This document shows, in pieces, positions 1 through 64,000 of a DNA stretch of 64,000 bases. The DNA lies in contig CAWAZX010000025.1 in assembly GCA_963786455.1 (NCBI GenBank), positions 179,350 through 243,349 on the forward strand, in the 5' to 3' direction. The notes below the pieces were generated by a model. The model was given only the letters and a program-made list of their open reading frames with translations, was not told the DNA's origin and did not search any database. Both the position numbers and the translations under genes were made by a program. The first letter of the stretch is position 1. Each line of letters begins with the position of its first letter. Origin of the DNA: an uncultured Planctomycetota bacterium (lineage in GTDB: Bacteria; Planctomycetota; Planctomycetia; Pirellulales; Lacipirellulaceae).

Positions 1-442
1 GCGTGATATCTACCCCGTAGCTTACCGGATTGTTGTAGCAGATGATCGGAAGGTCGACCGCGGCAGCCACTGCGCGGAAATGGGCAAGCGTCTCCCGCGG
101 GTCCGATTTATAGACCATCGCCGGCAACAACATCAGCCCGTCGACGCGGACATTTTCGGCGGCTTCGGCGTAACGGCACGCAGCGGCAGTTGTGTATTCC
201 GCGACGCCCGTCAGAATTGGTACGCGGCCCTCCACGTGCTCGACGGTGGCCTTCAGCAGCTCCAGCTTTTCCTGAAAATCAATGGAGCAACCTTCTCCCA
301 CGGTGCCCAGCATGATCAGGCCATGCACGCCGGAATCAATCATTACGTCCAGGTGCCGCAACGTCGCTGCGATATCAAGGGCATAATCCTCAGCGAACTG
401 AGTCGTGGCGGCCGGAAAGACACCGCGCCAATTCAATGTCAT
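1..442 (-). CDS. DapA-family (dihydrodipicolinate synthase / N-acetylneuraminate lyase) protein, N-terminal part; the 3' end lies beyond the left edge of the window
   Basis: Own reverse-strand translation from the ATG at 442-440: MTLNWRGVFPAATTQFAEDYALDIAATLRHLDVMIDSGVHGLIMLGTVGEGCSIDF...DLPIICYNNPVSYGVDIT. It carries the GTxGE and YNxP motifs of this class I aldolase family. It is absent from the ORF track because it runs off the edge. Confidence 0.8.
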   Translation of the reverse strand, partial: MTLNWRGVFPAATTQFAEDYALDIAATLRHLDVMIDSGVHGLIMLGTVGEGCSIDFQEKLELLKATVEHVEGRVPILTGVAEYTTAAACRYAEAAENVRVDGLMLLPAMVYKSDPRETLAHFRAVAAAVDLPIICYNNPVSYGVDIT

Positions 443-720
443 CAAAATGCCCCTCGTTGCTGGATTTTGTCCGGATTTGCTCGTCTCTGTCACTCGGTGA
501 CCGCGCGTTCCCCGTCAGCGACGTCTCATAAATGGCCGTCGAGCAAGTCCCGTTCTTCCTATTGGACTGGGACGTGGATAGCGACAGTTCGCCAAAACGA
601 ACGCGATTTCCGCCGGCACCCAGTCGCGCACACCAACCCACGATATTGATTTAGTGTACAAAAACCTAAGCCGAGTATATACTGGCCCTACCACGCCAAG
701 CAAGTGCCGAGCGGCCGAAC

Positions 721-2073
721 ATGACGCTTTATCTGAACGAAAATCGGCCGCTACGCTTAGGCACTCTATGTACGCTCTATGCCGCTCAAGGAATACCTGA
801 CGGCTTCGTTCAAATCGCGTTAAAGAACCACCTGATCCACTTGGGCGTCACAACGAACGCCGTGGGGAATGTCGTGGCGATGGTGAGCTGGCCATGGTCG
901 CTCAAGTTCCTGTGGGGGCCGGTGATTGATCGCTTCGGGTACTCCGCGCTGGGCCGCCGACGGCCGTGGATTTTGCTCGCGCAGGTGCTCATGGCGATCA
1001 CGCTGCTGGGGATGCTCTTCATTCCCAACATTTCCACCAACCTGCGCATGCTGGCGTTCATGGTGCTGCTGGTGAACGTGTTTGCTTCGCTGCAAGATGT
1101 TTCGGTCGATGCGCTTGCAGTCGACTTGCTACCGGCCAAGGAACGCGGCCTCGCCAACGGATTCATGTACGGTTCCAACTACGCCGGTTCCTATTTCGGC
1201 GGCCAAATACTCGGCACGTACATTCTCCAATACGGCTTCTCGGCCGCGGTCAAGTTGCAATCCGTCGTGTTGATGTGTATCGCCGCCGTACCCCTTTTGC
1301 TGCGTGAGAGGCGGGGCGACGCCTTGCTGCCCGGGCAGCGTGGCGATCCCGCCCTCCGATCCACCTCAGCTGGACTGGTCAGACCCACCTCCCTGAGCCA
1401 GGTATTTCGGCTCTGGAACCGCGCGTTTTCGCTGCGCTCCACGCGACTTGCGGCCGTGTTGGCAATTCTTTCGACAATAACCGTCAAGAGCCACTTCATC
1501 TTCTGGCCCGTCCACGTGCAGCGCCAACTTGGCTGGAGCCAGGAGCGGTGGCTGACTCTCGAAGGCGGCTACGCCGTTTGGTTCGGATTGGTCGGCTCGC
1601 TCGTGGGCGGTGCGTTGGCCTCGTTGATCGGCGCCAAGCGGACGGTCATTCTTAGCATCACGGCCATGAGCGGTTGTTGGTTTGCGTACGCACTGGCCAG
1701 CGATTACTGGACGAACGCGAACGTCGTCTCTCTACTTTATCTGGCCGAAACGGGCCTGGGGGGATTCCTGCAAGTGTCGATGTTTGCGATGTTTATGGGG
1801 CTTTGTTGGCCGCCCGTTGCCGCCACGCAATTCACCACGTTCATGGCGCTGTTGAATGTGTCGAATGGCCTGGGGGCGATCGTCGCCGACAAGTTCGAAA
1901 CCAGCTTCACGATGACTGGCGCGCACGTCGTCCTTGGTTGCATGCAAGTCGTGCTCGTTGCCATCGTGCTGGCAATTAATCCGGATGAAACGCGGCAAAA
2001 ACTTGGCGACGCCGAAATCGTTATCTCCCCAGGACCTCAGCCCGAAGCCTTTCCCACCGAGCCCCGAACCTAA
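721..2073 (+). CDS. MFS transporter, AmpG / PAT-family-like
   Basis: Intact 450-aa ORF with multiple hydrophobic helices. The N-terminal signature LGTLCTLYAAQGIPDGF...WPWSLKFLWGPVIDRF...GRRRPWILLAQ is typical of AmpG-type MFS permeases. Confidence 0.8.
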   Translation: MTLYLNENRPLRLGTLCTLYAAQGIPDGFVQIALKNHLIHLGVTTNAVGNVVAMVSWPWSLKFLWGPVIDRFGYSALGRRRPWILLAQVLMAITLLGMLFIPNISTNLRMLAFMVLLVNVFASLQDVSVDALAVDLLPAKERGLANGFMYGSNYAGSYFGGQILGTYILQYGFSAAVKLQSVVLMCIAAVPLLLRERRGDALLPGQRGDPALRSTSAGLVRPTSLSQVFRLWNRAFSLRSTRLAAVLAILSTITVKSHFIFWPVHVQRQLGWSQERWLTLEGGYAVWFGLVGSLVGGALASLIGAKRTVILSITAMSGCWFAYALASDYWTNANVVSLLYLAETGLGGFLQVSMFAMFMGLCWPPVAATQFTTFMALLNVSNGLGAIVADKFETSFTMTGAHVVLGCMQVVLVAIVLAINPDETRQKLGDAEIVISPGPQPEAFPTEPRT

Positions 2074-2074
2074 C

Positions 2075-3627
2075 ATGACGCGCTCAAATTTTGCGGCGCC
2101 CGTCGGCGACCCACCGAGCAATTCAAGCTGGTCCGATGCGACCGAGCTGGCGCGACAATTGCGCGAGCGGGATGTTTCCGCCAACGAGGCGGTGCGCATC
2201 GATCGAGCGGATCGAACGGCTCAATCCGGCTGTCAATGCGGTTGTCACGACGACGTTCGACCTGGCGCTCGAGGCGGCAGAACGTGCTGACAAACTTGCA
2301 TCGGCCGGCAATTGGCTCGGTCCGCTGCACGGCGTGCCAATCTTGATCAAGGACTTGTATGACTTCCGCTCGGGAATTCGTAACACGTTCGGCTGTCCGG
2401 CGATGGTCGACTTCGTTCCCGATCAAACGGTGGCCTATATCGATCGGCTGGAAGACGCCGGGGCCATTATTCTCGGCAAAACCAACACGCCTGAGTTTGG
2501 GCATAAAGGCACGACCGATAACCGGCTGTTCGGCCCCACCCGCTGTCCATTCGATCTGTCCCGAAATGCCGGCGGCTCTTCGGGTGGCAGCGCGGCGGCC
2601 GTCGCCGTCGGCATGGTGCCGCTCGCGCAGGGTTCCGACGCGGGCGGTTCGATCCGGATTCCGGCAGCCTGGTGCGGCGTCGTGGGGTTCAAGCCGTCGT
2701 ATGGCCGAGTGCCGAACACCGGCGCGCCGAACGCGTTTTTCTCCCACACGCCATTCGTTCACGCCGGGCCGCTGGCGCGAACCGTCCGCGACGCGGCACT
2801 CATGGCGCAGGTCATGTCCGGGCCGCATGCCGACGACCCGTTCAGCTTGCCCGACGGATGGCATGAACCTGGTCGCATCGGTGGAAACGGACGCCCGCAA
2901 ATTGCACCTCGCCTACAGTCGCGACTTGGGTGTGTTCGCGGTGGAACCCGCGGTGGCACGCATCGTCGACGATTGTGTTGAAACGCTTCGCGAGTTCCGG
3001 GTTGCACATCGATGAAATCGACATTGCCCTGCCGCTCGATCAGGATGAGCTCGCCGCGCTCTGGTGCCGCAAGTCGGTGTGCTGTACCTGGAAATGTTTG
3101 ACGGAATGGCCCATAGCGGCCGTGACTTGTTACACGATTTCTCCGACGACATTCCGCCGCCGATCCACGCGATGGTGGATACTGCCCGTAACGCTTCTGC
3201 GCTCGACGTTCGCCGCGATGACGCGCTGCGGTCCGGAGTATGGCGCGCCGTGCAGGCGATCTTCGCCAATTACGATGGCTTGCTCACGCCGACCCTCGGT
3301 GCCTTGCCGGTGCCCAATGCCGCCGACGGCACAACACTTGGTCCGGCGACCGTGAATGGCCGGCCGGTCGAGCGATGCATCGGCTGGTGCCTTACGCATC
3401 CCTTCAATTTCACCGGTCATCCGGCCGCGTCGGTTCCTGCGGGCCGGACGCCCGATGGCTTACCGGTTGGATTGCAGGTTGTCGGCGGGCGATTCCGGGA
3501 CGATCATGTGATTTCAATTTGCCGCCGCGTGGAACAAGTGCGGCCCTGGCTCGGCGCACTCGACGAGGTGACGGCGCAGTTGGAAGTCGATGCTGTACCT
3601 TCGCAGCGCGCAGAATCAAAGGAATAA
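2075..3627 (+). CDS. amidase-signature family amidase (GatA-like); reading frame broken at least 4 times
   Basis: The ATG lies 1 nt after the MFS stop. The fragments (ORFs 1934-2290, 2091-2981, 2359-3015, 2930-3355, 3064-3627) join into one amidase: LHGVPILIKD, GKTNTPEFG, GGSSGGSAAAVA, GSDAGGSIRIPAAWCGVVGFKPSYGRV, and the C-terminal end HPAASVPAG...GLQVVG. Confidence 0.85.
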
Positions 3628-3636
3628 GGACAATCC

Positions 3637-6600
3637 ATGGCCGATTCGCCGCAAGACTCATCGCCAGATACGGGAGGTCGCTGGGTAATCCTATTTCTGG
3701 TCGCGGCAGCGTTGGTTGTGGCGGCTGCCTATGGTGTCGCTTACTTTCGCCGAGCACCGGATGCCGTGCCGCCGTTGGCGAAAGCGGACGACGAAACAAG
3801 TCTTCCCGCCAGCGCCGTACCAAGTATTCCGTTTCGCGATATCGCGACCTCGGCGGGGATTGATTTCGTCCACCAGGGCGGGGCCACCGGCGAAAAAATG
3901 CTGCCTGAATCCGGCGGCTCCGGTTGCGCATTCACCGATTACGACAACGACGGTGACCCCGACCTCGTGCTAGTCAGCGGTCGGGCCTGGCCCTGGAACG
4001 CCGTAGATGCCGCAAGCCGAACGGCACCTTCGAATGGTGAGTCAAGTCCGCCTCGGCTCGGCGGACCTACTAACTCCCTCGCGCTTTATCGCAACGATGG
4101 CGAGAAGTTCGCCAATGTCACGGATGAATGCCGGACTGGTCGCCGACATCTACGGCCAAGGCGTTGCCGTTGGCGACTACGATGCGCGACGGCGACGACG
4201 ATTTGTTTTTCACTGCCGTCGGCGCCAACCGCATGTTTCGCAACGACGCCGGCCGATTCATCGACGTAACTGCCGAAACGGGCGTCGCTGGCAGTGCCGA
4301 CGATTGGACCACGAGTGCCGGCTTCTTTGATTACGACCGCGACGGCGATCTCGACTTGTTCGTGTGCAACTATTTGCGCTGGACGCGCGAGATCGACAAG
4401 GCGGCGACCAAGCGCGTTCCCGGCGAGGGGCTGACGTACGCCCATCCGGCGAATTTCGACGGCGTGCAGAACTTCTTGTATCGCAACGACGGTGGGCGAT
4501 TCACCGATGTTGCGGCCGAGGCCGGCATCCACGTTACCGACCCGGAAACCGGTAAGCCCGTTGGCAAGGCGCTCGCCGTCACGTTCGTCGATTTCGACCA
4601 GGACGGCTGGCTCGACATTTTCGTGGCCAACGACACCGTGCGGCATTTTCTATTTCGCAACCGCGGCGACGGCACGTTTGAAGAGGTCGGCGAGTCGCGC
4701 GGCTTCGCGCTCAACGCGGCCGGCCTTACCACCAGCGGCATGGGCATCGACGCCGCCTGGATTCACAACGACGATGAACTGGCGGTGGCGATGAGCAATT
4801 TCGCCAACGAAATGACTTCGCTCTACGTGCTGCAAGGCAAGAGACGATCTGTTCTTCACCGACGAAACCATCTCCGCCGGCATCGGCGGGCCGACACGCA
4901 ATGTGCTCACTTTTGGGCTGCTGTTCGACGACTTCGACCTGGACGGCCGCGTCGACCTGGTGGAAACGAACGGCCATTTGGAGGAGACGATCACGATCGC
5001 GCAGCCGAGCCAGCAGTATCGGCAGCCGGCAAAACTTTTCTGGAACGCCGGGGCCGACAAGCAGCCCCAGTTTGTCGACCTGCCGGCTGAGAATATCGCG
5101 GACCTGGCCAAGCCGATCGTCGGCGCGAGCTTGGCGTCGGCCGATATCGACGGCGACGGCGACCTGGACCTGGTGATCAACCAGGTGGAGGGCCCGCCGC
5201 TGCTGCTTGCGCAACGACCAGAAGCTCGGCGGCCACTGGCTGCGCTGCAAACTGAGGGGCCGCCGGGAAATCCGCACGCGATCGGTGCCGTTGTCGAACT
5301 GCGCGCCGGTGGCGTCACGCAGCGGCGCAATGTTCAGCCCACGCGCAGCTATCTGTCGCAAACCGAACCGATTGCCACATTCGGACTGGGCAACGCGACG
5401 GCTGTCGATAGCCTTGACAGTCACGTGGCCGGATGGATCCAAGCAAGAGGTCAAAGTCGAAGGAGTCGACCGTGTCGTGACAATCCGGCAGCGCGGTGCA
5501 AATATCGCGGCCGATGCTGCGTCTGGCTTTTCCACACTCGCCAACACCGCGAAAGCGCAACTCGAGAACGGCGAGTTTGAAAAGGCGGTTCCGACGCTGA
5601 AGCAAGCGCTCGAACTGCGGCCCGAATCCGCCGCCATGCGCCGCAACCTGGCCCGCGCCTACACGTTCAGCGGCCAGCCCGCGCTTGCACTCGAAGAGCT
5701 GAAGCGTCTTCAGGCTGCGGCTCCGGCAACCGTCGGCCGCGATCGAGTATCTGTCCGGCCTCGCCGCACTGCGACAAATTCGCAACGACGATGCGGCGGA
5801 ACATTTCCGCAAGGCGATCGAGCTCGATCCCAACGAGCCGACGCTTCGATACCAATACGGCCTTGCCTTGACTGCGCTCGGCCGAGCCGATGACGCGAAG
5901 CAGCAATTCGAGAAAGCCGCCGAACTCGATCCGCTGCACGGCGGTGCCCAATATCAGCTGGCCACGATCGCCCGCAAGGCCGGCGACCAGGAAGCGTTCG
6001 CCCGCTACATGGGCGACTACAGCGGATTCGCGCGATCAAAGGCCCGGCCGATCCGCAATCGCTCGAAAGAACCGCTACACGAAGGCAGAGGGACCGAATC
6101 AGCAGCGAAGCCGCCGCCAATTCCGCCCGGTCCGACCGCAGTATTCACGCGGCAACGACCGCAAGTGCAGATGCGCACGGCGCCGGCGCCCGTGGTTGCC
6201 TGGCGGTACTGTCGATGGATGATGTCGGCAGATACCAATCGGTCGCCGTTACATCCGATGGCCATGCTCCTTGTGCTCGGATTCGATCCAGCCGTAGGCT
6301 TCAAAGAAATTGCCCGCAGCGAGCAGACCATCGGCGCCGTCGGTGACCAGGCAACGGTTCTCGTCGGCAATGCATTTGTCGACGCTGCGGCGCGATCCGC
6401 TGGTCGCCCGGACGAAGAAAGCAAGGGACAAGGCGACCAACCGGAAATCGCGATCGTCACGCCGCAGCAATCCTGGCTCGTGCGATATCACCCTGACAGC
6501 GGGTTTGAAGATTTGACGGCGGCGTCGAATCTGTCGGCGGCCGGGGGCGTTGCGGCTCACTGGATTGATCTGGATCACGACGGCGACATCGATTTGTGCC

Positions 6601-8782
6601 TGGCGTCCTCGGCCGGCTTGCGCGTCTGGCGCAACAACAGCGACGGCCGATTCGTCGAGGCCACGAACGAATTTGGCCTGGGCGACGTGGGGCCGTGCGT
6701 CGATTTTGCCGCCGCCGATTTCGACGCCACAAATCTCGGCGTCGACTTGGTAGTTGCCGGCCCGAAAGGCATCGTCGCTTTATCGAAATCAATACGCCGG
6801 CCGCTTCGCGCGAGACGAACCGATCGCAAGGAACTGGCCGGCGGCCGAACGTGTACTGGTCGACGACTTCAACAACGACGGTTTGCCGGACGTTGTTTTC
6901 ATTTCGGCCGCAGACGCCACGCTTGTCGTTAACGGGCACGACGAGCGGCAGCAGCTTGCCCTCGGGCTGGAGCAAATCGACGCCGCCACAACGATCGACG
7001 TCGACAACGACGGCTGGCTCGACATTGCTGTTGCCGGCGCGGCGGCCGCGGCGCCGAAGATAAGTTTGCTCCGCAATGTCGGCGGTCGGCTCGCCGCTGC
7101 GGTCGAGTCGCTGCCCGCACCCGCTCAGGTCCGTCGCAACGGCTTGCTGGATGCGGACATCGATGGCGATGGCCGCACCGACTTGACACTTATTGGTGAA
7201 GCCGACCGTTTGGAGTTCATGCGAAATGAAACTCCCACCTCCAACCGCCAATTGAAGCTCGCCCTGCGGTCATTTGTCGGCAGCCCGAGCTCGATCGGCG
7301 TCCGCGTGCAGGTCCGCAGCGGCGATCATGTCGTTACGCCGGTGGACCAGCCGCGAGCTGCCGATCGAAATCGGCCTGGCGCAAAACACCAAGGCCGATT
7401 CGATCCAAACCCTGTGGATGAACGGCATCGCGCGAACGAAATTGGCGTTGCAGCTCACCGGCGAGCCGGTGCGGATCACGATCGTGGAGTTCGTCCGCAG
7501 CAGCTCGTGCCCGTTTCTCTATGCTTGGGCCGATGGAGCTTGGGAGTTCGTGACCGATATTGTTGGGCACCGCGCCGCTCAACGTGTCCGTGGCCCGCGG
7601 CGTGCCGTTGCCGCCCGATCCGGACGAGGTCGTGGTCCTCGGCCCGGCGGAGCGATTCGCCGATGGCGCCGTCGCGGCGCGATTGCGTGTTACATCCGAG
7701 CTTCGCGAAGTGATTTATTTCGACGAGGTGCAGCTGCTGGCCGTCGATCATCCGGCCGACACGACCGTTTTCTCGCGCGACCGGGTTGCGCCAACCGGCA
7801 ATCGACGGCAAGCAAATCGTCGCCGGCCGAAATCCACGTGCACCGCGTTCCGCAACAGGGTCGGACGGCATCGATCGCACGGCGGCGCTGGCGAAGGAGG
7901 ACGGCGTGTTTGCTCCGGCGGGCGCGTGCTGCCGCCTCCGTGCGTCGGATTCACCGAGCCATTATCGATCGAGCTGGATTTCGGCGAACTGGACGAGGCA
8001 ACCAACAGCTTCCTCGCGCTCACCGGCTGGTTTCGCTTTGGCAATTCGTCGACGAACATTGCGGCGTCGCAGCGCGGCGATTTGCAGGTGATCTGGCCGC
8101 GAGCTCGAAGCCGCTGGGGCCGATGGCCGCTGGCAAACCGTGGAAGAAATGGTTGGCTTTCCGGCCGGAAACACGAAGACGATCGTGTGCGACCTCACTG
8201 GAAGACTGCCCGCCGGCACGCGACGCCTGCGGCTGACGACTTCGTTCGAAGTCCGCTGGGACCGGATCGCGCTGTACGACGCCGTGCCGGCCGATGCGCT
8301 TCGCGTCACTGAACTCGAACCGGCGACTGCCGATCTTCAGTGGCACGGCTTTGCCGAGCTGCGTCCGAATGCCGATCGACCAGCCGCAGGTGCCAAACCT
8401 TGTCGCACATGAGCGAGCACGCCGCCCTGGTCTCACGATGGTGGAGGGTTGGTGCACGCGCTACGGCGACATTCGGCCGCTTGTGGCGAAATCCGATCCG
8501 ATGATGGCGATCCTCAACTCGGGCGACGGAGCGACGATCGAGTTTTCTGCAAGTCCGCTGCCGGCACGCGCAGCCGGACACTGCGCGACACTCATGCTGT
8601 ATACCCGCGGATGGATCAAGGAAGCCGATCCGAACACGTTGCCCGACCGGCGCGTCGAGCCGCTGCCAGTAGTGCGCGAGTCACCTGACGCTGCTCCGCC
8701 GGTCGACTGGCAACTCGAATACAACACGCGTTGGGTGCCCCAGCACGTAGGTCACACATCCGAGCCCGATCAGTTACCATGA
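3637..8782 (+). CDS. giant TM-anchored CRTAC1-family protein (FG-GAP/VCBS repeats + ASPIC/UnbV), fused in reconstruction to a TPR region, a second FG-GAP/UnbV module and a C-terminal domain; at least 15 frame breaks
   Basis: N-terminal TM segment WVILFLVAAALVVAAAYGVAYF. Repeated D-x-D-x-DG-x-x-D and LYRN.G.G.F.DV units, and an UnbV-like RSYLSQTEPIATFGLG...VTWPDGSKQEVKVEGVDRVVTI. The TPR part covers about 5480-6000 (ALELRPESAAMRRNLARAY..., FEKAAELDPLH). A second set (IDLDHDGDIDL, VDVDNDGWLDI, DADIDGDGRTDL) is followed by a C-terminal part (...GWIKEADPNTLPDR...). I found no stop between modules on the reconstructed path, but one gene versus two cannot be settled here. Confidence 0.7.
4044..4069. 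repeat. 26-nt exact repeat, copy 1 (AAGTCCGCCTCGGCTCGGCGGACCTA), able to form a hairpin
   Basis: Identical 26-mer at 63138-63163. It contains the inverted repeat GTCCGCC / GGCGGAC around a 7-nt loop. Here it lies inside a CRTAC1-type coding region and reads SSPPRLGGPT. Confidence 0.85.
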
Positions 8783-8815
8783 GAACAAGTTGCATCAACA
8801 AAGAGGAAGCATCCC

Positions 8816-11069
8816 ATGAATCGCTCTGTCCGACTACCGTGTGCGCCTTCACGTGGTCCGCATGCGTGTCAACTGTATCAATTGTCCGTTGCGAGGCGGC
8901 CGAGGTTCGCTATCGCGGCGCTCCCGCCGAATTGACAATTAACGAAATCAGCGAACGGACGCTGCAGATTGTTCTTGCGCCGATTGGATGAATCGACCGG
9001 CGAGCCGCGGCCGGTGCCGCCGTCGAGCGTGATCGTCGAGCTGCAGCCACAAGAAAAACTGCGTCGCCGCACGCTGGATGGCGGCCGAGCAAGTCGCCGT
9101 CGGCAAGCTGCGCGTCGACGTAAAAGCCGAGCCACTTACAATCGTCGATTCGCCGCCCTTCGGGTGAAGTCGTGCAGACACTTGCCTTCGACGTAGCGGT
9201 GACACGTTCTCGTTCCGCACGGACGCTCCCGTGCTCGGAATGGGCGAAGGCGCCCAGCAATTCGATCGCCGCGGCGCAAGGTACACCATGCGCGACGGCT
9301 GGGGCGCATGGGAACGGCCCACACACGGCTCCTGGGTCGCCGTGCCGTTCTTGGTCGGCACCGATGGCTGGGCGCTGCTTCGTTCACCATCCGCTCGGCG
9401 AGTTCGATTTGCGTGAGCCGGAGGCAAAGTTCACGCCGTGGCTTGGCCAGACGGACACGCCGCTCGTGGCCTACGTGATCGCCTGGGACAAGCCCGCCGA
9501 CGTGCTGCGGGAGTACGTCCGGCTTGTCGGACCGGCGCCGCTGCCGCCGAAATGGGCGCTGGGTTACATGCAGTCGCACCGCACATTGGCCGGGCCGGAC
9601 GAGGTGCTCGGAGTGGCCCGCACGCTTCGCGAGAAGAAGCTGCCCGTGCGACGCGCTGATCTATCTCGGCACCGGCTACTGCCCGGCCGGCTGGAACACG
9701 GGGCACGCCAGCGTCGATTTCAACCCGGCCACGTTCGACAAGCCGGCCGAAATGATCGACGCCTTGCACGACCAGCATTTCCACATCGTGCTCCACCAAA
9801 ACGCCCCGCCGCGACGGCTGACCGGCGACGAAGTCACACGCGTCGACGTCGACGACACGGAAGCGAAACGCGCCAACCGAATCGGCGCAGCAGCGACATT
9901 TCCGCAGTATTGGGCCCGGCATCGCAAAACGTTTGCACTGGGCGTCGACGGCTGGTGGCCGGACGATGGCGACGAACTGCGCCGCGAGTCGCGGATCGCC
10001 CGCCACCGCTTGTATTATCAGGGCCCGCTGCTGGACCGGCCCAACGTGCGGCCCTGGAATCTGCAGCGCACCGGTTACGCCGGCGTGCAGCGCTACGGCG
10101 GCTGGATCTGGACCGGCGACATCGACAGCCGCTGGGAAACGCTCGCAACCCAAGTGCCGATCGGCCAGAACCACGCGCTCAGCCTGTCGCCGTATTGGGG
10201 CACCGACATCGGCGGCTTCTATCCCACTCGCGAGCTCACCGGCGAGTTGTACGTCCGCTGGTTTCAGTTCGGCGCGTTCTGTCCGTCGTTTCGCGCCCAC
10301 GGGCGGACCTGGCACCTGCGTCTGCCGTGGGGCTGGAACACGGGCGAGCTGGGGCCCGACGAGCACAATCGCAGCGTCGATCTGAACGAGCTGCACAATG
10401 CCGAACGTCGAGCCGATCTGCCGCAAGTATCTCGAACTGCGTTATCGACTTGTTGCCGTACACGTACACGCTTTGCCGCGAGGCACACGACACGGGCCTG
10501 CCGCTTGATCCGGGCGCTTGTGGCTGCACTATCCGAACGACGACGCAGGCCGTGACGCGCGGCGACGAATACCTGTGGGGCCGCGATATCCTCGTCGCCC
10601 CGGTCGTCGAGAAAGGCGCGACGCGAGCGGCAGCGTCTATCTTGCCGGAAGGCGAGTGGTACGACTTCTGGACGAACGAGAGGCACGCCGGCGGCCGCGA
10701 AATCACGCGAGGTCGATCTGGCAACGCTGCCGCTGTATCGTGCGGGCCGGCGCGATTCTGCCGCTCGACCCGGTTCGCCAGTACACGGGCGAGCCGACGG
10801 AAGAGCCGACGACTGTGCGAATCTACCGCGGTGCGCGACGGCGAGTTTCGCTTGTACGAAGACGACGGCGCGTCGCTCGACTATCAGCGTGGCGAGTTCG
10901 CCTGGACGCGGTTCACAGTGGAACGATGCAAAGCGTCGGCTGACGATCGAACCGGACGGCGGCGAACATGGAACCACGCATCGCGGACGTTCGTCGTCGA
11001 ACTGGTGCCCGGCGGCGAGCGGAAAACTGTCACATACGACGGTCAACGGATCGAAGTCGAAGCTTCTAA
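8816..11069 (+). CDS. glycoside hydrolase family 31 (alpha-glucosidase / alpha-xylosidase type); about 10 frame breaks
   Basis: AAGAGGAAG precedes the ATG at 8816. The fragments contain PLPPKWALGYMQSHRT, KKLPCDALIYLGTGY, GVDGWWPDDGDE, WTGDIDSRWETL, GTDIGGFY, YVRWFQFGAFCPSFRAHG and WGRDILVAPVVEKG. The 3' end is approximate: TAA at 11067-11069 sits in a neighbouring frame. Confidence 0.8.
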
Positions 11070-11105
11070 CGTCTTCATCATTTTCACGAGGCGCAAGCAC
11101 GAACT

Positions 11106-12800
11106 ATGCGAATTCACGATTGCGATTCGTTCTATTGGCCTTGCTTGGATTGCGTTGTCGGCAATCGTCGGCGTCGCAATCACTGCTGCGCGCAGGAACT
11201 TTTCCGTCTCCATTCGCGTCGATGCGCGGCGCACCGCTGGCGAGTTGAAGCCGATTTGGCGATTCTTCGGCGCGCGACGAGCCAAACTACGCCACGATGA
11301 AGAACGGCCAGAAGCTGTCGGCGAGCTGGGCGAGCTGCGCGCCGAAGCAGGTTTTTTTCCGCACGCACAATCTGCTCTGCTCCGGCGACGGCACGCCCGC
11401 GCTGAAATGGGGCTCCACCGAACGCCTACCGCGAGGACGCCGACGGCAAGCCAGTCTACGACTGGACGATTCTCGACCGGATCTTCGACACGTATCTCGA
11501 GCGCGGCGTGCGGCCCTACGTGCAGATCGGCTTCATGCCCAAGGACTTGTCGACCAAGCCCGAGCCGTACCAGCACGATTGGAAGCCGCGGCGACGACTA
11601 CGACGCATCTTCACCGGCTGGGCGTATCCGCCGAAGGATTACGAGAAGTGGGCCGAGCTGGTCTACCAGTGGACGAAGCATTGCGTCGACCGCTACGGCC
11701 GCGACGAAGTCGAAACGTGGTACTGGCAAGTCTGGAACGAAGCCAACATCGGCTATTGGCGCGGCACGCCCAGACGAGTTCTTGAAGCTGCACGATTACG
11801 CGATTGCCGGCGTGCGCCGTGCGCTGCCCACCGCGAAGGTTGGCGGGGCCGACACGGCCGGTGACGGCGGCCGCTTCACGCGCCGCTTCATCGAGCACTG
11901 CCTCCACGGCACGAACTTCGCCACAGGCGAAAAAGGCACGCCGCTCGACTTCGTGTCGTTTCACGCCAAAGGCGCGCCGTCGTGTCGTCGACGGCCACGT
12001 GCGCATGGGCATCGCCAACCAGCTCCGCACGATCGACGCCGGTTTTCGCATCATCGCGTCGTACCCGGAAACCAAAGACAAGCCGATCGTCATCGGCGAA
12101 TCGGACCCGGAAGGCTGTGCCGCCTCGCCAAGCTGTACCCGCAACATGACTACCGCAACGGCACGATGTTCTCCAGCTACACGGCGGCCAGTTTTGCCCG
12201 CAAGCACGAACTGGCCGCGCGGCACGGCGTGAATCTCGAAGGCGCCTCACTTGGGCGTTCGAATTTGAAGACCAGCCGTACTTCGCCGGCTATCCGTTCG
12301 CTTGCCACCAACGGCATCGACAAGCCGGTGCTCAACGTGTTTCGCATGTTCAGCAAGATGGGCGGCAAGCGGCTCAGTGTCGAAAGCGACCACGCCGTGC
12401 CGCTCGATCGAATTGTGCGCCGCGGCGTTCGCGAGCAGCCGGACGTTGCTGCGCTGGCCTGCGCTCGACGGCGATACGCTGGCGGTGATGGTGTGGCACT
12501 ACCACGATGATGATGTGCCGGGTCCGGCCGCCGACGTGAAGTTGACGCTGCGAAGGCTTGCCTGTGACAATCGGGCACAGCGAAAATCCAACACTTCCGC
12601 ATCGACGAGGACCACAGCAACGCCTATGCCGCCTGGAAGCGCATGGGTTCACCGCAAGAGCCGACAGATCGAGCAATACGCCGAATTGGAGAAGGCTGGC
12701 CAACTGGCCGAATTGAAGGACGCTGCCGCCGACGTGAAGGTGGAGAATGCACAAGCCACAATCGAATTCAAGCTGCCTCGGCAGGGCGTTTCGTTGCTGA
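11106..12800 (+). CDS. clan GH-A glycoside hydrolase, GH39-like (beta-xylosidase type); at least 8 frame breaks
   Basis: The fragments give FRTHNLLCSGDGTPALKWGSTN, YDWTILDRIFDTYLERGVRPYVQIGFMP, YWQVWNEANIGYW (acid/base NE), DFVSFHAKG, KPIVIGESDPEGC (nucleophile E), YRNGTMFSSYTAASF and GIDKPVLNVFRMFSKMGG. The stop is not resolved: TGA at 12798-12800 is in another frame. Confidence 0.6.
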
Positions 12801-12813
12801 CTCGTGAAACTCA

Positions 12814-13590
12814 ATGGGGCAGCCGCAGCCGCAGACACCGACGACATCCTCTGACAACAGTACACGGCGGGTCGAACCAGTTCCGCCGGCACTGCGCGAA
12901 AAATTCGAGCTCGATCCGTTTTACCAGAAGTACGTCGACGCAGGCGGATTGCCGATCCTCAGCTCGGCCAAGGTATCGCCGGCGGGACTTTTGGAGGCGG
13001 CCTATCTGATCGACCAGATGCTGGCCAATCGTGAAGACGTTCGCCAGGAGATGATCAAGCGGCGCGTGCGGTTCGTCGTCATGGCGCCAACCGAAATGAC
13101 CACCGACGTGCCCGAGCAATCGCACATGGACAGGAGTACTGGGACCGGCGGGCCCGCGGCCTGGGCGGCCGCATTTGTTCATGCGGCGAAGAGAATCTGC
13201 TCAACCTGCCGGGCGACCGCTACTCCAAAGAGAACATTCTCATCCACGAGTTCTCGCACACGATCCACAACTATGGCCTGCGGCGACTGGATGAAGGGTT
13301 TCAACAAACGCCTGACCGAACTCTTCAACGCCGCCAAGGAGAAAGGTCTGTGGCAAGACACGTACGCCGCGTAGCAATCCGGAAGAGTACTGGGCCGAGG
13401 CCGTGCAATCGTATTTCGATTGCAATGCGCCGCCGCGACGTCGTGTTCACAACGAGATTGAACACGCGAGGAGCTGAAGGAATACGACCCGGAATTGTTC
13501 CAACTGATCGACGAGTCGTTCAAAAGTCCCCCGTGGCGATATGTCCGTTACGACAAGCGCCAAAGCACGGCGGCCTCGTCGCCTCAGTAA
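12814..13590 (+). CDS. HExxH gluzincin-like protein of unnamed family, with no visible signal peptide; 3-4 frame breaks; paralog of 44624-46214
   Basis: REKFELDPFYQKYVDAGGLPILSS...RVRFVVMAP...ENLLNLPGDRYSKENILIHEFSHTIHNYG...NPEEYWAEAVQSYFDC...NTREELKEYDPELFQLIDESF. The HExxH motif plus a downstream EYWAE resemble MtfA/M90-type gluzincins. That family link is an inference. Confidence 0.55.
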
Positions 13591-13611
13591 AGACGAATTA
13601 GCGGCGGGGTC

Positions 13612-13654
13612 CGCCACGGCGGATTCGCCGTGGCGAGCTTGCCCCGCGCGGGGC
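13612..13654 (+). terminator. two tandem GC-rich hairpins after the HExxH gene, with no U-tract
   Basis: CGCCACGGCG-GATT-CGCCGTGGCG is a perfect 10-bp stem at 13612-13635. It is followed by GCCCCG-CG-CGGGGC at 13641-13654, 22 nt after the stop at 13590. Confidence 0.4.
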
Positions 13655-13781
13655 ATCCGAACACCCTTGCCACGCCAAATTCGCTCCGACGAATGCGGCG
13701 CCTGCTGGACTTTTACTCTCAATTAAATCATCATAAGGTTCGGATTCTTGTGCACAATGTAAACTCATCGGGGAGCAATCG

Positions 13782-16247
13782 ATGACAGCCAAGTTTACCG
13801 TGAACGCCTCGTGGATTTCTGCGTTCGTATTGTCTCTCGTCGTCCTGAATGCGAACGGACTCAATGCGGTGGCCGATGATTCGCTGCTGCAAAACGCGGA
13901 TGACACCGCAGTTTTAAACGACTTCGACACGCTATCTGACGACGAACAACCGCAATCTCCACAACAGCGGCGAGGTCGCGGCTTTGGAATGCAGGGCGTG
14001 TATAAAGCGCGGCTCGAACCCAATTGGTTCAGCGACAACACGCGATTTTGGTACCGCAATGATCTGGCGCGATCGCAGCAAAGAATTCGTGATCGTCAAT
14101 GCGGCGAGGCGGCGAGCGCGGGGCCGCATTCGATCATGAAAAACTGGCGGCGTCCCTCTCAAAAGCCGCCGAGACAACCTATGAAGCCAATCGGCTGCCG
14201 TTCAATCGCATCGAGTTCACCGATGGTGCAAAGTCCGTGCGATTCGTCGCCGGCGAATCGCAATGGGAGTGCAATCTCGAACGTACGAGTGCGCGAAAGT
14301 CGGCCCGGCGCCCGAAGACAGACAACGATGACGACGAACAAGGCGACGGTCGCGGCAATCGTCGTGGCCGGCGATTCGGCCGAGGCGGCGACCGGCGCGG
14401 TGCCGGCGGCGGGCCGTCTCCCGATGGCAAGTGGAACGCATTTGTCCGTGATAACAACGTTTATGTTCGCGCCAGCCGGCAGCGAAGACGAAAACACCGA
14501 AAACAGCGAACGGCCCGCCGTCGAATTTCAACTCAGCACGGACGGCACCGAAGAAGCCCGCTACGGAATGCTGCAGTGGGCGCCCGATTCCAAAACGCTC
14601 GTCGCATTCCGCATCGAACCGGGCGACCGCAAGGAAGTCTATCTCGTCGAGTCGTCGCCCTCCGGCGGCGGCCGGGCGAACTCTGCGCAGCCGGCCATAC
14701 GACCTGCCCGGCGACAAGCTCACGTCCTACGAGCTGAATGTGTTCAATATCGAGACGAAGAAGCAGATCAAGACCGAACGTCGACAAGATTGACCTCCAC
14801 TTTCCACGTATTTCTTGGAATCGCGACGGCCGGCACTTCGCCTATGAAAAGGTCGACCGCGGCCACCAGCGGTTGCGGATCATCGACGTCGATGCGCACA
14901 CCGGCGAGACGCTTCAACATCATCGACGAGAAGACCGAGACGTTCATCTGGACCGCCCACGCCGAGAACGTCGACCTGGAGCGCATCAACTGGCTGCCCG
15001 ACAGCCGACGAGAGCGATTTACGTCTCCGAGCGCGACGGCTGGCGGCACCTGTACTGGTCGACGCCAAAAAGGGCGGCATCAAGAACCAGATCACCAACG
15101 GCGAGTACGTCGTCCGCGGCATCGACCGCATCGACGAGGAGAAGCGGCAGATCTGGTTCCACGCCAGCGGCAAGAATGCCGACCAGGATCCGTACTTCAT
15201 CCACTACTACCGCGTCAACTTCGACGGCACGGGCCTGGTCGCGCTGACCGAGGGCAACGGCAATCACTCGGTGCAGTTTTCGCCCGACCGCAAGTACCTG
15301 ATCGACACCTACAGCCGCGTCGATCATGCCGCCGATGCACGAGCTGCGCCGCACCGACGGACGGCAAGCTCGTCTGCGAGCTCGAAGAGGCCGACGTCAC
15401 CGAGCTGATGGAGCGCGGCGACTACCATCCGCTGGAAGTCTTCGTCGCCAAGGGCCGCGACGGCAAGACCGACATCTGGGGCGTCATCTGCCGGCCGCGC
15501 GATTTCGATCCCGAGCAAGAAGTATCCGGTCATCGAATCGATCTACGCCGGGCCGCAGGGCTCGTTCGTGCCCAAGTCGTTCAGCGGCGGCAATCGCTAC
15601 GCGTCGCTGACCGACTTGGGCTTCATCGTCGTGCAGATCGACGGCATGGGCACGGCCAACCGCTCCAAGGCGTTTCACGACGTCTGCTGGCACAACCTCA
15701 AGGACGCCGGCTTCCCGGACCGCATCCTGTGGATCAAGGCGGCCGCCGCGAAGTATCCCGTACATGGATACTCAGCCGCGTCGGCATCTACGGCGGCTCG
15801 GCCGGCGGGCAGAACGCGGCGGCCGGCGTGCTGTTCCATCCCGAGTTCTACAAGGTCGCCGTCGCCGGCTGCGGCTGCCACGACAACCGCATGGACAAGG
15901 CCTCGTGGAACGAGCAGTGGATGGGCTACCCCGTCGGGCCGCAGTACGCCGAGTGCTCGAACATCGACAACGCCGCACCGGCTGCAAGGCAAGCTGATGC
16001 TGATCGTCGGCGAGCTGGACAACAACGTGCCCGCCGAATCGACGCTTCGATTGGCCGACGCGCTGATCAAGGCCGGCAAGGATTTCGACCTGGTCGTCGT
16101 GCCCGGCGCGGGCCACGGCATGGGCGGCGAGTACGGCACGCGGCGGATGCACGACTTCTTCGTCCGCCATTTGCTCGGCACCGAACCGCCCGATCGCAAT
16201 GTGCCGAGGGAAACCCGAGTCGCACGACAAACTTCCGGGGCGAATGA
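13782..16247 (+). CDS. S9 family serine peptidase, dipeptidyl-peptidase IV type; at least 9 frame breaks, although the start frame happens to stay open to the stop
   Basis: GGGGAG lies upstream of the ATG, and there is a signal peptide [17 protein letters not shown]-terminal propeller motifs include [18 protein letters not shown] and [12 protein letters not shown]. Catalytic part: [15 protein letters not shown] (GxSxGG), [12 protein letters not shown] and [12 protein letters not shown]. The TGA at 16245-16247 overlaps the next ATG. Confidence 0.8.
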
Positions 16248-18552
16248 CAGTCCGCTCGATTTGTCGGCAATCGCGTCGATTGGCCCGATCTCCAAAATCG
16301 CCGACCGCTTCCGCTCCGACGAAGCCAGCCTGCGTCGGTACTATGTCGTTGAGCAGTCGCCGACCACGCACGCGCGGTTCCGCAAGTTTTACGCCGACTG
16401 GCTGGCGGCCGTGTTGACACTGCCCGAAAGTACCATCGCGGATGGTAACCGTTCGGCCTACGACGAGCTGAAAAACGACATCCTGGAGTCGTTTGCCCGT
16501 GTGGAAAGGAACACGCAACGCGGCGCGAAGGCGGCGCACCTGCTGCCGTTCGCGCCGGCAATCCTCGAATTGGCCGAGGAACGACGGCAGGTGAAGAAAG
16601 TCGACTCGCAAAAGTCGGCGGCAGTCGTCGACAAGCTAGGTCTGGAAATTAAAGCGTTGTGTTCGTCGCTCGAAGCGCGCTTGAAATCGCGGGCGGCGGA
16701 CGATGCGGAGCTTTCCGCCGACAATTTGAAGATGGCAGCCGAAACAGTGCGCGAATTGCGTTCGAATTTGCGTGGTTGGTTTCGGTTCTACGACGGTTAC
16801 GATCCGATGTTCAGTTGGTGGGTGCGAGCGCCTTACCAGAAAACGGACGCGGAGTTGGAAAAGTACGCCGCTCTGTTGATCGAGCCGCCCGCTGCCGAGG
16901 CGACCGCGGCGACGCAAGCCAGCTTTCAAGCTCAAGATAATGACGCCGCGAAGTCGCAAGCGCTGCCCACCAGTGCGAACCCGGCCGAAGTCGATGTGCC
17001 CGATTTGTCGGCGCTCATCGCCGAACCTCCCACGCAAATGGAAGCCATCATCGCCAAGTTTCGCTCCGACTTTCCCGGCTTCGGGGGTTGGGGCGGCGGG
17101 CGCGGCGGTCGTCGAGGCGGAGGTCGTGAATCAGCAGGTGGTGATTTACGCGATGCCGGAGATGACCAAGGAGTTCGCCGACTTGCGGCTCGTGATCGAT
17201 ACGAAGATGACGATGACGACGAAGAGCAACTGGCCGACCGTGACGATTCGGGTCGAGAGCGAACCGCCAGATCGGGCGATCGCCGCCGCGGGCAGCAGAA
17301 TACGCCTGAAGCTCGTGAACGGCAAAAACGCCGCTTGACGGAATGGGCGACTGCACTCGACGGGCTCAATTTCGACAGCTTCTCGCAAGCCGACCGCGTC
17401 GATTATTTGATGCTCAAGAATCACATCCAATACCGGCTGAAGCGGCTGGAAATCGCCAGTGACATCGGACGATGACGAGCGGCCCGCCGCGCTGGATTCC
17501 AGCGGCATCGCCGGCCGGCCAATCGGCCGCGACGCGCTGCTTGGTCGAGCTGCGCAATGAAATGATTCCCTACACGCCGGAGCAACTGCTCGAAATCGCC
17601 GTCCGCGAGAATGCCTGGTGCGAAGCCGAGCTGCTGAAGGCGTCTAACGAAATGGGCCTTGGGGACGATTGGCAGAAAGCTGTGGAAAAAGTGAAGACGA
17701 TGCACGTGCCGCCGGGCGAACAGCCGTACCTGATTCGTGATCTCGCCTGGGAGGCGATCAACTACTTGCGCGAGAACGACCTGGTCACCGTGCCACCGCT
17801 GGCTGCCGAAACCTGGGGACTGCAAATGATGTCGCCGCGCCGGCAGCTGATCAACCCGTTCTTCACCGGCGGCAACGAAATCAGCGTCTCGTTTCCAACC
17901 GATACGATGACGCACGACCAGAAACTGCAAAGCATGCGCGGCAACAACATTCCGTTTGCCCGCGCCACGGTGCATCACGAATTGATTCCAGGACACAATT
18001 TGCAATTCTTCATGACCTCGCGCTACAAGCCCTACCGGCGGCTGTTCTCGACGCCGTTCTGGGGCGAAGGTTGGGCCCTCTATTGGGAAATGGTGCTTGT
18101 ACGCGCGCGGCTTTCCAAAAACGCCGGAGGATCGCGTCGGCTTCCTGGTGTGGCGCAAGCACCGCTGTGCGCGGATTGTGTTCTCGCTCAGTTTCCACCT
18201 GGGCCGCATGCGGCCGCAAGAGTGCATCGACTACCTAGTGGCGAACGTGGGCTTCGACGCTCACAATGCCGCAGCCGAAGTTCGGCGATCGTTCGAAACT
18301 GCCGAGCCGCTCTACCAAGCCGCGTACATGTTAGGCGGGTTGCAATTCCGCGGTCTGCGGGCCGAACTGGTCGATTCCGGCCGCATGACGGACCGCCAAT
18401 TCCACGATGCCGTGCTGCACGAGGGCAACATGCCGGTGGTCATGGTCCGCGCGCTATTCACCGACCAGTCACTGTCAAAAGATGGCGTTCCCGAGTGGCG
18501 GTTCTACGATTCGCTTTCCGGTGAACAGCGCGTGGCCGGCGCAGCACCGTGA
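16244..18552 (+). CDS. DUF885 family protein (putative metallopeptidase fold); 4-6 frame breaks, including a hidden compensated pair
   Basis: The ATG at 16244 overlaps the S9 stop (ATGA). N-terminal part: [35 protein letters not shown]. Also [34 protein letters not shown] (HExxPGH), [11 protein letters not shown], and the C-terminal end [14 protein letters not shown]. Confidence 0.8.
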
Positions 18553-18591
18553 CGGAATTTTGATAGCGTGACCTTTGACAGTTCGTCTCGT

Positions 18592-20090
18592 TCAGATCAG
18601 CTCCGCAATCGGCTCGGTCTGCTCGACGCCGACGAGCTTCTGGTCCAGCCCGCCGTAGAAGTAGGTCAGCCGGTTGGGGTCGAGGCCCATCTGGTGCAGG
18701 ATCGTGGCGTGCAGGTGCTTGACGTGGTACGGGCTTCTCGACGGCGGCGCTGCCGAGTTCGTCGGTCGTGCCGACGCTGACGCCGCCCTTGATGCCGCCG
18801 CCGGCCATCCACATGGTGAAGCCGTAGGCGTTGTGGTCGCGGCCGGTGCCTTTTTCGTATTCGGCGGTCGGCTGCCGGCCGAACTCGCCGCCCCAGACGA
18901 TCAGCGTTTCGTCGAGCAGCCCGCGCTGCTTCAGGTCGGTGATCAGGCCGGCGATCGGCTTGTCGGTTTCGCCGGCGTGCAAGTTGTGGTTCTACGACCA
19001 GGTCGCCGTGGGCGTCCCAGCTCGTGTCGATGTGGTTGCCGCCGGAGTAAATCTGGATGAACCGCACGCCGCGCTCGACCAGCCGGCGGGCCAGCAGGCA
19101 CTGCCGGCCGAACGACGCGCGTCACGTCGCGGTCGAGGCCGTAGAGCTCGAGCGTCTCTTCGGATTCCTCGGCCAGGTCGATCGCCTCGGGCGCCGTGCT
19201 CTGCATCTTGTAGGCCAGCTCGTAGCTGGCGATGCGCGACGCGAGCGTCTGAGTTGCCGCCGCAGCGGTCGAAGTGCTCGTTGTTGTACTGCTGCAGCGT
19301 GTCGAGCAGGTCGCGCTGCGCCGCGTCGCGACATGCCGTCGGGCGGCGCGAGGTCGAGGATCGGCTCGCCCACGGATCGCAGCAGCGTGCCCTGCGAAGT
19401 GGGCCGGCATGTAGCCGCTCGACCAGTTCTTGGCGCCGCTGATCGGCCCGCCGCGGGGGTCGAGCATCACGACGAAGCCGGGCAGGTTCTCGTTCACGCT
19501 GCCCAGGCCGTAGTTCACCCACGAGCCCAGGCACGGGCTGCCGCTGAGGATTTTGCCGCGAGTTCATCTGCAGCATGGCCGAGCCGTGCTGCGGCGAGTC
19601 GGCGGTCATCGAGTGGAGGAACGCGATGTCGTCGACGCACGCCGCCCAGGTGCGGGAACAGGTCGCTGACCCATTTGCCGCACTGGCCGTACTGCTTGAA
19701 CTTCCAGCGCGGCTCGACGATGCGGCCCTCGTTCTTGTGCCCGCCGCGGCCGAAGGTCTTCACCTTCACCGTTTTGTTGTCCATGCCGATACATCGTCGG
19801 CTTGTAGTCGAACGTGTCGATCTGGCTCGGCCCGCCGTACATGAACAGGAAGATGACGCTCTTGGCCTTTGCCGGACGCGGCGACGGCTTCGGCGCGAGC
19901 GGATTGGCGAACTGCGTCTTGGCTGCGGCGGCCTGCGCCGGCGAAAAAGCGCGTCGTCGAGCAGACCTGAAAGGGCCACGCCCGTGAACCCGGCGCCCAT
20001 TTCCCAGAGGAACTCGCGCCGCGTCCGTCCCGCAAAAACTGTTTCGTCGTTGTGCCATAGTTCGATTCCGTGTGAATTAATCTCACTCAA
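18592..20090 (-). CDS. DUF1501 (sulfatase-like) protein with a Tat-type signal; at least 8 frame breaks
   Basis: [79 protein letters not shown], and the C-terminal end [30 protein letters not shown]. The start is TTG at 20090 or ATG at 20058 plus a frame slip. Confidence 0.8.
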
Positions 20091-20113
20091 AGGTGCCGAT
20101 AAATACAGAATTG

Positions 20114-20200
20114 AACCACAAAGATCACAAAGGACACGACGGTAGTTTTCGTCAATTCGCTTGCTTGTAATCCTTCGTGCTCTTCGTGTGCTTCGTGGTT
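20114..20200. repeat. tandem-heptad inverted repeat (long imperfect hairpin) between the DUF1553 stop and the DUF1501 start
   Basis: Left arm, three 9-nt units: CACAAAGAT CACAAAGGA CACGACGGT. Right arm, three 9-nt units: TTCGTGCTC TTCGTGTGC TTCGTGGTT. The arms are reverse complements of each other, with about 20 of 26 positions pairing including G-U, separated by a 35-nt spacer. Confidence 0.7.
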
Positions 20201-20259
20201 GATGTCAAATCACTTGCGCACTTGGCGTGAGTATTTCCGTGTTTGTAAATTGTCCAACG

Positions 20260-22773
20260 TCAGTCGATGTAAAGAAACTCGTTCAGGTTCATCGCCAGGA
20301 GGCAAAATTTCTGTAAAGCAAGCTCGCTATTCATTCCGTGTTCGTTTTGAATGCGGCTGATGAAATCGACGCCGCGCTGGATCTCCGTCAGTGGTCGGCT
20401 CGCGCTGTGTGACGCGAGATAGAACAATGCGGACTTGCTCCGCCGCGTCGTCGGCCGCCTGCTCTCGCACGTCGGCCGCGAAAATCGCGGCTTGTTCGTT
20501 GAGGAATTCGCTGTTGAGCATGGTGAGTGACTTGTGTCGGCTGAGTCGTCGCGAACCGCACCGGGCAACTCGAATCGGTGTCGGCTGCGTCGAACACGGC
20601 CAATAGCGGCACGGAGAGCGAACGCTTCACATGAATGTAAACACTGCGGCGGGCTTCTTCTTCTGCGGTCGAACGGCCCCAGCCTTGGCCGGGCCGCGAT
20701 TGTCCTGCCAGCACGTCTTTGGCGATGGTCGGATAGATGCTCGGGCCGCCGCACTTCGGGTTGAAATTGCCGCTCACCAACAAAACGGTATCGCGTATTT
20801 CCTCCGCGCCGAGCCGCCGCAGTTCAAAGTGCGTGAACAAATCGTTCGCAACGTCGCTCTCTGCTGCTTCGCGTCGAGCCAACGCTCGACATTTGGTACG
20901 CGCTCGACATCACCATTAGTTTGTGCATCGGTTTGAGCCGCCAGCCATTGGCGATCAGTTCCGTGGCCAGCCAGTCGAGCAGCTCCGGGTGGGTTGGCGG
21001 GGTGCCGCCGTAGCCGAAATCGCTCGTCGACCGGACGAGGCCCCGGTTGAAGTGGTGGTGCCACAGCCGATTGGCGATCACGCGTGCTGTGAGTGGGTTT
21101 TCCGAACTGGCGATCCAATCGGCCAGCACGCGCCGTCGGCCGGACGATTCGGAGTCCTCTGCCGGTGGCGGGATGGTCGGGGAAATCGACGTGATGACCG
21201 ACGGGAAGCCTGGCTCGACCTCGTCGCCCTCGGCATACGGACTGCCGCGCAACAGAACGTGCGTTGGCGGCGGGTCCGCGCCGCGCTCGGACACACACAA
21301 TGCCCGCGCTAATCGATTCGGGCGATTCTCTTCGAGTCGCTGGCGATCGCGGAGCAAGTGCTCGTAACGCTCGAGCTCTTCCGCGCTAATGTCCTTGGGC
21401 GAATGGTTGCGGACGATTGGCGGACGATAGTCCTTTGCTTTGAAGTCGTCGACTTCGGCTCCGACAAGAAACGGGACGACGGAATCCTCGATGACCTTGA
21501 TTTGCTTCTCAACTTCGCGGACGCGCCGCCTGTAACCGGCCACCTCACGAGGGTCTTCGGCCACTTGGCCCGGCATCATGCCGATGGGTCGCGTCGAGCC
21601 ACGAACGCCGCGGCGGATGCCGCGGAAGAAGGCCAGCATGCGGTAGTAGTCCTCGGTCGGCAGCGGGTCAATCTTGTGGTCGTGACACCGGGCGCAGTTG
21701 ATCGTAAGGCCTAAAAACACCTGGCAGGTGGTCGCCATGATGTCGTCCAGCTCATCGAACTCGGCTTGCAGCCGGTCCGGCGCCCCGCCGTCCATGGCAC
21801 CTAGCCGGTAATAACCGGTCGCAATGATTGCTTCCGGCGACTCTTCCTCCAGCTCGTCCCCGGCAAGCTGCTCGCGGATGAACTGGTCATACGGTTTGTC
21901 CGCATTGAACGAGTCGATAACGTAATCGCGGTACCGCCACACTTCGGGTTTCAGGCTGTCGAATTCGTAACCGTTGGTCTCGGCATAGCGCACGAGATCG
22001 AGCCAGTGTCGGCCCCAACGTTCGCCATACTGTGGCGAAGCAAGCAGGCGATCTACAACTTTTTCGTACGCGCCCGGCGATTCGTCAGCGAGAAACTCGT
22101 GCACCTCGTCCGGCGTCGGTGGCAGTCCAATTAAGTCGTAGTACACGCGGCGCAACACTGTTGTCCGGCTGGTCGGTGACACTGGTGCCAGCCCGGCGGA
22201 TTCCATCTTGGACAACAAAAATGCATCGACCGGCGTCTTTACCCATGTCGTGTTGGCAACAGCCGGAACCTCCAGTCGGCGAATCGCCTGGAACGACCAA
22301 AACGCGCGGGCGTGGTCATCGACTTTCGGTGGCCCGGAGTGTGCCGCACCGGCTTCCGAAGTACCCCATGGTGCGCCCATCTCCACCCAGCGGGTCAGAA
22401 TATCGATCTGTGATTGGGGTAGTTTCCCTTTGGGGGGCATCTCCAAATCTTCGTAGCGAATCGCACGTAGCAGCGCGCTATCGGCGAGATTCGTTTCATC
22501 GATGATCGGCCCGCTATCCCCGCCGCGCAGCACAGTGTCGCGCGTGGTCAAGTTCAGTCCGCTTTCCAACTCATGGCCGGTACGCGGCGCGTGGCACGAA
22601 TGGCAATGCGCCCGCAGGATCGGAAGTACCTGGGTGTCGAAGAAACGTGCACCTTCTGCAGCTGCCTGTGGCGTCGCAGAGTTATCGTCCGCCCGCAATT
22701 CGACAGCGGAGAAGAGCGGCAATAGCGCGGCTGCGGCGCATATTCGTTTTCGGATCGAGATGCGTGATTCCAT
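20260..22773 (-). CDS. PSCyt1 (planctomycete cytochrome c) / DUF1549 / DUF1553 protein; about 3 frame breaks near the C-terminal end
   Basis: Intact for 649 aa from 22773. It has a signal peptide, then FFDTQVLPILRAHCHSCH (CxxCH), a DUF1549-like WSFQAIRR...VDAFLL, and a DUF1553-like INCARCHDHKIDP. The C-terminal end continues through ORFs 20388-20882 and 20260-20754 to ...NLNEFLYID-stop. This is the classic partner of DUF1501. Confidence 0.85.
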
Positions 22774-23010
22774 TGCGATCGTTGCACCTCATTCGATAAT
22801 TGTGGGCTAGACCACGATCCAGTCGACCGAGATTCGCTCGTCGACGCCAAGGCAATTCTGAGGATTTGCCCCCACGCTGCCCGAGCCGTATTTTGTGCAC
22901 AAAGCGAACTTTTTGCAACCGGCTTTTGGCAGAGTCATGCTGTAAAGCGCCATAATTGAACCCAACTGAGTTTCCGAAGGCGACAGGTTCCTTCGACGGC
23001 GACAAGTTTT

Positions 23011-23400
23011 TCCGGTGTGGTCAGGTGCCATTTGTGGAGTTCGGCGACAGCGACCACCACCAACCTTCGAGCAGGTCCTCTTTTTTCGGTGTGGCCTCCG
23101 ATGGTGTGAAATGCCCGTTGGAGGGTGCGCGAATAAAAGCCGAGTTGGCTTCCTTCTTCGATCAATTCGCTGGAAGATTGTGGGCCGCGGGTGGCGAGGA
23201 CTTGCCCCAACCATGGAGCGGCGGCAATTCTGTCTTCCGCTTCGGGGGCCGCGAGGTTTGATGGCCAACGCTTCGTCGGCGGAAATTTCGATCGGCCCGG
23301 GGTGCCAGTGGATGACAGGTGCGCTGATTTTTGGGTGCGGTTCAATTGAATACGCTAAGCCGCAAGCGGTGGGTGCTAGGTTGTTTTTTACGGGCACCAT
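23011..23400 (-). pseudogene. 5'-truncated remnant of a mobile-element AAA_25/RecA-like (primase-associated) ATPase; only the C-terminal ~130 aa remain, with 2 frame breaks
   Basis: VKNNLAPTACGLAYSIEPH...APVIHWHPGPIEISADEAL, then AAAPWLGQVLATRGPQSSSELIEEGSQLGFYSRTLQRAFHTIGG, then GWWWSLSP-stop. This matches the tail (wHTH + W-rich end) of plasmid/ICE RepA-like ATPases. No ATPase domain lies upstream. Confidence 0.5.
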
Positions 23401-23599
23401 TAGATGGCGGCTGTGAGGTCTTCGCGGCGTCGATCAAGGTGTTGGTTCGCGATGCGGATGTCGAATTCTGCGACAGTATTGCAATCGTGATATCGACTAC
23501 TCATCGCCGCCGATGGGGCAAGGATTTCTCTATGTTGGTCGGCAAAGCTATAATTCTGTGACTTCCGTTGGGATTCCATTGCCGCCTCGAACGAACAGG

Positions 23600-24757
23600 A
23601 TGTCCACCATGAAATTAACCAATTTAGCCGTGACGCGTTTTCCAGCCGCTTTGTTCTTGGTTGGTGCGATTGCCTCCGCGACACAGTCGCAAGAGAACGC
23701 TGCGTCGGAAACCGCTGATTCGGTACGGCAACAAGCGATTGAGCGCGGACTGCGCTTTTTGCGCGAGCACGGTCAGGCGGAGGATGGGACTTTTTCCATT
23801 CAAGCGGGGCCGGGGTTGACGGCGCTGGCTATCACGGCAGCTTTGCGGAACGGCTTGCCGGTGGATGATCCGATGGTGGCCAAGGGCCTCAAGGCTCTGG
23901 AGGGTTTCGTGAAGCCGGACGGCGGCATTTATGGCAAGGGTCGGCTGAAAAACTATGAGACATGCGTGGCGATTGTCTGTTTTCAGCTGGCGAATAGGGA
24001 CGGCCGCTACAAGGAGCTGTTGGCCAATGCGGACAAGTTTGTCCGCGGCTTGCAAATCGGTGTCGATGGTGCGGCGGAATCGTCCGATCCGTCGTACGGC
24101 GGCGCGGGTTACGGCGGGCCTGGCCGGCCGGACCTTTCGAACACCAGTTATTTGATCGACGCGCTCGTGGCTGGAGGTGCGGAACCCAGCGATCCGGCGA
24201 TTCAGCGAGCCTTGGCATTCGTATCTCGGTGCCAGAACCTGAAGAGCCCGCACAACGACACGAAATTCGCTTCCCTAGTGAACGACGGCGGCTTTTACTA
24301 CGTCATTCCGAGCGAGAATGAGGATCCTTCGACGTCGGAACGGTATGATGAAAGTGGCGGGCTGCGAAGTTACGGCTCGATGACCTATTCCGGATTCAAG
24401 AGCCTTGTTTACGCTGGTCTGACGCAAGACGACCCGCGAGTGAAGGCAGCCATGGACTGGATTAAGAAGAATTACACGGTCGAAAAGAATCCAGGGCAGG
24501 GAGATGCAGGACTGTACTACTACTACCACGCATTCGCTGCCGCTTTGAAAGCGTCGACTTTGAATGCGATTGCTGACGACGCCGGTCAATCGCACGATTG
24601 GCGCAAGGATCTGGCGGCGGAGTTGGCGAAGCGCCAGAAACCCGATGGTTCGTGGACCAATTCGAACCGGCAATGGTTTGAGAACGATGCGAATCTTGCG
24701 ACGTCGTTTGCACTGATCGCGCTGTCTTACTGTGACGCAAAGCCGGCCCAGCCGTAG
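23600..24757 (+). CDS. secreted prenyltransferase / squalene-cyclase-repeat (terpenoid cyclase fold) protein
   Basis: Intact ORF. It has a signal peptide FPAALFLVGAIASATQ and repeated aromatic/DG units: EDGTFS, KPDGGIYG, NDGGFYY, KPDGSWTN. The start was chosen at the ATG at 23600 (GAACAGGA upstream) rather than 23513. Confidence 0.65.
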   Translation: MSTMKLTNLAVTRFPAALFLVGAIASATQSQENAASETADSVRQQAIERGLRFLREHGQAEDGTFSIQAGPGLTALAITAALRNGLPVDDPMVAKGLKALEGFVKPDGGIYGKGRLKNYETCVAIVCFQLANRDGRYKELLANADKFVRGLQIGVDGAAESSDPSYGGAGYGGPGRPDLSNTSYLIDALVAGGAEPSDPAIQRALAFVSRCQNLKSPHNDTKFASLVNDGGFYYVIPSENEDPSTSERYDESGGLRSYGSMTYSGFKSLVYAGLTQDDPRVKAAMDWIKKNYTVEKNPGQGDAGLYYYYHAFAAALKASTLNAIADDAGQSHDWRKDLAAELAKRQKPDGSWTNSNRQWFENDANLATSFALIALSYCDAKPAQP

Positions 24758-24769
24758 TGAGTTTTCAGA

Positions 24770-25618
24770 TTGGTGTTGCAGAGCGATTTCCACGTGGCGA
24801 TTCAATCCGGTGCGGAAAACGGACATCGGTTAGCAGCAGGTTCGGCGGCTGAGAAAAAGCGCCGATCGAGGATCAGGTTCACTTCGCCCGTCGTCGGATG
24901 GTCATTGTGGATCGTGAATCTGCTTGCCTTTGCTGCATTCTGTGGCTGGATACTAATTGACGGCCGATTTCCGCAGACCGTCGATTTTTTACGTGCCGTG
25001 GTTCTTCAGCGATTCATAGACTATCCGCTCAGTGGTTGGTCGTTGATTCTAAGTCGCTGGCCGTATCTCGCTTTGCTAGGTCTTGTCGCCGTTGGCAGCG
25101 GGATTGGCATCTTCGCAAGTTTGTTTTTCGGTGCTACAGCTCATCGGCGCGTGCGATCTTGGCTGGCTTTCACCGTGCTGGCGGCCGCATGGTTGACGTT
25201 GGCTGTCTCCTGGCGGGAAATGGCCTGGCAGAGTCAGACGTTACGCATGCAATGGCGGCTCAGCGGCCTGGATTCGGTTGCGGCTTCATTCGTTGCGAAC
25301 TGGCCGGCTGCCGATGGTGAGCGACCCGAAATCGGGCCGTTCATGGCATATCCGCAGGGCGATCCGAGAACGCTGATGTTGCTAACGACGCCCGAAATCG
25401 GTCGAGCAGGAGTAGCAATTTCAGCGATCGAAAAGTCCTCGTCCGGCGGACTTCGGTTTCAGTTGGCGGGCAACGAATCTGGCTCCTGGCTTGAATGGCA
25501 CCCGTCGCATTCGGTGCCTCGATCGTTCCGAGGTGGACTCATGACTGAGTACCAGCTGGGACGGGCGACTGCACTCGCTGACGGCTGGTTTCTCGCGCGG
25601 TACCGCGAATCGTATTGA
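24770..25618 (+). CDS. hypothetical membrane protein (about 4 TM helices + soluble C-terminal domain)
   Basis: Intact 282-aa ORF starting 13 nt after the previous stop, with TTG/GVG-type start only. Hydrophobic segments include WSLWIVNLLAFAAFCGWILI, YLALLGLVAVGSGIGIFASLFF and WLAFTVLAAAWLTLAV. I recognise no family motif. Confidence 0.5.
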   Translation: MVLQSDFHVAIQSGAENGHRLAAGSAAEKKRRSRIRFTSPVVGWSLWIVNLLAFAAFCGWILIDGRFPQTVDFLRAVVLQRFIDYPLSGWSLILSRWPYLALLGLVAVGSGIGIFASLFFGATAHRRVRSWLAFTVLAAAWLTLAVSWREMAWQSQTLRMQWRLSGLDSVAASFVANWPAADGERPEIGPFMAYPQGDPRTLMLLTTPEIGRAGVAISAIEKSSSGGLRFQLAGNESGSWLEWHPSHSVPRSFRGGLMTEYQLGRATALADGWFLARYRESY

Positions 25619-25626
25619 CGCGACGG

Positions 25627-27548
25627 CTAAGGTTCGGTCACTTCGATCAGGCGATCGACGGCCGAAACGTCGACTTCCTGCTTCCCGCCGCGCGGCCAGT
25701 GCACGGTGACGCCCCGCACCTTGTCATCGCGGCCCAAACCGAACGTGACGGGCAGCTCGACCTGCGAGAGATAGCTCCGCGAGGGCATCACTTGCTGGCG
25801 CAGCGTGCGGTCCTCGAGCTCGACTGTCGATCCAGGCACCGATCGCGTCGCGGTTCGACTTGGTCCCGGTGAGTTTGAATCGCAGCCAATGATGGCCGAG
25901 CTCTTGGTCGTTGCGCAACAGCCGCGGCGGCTGACCGGTGGCGGTCACCAGGACGTCCAGATCGCCGTCGCCGTCGATGTCGGCGTAGCGGCGCCGCGGC
26001 CGACCAGCGGCTTGAACAGATCGGGGCCCGCATTGCTTTTCGGTGACGCGGCAGAAACTCCGTGTCGGCCTGCGGGCCCGCAGTTCCAGAACAGGTGCGG
26101 CGGCTGCTCGTAGTGCTGGCTCGGCTGCACGCGATTGATGTCCTCTTCCAGATGGCCGTTGGCCGTGAGCAGGTCGAGCCGGCCGTCGAGGTCGTAGTCG
26201 AAATAGAACAGGCCGAACGTCAGCGAGGTCCGCGTGCTGGGCCCGAGGCCGGTCGGAATCGCTTCGTCCATGAACTGCATTTCGATCGCCGTAGGAGACA
26301 TAGAGAGCGGTCATCTCGTTGGCGAAGTTGCCGATGGCGATGCCCAGCGCGTCGTCGTCGCGGAAGCGGGCGACGTCGATGCCCATCGCGCCGCGGGCGT
26401 TGCCGTTCATGTCGAAGGCGACGCCGGATTGCAGCGGCGATTTCGCGGAACGTGCCGTCGCCTTCGTTGTGGAACAGGAAGTTTTGCACCGTGTCGTTGG
26501 CGACGACGATGTCGATCCAGCCGTCCGCATCGACGTCGGCGAACGTCGACGCCCAGCGACTTGGCCAGCGGCACGTCGGTGTCGGGATTGCGAATGTGCA
26601 GGCCCGCCTGCTTCGGCGACTTCGCGAAAGCGGCCGTCGCCGTCGTTGCGATAGAGATAGGGGAAGGTGCCCTCGAAGTTCTGCGGCCGGCCGTAGGCCC
26701 GGCCGCCGCCGGTGAGCTGAAAGTTCTGGCCTTCGTCGTATTCGCGCGACCAGTGAACGTAGTTGCAGACGAACAGATCGAGATCGCCGTCGTTGTCGTA
26801 GTCGAACCAGCCGCAGCAGGTGCTCCAATGCGTCGCTCGTCGCCGCCGACGCCGCTCGCTCGGTGACGTCGCGAAATTTGCCGTCGCCCTCGTTGTGGAA
26901 CAGGCGGTTGGTGCCGACCGCGGAGAGGAACACGTCGACGCGCCGTCGTTGTCGTAGTCGCCGACGGCGACGCCCATGCCGTAGAGCGACGACGTCGAGG
27001 CCCGAGCCGGCGGTGACATCTTCGAAGTTGCCCGTGCCGTCGTTGCGGTAGAGAGTCGCCGAGGTGGCGATGAGCCGGGACCGACGACTTCTCCGCTCCC
27101 GCTCCTTGCTCCTTGCTTTCATCCCACGGCCAGTGCGCGAGGCTGTTGACGAACAGCAAGTCTTGGTCGCCGTCGTTGTCGAAGTCGAAAAACGCGCAGC
27201 CGCCGCCCATCGTTTCCGGCAGCAGCTTGCGACCGTTGGCCGCGTTCTCGTGGCGAAACGTGATGCCGGCCTGCTTCGTGACGTCGGTGAAGCGAACGTG
27301 CGGGACCGCGCCGGCCGGCATGCGCGGACCTGCGACTTCCGCCAGCTCCGTTTGCTGGACCGGCTTGTCCTCGGCGCTTCGGCCGAAGCATAGTACACGG
27401 CCGCACCGATCGCGACCGCTGCGACGACGAAGCACGGCCAGCGACCAGCGCAGCGCGACGCCGATGATCGCGTCATCGCGTTCGAGCGTGTCCGGATCGA
27501 ACTTCGTCCGGAACGATTGCGTCTGGTTTCGACGATATCGCGACTCAC
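25627..27548 (-). CDS. TM-anchored CRTAC1-family protein (FG-GAP/VCBS + ASPIC/UnbV); at least 8 frame breaks
   Basis: GTG start at 27548 preceded by GGGAGG. TM segment WPCFVVAAVAIGAAVYY. Also VRFTDVTKQAGITFRHENA...LLPETMGGGCAFFDFDNDGDQDLLFV and LYRNDGTGNFEDVT. UnbV tail: GHHWLRFKLTGTKSNRDAIGA...SRSYLSQVELPVTFGLG...VTVHWPRGGKQEV. Confidence 0.8.
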
Positions 27549-30476
27549 GGTGCACCTCCCGCCGATGATCGACCGCAGCTTCTGCTGCGGCTCTGAGCAC
27601 TGTCGACTCGAGTCCCGGCGCGCCGGGCCGCTGCAGCGGATACTTCACGACGGCCTCGGCCGCGTGATTGGCGGCCGGATACCGCTCGCGGGCCAGTCGT
27701 TCGGCCCGGCCTTGGGCATTGTCGTCCGGCTTGTAGCGCAGGTGCAGCCGCTCGTGCTCGCGCGACTTCTCGGTGTCGCCCAGTTCGGCATACAGGAGCT
27801 GCAGATTGTGATGGGCCGTCACGTTTTCGGAATCGATTGCGAGCGTTCTTCTGGAACGCGTCGACCGCTTCCTGCCAGGCCTGCGCGCGCCTCGTTCGGT
27901 CCGGCCTTGCCGTGCCCGCAGCCGGCCCAGATCGAACAGCGTCTGCCCGAGCAGGTTGATCACTTCGTAATCGAAGCTGAAGTCGAAGCCCGCGCTGCTG
28001 CATATCCGCGCGTGCGGTCCTCGAGCACGCTGCGCAGATTGACGAATCGCTTCGTCAAGCCGGCCCTGCTGGCGATTGATGTCGCCGCTGAGCCAGGCCC
28101 AGGTCCAGCGCGGATAGCCTTCCTCGTCGCGGAACTGCATCCGCACGCTGCAGTGCCGCCACGGCTTCGTCGAGCCGCCCTTCGGCGTTGTACACGCGGG
28201 CCAGATTCATCGGCCCGTCCCAGCGCTTCAGCTGCTTCGACTTGGGTGAATGCTTCGGCGGCCTGCCGCAGCTCCGCCTTGCCCTTCAGCAACAGGCCGA
28301 TGCCGTAGTCGTTCCAGCGCTGCCAAGCGGGAATGTCGCGGTCGGGATTTCGACACGCTGGCCTCGACGCCCGCGACGGGAAACGTCACGCGATCGACGG
28401 CCAGCGTCGTGATCGGCAGCTCGTTGCGATACGGCCTGCCCGGCTACGTGGCCGCGGATTGGCGGTTCGTTCGCCCGAGCGCTTGTGATCTCGTCATTCT
28501 TCTGCGCGACGAAATCCATGTACCGCTGGTCGAACTTGCGGTACTGCAGCTTGACTTCGACCGTCACCGGCGCGTCCAGATCTTCCGGCACGTGCAGTTC
28601 GTAGTGCACGGTCTGGCCGGCGCCCGGCGGAATCTGATGGTTGTACAGCGGCGTGAAAATGTCTTGCGGGTTGCGGCGGTCGATGCGGTTGCCGTCTTTG
28701 TCGAGCATGAACACGTTGACGAAGTGCGCCCAGGGATCGACTTCGTTGCCGCGCTCGGGATCGAGTGCGCCGCTGCGGCCGATCACGCGGTCGCCGGAGG
28801 TCACCGTCACGTCGAGCCAGACTTCGTTCGAGTCGGCCGTGCCCTGCGTGAACAGGTGACCCAGCTTGAGCGTGCGGATCACCGTTTCCAGCAGGTACTT
28901 CTTGCCCGGCTCAAGCGTCGGCACCTCCGGCCGCAGCGGCGCGATCAGCTTGCCGTCGATCTCGCCGCCCTCGCGCACGCCGAACATATCGACGCGCATC
29001 ACGCCTTTCAGGAACTCCTGATGCGCGGCGATCGACGTCCGGCCGGTCGCGCAGCCAGGCGACGCCCGTGTTGGCCGCCGGGAACAGGTGGTTGTGGACG
29101 CTCAGCTCGGTCGGCGCCGGCGAAAAGCTTCGCGCCGAAATCGCCCGAGGGCTTGAGCGGCATGTGGCAGCCGCTGCAGTTCGCCTCCGCCTTGGGCGGA
29201 TAGTAAAAGCTGCGCGCCCCGTGGCCCGAAACGCCGCTCAGCAGGAACGGATCGTAGTGGTTCTGCCCGCGCAGGAATTCCTTGTAGTGGTTCAGCTCCA
29301 GCGGCAGGTGCACCTTGTGGCAGGTCGAGCAGAACTCGGCCGTGCGATGGAAGTCCTTCAGGAACGTCTTCTTGTGGAACGCCGGCTTGGCCTTCACGAG
29401 CTGGTTGTTGACCCACTGCAGCAACGGCGTTGTCGCTGAAGGCGAACGGGTAATGCAGCGGCTCTTCGATCGTGTAGTCGGCGTTGCCGCGCGTGCTGTT
29501 GACGTGGGTGATCGCGTGGCACACCGTGCAGGTGATGCCGGCGTGGGCCGTGGGATGGCTGACGTGTCGAACTTCGGGTCGTCGAACGCGCCGCTGAAGA
29601 ACGGCACCGGGTCGTGGCAGCCGGCACACCAGCGCGACGCCTGCACGTTGCCGTCGCGCTTCAGCGACACCTCGCGCGTTTCGGTGACGCTGGCCAGGTA
29701 CGGCGGGTTGTTGAACGAGCTGAAGCGGTGCACGCTGTCGCTCCACTGGGCATGCACGTCGGCGTGGCACTTCTGGCAGTACTGGTCGTTCATCAGCGCT
29801 GTCGGCCGGGATGAAATTGCCGGTGGCCGTGCGGGCCAGCGACGGCTCAAAATACTTGCACGCCCGATTCCGGCCCGATCGCGTACCACTGCCGCGGGTC
29901 TTGCGCGTGGAACCAGACCATGCCCAGCACGACCGCGCCGACGAATGCCGGCATAGCCCAGTCCGAGCCGCCACTTGATCCGCGGCCCGGCCAGCCGATG
30001 CAGCCAATACAGCCAGGCGGCCAGCCAGCGGACAGGCCACATGCAGCCAGTATACAGTGTTGCGGGCCAGCGGTTGCCGCAGATCGAACCCGCCCATGCG
30101 CATCAGCAGCACGCCCGTGACCAGCACGGCGATCGAGACGGCAAACAGCGCGTAGCCGATGCGTACCGCGCGGCGGTTGCGCCGATTCCTCGCGACAGCC
30201 AGATGCAGCGATGCCGAACACGACAAACGGCACAACCAGCACGAGGCCCAGCACCAGGTGGCCCAGGAACATGTACTGGTAGAAATAGTTCTGATACGTG
30301 CGGCCGGTCGACCACTCCACGGCGGTGACCGCTGCAAGATATGCCGAGTTTGCACCCAGCAGGGCCACAAGCGCAAAGATGAAGTACAGCAGCTTGCGCA
30401 GGCGCGGTCCGACCGCGCGCACGTATTTTTTCGGCGGTGGGCTCGAAGTACCAGGGCTAAAAGTTTCGACCGACAT
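27545..30476 (-). CDS. membrane-anchored pentaheme c-type cytochrome fused to a TPR C-terminal region; at least 10 frame breaks
   Basis: N-terminal TM helices (LLYFIFALVALLGANSAYLAAV, YMFLGHLVLGLVLVVPFVVFGI). Five CxxCH motifs: CQKCH, CAGCH, CTVCH, CSTCH, CSGCH. A middle domain follows (LGHLFTQGTADSNEVWLDVTV...), then TPR-like repeats (AWQEAVDAFQK..., NLQLLYAELGD). The candidate stop TGA at 27545-27547 overlaps the downstream GTG (GTGA). Confidence 0.75.
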
Positions 30477-30642
30477 AATAATCAACGCGGCTTGACCGAG
30501 CCAGAAAAGTGTCGTGCCCACGGCCGGCGTTCGTAGCGCCAACTGTGGAAGCGTAAGCGAAATCGTAAGACGTGGCCGTGCCCTCCAAATCATGGTGGGC
30601 TTCCGCAGAATGCGCGGCTCGATACACAAAAAAAGAATTGAG

Positions 30643-31035
30643 CTACGTGCGCGGGGGATGATCAATTCGCGAAGGAAAGCCCCTCGCTGTTCGAGCTTTG
30701 AGACATGTCAAGATCGCATCTGGAAGAGTCAGCGTCCGCAGTGACGCCGAGCCAGCAAGAAGGGCCGATTCGGGCGCCGCGAAGGAGAATCCGGGGGCTG
30801 CCGGAGTTGCCGGATGGTCTGGCGCTTGCCGACAATGGGGGCCGTTGCAAGGCACTCGCTGCGAGGAATCGGGAGAGCTTTCAGCCCGCCGCGCGTGTAC
30901 GGCGTTCGAGAACTTCGAAGCGCTTTGCTCAGATGATAAGGAGGTACCCGAACCGGTCGAATGTGCTAGCCAATCACCGCACGACGCAAACGCCGTCGAC
31001 GTGCCAGCCACAACGTTCAAGGCCAGCAGCTGCAT
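30643..31035 (-). CDS. small secreted Cys-motif protein, copy A (unassigned family)
   Basis: Intact ORF. Signal-like MQLLALNVVAGTSTAFA, then SCGDWLAH...VPCNGPHCRQAPDHP...GFPSRIDHPPRT-stop. It aligns without gaps to copy B over a 113-aa mature length. It lies directly upstream of, and co-directional with, the pentaheme cytochrome gene. Confidence 0.7.
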   Translation of the reverse strand: MQLLALNVVAGTSTAFASCGDWLAHSTGSGTSLSSEQSASKFSNAVHARRAESSPDSSQRVPCNGPHCRQAPDHPATPAAPGFSFAAPESALLAGSASLRTLTLPDAILTCLKARTARGFPSRIDHPPRT

Positions 31036-31276
31036 CCCGACCAAAAATATGGCGCAGGATCGTCACGTACAACGAGCCCAAATTTAGGACAACGAACTAG
31101 TGAGCGGAGCCAAAAAGCTCCGGTATTCGAACGCACATACAGCTTGTTTTCAGACTAGTCCTCTAGCCGGAAACTGTCAATCAATGGCTACCCGGCGGCG
31201 ATTGTAAAACCGGCTGAAATTACAGGCGATTTTGAGTAACGCGATCAGTTCTGTCGCGGCGGAAGCGCAAAAATAC

Positions 31277-31304
31277 TTGCATTTCCTTGTGTACCGAGTA
31301 TCCT
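31277..31304 (+). promoter_or_regulatory. possible sigma70-like promoter for copy B
   Basis: TTGCAT - 16 nt - TATCCT ends 29 nt before the ATG at 31333, followed by a strong SD GGGGGGAGGG. Planctomycete promoter consensus is poorly defined, so this is weak. Confidence 0.25.
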
Positions 31305-31332
31305 ATCGGCTAGGTCCGCGGGGGGAGGGAAA

Positions 31333-31836
31333 ATGATGGGCAACCCGTTTGTCCCGCGTGCCTCGAATATTTCTCGTCTACATGTTTGGGTCTCTATGGT
31401 CGTCTTGGCCCTACATCAACGCTGTTCGGCTGTAGCGTGCGGACTTATTGGTCTCGTTGTGCTGCAGTTCGTAGCCGTCTCCCGAGCGGACGCAACCTGT
31501 GGTGATTGGCTGGCGGTGCCGGGTGAACGCCAGATGTTGGCCCATCAGAGGCCAATGGCCCACGGCGAAACAACGAATCCGTCGACTGCCAGTCAACGCG
31601 ATTCGACGCCGCTTTCAAGATCCAAGCCGTGCAACGGTCCCTATTGTCGGAGCGCACCGTTTCATCCGTCTCCCAATACGCCGGTGAGCATTACGTATCA
31701 TTCTGATCGGCTTGCCGTTTTTGTCTGTCTCGCGGGTGAGGATGCGTTGCGACTTGAATCGAAATTCTATCGCGAGCCGAACGTGTGCGCTGCTCCCGGT
31801 TTTAAGGCGCGCATCGAGCATCCTCCTCGCGTCTAA
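31333..31836 (+). CDS. small secreted Cys-motif protein, copy B (unassigned family)
   Basis: Intact ORF with a strong SD. It has a long N-terminal region + hydrophobic segment ...LIGLVVLQFVAVSRADA, then TCGDWLAV...KPCNGPYCRSAPFHP...GFKARIEHPPRV-stop. Confidence 0.7.
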   Translation: MMGNPFVPRASNISRLHVWVSMVVLALHQRCSAVACGLIGLVVLQFVAVSRADATCGDWLAVPGERQMLAHQRPMAHGETTNPSTASQRDSTPLSRSKPCNGPYCRSAPFHPSPNTPVSITYHSDRLAVFVCLAGEDALRLESKFYREPNVCAAPGFKARIEHPPRV

Positions 31837-32095
31837 GCGATTGTTTCTTGCTCGACCAAGTGGTTTGCCGCTTGTCGCTCGATGGTTGCGCTGCGCCGTG
31901 GCATTCGCCTAATGAATCTGCGTGGCGCTTCTGGTTGCCCGCTGCGTATTTGACAGTGAGCGGCGTGTAGATGAAAGAAGCGGCAGCGATCGCCCGCAAA
32001 AAAAAAGTAGGTTTGTCCGCGAGCCGTCTGCTCGCGGCGGCCATCCGTGTTTGTATCCCCCGGCAATTAACGGATTCAGGACGTGAGGATCACCG

Positions 32096-33202
32096 ATGCT
32101 TACCAAACGCCTTCAACGAGGCTTCACGCTGGTTGAACTGCTCGTTGTGATCGCGATTATTGGAACGTTGGTCGCACTTTTATTACCGGCCGTTCAAGCG
32201 GCGCGGGAAGCAGCGCGGCGGAGCAACTGCCAGAATAACCTCCGGCAAATTGGCCTGGCAATTCAAAACCACGCGAACGCTTTCGGCGTGTTTCCTACTG
32301 GTGGTGCGGAAGTCAATCCGAAGATCGAGCACTACATTGCCAACGGAAAGCCATTTGGTCCCAACAAGCAAGGGCTTGGTTGGGCCTACCAGATTCTGCC
32401 TTATCTTGAGGAAGGCACGCTCCAAATTCTGGTGAAGCAGGATGAACTTCAAGCGGCGGCCATTCCGCTCTATGTGTGTCCGTCTCGGCGCACCGTGTCG
32501 TCGGCCAAGGTCGAGCGCGGAAAACCTCGGCGGGAAGCCCGTGTTTCTGATCGATTACGCGGCGGCGCAGCCGTGCACGGTGGAATGCCCAGCGGGCAGT
32601 GCCGGTTGTTCCACTCCGCCGCGCGCTACAACCCGCGAGACGCGGTACCGATCAGCCCGGCCAACTATGAAATCAACTGGCCGTCGCTTTGGGGAGGCAA
32701 GAATCCGAATTTCCGGCTGCAGGCGCACAACCAGGTGTACGACGGCGTCATCGTCCGGTCTGCCTGGCGCCGAAACGATCCGCTGTTTACGCATGGAGCG
32801 CCGGGTGGTGGTGAGTTTCTGAGCGGCGTGCCCGCGCCGACAACCTTCGCCAAGATCATTGACGGTACCAGCAAAACGTTCATGCTCGGCGAAAAGTACG
32901 TTCGTTCGGACAGCTACCAAGGAGGGGGCTCGTCGGACGATCACGGCTGGAGCGAAGGATGGGATACCGACGTCGTTCGCTCCACGTGTTTCCAACCCTA
33001 TCCGGACAGCGACGGCTACCAGTTTCAGTCGCTGGGGGCGGACGACATTTTCGGGCACGAGAAGGATGTGGTTTATTTTGGATCGGCGCACTCCGGCGGT
33101 TTCCACGGCATCTTTGCCGACGGATCGATTCAAACGTTGAGCTACGACATCGACGTCGTGGTTTTCAATTCACTCGCCACGCGCAGGACAGGAAGTGGTT
33201 GA
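32096..33202 (+). CDS. DUF1559 protein with a prepilin-type N-terminal cleavage/methylation domain (planctomycete pseudopilin-like)
   Basis: Intact. [48 protein letters not shown], plus the C-terminal H-x9-DG motif [13 protein letters not shown]. Confidence 0.9.
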
Positions 33203-33288
33203 TGACGAGTCGCTTAACTAATGTGGCGCACTGACGCCGGTCATTCTACAAACCCAAATCCAATACCTAAACTAAATCGAACGACAAC

Positions 33289-35337
33289 ATGCTTTACACC
33301 AATCAAATTGCATTGACTCGCAAAATGAATTTCAATACCCAGCGCAATCGCCTGAAATGCCCGCGCCGCATGGGCTTGGCGGTGCTGGTACTGATCCTCG
33401 CTTATTCCACGAAGAGTGCGCAAGGGGTTGAAACAGTCGCCCGTATTTGGGATGAGCAACTGCTGCACGCGATCAGTCTCGATACGGCGCGGCCGACAGT
33501 GCACGCCCGCAATTTGTATCACATGTCGGCTGCGATGTACGACGCCTGGGCCGCCTACGATAACACGGCCCGCGGATCTATATTCAAGGGAAAAACCACA
33601 GCAGTGAACATCGAGCAGGCGCGCAACGAAGCAATCAGCCATGCCGCGTTCAATATCATCTTGCACCGCTTTCACGACGGGCCTGCCGGCGTCGGCCCAG
33701 GCCGAGTACAGTCGCTTGCCGACATTCGCCAGCAGATGACGGCGCTTGGCTACAATCCGGACAACAAATCCACAGTGGGTGACTCTCCGGCCGCGTTGGG
33801 TAATCGCATAGCACAGGCCGTGATTAACCATGGTCTTGCAGATGGTGCCAACGAAGTGAACCGATACGCGACGCCCGCAGGGCAGTTCGCACGTGTGAAC
33901 CAGCCGCTAACGTTCGACCTGCCTGGTAACACGATGGTCGACAAGAACCGGTGGCAACCGCTGCATTTTCTCGGCGGCCGGATCGACCAATTTGGTCGGC
34001 CGATCAATGAATCGACGCAAGTGCACCTGTCGCCGTTTTGGGGGCAGGTGACACCATTCGCGATTACGTCCGCTGATCGCAGTGCCAACGGCGTGTACCA
34101 CGACCAAGGCACGCCGCGGCGGCTCGGCGGGGCGACGGACGCGGCGTTCAAGCAGAGAGACGCGTTGGAGTTCCTACGCATCTCTTCGCACCTGGACCCC
34201 AATGATAGTGAGATGATCGACATCTCGCCTGCTACACGCGGCAACACTCCCAATGCGCCATTCACAGAAAGTTACGCGCAGGCCGGTTACGCTTTGAATC
34301 CATTTACCGGCCAACCTTATACGCCGCAAATAGTGAAGCACGGCGATTTCGGCCGCGTTGTGGCCGAGTTTTGGGCCGACGGCCCGCGTTCGACCGCGCC
34401 ACCCGGACACTGGAATGAAATCGCCAACGACGTTTCCGACAAGATGGACTCGCTGGGAATTGCGAAACGGATTGGTGGAACCGGCCCTGTTATCAGTGAC
34501 TTGGAGTGGGACGTCAAAAAGTATCTCGCGCTGAACGGCGGATTGCACGACGCAGCCGTCGCCGCCTGGAACCACAAGGGAGTATACGATTCGGCGCGCC
34601 CAATTTCATTCATTCGCTACATGGGTCAGCTCGGGCAATCGAGTGATCCGAACCTCAAGGTCGATCTTGGCGGCGGCAACCTGGTGGATACGTACCATCC
34701 CGACGGTTTGCCGCTCGAGCCGGGTCTGGTGGAAGTAATCACACCACAAACCACAGCGGCGGGCCAACGGCACGAGCAGCTTGCCGGCCATGAGGGCAAG
34801 GTGGCCATTCGCGCTTGGCAGGGGGCTATCGACGGCATTGCCCCGTTTGACGACCCGTCCGAAATCAGCGGCGTCAATTGGATCACGGCCGAAACGTGGA
34901 TGCCGTATCAGTTGGCCGGCTTCGTTACGCCGCCGTTCGCCGGTTATGTGTCGGGACACTCGACTTTCAGCCGCACGGGCGCGGAAGTGATGGCGCTGTT
35001 TACGGGCAGTGAGTTCTTTCCCGGCGGGATCTTTGAATATGAGATTCCGATCGGAGCGGGCTTGGATTTCGAATATGGCCCGTCGGCCGCGATGAAGTTG
35101 CAGTACGCTACTTATTTCGACGCCTCGGATCAGGCGTCGATTTCGCGGATTTACGGAGGCATTCACCCGCCGGCGGATGATTTTCCCGGTCGACGGATCG
35201 GGAACATGGTGGGCCCGGACGCGTTTCATCGGTCCATGTTGTTGTTTGCAGGGGTGCCAGAACCCGCGAGCGCGCTTCTTTTTGCTGTTGCTGCAAGTTT
35301 GATGTGCGGTCTGCGAGTGCGGCGTTTCGAATCGTAG
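33289..35337 (+). CDS. PAP2-superfamily / vanadium-dependent haloperoxidase-like protein with a C-terminal PEP-CTERM sorting signal
   Basis: Intact 682 aa (an alternative start is MNFNTQ at 33325). All three PAP2 motifs are present: KGVYDSARP (Kx6RP), VSGHSTF (SGH) and SRIYGGIHPPAD (SRx5Hx3D). The N-terminal part ARIWDEQLLHAISLDTARPTVHARNLYHMSAAMYDAW is typical of bacterial VHPO-like proteins. The C-terminal end is VPEPASALLFAVAASLMCGLRVRRFES. Confidence 0.8.
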   Translation: MLYTNQIALTRKMNFNTQRNRLKCPRRMGLAVLVLILAYSTKSAQGVETVARIWDEQLLHAISLDTARPTVHARNLYHMSAAMYDAWAAYDNTARGSIFKGKTTAVNIEQARNEAISHAAFNIILHRFHDGPAGVGPGRVQSLADIRQQMTALGYNPDNKSTVGDSPAALGNRIAQAVINHGLADGANEVNRYATPAGQFARVNQPLTFDLPGNTMVDKNRWQPLHFLGGRIDQFGRPINESTQVHLSPFWGQVTPFAITSADRSANGVYHDQGTPRRLGGATDAAFKQRDALEFLRISSHLDPNDSEMIDISPATRGNTPNAPFTESYAQAGYALNPFTGQPYTPQIVKHGDFGRVVAEFWADGPRSTAPPGHWNEIANDVSDKMDSLGIAKRIGGTGPVISDLEWDVKKYLALNGGLHDAAVAAWNHKGVYDSARPISFIRYMGQLGQSSDPNLKVDLGGGNLVDTYHPDGLPLEPGLVEVITPQTTAAGQRHEQLAGHEGKVAIRAWQGAIDGIAPFDDPSEISGVNWITAETWMPYQLAGFVTPPFAGYVSGHSTFSRTGAEVMALFTGSEFFPGGIFEYEIPIGAGLDFEYGPSAAMKLQYATYFDASDQASISRIYGGIHPPADDFPGRRIGNMVGPDAFHRSMLLFAGVPEPASALLFAVAASLMCGLRVRRFES

Positions 35338-35352
35338 CAAAGCAATCTATCG

Positions 35353-37258
35353 ATGTCATCGCAACGGCTAGTGTGTAGACTTCTCCACGAAATAGCTGCT
35401 TTTCTGGCAGCGGTGGTGGTCGTTTGCGCTTGTGGTATGCCGGCGATCGCCGTGTTCTCGGATGTCACGGCAAGTGCCGGGATCAATCATTTGCAGCACG
35501 TTGGCAATGCGCCGGGGCGGGCCTGTTCCGCACCGGCGGCGCGGCCGCGGCCGATTACGACAACGACGGGTTGACTGATCTGTTCGTGACACGCCTCAAC
35601 GCGCGCCCGCTCTTGTACCGCAACCTGGGGAACGGCACGTTTCAGGACGTCGCCGTGACGGCCGGATTCACTTCCAGCCTTCCTGCCAACGGTGTGGCCT
35701 GGGGCGACATCGAGAACGACGGTGACAAGGATTTGTACGTCACGTCATCGGGCGGGACGCGGTTTTATTTGTACGTCAATAACGGCAATGGCACGTTCAG
35801 CGAACAGGCAACTCGCGCGGAGCCGCTATTTCCGGCGTGTTCCGCTACGGACAGAGTGCGACCTTCGGCGACTACGACGGCGACGGCTATCTGGATATTC
35901 ACACCAATGATTGGGCCACCGACAGCGCGGTAAGCGCGTCGCGCTTGTTGCGCAATCTTGGTGCGGCGAATCCGGGACATTTCGAGGACGTGACCGCAGC
36001 TGCTGGTCTCAATGTTTTTCGCCCCTCGCGGTTTGCGGACGGCAGCACCGATTCCAACGCTTATCGCTACTCGTCGACGTTCACGGACTTAGACCGCGAC
36101 GGCCATCCCGATCTCGCGATTGCAGCCGATTTCCTCACGAGCCAGGTCTTTTGGAACAACGGTGATGGCACGTTTACCGATGGCACTGCCGCGGCGGGCG
36201 TCGGCACCGACGAGGACGGTATGGGCAGCGCCATCGGCGACTACGACGGCGACGGTCGGCTCGATTGGTTCGTCTCCGCGCTGGTCGATGTGCCCGGCGG
36301 TCCTGCGCCACACAGCGGCAACCGCCTCTTTCGCAACAACGGCAATCGCACATTTACCGATCAGACCGACGTGGCAGGCGTGCGAAATTCCGGTTGGTCC
36401 TGGGGAACCACCTTTCTCGACCACGACAACGACCGCGACCTGGATCTGTTTGTTACTAACGGATGGGATACGACGACCAACGATCAGTCACGCCTGTTCC
36501 AAAATGACGCCGGGGTATTTGCTGACGTTTCGAATGCCGCCGGCGTCACGGACATGAAATTCGGGCGGGGGCTGGTCAGCTTTGATTATGACAACGACGG
36601 TGACCTCGATGTCTACATTGCAAATCATGGAGCGCAGCCCATTCTCTACCGCAACGACGGCGGTAACGCGAACGACTGGCTAAAGCTCAAATTGCAAGGA
36701 ACGGTTTCAAACCGAGATGGTCTAGGTGCGCTTGTTACGGTCGATCCCGACACGATGACGACGGGCGATGAAATGGTCCGCGAATTGAACGGCGGCAGCA
36801 ATTTCCTCGGGCACAATGAGTTGCTTGTTCACGTCGGCCTGGGTCCGAGCGCTGCGAACATCGACTTGATTACGGTCGCGTGGCCCAGCGGCATCGTACA
36901 GCAACTTGCGAATGTTTCGGCGAATCAGGTGTTGAACGTGATCGAAATCACCGGGCCGGCGCCGCTAGAGGGCGACTACAACGATGACCTCGTGGTCGAT
37001 GCGGCCGACTATGTGATCTGGCGCACTCAATCGGGTGAGACGGGTACCGGACTCTCGGCGGACGGCAACAACGACCAAACGGTCAATCAGCTTGATTACG
37101 ATCTTTGGAAGGCGAATTTTGGGGCGTCGGTAGGCGGTTTTGCATCCGCGGCCCAGCTTGAACTCGTGCCCGAGCCGTCGGCGGCGCTGCTGATTGTTGT
37201 CGGATCGGTAGTCGCGAGGAATCTTGTGATGTCACAACGTGTACGACGTACTGCGTAA
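35353..37258 (+). CDS. FG-GAP/VCBS repeat protein with a dockerin-like repeat pair and PEP-CTERM anchor; 2 frame breaks near the 5' end
   Basis: DYDNDGLTDLFVT, GDIENDGDKDLYV, GDYDGDGYLDIH, TDLDRDGHPDLAI, GDYDGDGRLDWFV and FDYDNDGDLDVYI. A UnbV-like stretch reads NDWLKLKLQGTVSNRDGLGA. The dockerin-like part is DYNDDLVVDAADYVIWR...DGNNDQTVNQLDYDLWKANFG. The C-terminal end is VPEPSAALLIVVGSVVARNL...RVRR. Confidence 0.8.
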
Positions 37259-37279
37259 TTCTATTTGGGAGGGCCTTTT

Positions 37280-38287
37280 ATGTTGTCTCGCAAAAGACGA
37301 GTGCGAGGTTTTACTCTGGTTGAATTGCTAGTCGTCATTGCGATTATCGGAATCCTGGTGGCCCTGTTGCTGCCGGCGATTCAAGCGGCGCGCGAGGCGG
37401 CCCGGCGATCGAGCTGTATCAACAATCTTCGCCAGATGGGTCTGGCGATGCTGAACTACGAGTCGAGCTACAGAGTCTTTCCACCATCGGACGTGTTGGT
37501 GCCCAACACGAAAACGGGTTTGCTGACGTCCTCTTTGGGATTATCCGTCCATGCACGGCTGCTGCCGTTCGTGGAAGAGGCTGGTCTTCGCAGTTTGGTG
37601 AATTTTAGCGCCGCTTATGACAATGCATCCAACGACACTGCACGGATGACACGCGTTGCCATGTTCCTGTGCCCTTCGGACGGCGGTGAAAACGCGCTTT
37701 CTACGCATCTGAAAGGGGCAGCGACTAGTTACCAGGCCAATCAAGGTTCCGGCGTAGTCTGGAGCATTCCTTCGAATCCAAGCGATCCCAACTACGCGCT
37801 CGGGCCGCCCAACGGCGTGTTGATTCGCAACGGCGGCGTGAAGACCGGCGACGTGATCGACGGCATGAGCCACACGGCCGCCTTCTCTGAGCGGGTTGTC
37901 GGCGACGGTGACCAAGGCACGGTCACCGAAGCGAGCGACACATTTGCACCAGGCTCCACGCATCCGGGAGTCGAGAAGGCCTACCAGGATTGTCTGGCCG
38001 TCAACATCAGCGACCTCGCGAGGCAGGGATATTCCGACGTTGGTTTTCCTTGGATTCAGTCGTACCACAGCGCGACTATTTATTACCACAACATGCCGCC
38101 TAACGGCCGGTCCTGCATGTATCCGCCGGGCCAGATCATGACCACCGCCAGCAGCCGGCACAGTGGCGGCGTGAACGTGATGATGTGCGACGGCTCGGCT
38201 CGTTTCGTGTCCAACGATGTCAGCCGGCCCACCTGGCAAGCGCTGGGCAGCCGCAATGGCGAAGAGATCATCAACGAGCAGTTTTGA
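37280..38287 (+). CDS. DUF1559 protein with a prepilin-type N-terminal methylation domain
   Basis: Intact, with GGGAGGG upstream of the ATG at 37280. [44 protein letters not shown], plus [13 protein letters not shown] (H-x9-DG). Confidence 0.9.
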
Positions 38288-38342
38288 CGTGCAGCGCAGC
38301 CATGGGAATGAGGGGAGTTCCGCTACGAGATGGGGTCGTGAC

Positions 38343-38733
38343 ATGTCGAGAGGCAAATCGCAAAACCCCATGTTCCAATGGCTGCTTGCTGCACTTTTGC
38401 TGCAATCGGTCGGATGCGGTGGCGGCGGCGTGCCTGCTACCGAAGAGGCGGTGCGCACGCGCACTAACCGCGGCGCTGGATGCCTGGAAGGCGGGCCGCA
38501 CGGCCGAGGAAATGCGGCAGGAAAGCCCCGAAGTCGTTGTTGGAGATACGGACTGGAAGCTTGGCCGGCGGCTTGTGGGTTACCAAGTTGGCACGGGCAT
38601 GTTTGACGGCAAGAACCTCCGCGTTCCTGTGACGCTGACGATTGCCCAACCGCCGCGCGGCAACCGCCAGATCGTAGTAAACTACATCGTCGGTACGCAG
38701 CCTGTGGTTACGCTGTTCCGCGATGGAGAGTAA
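38343..38733 (+). CDS. small lipoprotein following DUF1559; 1 frame break near 38455
   Basis: MSRGKSQNPMFQWLLAALLLQSVGCGGGG (lipobox L-Q-S-V-G-C). After a slip it continues ARALTAALDAWKAGRTAEEMRQESPEVVVGDTDWKLGRRLVGYQV...VVNYIVGTQPVVTLFRDGE. Confidence 0.6.
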
Positions 38734-38758
38734 AACCATTCACAAGCGAGGATTGATT

Positions 38759-40096
38759 ATGAAACGCTTTCTTGTCGCTTCGGCGTTCATGTTCACGGTG
38801 CTGATTTCGGCGGCAGCGACGCGGGCCGCGGATCCGCCATCCGATACACCCAAGGCGGTGCCCGCCACACGGCCCGAAATGAAACAGGCGCTCGAAGCGC
38901 TCAAAGATCGCACGCCACGCCTCCCACTTCCGGAACGTGGGGAGGGCGGCGTCAACAACGGCCGCATGCGGGCCCAGTATTTGCCCGAGGGATGGGGCGG
39001 CGGGGGCGGACGCGGCGGGCGCGATCGTCAACGAGGACGCGACGGCCGGCGCGGCTCCGGCCGATTTGGTCAGGATCCGAATTCGACGATGGATTTCGCG
39101 TTCACCACCTCACTGTTTTGGATCGTGTCGCGGGGTAACAATTGCCATTACTGTCTGGGACACCAGGAACTGAAACTCCGCGGGGCTGGTTTGAACGACG
39201 ACACGATTGCATCGCTCGACAGCGATTGGTCCGTATTCGAACCACGCCAGCAGGCCGCGCTTGCCTACACTCGAAAACTCACACTCGAGCCGCAGCTGAT
39301 CGGCGACAAGGACATCGCCGCCCTGAAATCGCTGTTCACCGATGCCGAAATCATCGAGCTAACATTCAATATCGCGCGATTCAATGCCACCAACCGCTGG
39401 ACCGACGGCATGGGTATCCCGCAGGACCAACGATTCAGTGAGGAAGATTCATCGCTCGATACTCCGACGAATGAGAAATTCCAGAACACGGTGAGTGTCG
39501 CCACGCCGCAGACGCGCGCTTCACGACCCGGGCCGCCGAGCATTCTCGAAGCCATGAAGGCAATGGCTACATGCCATAACCGCGCGGCCCGCGTCGAATT
39601 GTCGAGCGAAGAAAAAGCCGTCGCTGCGCTGGCCGGCGTTGTCGAACAGCGTGAGCCACGCAACTGGGAACGTGCCATGGCCCAACTCGCAGGCAATGGC
39701 CCGTCGCAGGTGGCCACACTGAACGCGATCATTACGGACGACCATCTCAGCCCGCGGCTCAAGGCGGAATTGTTTTTGATATCCGCGGCCAATAATCGCG
39801 CGTGGTACGCCGTGGGGCATGCCGCTTGCCGATTGCACAGTCTGGGGGCCAGTCACGAAGATATGGCGGGGTTGATCAGCAACGAGCCGAAGGGCGAAGC
39901 GGCGGCCGCCTACCGGCTCGCCGCCCAGCTCACCGCGAATCCGCATCTGATCACGGACGCGGACATTGCGCAAGTGCGCGAACATTTCAGCGATGCGGAA
40001 ACGGCGCAGATCGTGCAGGTAATTTGCATGGCCAACATGTTTGACCGCTTTACCGAGGCGCTTGGCCTGCCGCTGGAAGAGGGGCTTTGCCATTAA
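38759..40096 (+). CDS. secreted carboxymuconolactone-decarboxylase (AhpD-like) family protein with a double domain
   Basis: Intact. Signal peptide MKRFLVASAFMFTVLISAAATRA. LFWIVSRGNNCHYCLGHQE (CxxC of the AhpD fold) and NIARFNATNRWTDGMGIP. The second half is degenerate (AVGHAACRLHS). An Arg/Gly-rich linker lies at 38990-39070. Confidence 0.75.
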   Translation: MKRFLVASAFMFTVLISAAATRAADPPSDTPKAVPATRPEMKQALEALKDRTPRLPLPERGEGGVNNGRMRAQYLPEGWGGGGGRGGRDRQRGRDGRRGSGRFGQDPNSTMDFAFTTSLFWIVSRGNNCHYCLGHQELKLRGAGLNDDTIASLDSDWSVFEPRQQAALAYTRKLTLEPQLIGDKDIAALKSLFTDAEIIELTFNIARFNATNRWTDGMGIPQDQRFSEEDSSLDTPTNEKFQNTVSVATPQTRASRPGPPSILEAMKAMATCHNRAARVELSSEEKAVAALAGVVEQREPRNWERAMAQLAGNGPSQVATLNAIITDDHLSPRLKAELFLISAANNRAWYAVGHAACRLHSLGASHEDMAGLISNEPKGEAAAAYRLAAQLTANPHLITDADIAQVREHFSDAETAQIVQVICMANMFDRFTEALGLPLEEGLCH

Positions 40097-40250
40097 TGAC
40101 GGGCGACTGGGTGGCACTTCCCTGACTTCGGCGAGCTCAGTCGAGTCGAGCCCGCGGCGAAGGGCCTGGTTTGTTCACAAAGTGTTGTTGACCACGCCCA
40201 TTGCCAGAGGCTCTGGGCGTGCCACCCAAGTGCGGATCTAATCTAATCCC

Positions 40251-42611
40251 ATGAAACATGCGAAATCCCTGCTTTCTGTGTATGGGATATCCGTCTTTGC
40301 TCTGCTACTGGGATGTTCGAACGACTCCCAGCCGTTGCGAAGTGCCGCGTCGAAAGGTGATATAACCGCGGACACGGCGGCCAGCGCCGACGTTCCGGAA
40401 GCGAAGTCCGGTTATCGACGGAGAGATGTAGATCCACCCATCGAGATCTCCCAGGCCGATCGTGAGGGACACAATCGGATGCTGCGTGAGCTGGCAGCGC
40501 TGCGCGAGCGCGAATCGCGCACCAACGCCTACTACGGCACCGTGCGCTTGGACGAAGCTCAGCAGTTGCTCAAGTTGGCGGTAGCCGAGGAAGATCGGCT
40601 CAAGATGCTCTTGAGATTGACGTTCGCCCAGATGGATTTAGGGTTGGAAGCCGAGGCGCTCCAGCACATGGTCCCGGCCGTGGAGCAAGTGGAGAACACC
40701 AGCAATCGAATCCGGCCCGAGGCGGCCGCGGAACTACATTTTCTGTTCGGTATGGTTCATCTGCGACATGGTGAGACGCAAAACTGCTGCCTGCTGCACA
40801 ACAAGGACAGTTGTTTGTTGCCGATCCGCGGCGGCGGGATCCACACGCGGCAGGACGGAGCTCGTGCCGCAATTTCACATTTCGAGAAGGTCGTGGCCGT
40901 TGCGTCAAGGGGCTCCGAGCGTTATCTGGAAGCGATCTGGTTGTGGAACCTGGCTGCGATGAACCTGGGCGAATTTCCAGAGGGCGTGCCGGCCGAGCAC
41001 CGCATGGAGCCCGCGCGATTCCTGTCGCGCGAGAAGTTTCCGCGGTTCATGAATATTGCCGGCGACTTGGGACTCGACACCAATAGCCTGTGCGGGAGCG
41101 TGGTGGCGGAGGATTTCAACAATGACGGATATCTCGATTTGATGGTGAGCACGTGGGACGTGCGCGAGCCGCTGAAGTTTTATGTGAACAATGGCGCGGG
41201 CAAATTCGACGACCGCACCAGTGCCGCGAGCCTCGACGGAATGGCCGGCGGGCTGAACATGGTGCAGGCCGATTACAACAACGACGGTCGAATCGACGTG
41301 TACATTCTGCGCGGCGCATGGTTGTTCGGCGATGGTAGCCATCCCTGTTCGCTGTTGCGCAACAACGGCGACGGCACGTTCACGGACGTGACGTTTGCGG
41401 CCGGCCTGGCCGAGGAAAGTTACCCCGGTCAAACAGCCGCGTGGGCGGACTACGATTTGGACGGACTGGTGGACCTGTTTGTTGCCGGCGAAGAGGGCCC
41501 GAACAATCGGGCACCGTGCCGGCTGTTTCACAATAACGGGAACGGCACGTTCACCAACGTGGCCCGAGCTGCCGGCGTGGAAACCCATCAACTGACCAAA
41601 GGCTCTTCGTGGGGCGACTACAACAACGACCGATATCCCGATCTGTATGTGTCGAACTTGAGGAGCCCGCCTCCTTTGGACGGCCGCAACCGGCTCTACC
41701 GCAACAACGGTGATGGAACGTTCACTGACGTTGCGCGCGAAGCCGGGGTATTGGACGTGGATTCTTCGTTCCCCACGTGGTTTTGGGACTACAACAACGA
41801 CGGCGTGCTGGATCTGTTCGTCTCGGCGTATCACGCCAACACCGCACAGGTTGCCCGCTACTATCTTGGTCAGACTATTGAGACCGGCATGCCGCGCGTG
41901 TTTCGCGGAACGCCTGAGGGCAAGTTCATCGAGGCGACCAAGGAGCTGGGGCTCGACGAGCCGACGCTGGTGATGGGATCGAATTTCGGCGATCTGAACA
42001 ACGACGGCTGGCTCGATATGTACCTGGGCACGGGCAGCCCGGACTACAAGATGATCATTCCGAACAAGCTGTACCTGAATCACGAGGGGCAGAGGTTTGC
42101 GGACGTGAGCGAAGCGGCCGGCATGGCCCATCTTCAGAAGGGCCACGGTGTGGCGTTCGCCGATTTGGACGCGGACGGCGATCAAGACGTTTTCATGCAG
42201 ATGGGCGGTGCCTATCCAGTCGACAAATACGTCGACGCCCTCTTTGAGAATCCCGGCTTTGGCAACAACTTTATTGCCGTCGAGCTGGTGGGCGTCGAGT
42301 CGAATCGCTTCGGAGTGGGATCACGGATTCGCGTCGACGTGGAAGAAGACGGCAAGACGCGATCCATTTATCGCTGGGTCAACAGCGGCGGCAGCTTTGG
42401 TTGCAACTCGCTGCGTCAGCAAATCGGCGTGGGGAAGGCCGCGCGGGTCAAACGCTTAGAAGTGTTCTGGCCGAAATCCAATGAAACGCAGGTGTTCGCC
42501 GACTTGCCGACAAACGGCGTTATTCGCGTCACGGAAGGCGCGAAGGAGTATGTCGAAACGAACCTTCGAGCGACGGAGTTTGCTCGACCCCGGCCAGGTG
42601 GGGAACACTAA
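40251..42611 (+). CDS. CRTAC1-family lipoprotein (TPR-like N-terminal domain, FG-GAP/VCBS repeats, ASPIC/UnbV C-terminal domain)
   Basis: Intact 786 aa. Lipobox FALLLGCSND. Also AEDFNNDGYLDLMVS, ADYNNDGRIDVYIL, LLRNNGDGTFTDVTF, ADYDLDGLVDLFV, GDYNNDRYPDLYV, WDYNNDGVLDLFV, GDLNNDGWLDMYL and ADLDADGDQDVFM. UnbV part: NNFIAVELVGVESNRFGVGSRIRV...NSGGSFGCNSLRQQIGVG...LEVFWP. Confidence 0.9.
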   Translation: MKHAKSLLSVYGISVFALLLGCSNDSQPLRSAASKGDITADTAASADVPEAKSGYRRRDVDPPIEISQADREGHNRMLRELAALRERESRTNAYYGTVRLDEAQQLLKLAVAEEDRLKMLLRLTFAQMDLGLEAEALQHMVPAVEQVENTSNRIRPEAAAELHFLFGMVHLRHGETQNCCLLHNKDSCLLPIRGGGIHTRQDGARAAISHFEKVVAVASRGSERYLEAIWLWNLAAMNLGEFPEGVPAEHRMEPARFLSREKFPRFMNIAGDLGLDTNSLCGSVVAEDFNNDGYLDLMVSTWDVREPLKFYVNNGAGKFDDRTSAASLDGMAGGLNMVQADYNNDGRIDVYILRGAWLFGDGSHPCSLLRNNGDGTFTDVTFAAGLAEESYPGQTAAWADYDLDGLVDLFVAGEEGPNNRAPCRLFHNNGNGTFTNVARAAGVETHQLTKGSSWGDYNNDRYPDLYVSNLRSPPPLDGRNRLYRNNGDGTFTDVAREAGVLDVDSSFPTWFWDYNNDGVLDLFVSAYHANTAQVARYYLGQTIETGMPRVFRGTPEGKFIEATKELGLDEPTLVMGSNFGDLNNDGWLDMYLGTGSPDYKMIIPNKLYLNHEGQRFADVSEAAGMAHLQKGHGVAFADLDADGDQDVFMQMGGAYPVDKYVDALFENPGFGNNFIAVELVGVESNRFGVGSRIRVDVEEDGKTRSIYRWVNSGGSFGCNSLRQQIGVGKAARVKRLEVFWPKSNETQVFADLPTNGVIRVTEGAKEYVETNLRATEFARPRPGGEH

Positions 42612-42617
42612 TCGACG

Positions 42618-42650
42618 CTAATCTTCGCTAATCAAATCAGCGGAGATTAG
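42618..42650. terminator. hairpin between convergent genes, a possible bidirectional terminator
   Basis: CTAATCTTCGCT - AATCAAATC - AGCGGAGATTAG forms a 12-bp stem with one T-G wobble. It lies between the CRTAC1 stop (42611) and the hydrolase stop (42657). The left side carries three CTAATC units at a 10-nt period. Confidence 0.5.
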
Positions 42651-42656
42651 TGGGTA

Positions 42657-43744
42657 TCAGTGTTCTTCCTTTTCTGTCTCCGCGAGTAATTCGGCCAGGT
42701 AATTTTTCCAGAGTGCGGCGATCGTGTGCGTGCCGTGACCCTGCGTCTGGTCGCTCAATGGGAGCACGATGGCCCGGCCGCGCTGAACACGCTTGATTTC
42801 GCGCTCCAGGATGCCGAGCTCTGGCGGATTGATCAGATCGTCGGCCGAGTTGATGGCAAGCAGCGGCGCCTTGATTTTTTCCAGATCGGGGCCAGGATCG
42901 TAATCGCGAGACGCTTCGAACGCGTAGAGCAGGTCGTTGGCGTCGGCGTCGCGCAGCCTTTCGGCCAGGTAGCGCTCGAGCGCAGCATCGGCAGCGGCGA
43001 GCGTCGGCGCTTCCTCCTGCCGCCTGGCGGGGTTGCTCGACATCACGTAGATCATCGACAGCGCGGTCCGCAGGCTGCGCGGCTGTGATTCGTAGTCGCC
43101 ACCTTTCCACTCCGGGTCATTGCGAATCGTATCGATCAGCACTCGCCGCCAGGCCCGGTTACGGCCAGAAATCTGTGTAGGCAGACAGCCAAGCGGCATG
43201 AGCGCGTCCATGAAGTCGGGATAGCGTTTCACCCCACAACCACGCGTGCATCCCGCCCATCGACGTGCCGATCACCAGCCGCAGATGATCGACGCGGAGG
43301 CCCTCAGTCAACAAGCGGTGTTGCGACGCGACCATGTCGTGATAGCCGTACTTGGGAAAGCGGGCCCGCAATCCGTCGCTCGGTTTGGACGACTGACCGT
43401 GGCCGATGTTGTCGGGAATCACTAGGTAATATCGCGACGCATCCAGCAGCTGGCCCGGGCCGTATAGCTTGCCGGCAAATTCGGGCCGCAGGAACTGGTG
43501 CGCTCGAACCGGTCGTGCCGTGCAGAATCAATACGGCGTTATTCACCTGGCCTTGTGCGTCGCGCTGTGCCGCACCGAGTGTGCGGTAGTGCATCCGCAC
43601 TTCGGGCAGGGTTTCGCCGGATCGAAAGCGAAAATCGCGCAGGACAATGTCGCCTTCCTTCGGTGCGGGAAAGTCGGCGGCCAACGACATTGGGGCGCTC
43701 ATCGTAAGAAAAACCAGGACTGCCGCGACATCAATTCTCGCCAT
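42657..43744 (-). CDS. secreted alpha/beta hydrolase, homoserine-O-acetyltransferase (MetX)-like fold; about 3 frame breaks
   Basis: Signal peptide [23 protein letters not shown]. Also [57 protein letters not shown] (GxSxG), and the C-terminal part [14 protein letters not shown]...GHGTH. The ATG overlaps the upstream DUF1028 end by 14 nt. Confidence 0.7.
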
Positions 43745-44571
43745 CGTCTTGCTGCTCGTTTTCGGTATGCTCGGGTGGATTGCGATGCGCCCAGGCAAAG
43801 AATTTTTTGTGGACGACCAGAAGACGTGCGAGCTCCGTGACCGGATCGGCATGGTCTTCCACGCGCAAGTCGACGTAACGATCGTTGCCGCCGTAACCCG
43901 CTTTGTCGCGAACGACCAGGATGGCGGCGGATTGCTTGCCGCGTTTGTCGCCGCCCGCTGCGTCGCCGGCCTTGAGCGCGGCCAAGCAGCCAGTCCGCAA
44001 GCTCAGTATCCTCCGCCTTGCGGGCCTCCTCAAACGCCGCGGCCATTTTCTTAACGACCTCTTCGCCAGCCAGCAAGTTGCCTTGCACGGTATAGTGATC
44101 CCCCTCGATGTGCCCGAACCAGCCGTTGCACTTTTCGCCGGAAAATGCGGCGACGTTTCCCTGCGCATCGACGATGCCGAGCTGACGTGTCTCGCGGCGG
44201 CGATCCGCCTCGGTGAGAAGTCGCACCGTTTCTTTCGCGTCCTTGCCTTCAGCGAGTAGCGCAAGCCCCTCCGGACCGTACGCGGTGTTTGCCGCCGATT
44301 GCGTGGCGATCGCTCCCACGTTCGCCTTGGCAAACGGCACGATCGACCCAACACCGAGCACCTTGCTCGCGACGGCAATTCCCAAGTCACCGGTCTTTGG
44401 GTCGAACGCGACAATTGAAAACGTGTTGGCGCGCGGTTCGTGCTTCGGAGCGGGTTGAGGTGTATTTGAGACGGCGTCCTGTGAAGCCCCGATCCAAATT
44501 GCAATGAAAAACAATCCCTTCGATTGAAGCAATGACCATCGATGTATGCGATTGTCCAGATTGCGAGTCAT
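43731..44571 (-). CDS. DUF1028 family protein (Ntn-hydrolase fold); 1 frame break near 44000
   Basis: Signal-like N-terminal end, then [44 protein letters not shown]...[10 protein letters not shown]...[15 protein letters not shown]...YVDLRVEDH. Confidence 0.75.
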
Positions 44572-44623
44572 CGTCGAATAAAGATCGGTGGTCTCGTGTG
44601 GATTGGAATTCAGTGTATCGAAG

Positions 44624-46214
44624 TTAGTCGGCCTTCGCCGGCTTGAACCGCCAAGCTACTCGCCCGGCATACGCCATGGTCTCGTGCACGAGGTCGTACA
44701 GGCCGCGGTCGTATTCTCGCAGCGCCTCTCGTGTGTTGATCGGGAAATCAACGTCGCCGGGTGCGGGTTCCTGACCGGTTGCGTCAAAATATGCCAGTAC
44801 GCCGGCGATCCAGTAGTCGGCACGGTTTTGGATTGCGAGTGTTCCTTTCCATTTGCCCTCGCCGGTTGATTTTTCGAACAGACTCCTTCAATTTGGCGTC
44901 GAATCGTTCGTCCATCCGCTGGACGCGCAGCTCGTATTGCTGCACGTTACGGCCGCGATTGCTGAATTCGGGGTCGACGGGCCGCGTGCCCGTGACGCGG
45001 TAGGCGGCGTCGGTCATCACCTGGATCACCTGGTTGCTACCAACGTTGGGCAGCGACGGATTTCCGAGCACGTTTTCCTCCGCGACCGCGAGCAGTTTCG
45101 TTTCGGGTTTGTAAGTGAGCGTGCGAGCCAAAAGATCGATCTGGCCGTTCGCAGATTTGTCCGAAAACTCCGGCAGATCGGCGAGACTCTCGCCGGGCCC
45201 AAGCACCACGAGCTTCACGCCATCGGCGATGAGCGCCTTGAGGATATCGTGCCGATAGGCGAACATCTTGCGGATTGTATCGTTGGCCTTGAGCAGCGCT
45301 TCGTCACTTGCCTCGCGGCCGATTACGGTGAACTCGCGAGCCCAGGTGAACTTGGTGTAATACGGGTCGATCTTGAACTTCTCGGGCGGCGCGGCGACGT
45401 TCGGCAGCTTCTGTACAAAGCTGTAGCGCCAATCCTGTTCGGGCGAGAGTTTGAAGATCGTGCGGCACAGCTCGTAGCCCTCTGGATCGTACGTCTTGAA
45501 CTGCTCGCGGGTGCCGACTGGGCCGTGGTTCCAATTGTTTACGCGATTGCAATCGAAATATGCCTGGCAGATCTCCGCCCAATACTCGCCCGGGTTGCTG
45601 CCCGCGTACGCGTTTTTGTAGAGACCCTTGGCAAGCGCGTTTTCGTACGCGGCGTTTCGGCGCTCGCTCCAATCCGGATCGATCGACCGCAGTGCACCGT
45701 CAATCGTGTGGCAGAATTCGTGTACGCCGATGCTTTCATCGTCGTAGCGGTCGATCGGCAGGCTGAGCAGATTCTCTTCGCCGAAGCTGGTCGGGTTGCC
45801 GCCGGTGCCGCGGACGCGTTCATTCAAGTACTCGGGGTTCGGCGCGTTACGATACTCGGGCATGTCGGTGTAGAGCTGGTCTTTGCCGATGATGATGAGG
45901 TACATGTCGCGTTCCTTCATGGCCTCGACGACATCCGGCCGCCCGGCCAGCATGTGGCTGACGATCTCGTGGGTGCGCACGAGCGCTTCATCGGCCACCA
46001 CGCCGGCGGCGACAACAGGGATGCCGTTGACGTCGACGAATTTCTTATAGAATTCCCGCGCTGCGTCGCGGTCCCGCGAACGCACCAGCTCGAAGAATTC
46101 TTCCGGCGGCGGCGAAAGTACTGGTGGCTTTTCCGCGGCATCGGCCGATGGGCTCCCGGTAACAACTGACGCAACAAAGAGTGCACCAAATAGCAGTCGA
46201 TTCAGCGTTGGCAT
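44624..46214 (-). CDS. secreted two-module HExxH protein (module 1 with HEFCH, module 2 with a degenerate site); 1 frame break near 44860; paralog of 12814-13590
   Basis: Signal peptide LLFGALFVASVVTGSPSADA. Module 1: PPEEFFEL...VDVNGIPVVAAG...ENLLSLPIDRYDDESIGVHEFCHTIDG...NPGEYWAEICQAYFDC. Module 2: PPEKFKIDPYYTKF...ENVLGNPSLPNVGSNQVIQVMTDAAY, and after the slip ADYWIAGVLAYFDA...INTREALREYDRGLYDLVHE-...stop at 44624. Confidence 0.6.
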
Positions 46215-46262
46215 GTCAATGATCCGATGAGATTTTAAACGTATCTAGCTACACGTTGATTT

Positions 46263-48082
46263 CTAGCCTCGGAAGTACAAATAGGCGGCGAGGATCGCGA
46301 CTAGCACGATGGCGGATGTGATCACATCCAATGCGGACCAGCTTGTGCGCGTTTCGCGCTTCTGCTCTTCCGTTCGAGTGCCGTAGGTAAGACCTTGAAT
46401 TTGCGCCGGTGAAGGCGCCGCGGTCAGGAAACTGACAATCACCATGACCAAAATCGATACGATCGTGATCAACAGCGCGTAGTATTGAAAGTAAATGTGG
46501 TTGGCCATCCACAGGAACGAGCCGTAGGCATACTCGATGGGATTATTGTTTTCATCGACCCCAAACAGCTTCAGTTTCACGGGCGTGTCGACTGCCAGCC
46601 GAAAGATGCCCATCGCGAAGCCGATGATCAAGGCGGCCAGGCAGCCGGCCGCGTTGAGCCGCTTCCAGAACACGCCCAGGAAGAAGACGACGAAGATCGG
46701 CGGAGCCAGATAGCCCTGCACGGCTTGCAAATAATCGTACAGGCCGCGGTCCGCATTGCCGGATGACTGGAATCCAAACCAGGCCGATGATCGTCATCGC
46801 GATGGTTGCCATCCGGCCGACCCACACCAAGCGCTTTTGCGATGCATCGGGGCGAAACCGCTGATACAAATCGATCGTGAACAGCGTCGACGACGCATTG
46901 AACGCACCGGCCAGCGAGCTCATCAGTGCGGCGAGCAGCCCGGCCACGACCGCTCCGCGGAAGCCTGCCGGCAACACGTGTTTGACCATCAGCGGAAACG
47001 CGGCCTGCGACTCCGCCGCAACCGCCATTGCCGTTCGCATCGACCAGCGGCGCCAGCTCCGCCACTTTGCCGCTCTTGGCCAACGCGAAGCAAATGATGC
47101 CGGGAATGATGAAGATGAACACCGGCAACAGTTTCAGATAGGCGGCAGAAAATGCAGCCGCGGCGGGCCTGCGTTTCGATTCGGTGCGCCGAGCGCCGCT
47201 GCACGATGTACTGATCGGTGCACCAATACCACAGGCCGATGATCGGCGCGCAGAACAGCATGCCTAGCCACGGATAATTCTCGTTGAAGTACCAGGCTTG
47301 CCGATGACTTCGCCGGCGGCATCGCTTTTCCAGAACGGGTGCCCAGGTGCCGTTTTCCGGCACGACCGGCTTCCACAGGTTGAACATCTCGACGTGTCCC
47401 GGCGGGTCTGTCCGACTGAGCAATCCGCCGCAGCTCTTCCCAACCGCCAATCCGCTGTAAGCCAAAGTAGGTAACCAGCACCGAGCCGACAATCAGAATG
47501 ATCGTTTGCAGCGCTTCGGTGTAAGCGACGGCCCGCATGCCGCCGAGCACCGTGTACAGGCCCGTCAACAGCACCACGAGCACCGAACCGATCCAGAAAC
47601 TATCGAGCGTGAAGCCGCCGATCTTGTAGCTCATCTCAGGCAGCAGCGTGTCGGACACAATGCCGCCGGCGTAAATGCCGACGGCGATTTTCGTGATCAC
47701 ATACGCCACCAGCGAAATCACCGAGAGGATCGTAGCGCGCGGCCGGCGAGAACCGCCGCTCCAAAAACTCCGGCATCGTGAATACCTTCGAATCGCATAT
47801 AAAACGGAATCATCACCCAGGCGAGCACGAGCAGGCACCAGGCATGCAGCTCGAAGTGGGCCATGGCCACGCCGTCGGTCGCGCCCGAGCCGGCCAGGCC
47901 CACGAGGTGCTCCGAACCGATGTTCGAGGCGAAGATCGACGCGCCGACAACGAACCAGCCCAAGTGGCGGCCGGCGAGAAAGTAATCGCTGCGGTGTCCT
48001 TGCTCTGCAGAATGACCCACCAGGCCAGGCCCAGGATCAGCGCGAAATACACCGCCACGACGATCCAGTCGATTGCTACCAC
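46263..48082 (-). CDS. sodium:solute symporter (SSS/SGLT family); at least 8 frame breaks
   Basis: MVAIDWIVVAVYFALILGLAWWV, DYFLAGRHLGWFVVGASIFASNIGSEHLVGLAGSG, LGGMRAVAYTEALQTIILIVGS, and the C-terminal part YLAPPIFVVFFLGVFWKRLN...AILAAYLYFRG-stop. Confidence 0.8.
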
Positions 48083-48124
48083 GGCGTCCGCCTATCTTTG
48101 AGATTTGTCAACAAGGCAGCTATT

Positions 48125-48231
48125 GAAACCGCCAAGACGCCAAGAACGCCAAGTCAAGCAGTAGGAATTCTTACAATGACCTTGGGTTCGCGCTAAGGCG
48201 TTCCTGGCGTCCTTGGCGTCTTGGCGGTTTC
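48125..48231. repeat. tandem-heptad inverted repeat (long hairpin) between the GH127 stop and the SSS start
   Basis: Left arm: GAAACCGCCAAGACGCCAAGAACGCCAAG (CGCCAAG x3). Right arm: GGCGTTCCTGGCGTCCTTGGCGTCTTGGCGGTTTC (CTTGGCG-type x3-4). The outer 20 nt are perfectly complementary. The 43-nt spacer holds the near-palindrome GTAGGAATTCTTAC. Confidence 0.8.
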
Positions 48232-48244
48232 CTCGTCGAATCAG

Positions 48245-50695
48245 TTACGACCCCGCATCGGCACGAATCATACGCATACCAAACACCGGCCCGATTGAGT
48301 TTCCTTCCGTGGTTTCAAATCGCACCGTTACTTTTTCTTTGCCGTCGACCAGGTCAGCGGGGATACGGTACTCGACATCATAGAACCGTGCCGGGGCTGT
48401 CGCGCTTCACCGTCTCTTCTTTGGCGATCGGCTCGCCGTCGACGAGGATGTCGAACTTCGGCTCGCGCGGGCGCCGGCCGCTGTAGTACGTCACAACCAG
48501 CACCATCGGCTGCTGGGAATCGACGGGCAACTCGAATGAGAACCAGTCGCGGCCGACGCGGCCCTGCTCGGCCCGCTTCGCGAACTGGCATAGGCCTCCT
48601 CGCTTTCGAAATTGACGTCGCGCTCGGCCTGCATTTGGCCGGGTTGGAAGAAAGCCACGGTGGCTTCTTCGAGCTTGCGGACCCGTTCGCGCTCGGCGGC
48701 GATTTGCTGCTTCGCGCTCGGCCCACTGCGAGGGCGTGAACAGATCCCAATACGCCGAGTAGAGCCGGCGATGCAGCCGGTAAAACGGCATGAGGTCGAC
48801 GTCGCGGTCGCGGCCCACGCCGTCGGTACGGAACGTGCCCGCGGCATCTGGCACGGGTTCAACCCACTCGCTCACCGGTTGCTCTGCAGCGACAAACGCC
48901 GGGGCACTGGGTTGTTCCCGGTCGCGCTGGCCGCGCCGCGCCCTCGGCCGCGCTCGCGTCCTGGACCCAAATCGCCGGCCAGCACCAGCGGCCCCCACAT
49001 CACGGCGACACGCTGCGGGTTGTCGGGCAGTGGTTCCAGGTGCAGTTGTCTTCGGCAGTGTGAGCTCCACTTTGTCGCCGGTCTTCCAAGTTCGCTTGAT
49101 TTCCACGTACGAGCCCGGCTTCGGCAAATCGGCGATCGCCTCGCCGTTGACTGCGACGCGGAATCCATCGCCCGCCCAAGCCGGCCGCCGCAACGCCAGC
49201 GTGAATTCTTTGGGCGCTTCGAGCGTCAACGTCGCGGTTGCCGATTCGCCCTCGGGAAAGTCGGTTTCCATCGTCAAACGTCACGCCGGCCGCTTTCCAT
49301 TCGGCTGTCGACGGCGCATACAAGTTGACCCACAGCTGCTCACCGTCCTCGTAGTAAATCCCGTCGCCGTGCAGCGCGTGGCTCTCCATGCCGCAGCCCA
49401 CGCAGCACGTGAAGCTGCGGAACATGTCTGCGTATTCGCGCTGCACGCCCATGCCCACCGGCACCATGTAGCACGTGCTGCCGTCCTCCGGATCGATCGA
49501 GCCGAGGATGTGGTTGAACAGCGCCCGCTCATGAAACTCGGCGTACCGCGGTTCGGGTTCGAGCGCGAACAGCGTGCGCGTCAGCTTGAGCATGTTGTAG
49601 ACGTTGCACGTCTCGGCGGTGCGGCCGTCGATGCGATCGCTCAGCTTGTCCGGCTCGCCGAAGTATTCGTCCTTGCCGTGTCCGCCGGTGGCGAAGCTGT
49701 GATGGTCCGCCACGCGCTCCCAAAAGAATCGGGCCGCCGCCAGGTCGGTCTGGATCGCCGGCGTAGGCGTAGCGTGCCAGCGAGCCGATGAGCTTGGGCA
49801 CCTGCGTGTTGCCGTGCTTGCCGGCGAGATTGTCTTCGCCCCGCTTGAGCGGCTCGATGAACGACTTGTGCTCGAACTTGTACGACAGATCGAGCCAGCG
49901 CTTGTCGCCCGTGTCGGCGTAGAGGTCGGCGAAGATCTCGTTCATGCCGCCGAACTCGGTGTTGAGCATCTGCTGAATCTGCTCGTCGTTGAGCGGCGCG
50001 AGAATCTTCTCGGCCCACTCGGCGAACTTCACTTCGACTTCGAGCGCGGTCTTGTTGCCGGTGTGGCGGTAGGCGTCGCGCAGTCCGGCGTAGGTCTTGT
50101 GCAGCGTGTACCAGGGCGACCACATGCCGTTCAGATCGAATCCGCCGGAACGGATTTCGCCCTTCGAAAGCGAGCTCGAACAATTCCTTGCCGTCGGCCA
50201 GATCGTCCGGCCGCGGCTGGCCGCCGCGCCGCTGCCGCACGCCCGGCTTGTTGCCCAACAGCGCGCCCAGGTAGCCGTCGCCGTGCTTGTCCTGAACTTC
50301 CTTCATTTCCTTGACGATGTAGTCGGCCCGCTCTTTGAACCGCTCGTCGCCCGTGGCGGCATACATCAAGCTCACGCCGGACAGATAGTGTCCGGCGATA
50401 TGCCCGGTGAGCTGCCGGCCGTCGACGGCGTCCCAGCCGCCGTAGCCTTCCGCCTTGGGCTCCAGGCCGGCGCGCTTGCGATAGCCGGCCATCATGCGAT
50501 CGGGCTCCAGCTCGAGCAGATATTTCGCCGTGATGTCCTGCGCATGTTTGAGCGGCCCGCCGGTGAGCCGCACGGCGGTCAGCGGCAGCGGTCGGGCGAC
50601 ATCGGGAACTGCCGGAGCGATCGGATCGGCAACTGCGATTCCAGACGCACAACACAAACACCGCAAGTGAGCGTCGCGGCAAATACGGTTTTCAT
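48245..50695 (-). CDS. glycoside hydrolase family 127 (DUF1680, beta-L-arabinofuranosidase type); at least 7 frame breaks
   Basis: LTAVRLTGGPLKHAQD, GWDAVDGRQLTGHIAGHYLSG, WSPWYTLHKTYAGLRDAY, GMNEIFADLY, AGKHGNTQVPKLIG, HSFATGGHG, AETCNVYNMLKLTRTLF and FTCCVGCGMESHA (Cys cluster of the GH127 active site). The C-terminal end reaches DAGS-stop. Confidence 0.8.
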
Positions 50696-50751
50696 CGTCA
50701 CGCCATGCGTGCTGAACTTTCATAGTCTGAATCAAATCGGATTCTCGCGGC

Positions 50752-53327
50752 TCAAGTCTGGCTCTGGTTGAGCCGCAGAATCGTCAGCGAATGCGGCGGA
50801 AACACGTGCTCGAACTTCGTCGCCGCGCTGTCGATGCGGCTTTCGACCGGCACGATGCGATCCGGTTCCTCCAGGCTGTTGTTATCCGCCAAAGCTCGGC
50901 GGATTGCAGCACGCTAACCGCCGCCTCCGGTGCGACGCTGGTCGATACCCTGCAAGTTAATGGACGCCGTGAGCGGCTCTGCCGCCAAGTTAATCGCCTT
51001 TACGATCAATTCGCCGCTCGCTTCGTCGCGACCGGCATTCACGAAAAACTTCTCCGGCGGCGTCGACGTGGCGTCGTGAATCAACTCGCCATCCAGAAAG
51101 CACCGAATGCGATTGCCGGCCAATTCGATCTTGATATCGTACCAGCGGTCCGATTCAATCCGTCCCCGCACCGGCTGGCCAACCGGCGTCTGATTCAGTT
51201 CAATGTGCATGCTGGCTGTTTCCCCAGCCGCCCAGATTCCACCAGAATCGGTCGGCGCCCTTGCGGCCGAACACGATCAAGAAGCCTTCTCGCCTGTGAA
51301 TTTGCGGGCCTTCAGCGTGAGCGTGTAGTCCGACCAGTTCTCGTCGCCAAAGTAACTCAGCGCCTGGCCGTCGCGACTTTGGCGGTACGCCCCATCTTCG
51401 ACGGACCACGAATCACGGTTCCCGCCGCGTCGCCGGCCGCCTTCCGGCTGCCAACCTTCTGTCGTTTTTGCGAAATCCGATGCATAAAGCACCTGCCCAT
51501 CCTTCTCCACGCGGATGTCTTTGAACTCGGCTGATGCGGCCCAAGTGCCGACGCCAATCTGCCCGGCGATGATCGGCGGTTTGGCGTTTGGGAACTTAAC
51601 GTCTGCTCGCCACCATCTGATCGGGCCGGTTCGTGCCGAACAACTTCCACAGGTAGTACGACGCCGTGCCGAACACCCGCGTGCCGTCGAAGTAGATCAT
51701 CGCGTGCCACGGCGGCGGCGCGCCGGTGAGCGCGGTGCGGCCTTCCACGTGGCCCAGCAGCGGCGCGTAAGAAACCATTTGCACCGTGTCGGCGTTCCGT
51801 TCGCAGCCCATCAGAAAAACGCCTTCGCGAGCGCGGCCAACAGATTGCCCCGCAGCGGGCCGGCATCGCCGGAAGTCACCGCCACTTCGCCCAGATACAG
51901 CGGCGGCAGCGCTGCGGTCGCGCTCGTCATATTCGCGGAACCGCGACTGAAACCAGCGCGGGTTCTGGTAATAGTGCCGGTCCACGATGTCGAACACTGC
52001 GCCCCGCATCGAGTCGTCACTCGTCCACGACAGATCGGCGAGATACTTCAAGTCCGGGTACTTCGCCTTCATCGCGTCGTAGATCAAGCAGGTAGCGATC
52101 GCGCAGCTCGCGGCCTTGGTTTTCGTTGCCGATTTCGATGTATTCCAATCCGAACGGCTCAGCGTGCCCGGCCGCTGCTCGCTTTGCACCCCACGTCGAA
52201 TCGACCGGGCCGTTGGCGTATTCGACAGATGTCAGAAAGTTATCGCGGACCCAACCCATTTCGTCCATCGGCACCGTTTCGCCACGGTGGCGGCGGAAAA
52301 TGCACGTCTGCCCGCAGAAACCAACCCACAATGGCTCCGCGCCGATGTCCTCGAAGAACTGCAGATATTCGAAGAGGCCCATGCCGTGCGTGCGGCGATA
52401 ATTCCACGGCCCCCAGCGTTCCGGGCGATTCTCACGGGGCCGATCGTGTGCTTCCAGTTGTAGGCCGTTTCGACCGTGCCGCGCTTCGACTACGCAGCCG
52501 CCGGGGAACCGCACGAAACCGGGCTTCAGGTCGGCAATCATCTGCGCGATGTCGGGCCGCAAACCATTCGGCCGATCTTTCCACGTCGTTTCCGGGAATA
52601 GCGAGACAAAGTCGAGCCACACGGTACCGGAGCTGCCCGCTCGGATGACCAGCCTGGATTGCGACTTCGTCCGGTCCACCGTCAGCGTGGCTTGAAACTG
52701 CTTCCAATCCGGGCCGATGCCATTCATCGTCGCCGCATCGGAACAAGCAATTCCGCCCCGGTCTTCAAGCTGCACCGTCAGGGGCCCGGCGAAATCCTTC
52801 CCGCGCGCGTAGAACGACACCCGATACCGCTCGCCGCTATGGGTCCCGATGCCGAAAAAACCATCGTTCGCAACGCCGATGCGCCCACCAGCATCCACGA
52901 CCTCCAACCGCAGGCAATGCGACGATTCCTCCGTGATGCCGCCGCTGGTCTCCAGGCGCATCGCCCCTAATGCGTTACCCTCGCGTACCAGCGACCAAAA
53001 TGGCAACCCGCCGACTTCATAACCAAACTCCTCGACGCCTGCCGGGAAGCCATTCGCATCGACCCAACGGTCGCCGCGCTGCTCGTATCCTTCGGGGGCC
53101 CGCGCATCTTCGAAGCCGCGGTTGCGAACTAACTCGGCATACAGGCCGCCGTCGACGCCGTGGTTGATCTCTTCCAGAAAAATGCCGTACATCCGCGGAT
53201 TGACGCGCGGCCCGTCCGTCGCTGCATCGATTGTGATTTGTGCTTCCGGCGCCGCGCTGGAAGCGCCACCAAATGCGGTGGCGAGACCACCTGCAAGAAC
53301 CAGGTATCGAAGCGCGCGGAACGACAT
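50752..53327 (-). CDS. GH51 alpha-L-arabinofuranosidase with an N-terminal CBM-like domain and an inserted DUF1080/LamG-like domain; at least 7 frame breaks
   Basis: Signal peptide MSFRALRYLVLAGGLATAFGG. Also NPRMYGIFLEEINHGVDGGLYAELVRNRGFE, LKPGFVRFPGGC, FEYLQFFEDIGAEPLWV, LEYIEIGNENQG, MVSYAPLL and ASYYLWKLFG. Inserted domain: WSVEDGAYRQS...ENWSDYTLTLKARK...WYDIKIELAGNRIRCFLDGELIHD. The C-terminal end is HSLTILRL. I prefer the ATG at 53327 over the GTG at 53360 because a terminator lies at 53361-53384. Confidence 0.75.
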
Positions 53328-53360
53328 GGCAGTTGAGAAGGAGGACGCGACATCGTGCAC

Positions 53361-53384
53361 AAAAACAAGCTGGCAGCCAGCTTA
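53361..53384 (-). terminator. intrinsic terminator after the PQQ-type dehydrogenase gene
   Basis: On the - strand, AAGCTGGC-T-GCCAGCTT is followed by GTTTTTGTG, located 54 nt after the reconstructed stop at 53438. Confidence 0.5.
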
Positions 53385-53437
53385 CTCGATGCCGCGCAGA
53401 AGGTCAAATCGCGGAAGCACGAAGTCGCCGTGTGCGC

Positions 53438-55156
53438 CTAACGCGATGTAGATCGGCGGCGACGTGCAGACGCGCCGCAGTATAGCGCACCACTGCCGGC
53501 CAGAAGGACGCAAGACAACCCGGCTCAGGCGTCAGTGAAGCGTTGCCACTTGCAGCACCGCTGGTCAGGCTCGTGCCGAATTCTGACCGCCACAGGTTGA
53601 AATCTGCATCGTCGACCACGCCACTACCGTCTCCATCGGCGCCCGTGTAGAACGGCACTTCTTGACCAAGCGAATCTTGCCACATGACGTAGTCGGCGGC
53701 ATCCACCGTGCCGTCATGGTTGTAATCACCCGCCGCTGTGCCGATGATCGGCCCCGTGATCTTGTACAACTCGCCACCGAGCTCGATGAAGTACAGGTTA
53801 CCGGCTTCGTCCTCGCCAAACGCGGTGACGCCCTCGATTTCCGAAGTGCCGCCCGCTGTTTGTCGATTGAAGGCGGTCGACAAATTCACCAGCGATCCCG
53901 GTACTACGCCGCCCAATCCGCCGTTCGCATCGCGGTCGATTCTCACTCCCCATACCTGATGGCTCGACCAGTCACCAAAGATGTACATGCCCTGCAATGC
54001 TTCAATCGGACCTCGATACACAAAACCGCCGGTCACGGAGCGCCCTTGGAACGGTTGTGCGCCGCCCGTGCCATATCCGCCGCCATAGTCGTACACGTAC
54101 GCTGGGGCCACGAAGCTGGGGTGGCCGCAAGGTAAATCCCCGGCTTCCTGGCCAGAGGCCGGCGCACAGAAGTCTCCTTCCATCACCCGCCAGCCGAAAT
54201 TCTGACCACCTGGGCTTTCATTGCGAATGAAATTGACCTCCTCGTCGCCGGAGGTCCAAATGGGCTGACTCGTATCTCGGAAGGCGCCGACGTCACCAAA
54301 GAAAAAGTCGCCCGTCACGCGGTCAAAGCTGCCCTGCCATGGACTGCGAACACCGTATGAGAAAATCTCCGGGGCCCCATTCACGCCATCGGCAAACGGG
54401 TTGTCTGGCGGAATCGAATACTGGCCAAACTCACCCGCCCCGCTACCAGACACATTGATCCGCAAGATTCCGCTCAGGAGATCGCGAGGATTCTGCCCCG
54501 TACGCAGCGTGTCACGATTACTGTCGCTATTGCCGCCGTCGCCACTGGTGATCCACAGCGTATCGGTATCATTCGGATGGAATCCCATCCAACCGCCGCT
54601 GTGGTCGGCGAGAGGTTGTGCCCATCGGAGAATGTTCGTCGATGGGCCAGCCGTTGGGATGTTCGACAGCGGGTCCGTGAGTGAGTAACGTCGGATATAG
54701 GTCCGGTGGTGGTACGGTGCCGGAAGCATGTCGGGATTGTTTCGGTCATCCGCCACGTGGACATACAAGTCGCCACTGGTCGCAAAGTCCGGTGCAAAGG
54801 TGAATCCCAACAGTCCCCAATATTGACCGGTGTCAATTTCGTCATTGGCCATCGAGTTGGGGATCGAGAAGAATGGACTCTGCGTCTTGGTGGTTAGATC
54901 GAAACGATAGATGTTGCCGTCTTGCCGCGAAATGAACAGATCATTCGGCCGCCCGGGCACAGGCGCGATTTGTGTATACGCGATCCCGTTGAAGGTGCCG
55001 CCGGACAAGTCGAGTAAAAGCTGCGCCGACGTTTTGGCCGAAACAAGCGGATCCACTCGCTTGGATTGCTAGCCCAACCAGCGCCAGCAATGGGTAGCGA
55101 ATCGGCCCGCAAGATGGGAATAGGCGCGGGTAGACCGATCTCGTGGATCGAGACAT
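53438..55156 (-). CDS. PQQ-dependent sugar (glucose/sorbosone) dehydrogenase-like beta-propeller with a dockerin-like repeat and PEP-CTERM; 2 frame breaks (signal peptide and last 30 codons)
   Basis: Signal peptide IRYPLLALVGLAIQAS. Also DHSGGWMGFHPNDTDTLWITSGDGG, YGVRSPWQGSFDRVTGDFFFGDVG, GQNFGWRVMEG and FGEDEAGNLYF. The dockerin-like part is GDYNHDGTVDAADYVMWQ...DGDGSGVVDDADFNLWRSEFG. The end reads TPEPGCLAS and, after a slip, LLAGSGALYCGASARRRRSTSR-stop. Confidence 0.8.
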
Positions 55157-55273
55157 GGCTCTCTCTTCTCACAAGTTCCATCAAATGCGGGACACTCCTG
55201 TCCTGCGGCGGCAGCCCTGCCCGCGCTGCCGCCACGCCTCAATCGCGCAATTCGCAGCTAGAAATTTCTTGGC

Positions 55274-57431
55274 TCACGAACGTCGCGACGGAAACACCAA
55301 GCAAGCTACGGCTACCGACAGCGCCATTATAACGCAAGATGCCGGCTCCGGCACGCTCGCAGCCAACGACGCAGCGCTGCCCGGATTGGCTTTGCCAAAG
55401 TTCGCGCCACACGCCGTAATCTTCCGGCTGAACTCCGTTTGTCGGATCGTTCATCAGCGGTCCGCCGTTCCGCCACAGCACGTAGTCGGCCGCGTCCACC
55501 ACGCCATTGTTGTTGAAGTCGCCTGTGATACCTCCGCCAGGAGCGGCGATGACTTTGAGCATCGCGTTACCGGCGGCGCCGGCGTTCACCATTAGTTGGT
55601 AGAACGGAACATCCGCGGGATCCAGCGTGATGCCACCCTGGTTTCCCAGGCCCACGGTGCTCGTGATGATGGTGAACATGTCGCCGACCTGAGGCACGAA
55701 ATTATTCACGAGAGAAACGTCGACCGTACCCGCCAGATTGGCCACGCCGATGACTTGCAGCACGTCGAACTGCCCGGCGGCCTTGCCTCCGAGCTCAATT
55801 GCGAGCCTGCCGCTGCTATGGGGGGTAAAGTTTCCGTCGACGGTGAGAGTGCCCGTGCTGTTTCCGGGCGAAATAGTGCCGCCTGGCGTTGTCGCATTTC
55901 CATTCGACAGAGCGCCGTTGATTCGTCCCGAGCCGCCTAAGTTCCCGCCGGCGACTAGTACGTTGCCGGTAGTGCCCGTATCGATATTGTTGTTGAAGTT
56001 GACTTGGCCTGTCGCCCTCGATCCGGAGCTGCTTGCCGTTGATATTGAATGCATTGTTAATATCTAGCCGGGCACCATTGGCGACGTTGATTCTGTTGTC
56101 GTTTGCGGCGGCTGCCGTGAGCGTTACGTCGACTTGAATCTCATGTGCTGCCATCGAGCACGTTAATGTACGTTTGATCGTTGTCGATGAGGCTCTGTGG
56201 ATCGGGCTCCAACGAAATCCCGCCAGCGCCGGCGATTGCGTATTTGTTGGCACTGTCGAATGTCAATGACCGGACAATGTTTGGGGTGTCGCGGTTGGTA
56301 AAGATCGTGGCCGGGCCTGATGTTTGATTCGCCGTCGAGAACATCACGTCGGTCGAATTGGCATCAGGTATTTGAGCCAATGTATTTGAACTCCAATTCG
56401 CAGCGCCGTTCCAATTGCCGCTGGCGTTGGCGTTGCCTGGATTCCACGTTGCATCCAGTGGCCGCTGGGTCTTGCGCACGGTGATCTCGAAAAAATCGAT
56501 TTCGGTCTGACCTGCGCGCAACCGGGGCATTGTTATGCAACGTAAACGACGGGCCGACCTCGAGCATTTGGCCGGTGATATTCAGGTCCTGGTTGAATAC
56601 CGAATTCCGATTGGTCCAAGTCATGCCGTCGAGCGATGTGGCGGAAGTGAACTGCGCGCAGCTTTTGGTCATGCGCACGCCACATTGGCAAGCCTACCGT
56701 CATCCCGGCTGCTCCGCCCGTGTTGATCTCCTGCTCCTCCGGCGTTGGATCGGTGTTGTCAACCTCAAGGATGTTTTGCGTCAAAAGATTTCCATTGTTT
56801 GGGTTTCCGGCATCTCCGCGGAAGCTGCCCATGGTGACGAACCGCTCCGTCGGTTCGAGCATGTCGCCGGCGGTGCGGCCAACGCCCGGCCCGGCCCGGC
56901 GGGCGATGATCGAGGTATAGGACCAATTACCGGCCGTTGCGCATTGATCTTGATCACCGCGTCAAAGCTATCCTCGGCTTTCACATTCGCGTGCAGCAAC
57001 GGTCCGTTGGTCTTATTTCCTTCCCACCCCATGCCCAGCGAGGCGTTGGTGTTGGGTTGCAGCACTAAGTCCTCAATGAACAGCACGTCAGGCTTCGGGT
57101 TCCGCCAAAATCAGCCCGTGTGCTTCGAGGACGGCGGAATCGCCGGGGTCCCGCCACCCACCGGATTGTGAATCGCTGTCCACGACTTATTCGTCGCTCC
57201 TGGGGTGGAAGTGATTAATGTTCCGGTTGCCGCCGCGCCGCCTCCAGCGGCATAGTCGAAGAATACATTGAACTCGTCACGGTACGTGACGGGTGCGTTC
57301 GCGTCGCTGGGAGTCCCAAACGTGAGTACGTCTGCCCGCGTGATTGGAGTACATGCAGCCAACAGTCCTCCCATCGCGAGCAGGCACGTCACGCTTTGGT
57401 GTGGACCATGACGACGGCGCGCCCTCACCAT
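55274..57431 (-). CDS. PEP-CTERM surface protein: LamG/DUF1349-like domain + beta-helix-like repeats + dockerin-like repeat; at least 8 frame breaks
   Basis: Signal peptide MVRARRRHGPHQSVTCLLAMGGLLAACTPITRA. Also FNVFFDYAAGGG and LGMGWEGNKTNGPLLHANVKAEDSFDAVIKINA. Later come GTLTVDGNFTPHSSGRLAIELGG...FDVLQV...GTVDVSLVNNFVPQVGDMFTII and GDFNNNGVVDAADYVLWR. After a slip the end is VPEPASCVIMALSVAVACLVFPSRRS-stop (55274). Confidence 0.65.
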
Positions 57432-58966
57432 CGAAGCAACGACTGCCGCACACAACGACGCTAACAATACCGTCGACGGCTCGGGAATCGCTCCTGCCAC
57501 GAGCGACACGCTACCGGGCCCAACGGCCAGATGAAACGCGCAGCCGCACTGCCGGTGAGTGACAAACCAAGATCGGTGACGCTTTCGGCCGTCAGCACCG
57601 TGTAGCTGGCACCGGGCGCGGTACGAAATCGTTGGCGAGCGACACGTTGAGCACGCCCCCAGCTGCGCTGAGCCAGACACGTCGATCACGCCGCCACCGA
57701 CTTCCACCGCCGGCTGCCGCTCGCGGTTTGCGTAAAGTCGCCAGCAAAGCTCGCTAATCCGACTAAATTGGCGTCGTTCACCAGGCTGCTAGTGCCGTTG
57801 CCGATCAAACAGGTGGGGCTGTCGTTGCAATTGATGGTGCCGGCGCCGAGCTGGTCCAGGTATGTCCGTTGAGAAACACGGGCAAATTTGATATTGAGGG
57901 TCGTGCCCGCGGCGGCTGTGGCGGTGACGTTGTCGTTCGCGATCAAGTCGAGCTGAATCTCATGCGAGCCCTGCAAAACATTGATGCCTGCATTACCGGT
58001 ATCGGCGTCCAGTGTAATGGTCGGTCGGCCTGATACGTACACTTGGGCGTCGTCGAAATTGATCTCGCTTAAGGGTCAGTTCGTGTGTTGTCAGACCGTA
58101 GCAGCGGCTTGAGTTAATGCCGCACCAAATGTGACCGTGACATTGTTGCCGCTCGGCGTGAAACCAATGAGCGGCGTCCAATTGCCTGGAACCGTGAAGT
58201 CGCCCGACCCCGCCAGGTTCCAACTGCAAGAAATGCAACGCTGCGCGGCATTTTCCACGCCGCTCCAAATCGTGGTGGCCGGCAAGCCCGTGCCGAAGTC
58301 GTGGGTATAGTTGAAATCGTCGCGAAAGTTTCCGGTCGTGGTCTGGATTCGACCGAATCAAACACGGCGCTGGAATTCGGCAGGGCTCCGATGCGCCGCC
58401 CGCCACGCCGGCCTGAAGCATAATACCGCTCAGGGCCGCGTTCGTTTGCGGGCCCATTTCGTGGGCTGTCCAAGTAATGTTGGCGTCGGTGCCGGAGCCG
58501 CGGTAGGCAAGAAATGATCCGCCACCCATATATCCAGCCGAACATACATCAGGTTGTCGGCTGTCTGCATGCCCGTATTCACCTCGGCTTCCACGCCTGC
58601 CGTGACCATATTCGATTGATGCGAAAAGGGCCCCGCCGCGGGGAGCGCGGAAACTCCAGGAGGATCGCCAGTTCTCGGTGCCATCCGGCGCTGATCAGAT
58701 TGGGAACACGAACCATCGCGCCGGCTTGTGACCAGTTGCCGGCGGTCTGACTGAAAATCTTGGCCCAAACCGAGACAAGCTCCGCCTCATTCACATTGCG
58801 GAACAGCAGCGGTCCCGAGTTATTGTTGGCTTCCCAGCCCACTCCGCTCAGGCCCATATGAAGTCCGCCATCGGGGCCGGAATTGAGGGCTGGACTTGTC
58901 CGGATGCTTGACGCCACGATAACGTCGCGACAGCAGCGTCGTGAGCAGAAGAGTTCTGTTCGACAT
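57411..58966 (-). CDS. PEP-CTERM surface protein with a LamG/DUF1349-like domain; at least 8 frame breaks and no stop codon found after the anchor
   Basis: GAAGGAAGGGA lies upstream of the ATG at 58966. MSNRTLLLTTLL..., LHMGLSGVGWEANNNSGPLLFRNVNEAELVSVWAKIF, and beta-helix-like INVLQGSHEIQLDLIANDNVTATAAAGTTLNI. Also LGGVLNVSLANDFVPRPGASYTVLTAE. The PEP-CTERM is IPEPSTVLLASLCAAVVASMVRARRR. Confidence 0.6.
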
Positions 58967-59534
58967 GTCGTCCCTTCCTTCGCGATCCAAAGTTTTCCCA
59001 CACGCGACAAACCGCGCCACGACGGTCAAACCAAGGGGAACCATTGGCCGCCGTGCCGTCCGCACCCGGCGCAACCCGATGGAAACGGTTACGCTACGAC
59101 TCCGGACAGAAATAGTACATTGAGTACAGAGTAATGTTTACGGTACCTGAGGTCAAGGAATTTATTGGGAAAATATGTGGCGCAGAATTCCACGAATCTC
59201 GTGATCTGCAGGGCCACGCAGGAAGATTCCACGGCGTCGAACAGTACAGTCTCAGGCCCCCCGTCACGCTGGAATCAGGAATACGGCTTTCAGCAGGTCA
59301 AAAAAACTTTCGAATATTTTGAACACACTCTTGCATTCTTTGTGCACAGAGTTAATTATGTGCGGATAGGGAAACAGCAGGGGCTCACGCAATCGCGGGA
59401 TGCCAGGGCCTTCGGTGTCGGGCGTTCGGCAGAATGCCGCTCCCGGTTTGCGATGCCTCGGTGGCGACAGGATTTGTTTTTTCACTAACAACTGCTGAGC
59501 GGAATCAAGTTCTCTTTCCGGGAGGTCATGGCTC

Positions 59535-60856
59535 ATGAGTGACTCCGATTCGCTAGTCTTCGGCCCAGCTTGTGGGCTGCGCTGTGGTTGCCGTGCTTTG
59601 TCTTGGCATAGCGGTGACTCCGGCGAAGGCCGTCGTGGAGACGGACAACTTCAGTACCTTCTTCGACTATTCCGGTGGCGCGGTCGGTGGCATTTGGGAC
59701 GGCAGCCACAACATGCCCAATCTGCGGCGGTTGGCTTTTTCAACGTGACATTCGACGATGAGCGTTGACCGTGGAGGACAACGGCTCGACGAACATGGGG
59801 TGGGAAGGGACACGGTCAAGACGCCGTTTTTATTTACGAATGTTCCAGCCGGACAAGACTTCACCGCAACCGTGAAGATGTACATCGCAAACGAGTGGTC
59901 AATGGTCGGCGGCGGGACTGATCGCCCGGGCGGCAAATTCTCCCACGCCCCCTGGCACTGGCGGCAAATCAACACCGATGAGAACTTTGTCACGTCCACG
60001 ACCTTCCGCACCGATGCCGCGAACGTGAACGAAGGCAACACGTTGCAAAAGAGAATCGAGGCCGGGCGCAAGTGAACGACAACAACATTGCAATCAATGC
60101 CACTGTCACGGAGCCTCTGCCAATTCTGGTGCGGATGGAGCGCGTGGGCGGCGGCATTACCTACCGCACTTGGGTATCGACTGACAATGGTGCGTCCTAT
60201 CAATTCCAAAGTCGAGTTCGGCCCACGGCCGGCAATGCACTTAGGGATCCTGCGGTTGGGATGCAAGTTGGCATTTCGTACCATGAATTTCGGCACGCTG
60301 TCCGGTACGACTCAGTTTGACGACTTTACGATTAGACACTTATGCGCCGCTGCCCGCGCTGGGTGCTCCAGTACTCCCGGCCAGCCTCGAACTCAATTTC
60401 ACCGTGGTAGTCTGGCTCAATGCACATCGACAATACGACTCCCAACGAAGGTCCAATGCAATGGACTCTGACGGCGGATGCCGGGAATCCGGCCGCGCCA
60501 CCAACCGCGACCACTAACCGCACAACAGCCACGTTGTTCCAGGCGGAAACGGCGGACAGCCGGCCGCGGCAGATGCCCTGGGTTTTCCGCTGCCGGCGTT
60601 TCCACCCTTTGGCTCATCCACCTTCCGTGTGGAATACGGCCGTGATCATGAATACGGCGGCCGGCAACATGCTTCCGGCGCAGCAATGGTCCGCCCGGTA
60701 CATATCGCTGGATCGTGCGGGCTACTAACGACTGGGGCCAGGTTTCGAATGACCTGATACTTACGGTTCGGCTGTTCGTTCCTGAGCCCACAAGCGTCGC
60801 GCTGATCTGCCTGGCGTGTCGTCCCACTGGTCGGCCTGATCCGGCGTAAGCGATAG
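59535..60856 (+). CDS. PEP-CTERM surface protein with a LamG/DUF1349-like domain; at least 8 frame breaks
   Basis: GGGAGG lies 9 nt upstream of the ATG at 59535. Signal-like LVGCAVVAVLCLGIAVTPAKA. Also FSTFFDYSGGAVGG, TNMGWEGTRSKTPFLFTNVPAGQDFTATVKMYIA and LPILVRMERVGGGITYRTWVSTDNGASYQF. The end is VPEPTSVALICLA and, after a slip, VVPLVGLIRRKR-stop (60856). Confidence 0.6.
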
Positions 60857-60889
60857 ATAGCCACACGGTTTGAAATCTTCGACAATTTG

Positions 60890-60927
60890 AACGAGCCGTA
60901 GAAATCTTCTACGGCTCGTTTTTTATT
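60890..60927 (+). terminator. rho-independent terminator
   Basis: AACGAGCCGTAGAA - ATC - TTCTACGGCTCGTT forms a perfect 14-bp stem immediately followed by TTTTATT, 34 nt after the stop of the upstream gene. Confidence 0.85.
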
Positions 60928-61149
60928 GAATCGCCCGGTGCGTTTAGACCCCCAAATTGATCGACGGATTGTCGACTTCGAATGATCCCGGGTTCAACTT
61001 CTCGCCGTGCCTGCGGCAGTTACGATAAAATCACAGTGTGGCCTGGAATGCCTGCTTCATTTTTTGGCCCGAACCAATGCGGGCGCGTGTAACACGCCGC
61101 AAGTCTCAGGGGTTGATGATGCCGGACGCGCGAACTTTTCGTCTGCCAG

Positions 61150-64000
61150 ATGCGCGATCCAAATCGCGTACTCATCGTTGCGGTGTTGTTTGCACCGCAC
61201 CTGGTTCTATGCGGTTGTGGCTCACCAGCAGCCGAGCTGCAACCTGACGCCCAGCGGGCGGATGCCAACGCACCCGCTCCGCCGAGGGCGGCCGACGTTT
61301 CGGCAATGCCCAACATCAAAGCGGTCCCGCTGGTAGCACGAGACGATCGCCCGCCGGAACGGCTGTTTGAAAAACTCGATCCCAAACAAATCGGCATCGA
61401 TTTCTTCCATAAGTGGACGAAGCGGCCCGGTCAGGAACGCAATAACACCACCGGCAGCGGCGTGGCGATGGGCGACTTCGACGGCGATGGCCTGGTGGAC
61501 GTGTTCCTGCCGCGCTCCACCGATGCCGGGCGGTTGTACCGCAACCTCGGTAATTTCCAATTCGAGGACGTCACGGTTCGGGCCGGCATCGACGACCCCG
61601 AACGGTGGACCGTCGGCGCGTCGTTCTTGGATATCGACAACGACGACGACCTGGATCTCTTTGTCTGTGGCTACGGCTGCCCCAACCATCTCTACATTAA
61701 CCGCGGCGACGGCACGTTCGAAGAGAAGTCGAAGCAGTTCGGCCTCGATTTCAACGGCTCCAGCGTGATGATGGCGTTCGCCGATTACGACTTGGACGGC
61801 GACCTCGACGGTTATCTCGCGACCAACCACATGCCGCCGCCGCAAGAGATTGAGTACCGGCTGGAATACGACCAACGCGGCGTACCGCGTGTGCCCGCTC
61901 AGTTTCAGGAGTACCACGGGCTGTTGCTCATGCCCGAGGGCGATTACGGCGTCATCGAAGTCGGCCAGCGCGATCACTTCTACCGCAACAACGGCAACGG
62001 CACATTTACCGACGTCACGCACGAGGCGGGCTTCAGCGGCAACGATCATGGCCTGGCCGTAACGTGGTGGGACTACAACAGCGACGGCCGCCCCGACTTG
62101 TACGTCGCCAACGACTTCTACGCCTCCGACTATCTGTACCGCAACAACGGCGACGGCACGTTCACCGACGTCGCCCCGCAAGCCATTCCGCACACGCCGT
62201 GGTTCTCGATGGGCAGCGACGTGGGCGACATCAACAACGACGGGCTGTTCGATTTCATCGGCACCGACATGGCCTCGCGCACCGACTACCGGGCCAAGCT
62301 CACGGTCGGCGAGATCTTCGATTTTGTCTGGTTTCTCGAGCGGCCGATCCCGCGGCAGTACATGCGGAACGCAGTCTATCTCAACACGGGCGTCGAGCGG
62401 CTGCTGGAAGTGGCCTACCTGACCGGCCTGGAAGCCACGAATTGGACCTGGTCGGTCCGTCTTGTCGACCTCGATCAAGACGGCCGGCTCGACGTCCATT
62501 TCACCAACGGCATGAGCCGCGACTGGACGAACATCGATCTCAAAAACCAGGCACTGAAATTCGGGCCGCAGAACTCCGATGCGTTCCATGCCTTTTGGGA
62601 CAAACAGCCGCCGCTGGCCGAGGCCAACCTGGCGTTCCGCAACCTGGGCGAGCTGCGGTTCGAGGATGTCAGCGCGGCGTGGGGGCTCGACGACGTCGGC
62701 GTGTGTTTCGGTGCAGGGTTCGGCGATCTCGACGGCGACGGCGATTTGGATCTGGTCGTCAACAACTTCGACGGCATGGTGGGCGTGTTCCGCAACAACG
62801 GCACGTCGGGGCACGCGATCAAGCTGCGACTGGCAGGCTCGACGAGCAACCGCTGGGGAATCGGCGCGACCGTGCGGTTCGCGCGGGTGGCCAGTCGCAG
62901 GCCGGTTACCTCACGCTGTCGCGCGGATTCATGTCCTCCAGCGAACCGGTCGTTCACTTTGGATTGGGCGCGGCGGAGGTGATCGACGAGCTCGACATCG
63001 AGTGGCCCAGCGGCCAGAAGCAATCGTTCGCCAACCTGCCGGCGGACCGCTTTTACACGGTTACGGAACCAGTAGGTCCGGCGAGCCGAGCCGGACAAGC
63101 GGAAGCGTCGAGTCGTGAGGATGCAAAACCAAGACCAAAGTCCGCCTCGGCTCGGCGGACCTATTCGCTATTTATTCCTTCGAACGTGCTGGAATCGTTC
63201 ACGCATCGCGAACGGACGTTCGACGATTTTGCTCGGGAGCCGCTGCTGGCCCTGCGACTGTCGCAGCTCGGCCCGGGTCTCGCGGCCGGCGATGTGAACG
63301 GCGACGCGCGCGACGACCTTTTCCTCGGCGGCGCGAGCGGCAATGCGGGCACGTTCAGTCTCAACCAGGGCGGCGGCAAGTGGTCGCTGCTGCAGGATCT
63401 CTTTCCACCCTGGAGCGAGAACCTCGATGTCGAAGACATGGGCACGCTGCTGTTCGATGCCGACGGCGACTCCGATCTTGATTTGCTCCTCGTGAGTGGC
63501 GGCGTCGAATGCGAGCCCAACGATCCGCTGCTCCGCGACCGTTTGTTTTTGAACGACGGCAAGGGAGCGTTCAGCCACCCGGCGACGGACATGCTGCCCG
63601 ATCTGCGCGACAGCGGCAGCGTGGCCGCGGCGGCCGACTTCGACCGCGACGGCGACCTCGATCTGTTCATTGGCAGCCGCTGTGTACCGGGCCGGTTTCC
63701 TGAAACGCCTGTCAGCCGACTACTCGAAAACGAAAAGGGCACGTTCCGCGAAGCGACCGCCAAACGCGCGCCCGAGCTCGAGCGCTCCGGGCTCGTGACC
63801 AGTGGTCTGTGGTCCGATGTCAACGGCGACGGGTGGATCGACTTGCTCGTTACGCACGACTGGGGCCCGGTGAAAGTTTTCATCAACGAGCACGGGAAAC
63901 TGCGCGACGCAACCGAGTCTGCCGGCCTCGCGAACTTGCTCGGTTGGTGGAACGGCATTGCCGGTCGCGACCTCGACGGCGACGGCGACATCGATTACGT
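61150..64000 (+). CDS. CRTAC1-family lipoprotein with two FG-GAP/UnbV modules; 1 frame break near 62880; the 3' end lies beyond the right edge
   Basis: Lipobox VLFAPHLVLCGCGS. Also GDFDGDGLVDVFLP, LDIDNDDDLDLFVC, ADYDLDGDLDGYL, WDYNSDGRPDLYV, GDINNDGLFDFI, VDLDQDGRLDVHF and GDLDGDGDLDLVV. UnbV part: GHAIKLRLAGSTSNRWGIGATVRF...GYLTLSRGFMSSSEPVVHFGLG...IEWPSGQ. After a linker a second module begins (GDVNGDARDDLFL, FDADGDSDLDLLL, ADFDRDGDLDLFI, DVNGDGWIDLLV, RDLDGDGDIDY). Confidence 0.85.
63138..63163. repeat. 26-nt exact repeat, copy 2 (AAGTCCGCCTCGGCTCGGCGGACCTA)
   Basis: Identical to 4044-4069. Here it lies in the inter-module linker of the CRTAC1 gene and is read in a different frame (KSASARRTY). 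Confidence 0.85.

Follow-up and report, generated by a model that had tools for sequence, protein, structure and literature searches.

Among the described systems that come closest to the locus considered here, MsrQ-MsrP consists of a haem-b membrane protein that feeds a periplasmic repair enzyme, and in methylamine dehydrogenase (MADH) and quinohaemoprotein amine dehydrogenase (QHNDH) a small Cys/Trp protein, a β-propeller and a c-type cytochrome are encoded together. Planctomycete genomes contain many DUF1559 and CRTAC1-type genes, and to our knowledge no member of the bacterial CRTAC1 family has a known function. A precedent for haem-protein neighbours of this family is found in CRTAC1 family genes that sit between genes for hydrazine-synthase-like haem proteins (PMC12758564). 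In the window, the whole stretch of 64,000 nucleotides analysed here, which derives from an uncultured Planctomycetota bacterium, two small, paralogous Cys-protein genes lie head-to-head, each heading one arm. The left arm runs from Cys-protein A through a pentahaem cytochrome-TPR to a CRTAC1 protein, and the right arm from Cys-protein B through a DUF1559 pseudopilin, a VCPO/PAP2-like protein, a CRTAC1-type PEP-CTERM protein, a second DUF1559 pseudopilin, a small lipoprotein and an AhpD-like CxxC protein to a CRTAC1 lipoprotein:

25627..27548, minus strand: left-arm CRTAC1; N-terminal TM anchor, FG-GAP_3 β-propeller, UnbV_ASPIC (Pfam matches on fragments); frame-broken
27545..30476 (start about 30476), minus strand: membrane cytochrome-TPR; 5 TM, five CxxCH, β-sandwich, TPR; stop overlaps the CRTAC1 start (GTGA)
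30643..31044, minus strand: Cys-protein A, 133 aa; signal peptide, SCGDWLAH, PCNGPHCRQAP, C-terminal RIDHPPRT
31045..31332, no strand: divergent intergenic spacer between the two Cys-protein genes, 288 nt
31333..31836, plus strand: Cys-protein B, 167 aa from the longest ORF; TCGDWLA, PCNGPYCRSAP, C-terminal RIEHPPRV
32096..33202, plus strand: DUF1559 pseudopilin 1; prepilin N-methylation leader, H-X9-DG C-terminus; PF07596 (4.8e-39), PF07963, TIGR04294
33289..35337, plus strand: PAP2/vanadium-haloperoxidase-like exported protein with PEP-CTERM tail; DUF6851 (2.8e-12), VCPO_2nd
35424..37258, plus strand: CRTAC1-type protein with PEP-CTERM-like tail; FG-GAP_3 and UnbV_ASPIC; one frame break near 35.8 kb
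37265..38287, plus strand: DUF1559 pseudopilin 2; PF07596 (1.7e-51), TIGR04294 (3.3e-10)
38343..38733 (approximate), plus strand: small lipoprotein, about 120-130 aa; lipobox LLQSVGC; one frame break
38723..40096, plus strand: exported double AhpD/CMD-like protein; CHYCLGH, CxxC at residue 141
40251..42611, plus strand: CRTAC1-type lipoprotein, 786 aa; helical N-terminal domain, FG-GAP_3 propeller, UnbV_ASPIC

On re-reading the window, the gene content and the two back-to-back operons proposed in the first-pass annotation were borne out, as were the GTGA stop/start overlap between cytochrome-TPR and CRTAC1, which is read directly at 27548-27545, and the claim that every product carries an export or anchoring signal (signal peptides, the lipoboxes LLQSVGC and ALLLGC, N_methyl prepilin leaders, TM helices and PEP-CTERM tails). 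It is strand, gaps and overlaps that suggest the operon structure. The divergent spacer, previously given as 297 bp, measures 288 nt between the longest ORFs; nothing in Rfam matched it, and promoter-like sites were not above chance across the whole scanned region, with none inside the spacer. The low number of frame breaks in the right arm holds as a count and fails as a biological signal: in two long-read assemblies about 91% identical (L001 and L002) the breaks sit at differing positions and are therefore indel errors, and we rejected the contrast with the rest of the window as an assembly artefact.

The two Cys proteins are true paralogues (34% identity, E 1e-16) and the only copies within the window, one opening each operon as had been described; the start of Cys-protein B is likely at 31396. 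Members of the family share the same motif order, namely signal peptide, CGDWLAH, PCxGPxCRxAP and a C-terminal RI(D/E)HPPR, with three invariant Cys within (S/T)CGDW and PCxGPxC and a C-terminal (D/E)(H/R)PPR. A profile HMMER search collected 716 representatives at E<=1e-3, these being clusters at 50% identity, and 128 at E<=1e-10; among 155 family-sized matches, the N-terminal motif is found in 153, CxGxxC in 146 and a terminal PP[RKQE] in 136, and the modal Cys count is 3. The family gave zero matches in Pfam, NCBIfam and PDB and, judged by its sequences, the small secreted Cys protein is a previously unannotated family. In the AF2 model it is mostly disordered past the signal peptide, with two short strands. 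Upon clustering, Cys-protein A groups with those copies of L016 and L025 that are linked to the cytochrome. One family member, in L028, adjoins YtkA/FixH-like genes, unlike the other contexts, and L115 has a CRTAC1 protein with a degenerate Cys-like module fused onto its C-terminus.

Frame breaks severely disrupt the genes of the left arm in the window; the pentahaem status of the cytochrome-TPR was checked on orthologues, and the intact L016 copy and the alignment confirmed both the five haem motifs and the membrane anchor put forward earlier. All five CxxCH motifs are invariant among orthologues, which are 70-92% identical over the best 120 matches, and so are four His in the 5 TM helices, H75 and H93 in TM2 and H147 and H161 in TM4, the predicted ligands of two b-haems; this b-haem domain is without a Pfam match, and AF2 models it at a confidence of only 55-65. 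The 4-nt overlap with CRTAC1 is found in the window, L016, L115, L116 and the P0004 contig. The intact L016 orthologue of the left-arm CRTAC1, in which the TM helix is seen, aligns to the window by tblastn over residues 2-622, crossing at least five frame changes. As to the right arm, the protein at 35424-37258, initially described as “FG-GAP/dockerin” PEP-CTERM, does contain FG-GAP, a description that was nevertheless incomplete: UnbV_ASPIC is also present, which makes it a third CRTAC1-type protein, counting both arms. The P0004 contig holds a 786-aa orthologue of the CRTAC1 lipoprotein at the matching position.

In the PAP2/vanadium-haloperoxidase-like protein, VCPO_2nd scores 26.6 bits, just below the cut-off of 27, and PEP_CTERM 16.8 against a cut-off of 16, and the PAP2 motifs read KGVYDSARP, SGH and SRIYGGIHPPAD. 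DUF1559 pseudopilin 2 is 78% identical to its L016 orthologue. The small lipoprotein has no family match, and its orthologues hold an equal position in the P0004 contig, L007, L016, L017, L027 and L115. The AhpD-like protein, with 615 homologues that bear the JGI name “alkylhydroperoxidase family enzyme”, reaches 76.1 bits for TIGR01926, whose cut-off is 81.8, and matches CMD weakly; in L027, its gene is followed by one with EF-hand and deiodinase/AhpC-TSA/Redoxin matches, a peroxiredoxin/deiodinase-like gene that fits better with a redox/peroxide reading of the locus than with adhesion.

A scan by Cys DNA motif only, blind to neighbours and limited to one genome per species, found 28 loci, all labelled Planctomycetota, and those that are named are almost all Pirellulales (Pirellulaceae, Lacipirellulaceae, Thermoguttaceae). 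For several, the MAG label is as broad as Planctomycetaceae or Planctomycetales, and one is labelled Phycisphaera, its Cys protein being nearly identical to that of Stieleria. The expectation that synteny would be conserved beyond chance was strongly upheld: the Cys gene lies directly 5' of a cytochrome-TPR orthologue in 21 of the 28 loci, followed by CRTAC1 in 13 with DNA available, it heads a DUF1559 arm in 6, and orthologous partners are present in 25. A cytochrome-side survey of 80 metagenome loci placed CRTAC1 downstream in 50 of 58 informative loci and the Cys leader upstream in 24 of 62, the 38 from which the leader is absent being mostly more distant ones; the cytochrome-TPR→CRTAC1 pair is older and broader, and much more widespread than the Cys leader. 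With the AhpD-like gene as anchor, the cytochrome pair is present in three of the four contexts reached, with cytochrome-TPR and CRTAC1 upstream on the same strand in L115, L116 and L117. The arms stand head-to-head in the window, L016, L025, L051 and contigs P0004, P0008 and P0012, and head-to-tail in L022, L029, L060, L115, L116 and L117, and their linkage persists at cytochrome identities down to 58% (L060). The mirror arrangement with a shared leader had been taken to mark one module; the shared leader and the module stand, the mirror as a conserved feature does not, as it is lineage-specific, confined to a Lacipirellulaceae-like lineage, with the arms elsewhere head-to-tail or apart.

The core thus delimited comprises three genes, encoding the small secreted Cys protein, the extremely conserved cytochrome-TPR and, in translational coupling, a CRTAC1-type Ca-propeller anchored in the membrane. 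The second arm, which a Cys paralogue opens, contributes pseudopilins of the DUF1559 family, the PAP2/vanadium-haloperoxidase-like enzyme, the exported CxxC protein resembling AhpD, the small lipoprotein and one or two more propellers of CRTAC1 type. Since the arms recur together in at least two orders, and do so in loci found from three independent anchors (Cys motif, cytochrome and AhpD-like gene), one module with a shared leader is supported over chance adjacency. From domain content a redox, (halo)peroxide-handling or adhesion role has been proposed, and envelope redox chemistry is the most likely function. Our preferred reading, to which we give somewhat better than even chances, is that both arms form one conserved, fully exported module of Pirellulales planctomycetes, working through a haem wire and Cys adaptors. 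The five invariant CxxCH motifs together with H75/H93 and H147/H161 suggest the wire: the four His, paired at the two membrane faces, would hold two b-haems that, with five c-haems, could conduct electrons from the menaquinol pool or the cytoplasmic side to the periplasm. There they may feed propeller- and AhpD/VCPO-type enzymes acting on peroxides, hypohalites or oxidised thiols at the envelope, a theme suggested by CHYCLGH in the AhpD-like protein, the PAP2/VCPO motifs and the Redoxin-type gene of L027. The largely disordered Cys proteins would be thiol- or metal-bearing adaptor subunits, one paralogue per arm, docking via their short conserved motifs; counting against this reading, the C-terminal motif is kept even in arms without TPR and without CRTAC1 (L027).

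Chance adjacency of abundant planctomycete families, or synteny shared by close relatives, might be suspected from the abundance of DUF1559 and CRTAC1-type genes and from the P0004 contig and the window being alike even in their flanking genes. We regard it as exceedingly improbable and effectively refuted by the Cys-, cytochrome- and AhpD-anchored synteny: the partners recurring in the motif-found loci are specific orthologues, at hundreds to over 1000 bits and so beyond family membership, and the linkage survives rearrangement and changed flanks. A unit restricted to Cys→cytochrome-TPR→CRTAC1, with the DUF1559/VCPO/AhpD arm a separate system that has its own Cys paralogue and lies nearby in some lineages, is unlikely, though the arms do occur apart. 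Roseimaritima ulvae (L032) and most Pirellulaceae loci have the core by itself, many with 4-6 kb of unrelated upstream DNA, and the DUF1559-lipoprotein-AhpD arms of L007 and L017 show no cytochrome in the 2-3 kb of visible upstream DNA; the persistence of linkage across gene orders and down to the identity seen in L060, the AhpD-anchored contexts and an otherwise rare leader family common to both arms speak against it.

Other alternatives concern what the proteins do. The Cys proteins might be periplasmic metallochaperones, for instance for Cu(I) bound by three thiolates, that load metal into both arms' exported enzymes, with the cytochrome as a metal reductase; three invariant Cys and Asp/His in an otherwise disordered protein would suit this, as would the L028 Cys gene upstream of a YtkA/FixH-like gene and a polyferredoxin FixG-like gene (the latter by eye) and the heavy-metal P-type ATPase upstream of a solitary cytochrome-TPR in L047 (by eye). 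These are single anecdotal contexts, however, the Cys protein gave zero matches to known metal-binding folds or motifs, and the module enzymes include no recognised copper protein, so that we rate this somewhat below the separation of the arms. Improbable, by analogy with MADH and QHNDH, is a new quinoprotein-like enzyme whose small subunit, the Cys protein, would carry thioether cross-links or a protein-derived Cys/Trp/Asp cofactor, with the propeller holding this subunit and the haems wiring it. CGDW does place Cys, Asp and Trp, invariant or nearly so, next to each other, and small subunit, β-propeller and c-type haems are encoded together; yet neither MauA nor QhpC shows sequence similarity, no maturase of the radical-SAM, MauG or flavoprotein kind lies in the examined loci, the FG-GAP propeller is a Ca-binding type and no known quinoprotein type, and AF2 predicts disorder in the Cys protein. 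Equally improbable is an adhesive or other surface structure, made up of pseudopilins, a dockerin-like segment and integrin-like propellers with PEP-CTERM and lipoprotein anchors, with Cys proteins as linkers and an incidental cytochrome. Prepilin leaders on DUF1559, integrin-type FG-GAP propellers and PEP-CTERM anchors are all present, but no gene is tied more closely to the Cys leader and CRTAC1 than that of the highly conserved, translationally coupled cytochrome, and the AhpD-like, Prx-like and VCPO-like proteins are redox enzymes, not adhesins.

Set against known systems, the cytochrome-TPR could link the quinone pool and periplasmic enzymes as do the membrane haem proteins of the NapC/NrfH/CymA quinol dehydrogenases, of the tri-haem quinol peroxidase QPO and of MsrQ-MsrP, and it resembles di-haem b proteins in its paired invariant His in two TM helices, with multiple periplasmic CxxCH haems in addition. 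It has no family-level match (NrfB, NapC and DmsE all at E>0.01), and it differs from quinol-linked haem systems in its unique domain order (5TM, 5 CxxCH, β-sandwich, TPR) and in its obligatory partner, an FG-GAP propeller in place of a Mo or haem enzyme; the quinol link is putative. The AhpD-like protein shares with AhpC/AhpD (CMD/AhpD, TIGR01926 “peroxidase-related enzyme”) the CxxCxxxH motif and, in L027, a peroxiredoxin-fold gene next to it, but has a signal peptide, a domain duplication (about 445 aa) and scores under curated cut-offs, and its gene lies amid pseudopilin, lipoprotein and CRTAC1 genes with no lipoamide or thioredoxin electron source evident. With vanadium haloperoxidases and PAP2 acid phosphatases, the VCPO-like protein has in common three active-site motifs (KX6RP, SGH, SRX5HX3D) and the VCPO_2nd helical bundle, the latter at its sub-threshold score; an N-terminal DUF6851 and the PEP-CTERM anchor set it apart, and its activity is putative. 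Beyond the joint encoding of its parts, the module has no homology to QHNDH/MADH, lacks maturase genes and uses another propeller class, and its Cys protein, unlike their small subunit, is exported via Sec and predicted disordered. Eukaryotic CRTAC1/ASPIC and the bacterial CRTAC1 family share the FG-GAP_3 propeller and C-terminal UnbV_ASPIC with the module proteins, which have membrane, lipoprotein or PEP-CTERM anchors in place of the eukaryotic EGF-like domain, and whose haem partner is the cytochrome-TPR, as opposed to the HZS alpha or beta-gamma homologues beside the CRTAC1 genes of PMC12758564. The two DUF1559 genes, finally, are ordinary members of the planctomycete DUF1559 (SBP_bac_10) H-X9-DG pseudopilins, but differ from the rest of the family in being specific orthologues fixed in position after the Cys leader, which gives a massively expanded, otherwise context-free family a defined set of partners.

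The ORF listing and the family scans bear out the layout proposed in the first-pass annotation, namely two arms running head-to-head, each opened by a small secreted cysteine protein (the Cys protein).

Genes of the left arm (minus strand) and the right arm (plus strand)
30643-31044, minus: Cys protein A, 133 aa
about 30476-27545, minus: cytochrome/TPR gene, second in the left arm
27548-25627, minus: CRTAC1-type gene, third in the left arm
31333-31836, plus: Cys protein B, 167 aa
32096-33202, plus: first DUF1559 protein
33289-35337, plus: DUF6851/VCPO_2nd (VCPO-like) protein with PEP-CTERM, PAP2/VHPO motifs complete
35424-37258, plus: FG-GAP_3 and UnbV_ASPIC protein with a PEP-CTERM-like tail
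37265-38287, plus: second DUF1559 protein
about 38343-38733, plus: small lipoprotein
38723-40096, plus: AhpD-like exported protein, carrying CHYCLGH
40251-42611, plus: CRTAC1 lipoprotein, 786 aa

With 34% identity (E 1e-16), Cys proteins A and B are paralogous, and the 64 kb contains no further copy of their family; the GTGA start/stop overlap between the cytochrome-TPR and CRTAC1 genes is seen directly in the window sequence. The protein previously described as FG-GAP/dockerin also carries UnbV_ASPIC and is itself of CRTAC1 type, so that three such propellers occur across both arms. Repeated FG-GAP_3 blades followed by UnbV_ASPIC are found in the products of 40251-42611 and 35837-37258, as well as in the fragments of the left-arm CRTAC1 and its intact orthologue in L016, a Lacipirellulaceae MAG locus that serves as our reference for residue numbers. 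That the 786-aa CRTAC1 lipoprotein begins with a helical domain derived from a detached cytochrome TPR found no support (BLASTP E 0.048, no Pfam TPR match), and a vicinal Cys-Cys in the left-arm CRTAC1 proved not to be conserved as a redox feature, most orthologues having Ser or Ala there.

The flanks encode S9 peptidases, a PSCyt/PSD1 protein, a prenyltransferase-like protein, DUF1028, GH127 and GSDH, and look unrelated to the module. Among them, 20824-22773 (minus) encodes a typical planctomycete PSCyt1/PSCyt2/PSD1 (DUF1549/DUF1553) cytochrome protein and 23513-24757 a prenyltransferase/squalene-hopene-cyclase-repeat protein, both apparently unrelated. A 282-aa membrane protein without family match is encoded at 24770-25618 (plus); the P0004 contig, from JGI, carries a 268-aa gene beside its CRTAC1 gene at the matching position, and the window gene may be a conserved neighbour or an extra module member. 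Rfam gave no match over 25.0-43.5 kb, and promoter and terminator consensus scans found no more sites than in shuffled sequence.

Alignment to intact orthologues places at least six frame changes in each left-arm gene and about three frame breaks in the right arm. These breaks are long-read indel errors, because their positions differ between related assemblies and the orthologues from short-read MAGs and isolate genomes are intact. Two ENA loci about 91% identical to the window (L001 and L002), on contigs with "contig_N" names typical of long-read assemblers, are also frame-broken, at other positions: L002 reads cytochrome residues 11-534 in a single frame, where the window breaks three times, and L001 has four breaks in the VCPO-like gene, which is intact in the window. 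The contrast with a break-poor right arm, singled out in the first pass, is thus an assembly artefact, and the breaks reflect neither pseudogenisation nor selection. The GC content of the left arm (65.7%, against 58-60% elsewhere, right arm included) possibly aggravated the errors.

While a word-indexed search collected 13 relatives of the Cys protein, a HMMER profile search of 1.84 billion representatives returned 716 at E<=1e-3, 128 of them at E<=1e-10. Members are about 120-180 aa long and consist of a Sec-type signal peptide ending in A-x-A, followed at once by (S/T)CGDWLAH, a low-complexity linker, PCxGPxCRxAP...P.P, a short hydrophobic strand and the terminus G(F/Y)PxR(I/V)(D/E)(H/R)PPR-x. 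Among 155 family-sized matches, the N-terminal motif is present in 153, CxGxxC in 146 and the terminal PP[RKQE] in 136, and the modal number of cysteines is three. A check for a lipobox ([LVI][ASTVI][GAS]C) found the Cys directly after the signal peptide invariant, position -3 often polar or charged and position -1 a Thr in about a third of members; a Tat-like leader (twin-arginine motif in the signal peptide) occurs in only 9 of 153, which does not fit Tat substrates. Searches of 46 members against Pfam-A (E<=0.1) gave only two single chance-level matches, NCBIfam gave none, and the best PDB profile had E 0.35; judged from sequence, the Cys proteins form a large family absent from all three databases. 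One further candidate, P0109 (a 10-stretch match), proved to be a spurious proline-rich Ig-repeat protein.

Because an AlphaFold2 model from a 46-sequence alignment predicts little structure of its own for the Cys protein (the signal-peptide helix and two 4-residue strands in a mostly disordered chain; mean pLDDT 68), the model suggests that it folds upon a partner. A CRTAC1 orthologue about 160 aa longer than usual is encoded at L115:4837-7233 (a Pirellulales MAG, GCA_040903105.1); its C-terminal tail lacks a signal peptide, includes SCGNYL and SGPSC, ends in FRPPRSV, reaches 16.6 bits with the Cys-family HMM and looks like a fused degenerate Cys module. As this CRTAC1 carries a Cys-like tail, the single case points to a physical association between the two proteins. 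Giant proteins flank the module in L116 (1-2733 and 16525-20361), which lies on a 262-kb JGI contig, one of 1679 aa with TPR plus CRTAC1 domains and one of 1278 aa with a double CRTAC1.

Seen from the Cys gene, the arms recur in other genomes. A narrow peptide pattern (CN[GS]P[YH]CRSA) found no relatives in the first genome scan; a back-translated, hand-made A[ST]CGDWLAH pattern, run irrespective of neighbours against 596 Gb of DNA in which a single genome represents each species, hit 28 stretches, all labelled Planctomycetota and all encoding a true family member. The named carriers are nearly all Pirellulales (Stieleria, Roseimaritima, Rhodopirellula, Rubripirellula, Novipirellula, Neorhodopirellula, Roseiconus, Lacipirellulaceae and Thermoguttaceae), and several MAGs are labelled only broadly as Planctomycetaceae, Planctomycetales or Planctomycetota. 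One contig, L011, is labelled Phycisphaera sp. RhM and encodes a Cys protein nearly identical to those of three Stieleria loci (L004, L008 and L015); it may be mis-binned or reflect a recent transfer. A cytochrome-TPR orthologue (390-440 bits to a window fragment) comes next after the Cys gene on the same strand in 21 of the 28 loci, followed by CRTAC1 in the 13 where the 8-kb block extends far enough. In six cases the Cys gene leads instead into an orthologous DUF1559 gene and then into either a lipoprotein and the AhpD-like gene or the VCPO-like and FG-GAP/UnbV genes; two loci stop at the Cys gene, and L028 has other neighbours. Divergent Cys pairs as in the window are found in L016 and L025 (both Lacipirellulaceae), in L051 and on three JGI contigs. 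A neighbour-joining tree does not cleanly divide cytochrome-linked from DUF1559-linked copies overall, the two separating only inside a Lacipirellulaceae-like group.

The exceptional locus, L028:3436-7639 (Roseiconus nitratireducens), has the Cys gene followed by a His-rich membrane protein and a YtkA/FixH-like lipoprotein, with, by eye, a FixG/CcoG-like polyferredoxin membrane protein also downstream and neither cytochrome nor DUF1559 after the Cys gene; a link to metal (copper) handling is possible.

Anchoring on the cytochrome instead, we fetched 80 metagenome loci with cytochromes 51-79% identical. CRTAC1 follows the cytochrome-TPR in 50 of the 58 with enough downstream DNA. Of 62 informative loci, 24 have a recognisable Cys leader upstream; these are chiefly the closer relatives, along with divergent forms bearing AGCSG..., PCxGPxCR and EPPPK, and the remainder have porin-like or other genes there. 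Tabulating Cys presence against CRTAC1 presence around the cytochrome (18/1/19/6) gives a suggestive picture with no strong association. Since CRTAC1 follows in far more loci than a Cys leader precedes, the pairing of cytochrome-TPR with CRTAC1 is the older and more widespread one, to which the Cys leader adds a third, clade-specific component. In Roseimaritima ulvae the full triad of Cys, cytochrome and CRTAC1 genes lies intact between unrelated flanks. At L031:10001-12868 (Thalassoglobus sp. MAG, Planctomycetales), a cytochrome-TPR 73% identical to the L016 query has neither a Cys gene upstream nor CRTAC1 downstream, and MutS is encoded on the other strand. Another solitary cytochrome-TPR without Cys gene or CRTAC1 has directly upstream of it what is, by eye, a heavy-metal P-type ATPase (L047:5477-7825).

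The AhpD-like protein provided a third independent anchor, with four contexts inspected. In L115, Cys, cytochrome, CRTAC1, DUF1559, lipoprotein and AhpD-like genes follow one another on one strand, and L116 shows this order too, with no lipoprotein gene detected in it. L117 runs from cytochrome and CRTAC1, after intervening genes, to Cys, DUF1559, VCPO-like, FG-GAP/UnbV and AhpD-like, and the fourth context, L114, is broken up by transposases. Collinear strings also occur in L022 (CRTAC1, DUF1559, VCPO-like), L029 (CRTAC1, VCPO-like) and L060 (VCPO-like, DUF1559, cytochrome, CRTAC1). The expectation from the first pass that the Cys leader keeps conserved partners in other genomes therefore holds from all three anchors, and this synteny excludes chance adjacency of abundant families. 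That the arms are independent and merely cluster is a rival reading, and they are indeed separable, each being found alone in some genomes. Their linkage nevertheless persists through inversions and changes of gene order and between differing flanks, as is classically expected of functionally coupled genes, and we consider it very probable that the two arms form a single conserved functional module headed by a new leader family.

The cytochrome-TPR of L016 (1007 aa as the longest ORF; orthologues about 940-1015 aa) comprises a basic N-terminus, five hydrophobic helices, five CxxCH motifs (residues 243, 293, 326, 392 and 443), a beta-sandwich and TPRs. All five motifs, which mark a multihaem cytochrome c, are invariant across 22 orthologues, as are H75/H93 in predicted TM2 and H147/H161 in predicted TM4 (spacings of 17 and 13 residues). 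Over the best 120 of more than 7,700 matches at E<=1e-10, which come from various genera of Pirellulales and a single Planctomycetales MAG (Thalassoglobus), identity is 70-92%, which implies that its envelope function, of which we know no study, is strongly constrained and probably central. The protein does not score above the curated threshold of any NrfA, NrfB, NapC-NirT or DmsE family; its best family match is Cytochrome_C554 (24.5 bits, residues 243-331 only), the NrfB, NNT and decahaem families reach E 0.004-0.4, and the PDB offers only weak stretches of NrfA c552 and MccSep. Residues 1-200 have no match in Pfam or NCBIfam, with Ni_hydr_CYTB, cytochrome b561 and MsrQ types considered. AlphaFold2 leaves the haem domain unmodelled (pLDDT below 50), and Foldseek with the model retrieves TPR scaffolds only, the TPR domain resembling the peptide- and protein-binding scaffolds MamA, PilF and OGT.

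In the right arm, both DUF1559/SBP_bac_10 proteins carry the N-terminal prepilin cleavage/methylation motif, PF07596 and the H-X9-DG C-terminus (matches to PF07963, PF07596, TIGR02532 and TIGR04294). The VCPO-like protein (33289-35337) has all of the KX6RP, PSGH and SRX5HX3D motifs, scores 26.6 for VCPO_2nd (cut-off 27) and 47.7 for DUF6851 (cut-off 27), and carries a PEP-CTERM sorting domain of PEP motif, TM helix and basic tail (TIGR02595, 16.8 against a cut-off of 16). The tail of the 35837-37258 product (VPEPSAALLIVVGSVV...RVRR) was recognised by eye and from its hydrophobicity, with no HMM match at E<=0.01. The AhpD-like protein contains an active-site motif of the CxxCxxxH type (CHYCLGH), scores 76.1 for TIGR01926 (cut-off 81.8) and 17.5 for CMD (cut-off 23), and has 615 homologues, with the JGI name "alkylhydroperoxidase family enzyme". 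One of them, P0369 (622 aa, on an ENA contig of 163,665 bp), combines CMD (PF02627) and UnbV_ASPIC (PF07593) in precomputed Pfam annotation; this may be a fusion of an AhpD-like protein with CRTAC1, or else two genes merged in one call. In a related locus, the AhpD-like gene is followed directly by one (L027:4221-5429) whose 402-aa product combines EF-hands with a thioredoxin-fold domain of T4_deiodinase/AhpC-TSA/Redoxin type, which would be an AhpD-plus-peroxiredoxin-like pairing within the exported arm.

These features could be joined into an envelope redox module. The five helices would place the haem domain of the cytochrome outside the membrane, and H75/H93 in helix 2 and H147/H161 in helix 4 would put one His per helix near each membrane face. 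His pairs near both faces are the arrangement of di-haem transmembrane b cytochromes, and two such b-haems, together with the five c-haems, would form a chain of seven haems leading from the quinone pool or the cytoplasmic face into the periplasm. The cytochrome gene appears translationally coupled to that of a membrane-anchored Ca-type propeller, and the second arm would provide enzymes with thiol/peroxide signatures (the AhpD-like CxxCxxxH protein, the PAP2/VHPO site and, in L027, the EF-hand deiodinase/AhpC-TSA/Redoxin protein). Respiratory-chain electrons might thus be delivered to peroxide, hypohalite or oxidised-thiol chemistry, with the Cys proteins as thiol- or metal-bearing adaptors, one per arm. 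We favour this scheme because of the predicted seven-haem path, the TPR scaffold, the coupled propeller and the thiol/peroxide-type enzymes, and regard the specific mechanism as a tentative proposal with somewhat less than an even chance of being right. Against it stand a role in metal (for example copper) chaperoning, whose sole hints are the YtkA/FixH-like neighbour in Roseiconus and the P-type ATPase seen by eye beside a solitary cytochrome; a quinoprotein-like enzyme with a Cys/Trp/Asp-derived cofactor on its small subunit; and an adhesion structure. A bolder version of the redox module, which we consider improbable, would see the Cys proteins as the small subunits in a novel type of haem-wired propeller oxidoreductase, in which the invariant motifs Cys-Gly-Asp-Trp (N-terminal) and CxGPxC form a periplasmic protein-derived cofactor or thiolate metal centre, held by the CRTAC1 propeller and linked to the quinone pool by the seven-haem membrane subunit. 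If true, it would give the bacterial CRTAC1/ASPIC-UnbV family its first biochemical function and explain the strong conservation of the cytochrome-TPR in planctomycetes.

Planctomycete genomes are, to our knowledge, rich in expanded families of exported proteins without assigned role, among them DUF1559, CRTAC1/ASPIC-UnbV and the TPR-multihaem cytochromes. The module joins specific members of these three together, and joins them further to a small-protein family not recognised before, whose motifs are sharp, and to enzymes whose peroxide/thiol chemistry can be recognised. As some carriers, Roseimaritima ulvae among them, are in culture and amenable to genetics, the hypothesis is directly testable. 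The individual domains are already known; searches of Pfam, NCBIfam, the PDB and the literature returned no description of the Cys family, of the pair of cytochrome-TPR and CRTAC1 or of the module as a whole. Later biochemistry may show the module to be distantly related, as a variant, to the quinol-linked systems for periplasmic peroxide reduction or repair. The nearest precedent comes from other bacteria, in which genes of the CRTAC1 family sit between hydrazine-synthase-like haem genes (PMC12758564); the module described here differs from it in its set of partners.

Follow-up and report, generated by a model that had tools for sequence, protein, structure and literature searches.

Two small divergent genes were identified in the window (the whole 64-kb stretch of DNA that was analysed) and, judging by their sequences, both are genuine, translated genes which encode paralogous members of a family of small Sec-exported proteins. 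The family is previously undescribed, neither Pfam nor NCBIfam having a model for it. The divergent pair of open reading frames claimed in an earlier note on this DNA is real (Table 1), with a spacer of approximately 290 to 350 bp depending on the start codons chosen. When scored with the family profile, gene A gave an E value of 4e-39 and gene B one of 1.7e-39. At least 155 clusters at 50% identity belong to the family, with 155 representatives matching at E < 1e-3. Every named member is a "hypothetical protein", and the few sources that name an organism place the family in Planctomycetota (Pirellulales, Schlesneria).

Table 1. Positions in the window of genes A and B, their encoded segments, the spacer blocks and the partner genes
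Feature	Position	Strand	Basis
CRTAC1-family FG-GAP/UnbV_ASPIC beta-propeller gene, frame-broken, last of A-side cluster	25633-27498	-	Pfam FG-GAP_3; tblastn with L011 and L016 orthologues
A-side partner: membrane protein, five CxxCH haem motifs, C-terminal TPR region	27601-30476	-	tblastn; TPR matches
Gene A, small exported protein, type-1 copy	30643-31044	-	ORF list; 133 aa from TTG; coordinates include stop
Gene A fixed-length C-terminal module	30646-30852	-	PCNGPHCRQAPDHPATPAAP at 30793-30852 to GFPSRIDHPPRT at 30646-30681
Gene A variable linker, S/A/G/T-rich	30853-30960	-	family C2-C46 distance; composition
Gene A motif 1, SCGDWLAH, predicted mature N-terminus	30961-30984	-	translation and family columns
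Gene A signal peptide as encoded, LVGMQLLALNVVAGTSTAFA, AxA site at end	30985-31044	-	translation; family column statistics
GTG homologous to start codon of L002 orthologue	31064-31066	-	+1 out of frame with gene A; DNA alignment with L002
Promoter-like block towards gene A: TTGACA, 17 nt, TAGTCT	31152-31180	-	conserved in orthologous spacers; inference only
Promoter-like block towards gene B: TTGCAT, 16 nt, TATCCT, preceded by A-tract	31277-31304	+	three loci; inference only
Gene B, small exported protein, type-2 copy	31333-31836	+	ORF list; longest ORF 167 aa
Gene B signal peptide, MVVLALHQRCSAVACGLIGLVVLQFVAVSRADA	31396-31494	+	translation; N-terminal pattern kept among B-type orthologues
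Gene B motif 1, TCGDWLAV	31495-31518	+	translation and family columns
Gene B fixed-length C-terminal module	31627-31833	+	PCNGPYCRSAPFHPSPNTPV at 31627-31686 to GFKARIEHPPRV at 31798-31833
B-side partner: DUF1559 pilin-like protein (N_methyl and SBP_bac_10)	32096-33202	+	Pfam E = 4.8e-39
CRTAC1-family protein, 786 aa, distal end of B-side cluster	40251-42611	+	Pfam FG-GAP_3 and UnbV_ASPIC

Paralogy and reading frames of genes A and B

The two proteins matched each other by BLASTP with an E value of 1e-16 and 34% identity. Their mature chains, which begin SCGDWLAH and TCGDWLAV, are both 113 aa long and share 33 identities in an alignment free of gaps, against 8.2 ± 2.7 identities and a maximum of 21 in 20,000 shuffles. 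Columns 2-7, 45-49, 51-52, 54-55, 57-58, 102-103, 106-107 and 109-112 are identical in the two, exactly as had been listed. The equal length, true of this pair, is partly a coincidence, since other pairs differ: the two mature chains measure 108 and about 113 aa in locus L002, and 105 and 107 aa in L008. It was an overstatement to call the stretches between the motifs unrelated, as the C-terminal stretch has a fixed length throughout the family and, among A-subfamily members, is conserved in sequence too (PE.ALL...R.(Y/L)TLPD).

The codon differences at the conserved residues, from which the earlier note had argued for an old duplication held by selection on the motifs, were found to be real, and the same pattern was observed across 12 genes. 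In these genes each of the 11 invariant columns uses two to five synonymous codons, and therefore selection acts on the protein; A and B are paralogues kept by selection on protein motifs and not a DNA repeat. These observations also bear on the idea that A and B are not genes at all but chance open reading frames over conserved non-coding DNA, or assembly artefacts. The many frame breaks in the window would be in line with it, as would the gaps in annotation: an exact look-up of the gene A protein with four possible N-termini found it absent from a collection of 15 billion proteins, and public gene callers leave the A-type orthologue in L002-L007 uncalled. Such an explanation is scarcely credible and in practice refuted, given that amino acid motifs are kept while codons vary, that at least 155 diverged homologues share the same architecture and invariant columns, that the pattern of signal peptide and cleavage site is consistent across the family, and that the window has no match in Rfam. 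The gene B protein is 100% identical to P0001, which is present in NCBI and ENA, and in L002-L007 the public call of the B-type gene begins at an internal Met. The family is thus often missed or shortened by gene callers, and a family profile would improve planctomycete annotation.

That both open reading frames are intact, which had been offered in support of the pair, proved to be weak evidence. The 5' end of gene A is frame-shifted relative to its orthologue in L002 (1587-1994, minus strand; the L008 orthologue lies at 2059-2460, minus strand), the alignment with L002 placing one additional base in the window between the GTG at 31066-31064 and the CGDW codons. Because the homologous GTG is out of frame, the open frame of gene A begins at an internal TTG or ATG; from the ATG at 31035 used in the earlier note it is 130 aa long. 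As the frame stands, the signal peptide is of 17-20 aa and has no basic n-region, and deleting one T from a T5 run gives a signal peptide of 27 aa, equal in length to that of L002. A neighbouring gene in the window switches frame about once per 500 bp, and therefore a frame of 400-500 nt can stay open by chance. Long homopolymer runs sought at the frame-break sites of that gene gave no clear pattern. Gene B probably starts at the ATG at 31396, which would give a protein of 146 aa with a 33-aa signal peptide; this ATG and the N-terminal sequence are kept in the alignment of orthologues. The alternative start at 31333 has a GGAGG-like sequence upstream, and the mature chain is identical whichever of the two is used.

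Export, motifs and spacing in the family

Column statistics were compiled from 143 family sequences and rules for the cleavage site were scored on 142 of them. Alanine occupies position -3 in 121 of the 143 and position -1 in 133. The strict Sec/signal peptidase I rule (A, V or S at -3 and A or G at -1) holds for 133/142 and the relaxed rule for 141/142; by this pattern the members are Sec/signal peptidase I exported proteins. The signal-like N-terminal segment that the earlier note saw on both proteins is borne out as a Sec-type signal peptide, the AxA standing directly before (S/T)-C-G-D in each. As AxA cleavage is near-invariant, the mature chains are predicted to begin (S/T)-C-G-D-(W/Y)-L-x-H.

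The hydrophobic signal segment closes on A-(S/T/A/G) and an invariant cysteine, an arrangement that also brings to mind a lipoprotein, in which that cysteine would be lipidated after cleavage by signal peptidase II and the protein would tether its complex to the membrane. A permissive PROSITE-style lipobox is present in 52/142 members, but the classical form [LVI][ASTVI][GAS]C in only 24/142, against 141/142 for the AxA pattern one residue upstream. At -3 of the supposed lipobox the residue varies greatly between members and is frequently charged or polar (F, S, H, R, E, Q), and at -1 it is Thr in 39/143. We consider lipidation improbable and did not assign the family to the bacterial lipoproteins.

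The C, G and D of motif 1 are invariant in 143/143 sequences. The aromatic position that follows is W in 114 and Y in 29 of these, and H in one further member, that of L012; the L is kept in 137/143 and His8 in 93/143 (65%). Also invariant across the family are C66 and C71 of PCxGPxC and the prolines P130 and P131 of the PP motif. Motif 3 reads GFPxRI(D/E)(H/R)PPR and is found near the C-terminus, usually one residue before the end. The earlier description of fixed Cys and His motifs can be retained for the cysteines; the histidines are not strict ligands, since about a third of the members lack His8, and at position 129 the 143 sequences have H 87 times and R 53 times (37%), an alternation for which protein contact suits motif 3 better than a role as metal ligand. 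Exactly three cysteines are present in 59 of the 143 mature chains. The first linker (C2 to C46) is 27-61 residues long and rich in A, S, G, T, D and P. The only family-wide constraint on length is the 56-62 residues from the second Cys of CxGPxC (C51) to the PP motif in the 143 sequences, within a C-terminal module of about 75 aa that is bracketed by P-C-x-G-P-x-C-R-x-A-P...P..P.P and G-F-P-x-R-I-(D/E)-(H/R)-P-P-R.

From these features we drew up a working definition: a signal peptide ending in AxA, followed by (S/T)CGD(W/Y)L, PCxGPxC and (D/E)(H/R)PP(R/K/Q), with the PP motif no more than nine residues from the C-terminus and 56-62 residues past the second Cys, in a protein encoded by the first gene of a cluster containing CRTAC1 or DUF1559. 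Both A and B show every one of these sequence features, as well as the synteny. The earlier note had staked its claim in advance on the motif columns, and they are conserved in the relatives. Two scans of GTDB species-representative genomes gave no confirmed relative, an absence to which we attach little weight as the back-translated patterns were narrow (B-type wording), and a metagenome scan with motif patterns added L001 only.

It was further claimed that the family has no name, and this withstood every search made. Pfam gave no match for A and B at E <= 10 or for the 143 members at E <= 0.01, and NCBIfam returned only noise for the pair and the members (LpqN at 0.084 and two single-member matches near 0.01). 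The best hit of the 143-member profile among 177,635 PDB sequences was spurious (large T antigen, E = 9.8), and the literature on UnbV/ASPIC, DUF1559 and CRTAC1 in bacteria does not describe the small protein. AlphaFold2 predicted no autonomous fold for full-length A or mature B from 77-sequence alignments (pTM 0.18 and 0.19), models too poor for a meaningful fold search; pLDDT was raised over the motifs only and fell below 50 at residues 30-40 of A. It could be that the fixed-length module is a small domain which is beyond AlphaFold at so shallow an alignment. Two known classes were considered and set aside. The c-type cytochromes would require CxxCH or CxnCH, and CxGPxC is mostly followed by R, Q, G, S or D, with His in 3/143 only. 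A thioredoxin or Dsb-type oxidoreductase does not fit the Cx4C spacing, the blank in thioredoxin-family Pfam models or the lack of a predicted fold.

Operon context and a candidate role

In every locus with a readable gene table, the family member was observed to be the first gene of a same-strand cluster. Two orders recur. In type 1 the small gene is followed by a pentahaem/TPR gene and then by a CRTAC1 gene, as for gene A in the window and in L011, L015, L016 and the minus strands of L008 and L002. In type 2, which accounts for half of the operons and has no haem protein, it is followed by a DUF1559 gene, as for gene B and in L008 (plus strand), L012, L014, L017 and the P0004 and P0008 contigs. 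Farther down, the DUF1559 clusters of the window, the P0004 contig (a 786-aa protein with FG-GAP_3 and UnbV_ASPIC at the matching position) and L017 (762 aa) also contain a CRTAC1 gene; L012 has none within 10 kb. In L009 the small gene heads a cluster in which the CRTAC1 gene comes after a CcoG-like/YtkA set. The divergent A/B-like pair recurs in other metagenomes (L002-L007, L008 and, in part, L001), and a neighbour-joining tree of 15 members did not cleanly separate the two operon types.

On the A side, intact pentahaem/TPR orthologues from L011 (996 aa), L015 (963 aa) and L016 (947 aa) were used as tblastn queries; in the window the match hops between frames, the gene having at least six frame switches. 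The protein has four to five transmembrane helices, and by prediction its haems and TPR region, like the propeller, are anchored by transmembrane segments and lie on the periplasmic side of the membrane. The CRTAC1 orthologue of L016 matched the structure 9etn of human CRTAC1, a cartilage protein, with an E value of 8e-14. Planctomycete genomes are rich in CRTAC1 and DUF1559 genes, and the window alone has three of the former family and two of the latter. This abundance inflates casual co-occurrence and leaves the strict immediate adjacency unexplained; the enrichment of pentahaem cytochrome/TPR, CRTAC1 and DUF1559 genes among the neighbours, about which the earlier note had asked, is real. 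The NCBI product name "CRTAC1 family protein" is used for bacteria in one paper, and CRTAC1-family genes have been found between haem-protein genes in hydrazine-synthase-like clusters (PMC12758564).

Our proposals on the function of the family draw on sequence and synteny, the type-1 partner being taken as a quinol-linked pentahaem cytochrome. The reading that we put forward, tentatively and with rather less than even confidence, is that the small protein works in the periplasm as an accessory subunit, bound to a partner in extended form and serving as strap or ligand to the membrane-anchored complex whose genes follow its own. Cleavage at AxA by signal peptidase I would expose an N-terminus (S/T)-C-G-D-(W/Y)-L-x-H, followed by a variable disordered spacer and the fixed-length module of about 75 aa, in a protein that may have no fold on its own. 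That the last two motifs keep a fixed spacing would then reflect a constant distance between two docking points on the partner. The free N-terminal C-G-D-aromatic motif, together with the CxGPxC pair, may make up a site built on thiols, whether for a disulfide, for a metal such as Cu(I) or as a haem ligand, or else a peptide that docks on the propeller. On the A side the complex would join a cytochrome-b-like/pentahaem-c/TPR electron-transfer protein to a CRTAC1-type FG-GAP beta-propeller, and on the B side a DUF1559 pilin-like protein to small accessory proteins and a longer CRTAC1-type propeller. Each paralogue would act in its own operon, the two operons being driven from back-to-back promoters. 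The first guess of a metal-, haem- or disulfide-handling accessory factor, or of a propeller ligand, fits the synteny.

The same cysteines could instead belong to a protein that chaperones or buffers a metal in the periplasm, Cu(I) being the most plausible, in which the three Cys and Asp4, often with His8, would bind the metal, the disordered chain folding round it and passing it to the downstream enzymes. This would overlap with the subunit model, differing in that the role is to deliver metal and not to dock stably as a subunit, and we regard it as rather unlikely. Three Cys and one Asp are invariant, and where exactly three Cys are present the number is odd, so that one disulfide cannot use them all up. 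The predicted disorder of the lone protein resembles that of periplasmic metal binders of the PcoE and SilE type, which are disordered when alone. The L009 cluster includes a CcoG/FixG-like polyferredoxin membrane protein and a YtkA-domain lipoprotein, types that are linked to copper handling for oxidases, and a VIT1 metal transporter gene is directly upstream in L011. Copper-related neighbours are, however, confined to one of about ten loci, and the family has no Met- or His-rich tracts, with His8 and H129 replaced as often as described above. Its best-conserved stretches are Pro-rich and resemble protein-docking peptides, and a simple chelator would not need a C-terminal module of such strict length.

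Co-transcription of the small gene with the cluster downstream is assumed here. The gap to the next gene is 68-279 nt, which is long for an operon. In the divergent spacer, the promoter-like blocks CTGTCAATCAA and TCAGACTAGTCC on the gene A side are shared with L002 and, in part, with L008, and the columns CAAAAA..CTTGCA.....TTGTG.ACCGAGTA..CT are invariant in the window, L002 and L008. A promoter consensus scan did not call the gene A block and gave no excess of sites over shuffles. Taken with the invariable first place of the small gene, the long gap and the conserved blocks would suit a secreted regulatory or signalling protein with its own promoter, sensed outside the cytoplasm and controlling the expression or assembly of what lies downstream. 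We think this a poor prospect, as sensor kinases, anti-sigma factors or regulators are not regularly found nearby (an ECF sigma factor was seen in L011 only, 5 kb off and on the other strand) and a fixed-length module of 75 aa is unusual for a signal peptide. Nor is there a terminator or attenuator structure 3' of the small genes, nine 3' flanks having z-scores of +0.4 to -2.1 and no common hairpin.

Another proposal is that the protein belongs to a new periplasmic redox enzyme as a small subunit that bears a cofactor or a cross-link, like that of methylamine dehydrogenase (MADH; TTQ) or QhpC of quinohaemoprotein amine dehydrogenase (CTQ with Cys cross-links). The multihaem protein would convert Cys2, Asp4 and Trp5 after translation into a redox cofactor or cross-link, and the modified chain would rest on the beta-propeller. 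MauG/MADH and QhpABC consist of the same trio of parts as the type-1 operon (multihaem c-type cytochrome, beta-propeller and small protein), and C-G-D with an aromatic residue stands at a fixed position in the mature chain. We hold it to be improbable all the same: the tryptophan is replaced in 29 members by Tyr and in one further member by His, the PDB search found no similarity to MauA or QhpC, the gene tables of the 10 loci list neither a radical-SAM protein nor a MauG-like di-haem peroxidase nor a flavoprotein maturase, and type-2 operons have no haem protein. Assignment to the known MADH/QHNDH small subunits was rejected on the count of aromatic residues and the lack of maturases.

A bolder version of the subunit model, which we offer as a doubtful speculation, would make the family the missing small subunit of an unrecognised class of periplasmic enzymes built on the bacterial CRTAC1 (FG-GAP/UnbV) propeller. 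The processed (S/T)-C-G-D-(W/Y) terminus would insert into it, forming either a metal site or a cofactor derived from the Cys and the aromatic residue, to which the pentahaem-TPR protein would supply electrons, or a G-D-aromatic plug like an integrin ligand. CRTAC1 and DUF1559 are very abundant and, to our knowledge, functionally blank families in Planctomycetota, and we know of no established biochemical role for the CRTAC1 family, even in animals. If true, the reading of the small protein as a subunit of a CRTAC1 enzyme would give the first functional handle on that family, and a conserved small partner is a concrete way into both. The logic of the small family is crisp, with one motif welded to the signal-peptidase site, three invariant Cys and two motifs spaced as if by a ruler.

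Comparison with known systems

Among known systems, MauA of methylamine dehydrogenase and QhpC are likewise small, Cys-rich periplasmic chains co-encoded with a beta-propeller and a multihaem or di-haem c-type protein, and in the present family an invariant Cys lies near an aromatic residue. In contrast, the present family has no detectable sequence similarity to them, its Trp is not invariant and it has an ordinary Sec/AxA signal peptide. Its loci lack genes of the MauG, QhpD, QhpE and QhpG types, and half of its operons have no haem protein.

PcoE/SilE and the copper chaperones YtkA/CtaK and PCuAC are also small, exported and without a fold when alone, with few conserved residues of ligand type, and L009, where the family lies beside CcoG-like and YtkA genes, provides a tie to the chaperones. 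The ligands differ, being Cys3/Asp in the present family and Met/His in theirs; the conserved blocks are Pro-rich, and there is no Pfam match to those families. SoxY-type carriers offer a further parallel, as small periplasmic proteins whose flexible terminal arm carries an invariant Cys, co-encoded with c-type cytochromes. SoxY, however, has its Cys in a C-terminal GGCGG, an Ig-like fold and a Tat signal, whereas our family has an N-terminal Cys and lacks a predicted fold, and no Sox genes are near it.

The disintegrin-type integrin ligands, (R/K)GD(W), present G-D-aromatic by a Cys on a flexible segment, as does the present family. The CRTAC1 operon partner is a beta-propeller of the integrin-alpha FG-GAP type, and we take the resemblance as a lead and no more. 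The two are not homologous: G-D is preceded by Cys here and by Arg or Lys in the disintegrins, and the operons encode no MIDAS domain like that of integrin beta.

The A/B pair and its family

Genes A and B, the two divergently oriented small genes of the window, encode proteins that share 34% identity (BLASTP, E = 1e-16). With cleavage after AFA in A and ADA in B, both mature chains are 113 aa long and align without a gap at 33 identities, where shuffling gave 8.2 ± 2.7 (maximum 21). The earlier note had described just such a pair, and the identical columns were exactly those it had named. A profile search found no family copies besides these two in the 64-kb window, and the divergent arrangement was observed to be kept in the metagenomic loci L002-L007 and L008, and in part in L001.

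A word-indexed search with B gave 13 relatives, each labelled "hypothetical" and lacking any Pfam domain. Exhaustive phmmer searching with A against 1.84 billion representatives gave 155 proteins at E < 1e-3 and 17 at E < 1e-10, nearly all of them 120-210 aa long and with matching that reached the last-but-one residue; further members were recovered by profile search. In the few cases where a source is named, it is a MAG of Pirellulales or Schlesneria. None of the 143 aligned members matched Pfam-A, two isolated NCBIfam hits, with E close to 0.01, were judged to be noise, A and B themselves matched neither database, and the family profile found nothing in the PDB, in agreement with the initial view that no family could be named. 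The defining features of curated HMM families, lipoproteins, c-type cytochromes, thioredoxin-like proteins and TTQ/CTQ small subunits were all missing, and the sole class that the family fitted was that of generic Sec/signal peptidase I secreted proteins. We rate this real family as new and as standing outside all described families; its mode of action may prove to be an ordinary accessory-subunit role. Unknown protein families abound in planctomycete genomes; this one stands out for its unusually sharp sequence rules and for being tied strictly to CRTAC1 and DUF1559, two families that are functional blanks themselves.

Each invariant amino-acid column is encoded by two to five different synonymous codons across 12 genes from 10 loci, which demonstrates selection on the protein; the same had been argued from two copies alone, and the larger sample upholds it. 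This codon evidence, with that of the homologues, refutes the notion that A and B are not genes, to which we give a negligible probability. The intact reading frames, which had also been pointed out, proved to be a weak argument. The pentahaem/TPR gene adjoining A carries at least six frame changes in 2.9 kb, about one break per 500 bp, and because breaks are this dense the survival of two ORFs of 400-500 nt is not strong evidence of selection. Moreover, alignment with the L002 orthologue indicates that the 5' end of gene A is itself damaged: the GTG at 31066-31064, homologous to the start of that orthologue, is +1 out of frame, and without one T of a T5 run the frame again yields a signal peptide of 27 aa, as long as the orthologue's. 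No obvious long homopolymers were found at the frame-break sites; the breaks in the window may be assembly errors or real decay. For gene B, the most probable start is the ATG at 31396, kept in three loci.

The family is systematically under-annotated. The A-type gene of L002 and its counterparts in L003-L007 were missed by public gene callers, the B-type neighbour was called from an internal Met (99 aa instead of ~144) or a spurious opposite-strand ORF was called, and gene A of the window was not found in the protein collection.

Between the two genes, non-coding blocks within 31152-31304 are kept in three metagenomic loci, the longest being CAAAAA..CTTGCA.....TTGTG.ACCGAGTA..CT. These blocks may represent two promoters placed back to back, or else a site for a shared regulator; a generic promoter scan of the spacer called neither promoter-like block.

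Coordinates of the features discussed (in the window unless a locus is named)
Feature	Position	Strand	Remarks
Gene A	30643-31044	-	133 aa from TTG; 130 aa from the ATG at 31035 proposed earlier
Gene B	31333-31836	+	longest ORF 167 aa
Promoter-like block towards A	spacer		TTGACA-17-TAGTCT; conserved in three loci
Promoter-like block towards B	spacer		TTGCAT-16-TATCCT; conserved in three loci
Frame-broken region	25633-30476; 35424-37258	-; +	pentahaem/TPR gene and two split CRTAC1-family genes
A-type gene	L002 1587-1994	-
Type 1 large partner	L016 4270-7113; L015 10653-13544; L011 10503-13493		constant layout in three orthologues
L009 cluster	10569-14317		family member first; also His/Trp-rich 241-aa membrane protein and 207-aa protein; FG-GAP/CRTAC1 genes after
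682-aa protein gene	33289-35337	+	DUF6851
PSCyt1/PSCyt2/PSD1 gene	20824-22773	-	DUF1549/DUF1553

Export signal and modular architecture

In the 143-sequence alignment (numbering of A), C22-G23-D24, C66, C71 and P130-P131 are invariant, and A18 and A20 (the AxA site), L26, P65, G68, P69, P75, P78 and G122 nearly so. Ala occupies position -3 of the cleavage site in 121 and position -1 in 133 of the 143 sequences; in 136 the site is followed by Ser or Thr, and the invariant Cys comes next. Since 141 of 142 members obey the (-3,-1) rule of signal peptidase I and only 24 contain a classical lipobox, we conclude that the predicted mature chain begins (S/T)-C-G-D-(W/Y)-L-x-H. The same poor lipobox score makes it improbable that the protein is a lipoprotein. 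At the aromatic position W stands in 114 members, Y in 29 and H in one further member; His8 is present in 93/143. This replacement of W, together with the absence of maturases from the loci, makes a cofactor-bearing small subunit of the MauA/QhpC kind a poor prospect. Towards the C-terminus, the His of HPPR is H in 87 and R in 53 members, an alternation which argues against it as a metal ligand.

The distance from motif 1 to CxGPxC varies from 27 to 61 residues, in a linker rich in A, S, G, T, D and P, whereas that from the second Cys to PP is 56-62 residues in all 143 sequences, over a more hydrophobic segment. In 100/143 the chain ends exactly one residue beyond PP(R/K/Q). The protein is thus not three motifs in random filler; its alignment describes a processed N-terminal peptide, a flexible tether and, at the C-terminus, a module of ~75 aa whose length is fixed. 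The sequence between the motifs had been called essentially unrelated, which overstates the case: the C-terminal stretch is fixed in length and also conserved in sequence within the A subfamily. AlphaFold2 (77-row alignment) predicted no fold for A (pLDDT 66, pTM 0.18) or mature B (pLDDT 66, pTM 0.19), and its confidence went up over the motifs only.

Gene neighbourhoods

At every locus with a readable gene table, the family member is the first gene of a same-strand cluster, and CRTAC1, pentahaem cytochrome and DUF1559 genes recur downstream, the neighbours for which a check had been proposed. In type 1 clusters (L011, L015, L016, L008(-), L002(-) and the minus side of the window) the small gene is followed by a ~950-1000-aa protein and a ~610-640-aa CRTAC1-family protein. 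At its N-terminus the large protein carries 4-5 transmembrane helices, in which His and Trp are conserved; five CxxCH motifs follow (at 233, 283, 316, 382 and 433, with the same spacing in the L011, L015 and L016 orthologues), and then C-terminal TPRs. It has no PDB relative except generic TPR repeats, and looks like an undescribed quinol-linked pentahaem protein. The CRTAC1-family protein carries one transmembrane anchor with FG-GAP and UnbV_ASPIC domains; the orthologue from L016 hits human CRTAC1 (structure 9etn) with E = 8e-14.

Type 2 clusters (plus side of the window, P0004 contig, L017) run from the small gene to a DUF1559 pilin-like protein (N_methyl + SBP_bac_10), a ~125-aa protein, STAS-like and CMD-like or unknown-function proteins, and a ~760-790-aa CRTAC1-family protein; L008(+), L012, L014 and the P0008 contig share the first genes. 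The B-side cluster of the window also holds a 682-aa protein with a vanadium-haloperoxidase-like helical-bundle match, whose C-terminus (GVPEPASALLFAVAASLMCGLRVRRFES) resembles a PEP-CTERM sorting signal. Compared with the P0004 contig, its gene appears to be inserted here, along with a CRTAC1 gene and another DUF1559 gene (35424-38287). Elsewhere in the window lies a planctomycete cytochrome gene, PSCyt1/PSCyt2/PSD1, which with the DUF1559 genes supports a Planctomycetota origin.

L009 shows a third arrangement, with a CcoG/FixG-like polyferredoxin membrane protein and a YtkA lipoprotein, then two FG-GAP proteins; these neighbours hint at a copper or electron-transfer link. A Cu(I)-type metallochaperone draws its support mainly from this single locus, and we hold it to be unlikely. 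A secreted regulator is doubtful still more, as no sensor or regulator lies consistently near family genes. In non-anammox bacteria, CRTAC1-family FG-GAP genes are reported to lie between genes for haem-containing homologues of hydrazine-synthase subunits (PMC12758564), a further instance of CRTAC1-type propellers travelling with multihaem proteins.

A possible accessory subunit

We tentatively propose, as a reading that may well fail, that the exported chain, in an extended form, binds the periplasm-facing complex whose genes lie downstream, as its accessory subunit or ligand. Two docking sites on the partner would then correspond to motifs 2 and 3 with their fixed spacing. The tethered C-G-D-aromatic peptide and the CxGPxC pair would form a site for thiol chemistry or a metal, or would plug the propeller. 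Because nearly all clusters share CRTAC1, it is most likely the ultimate partner. TPR and propeller surfaces typically bind Pro-rich peptides and motifs close to the C-terminus. Disintegrin-type G-D-aromatic ligands bind integrin-type FG-GAP propellers, an analogy that serves as a lead only. Among the nearest functional analogies to the family are the small Cys-rich subunits of periplasmic propeller/haem enzymes and the disordered periplasmic metal binders.
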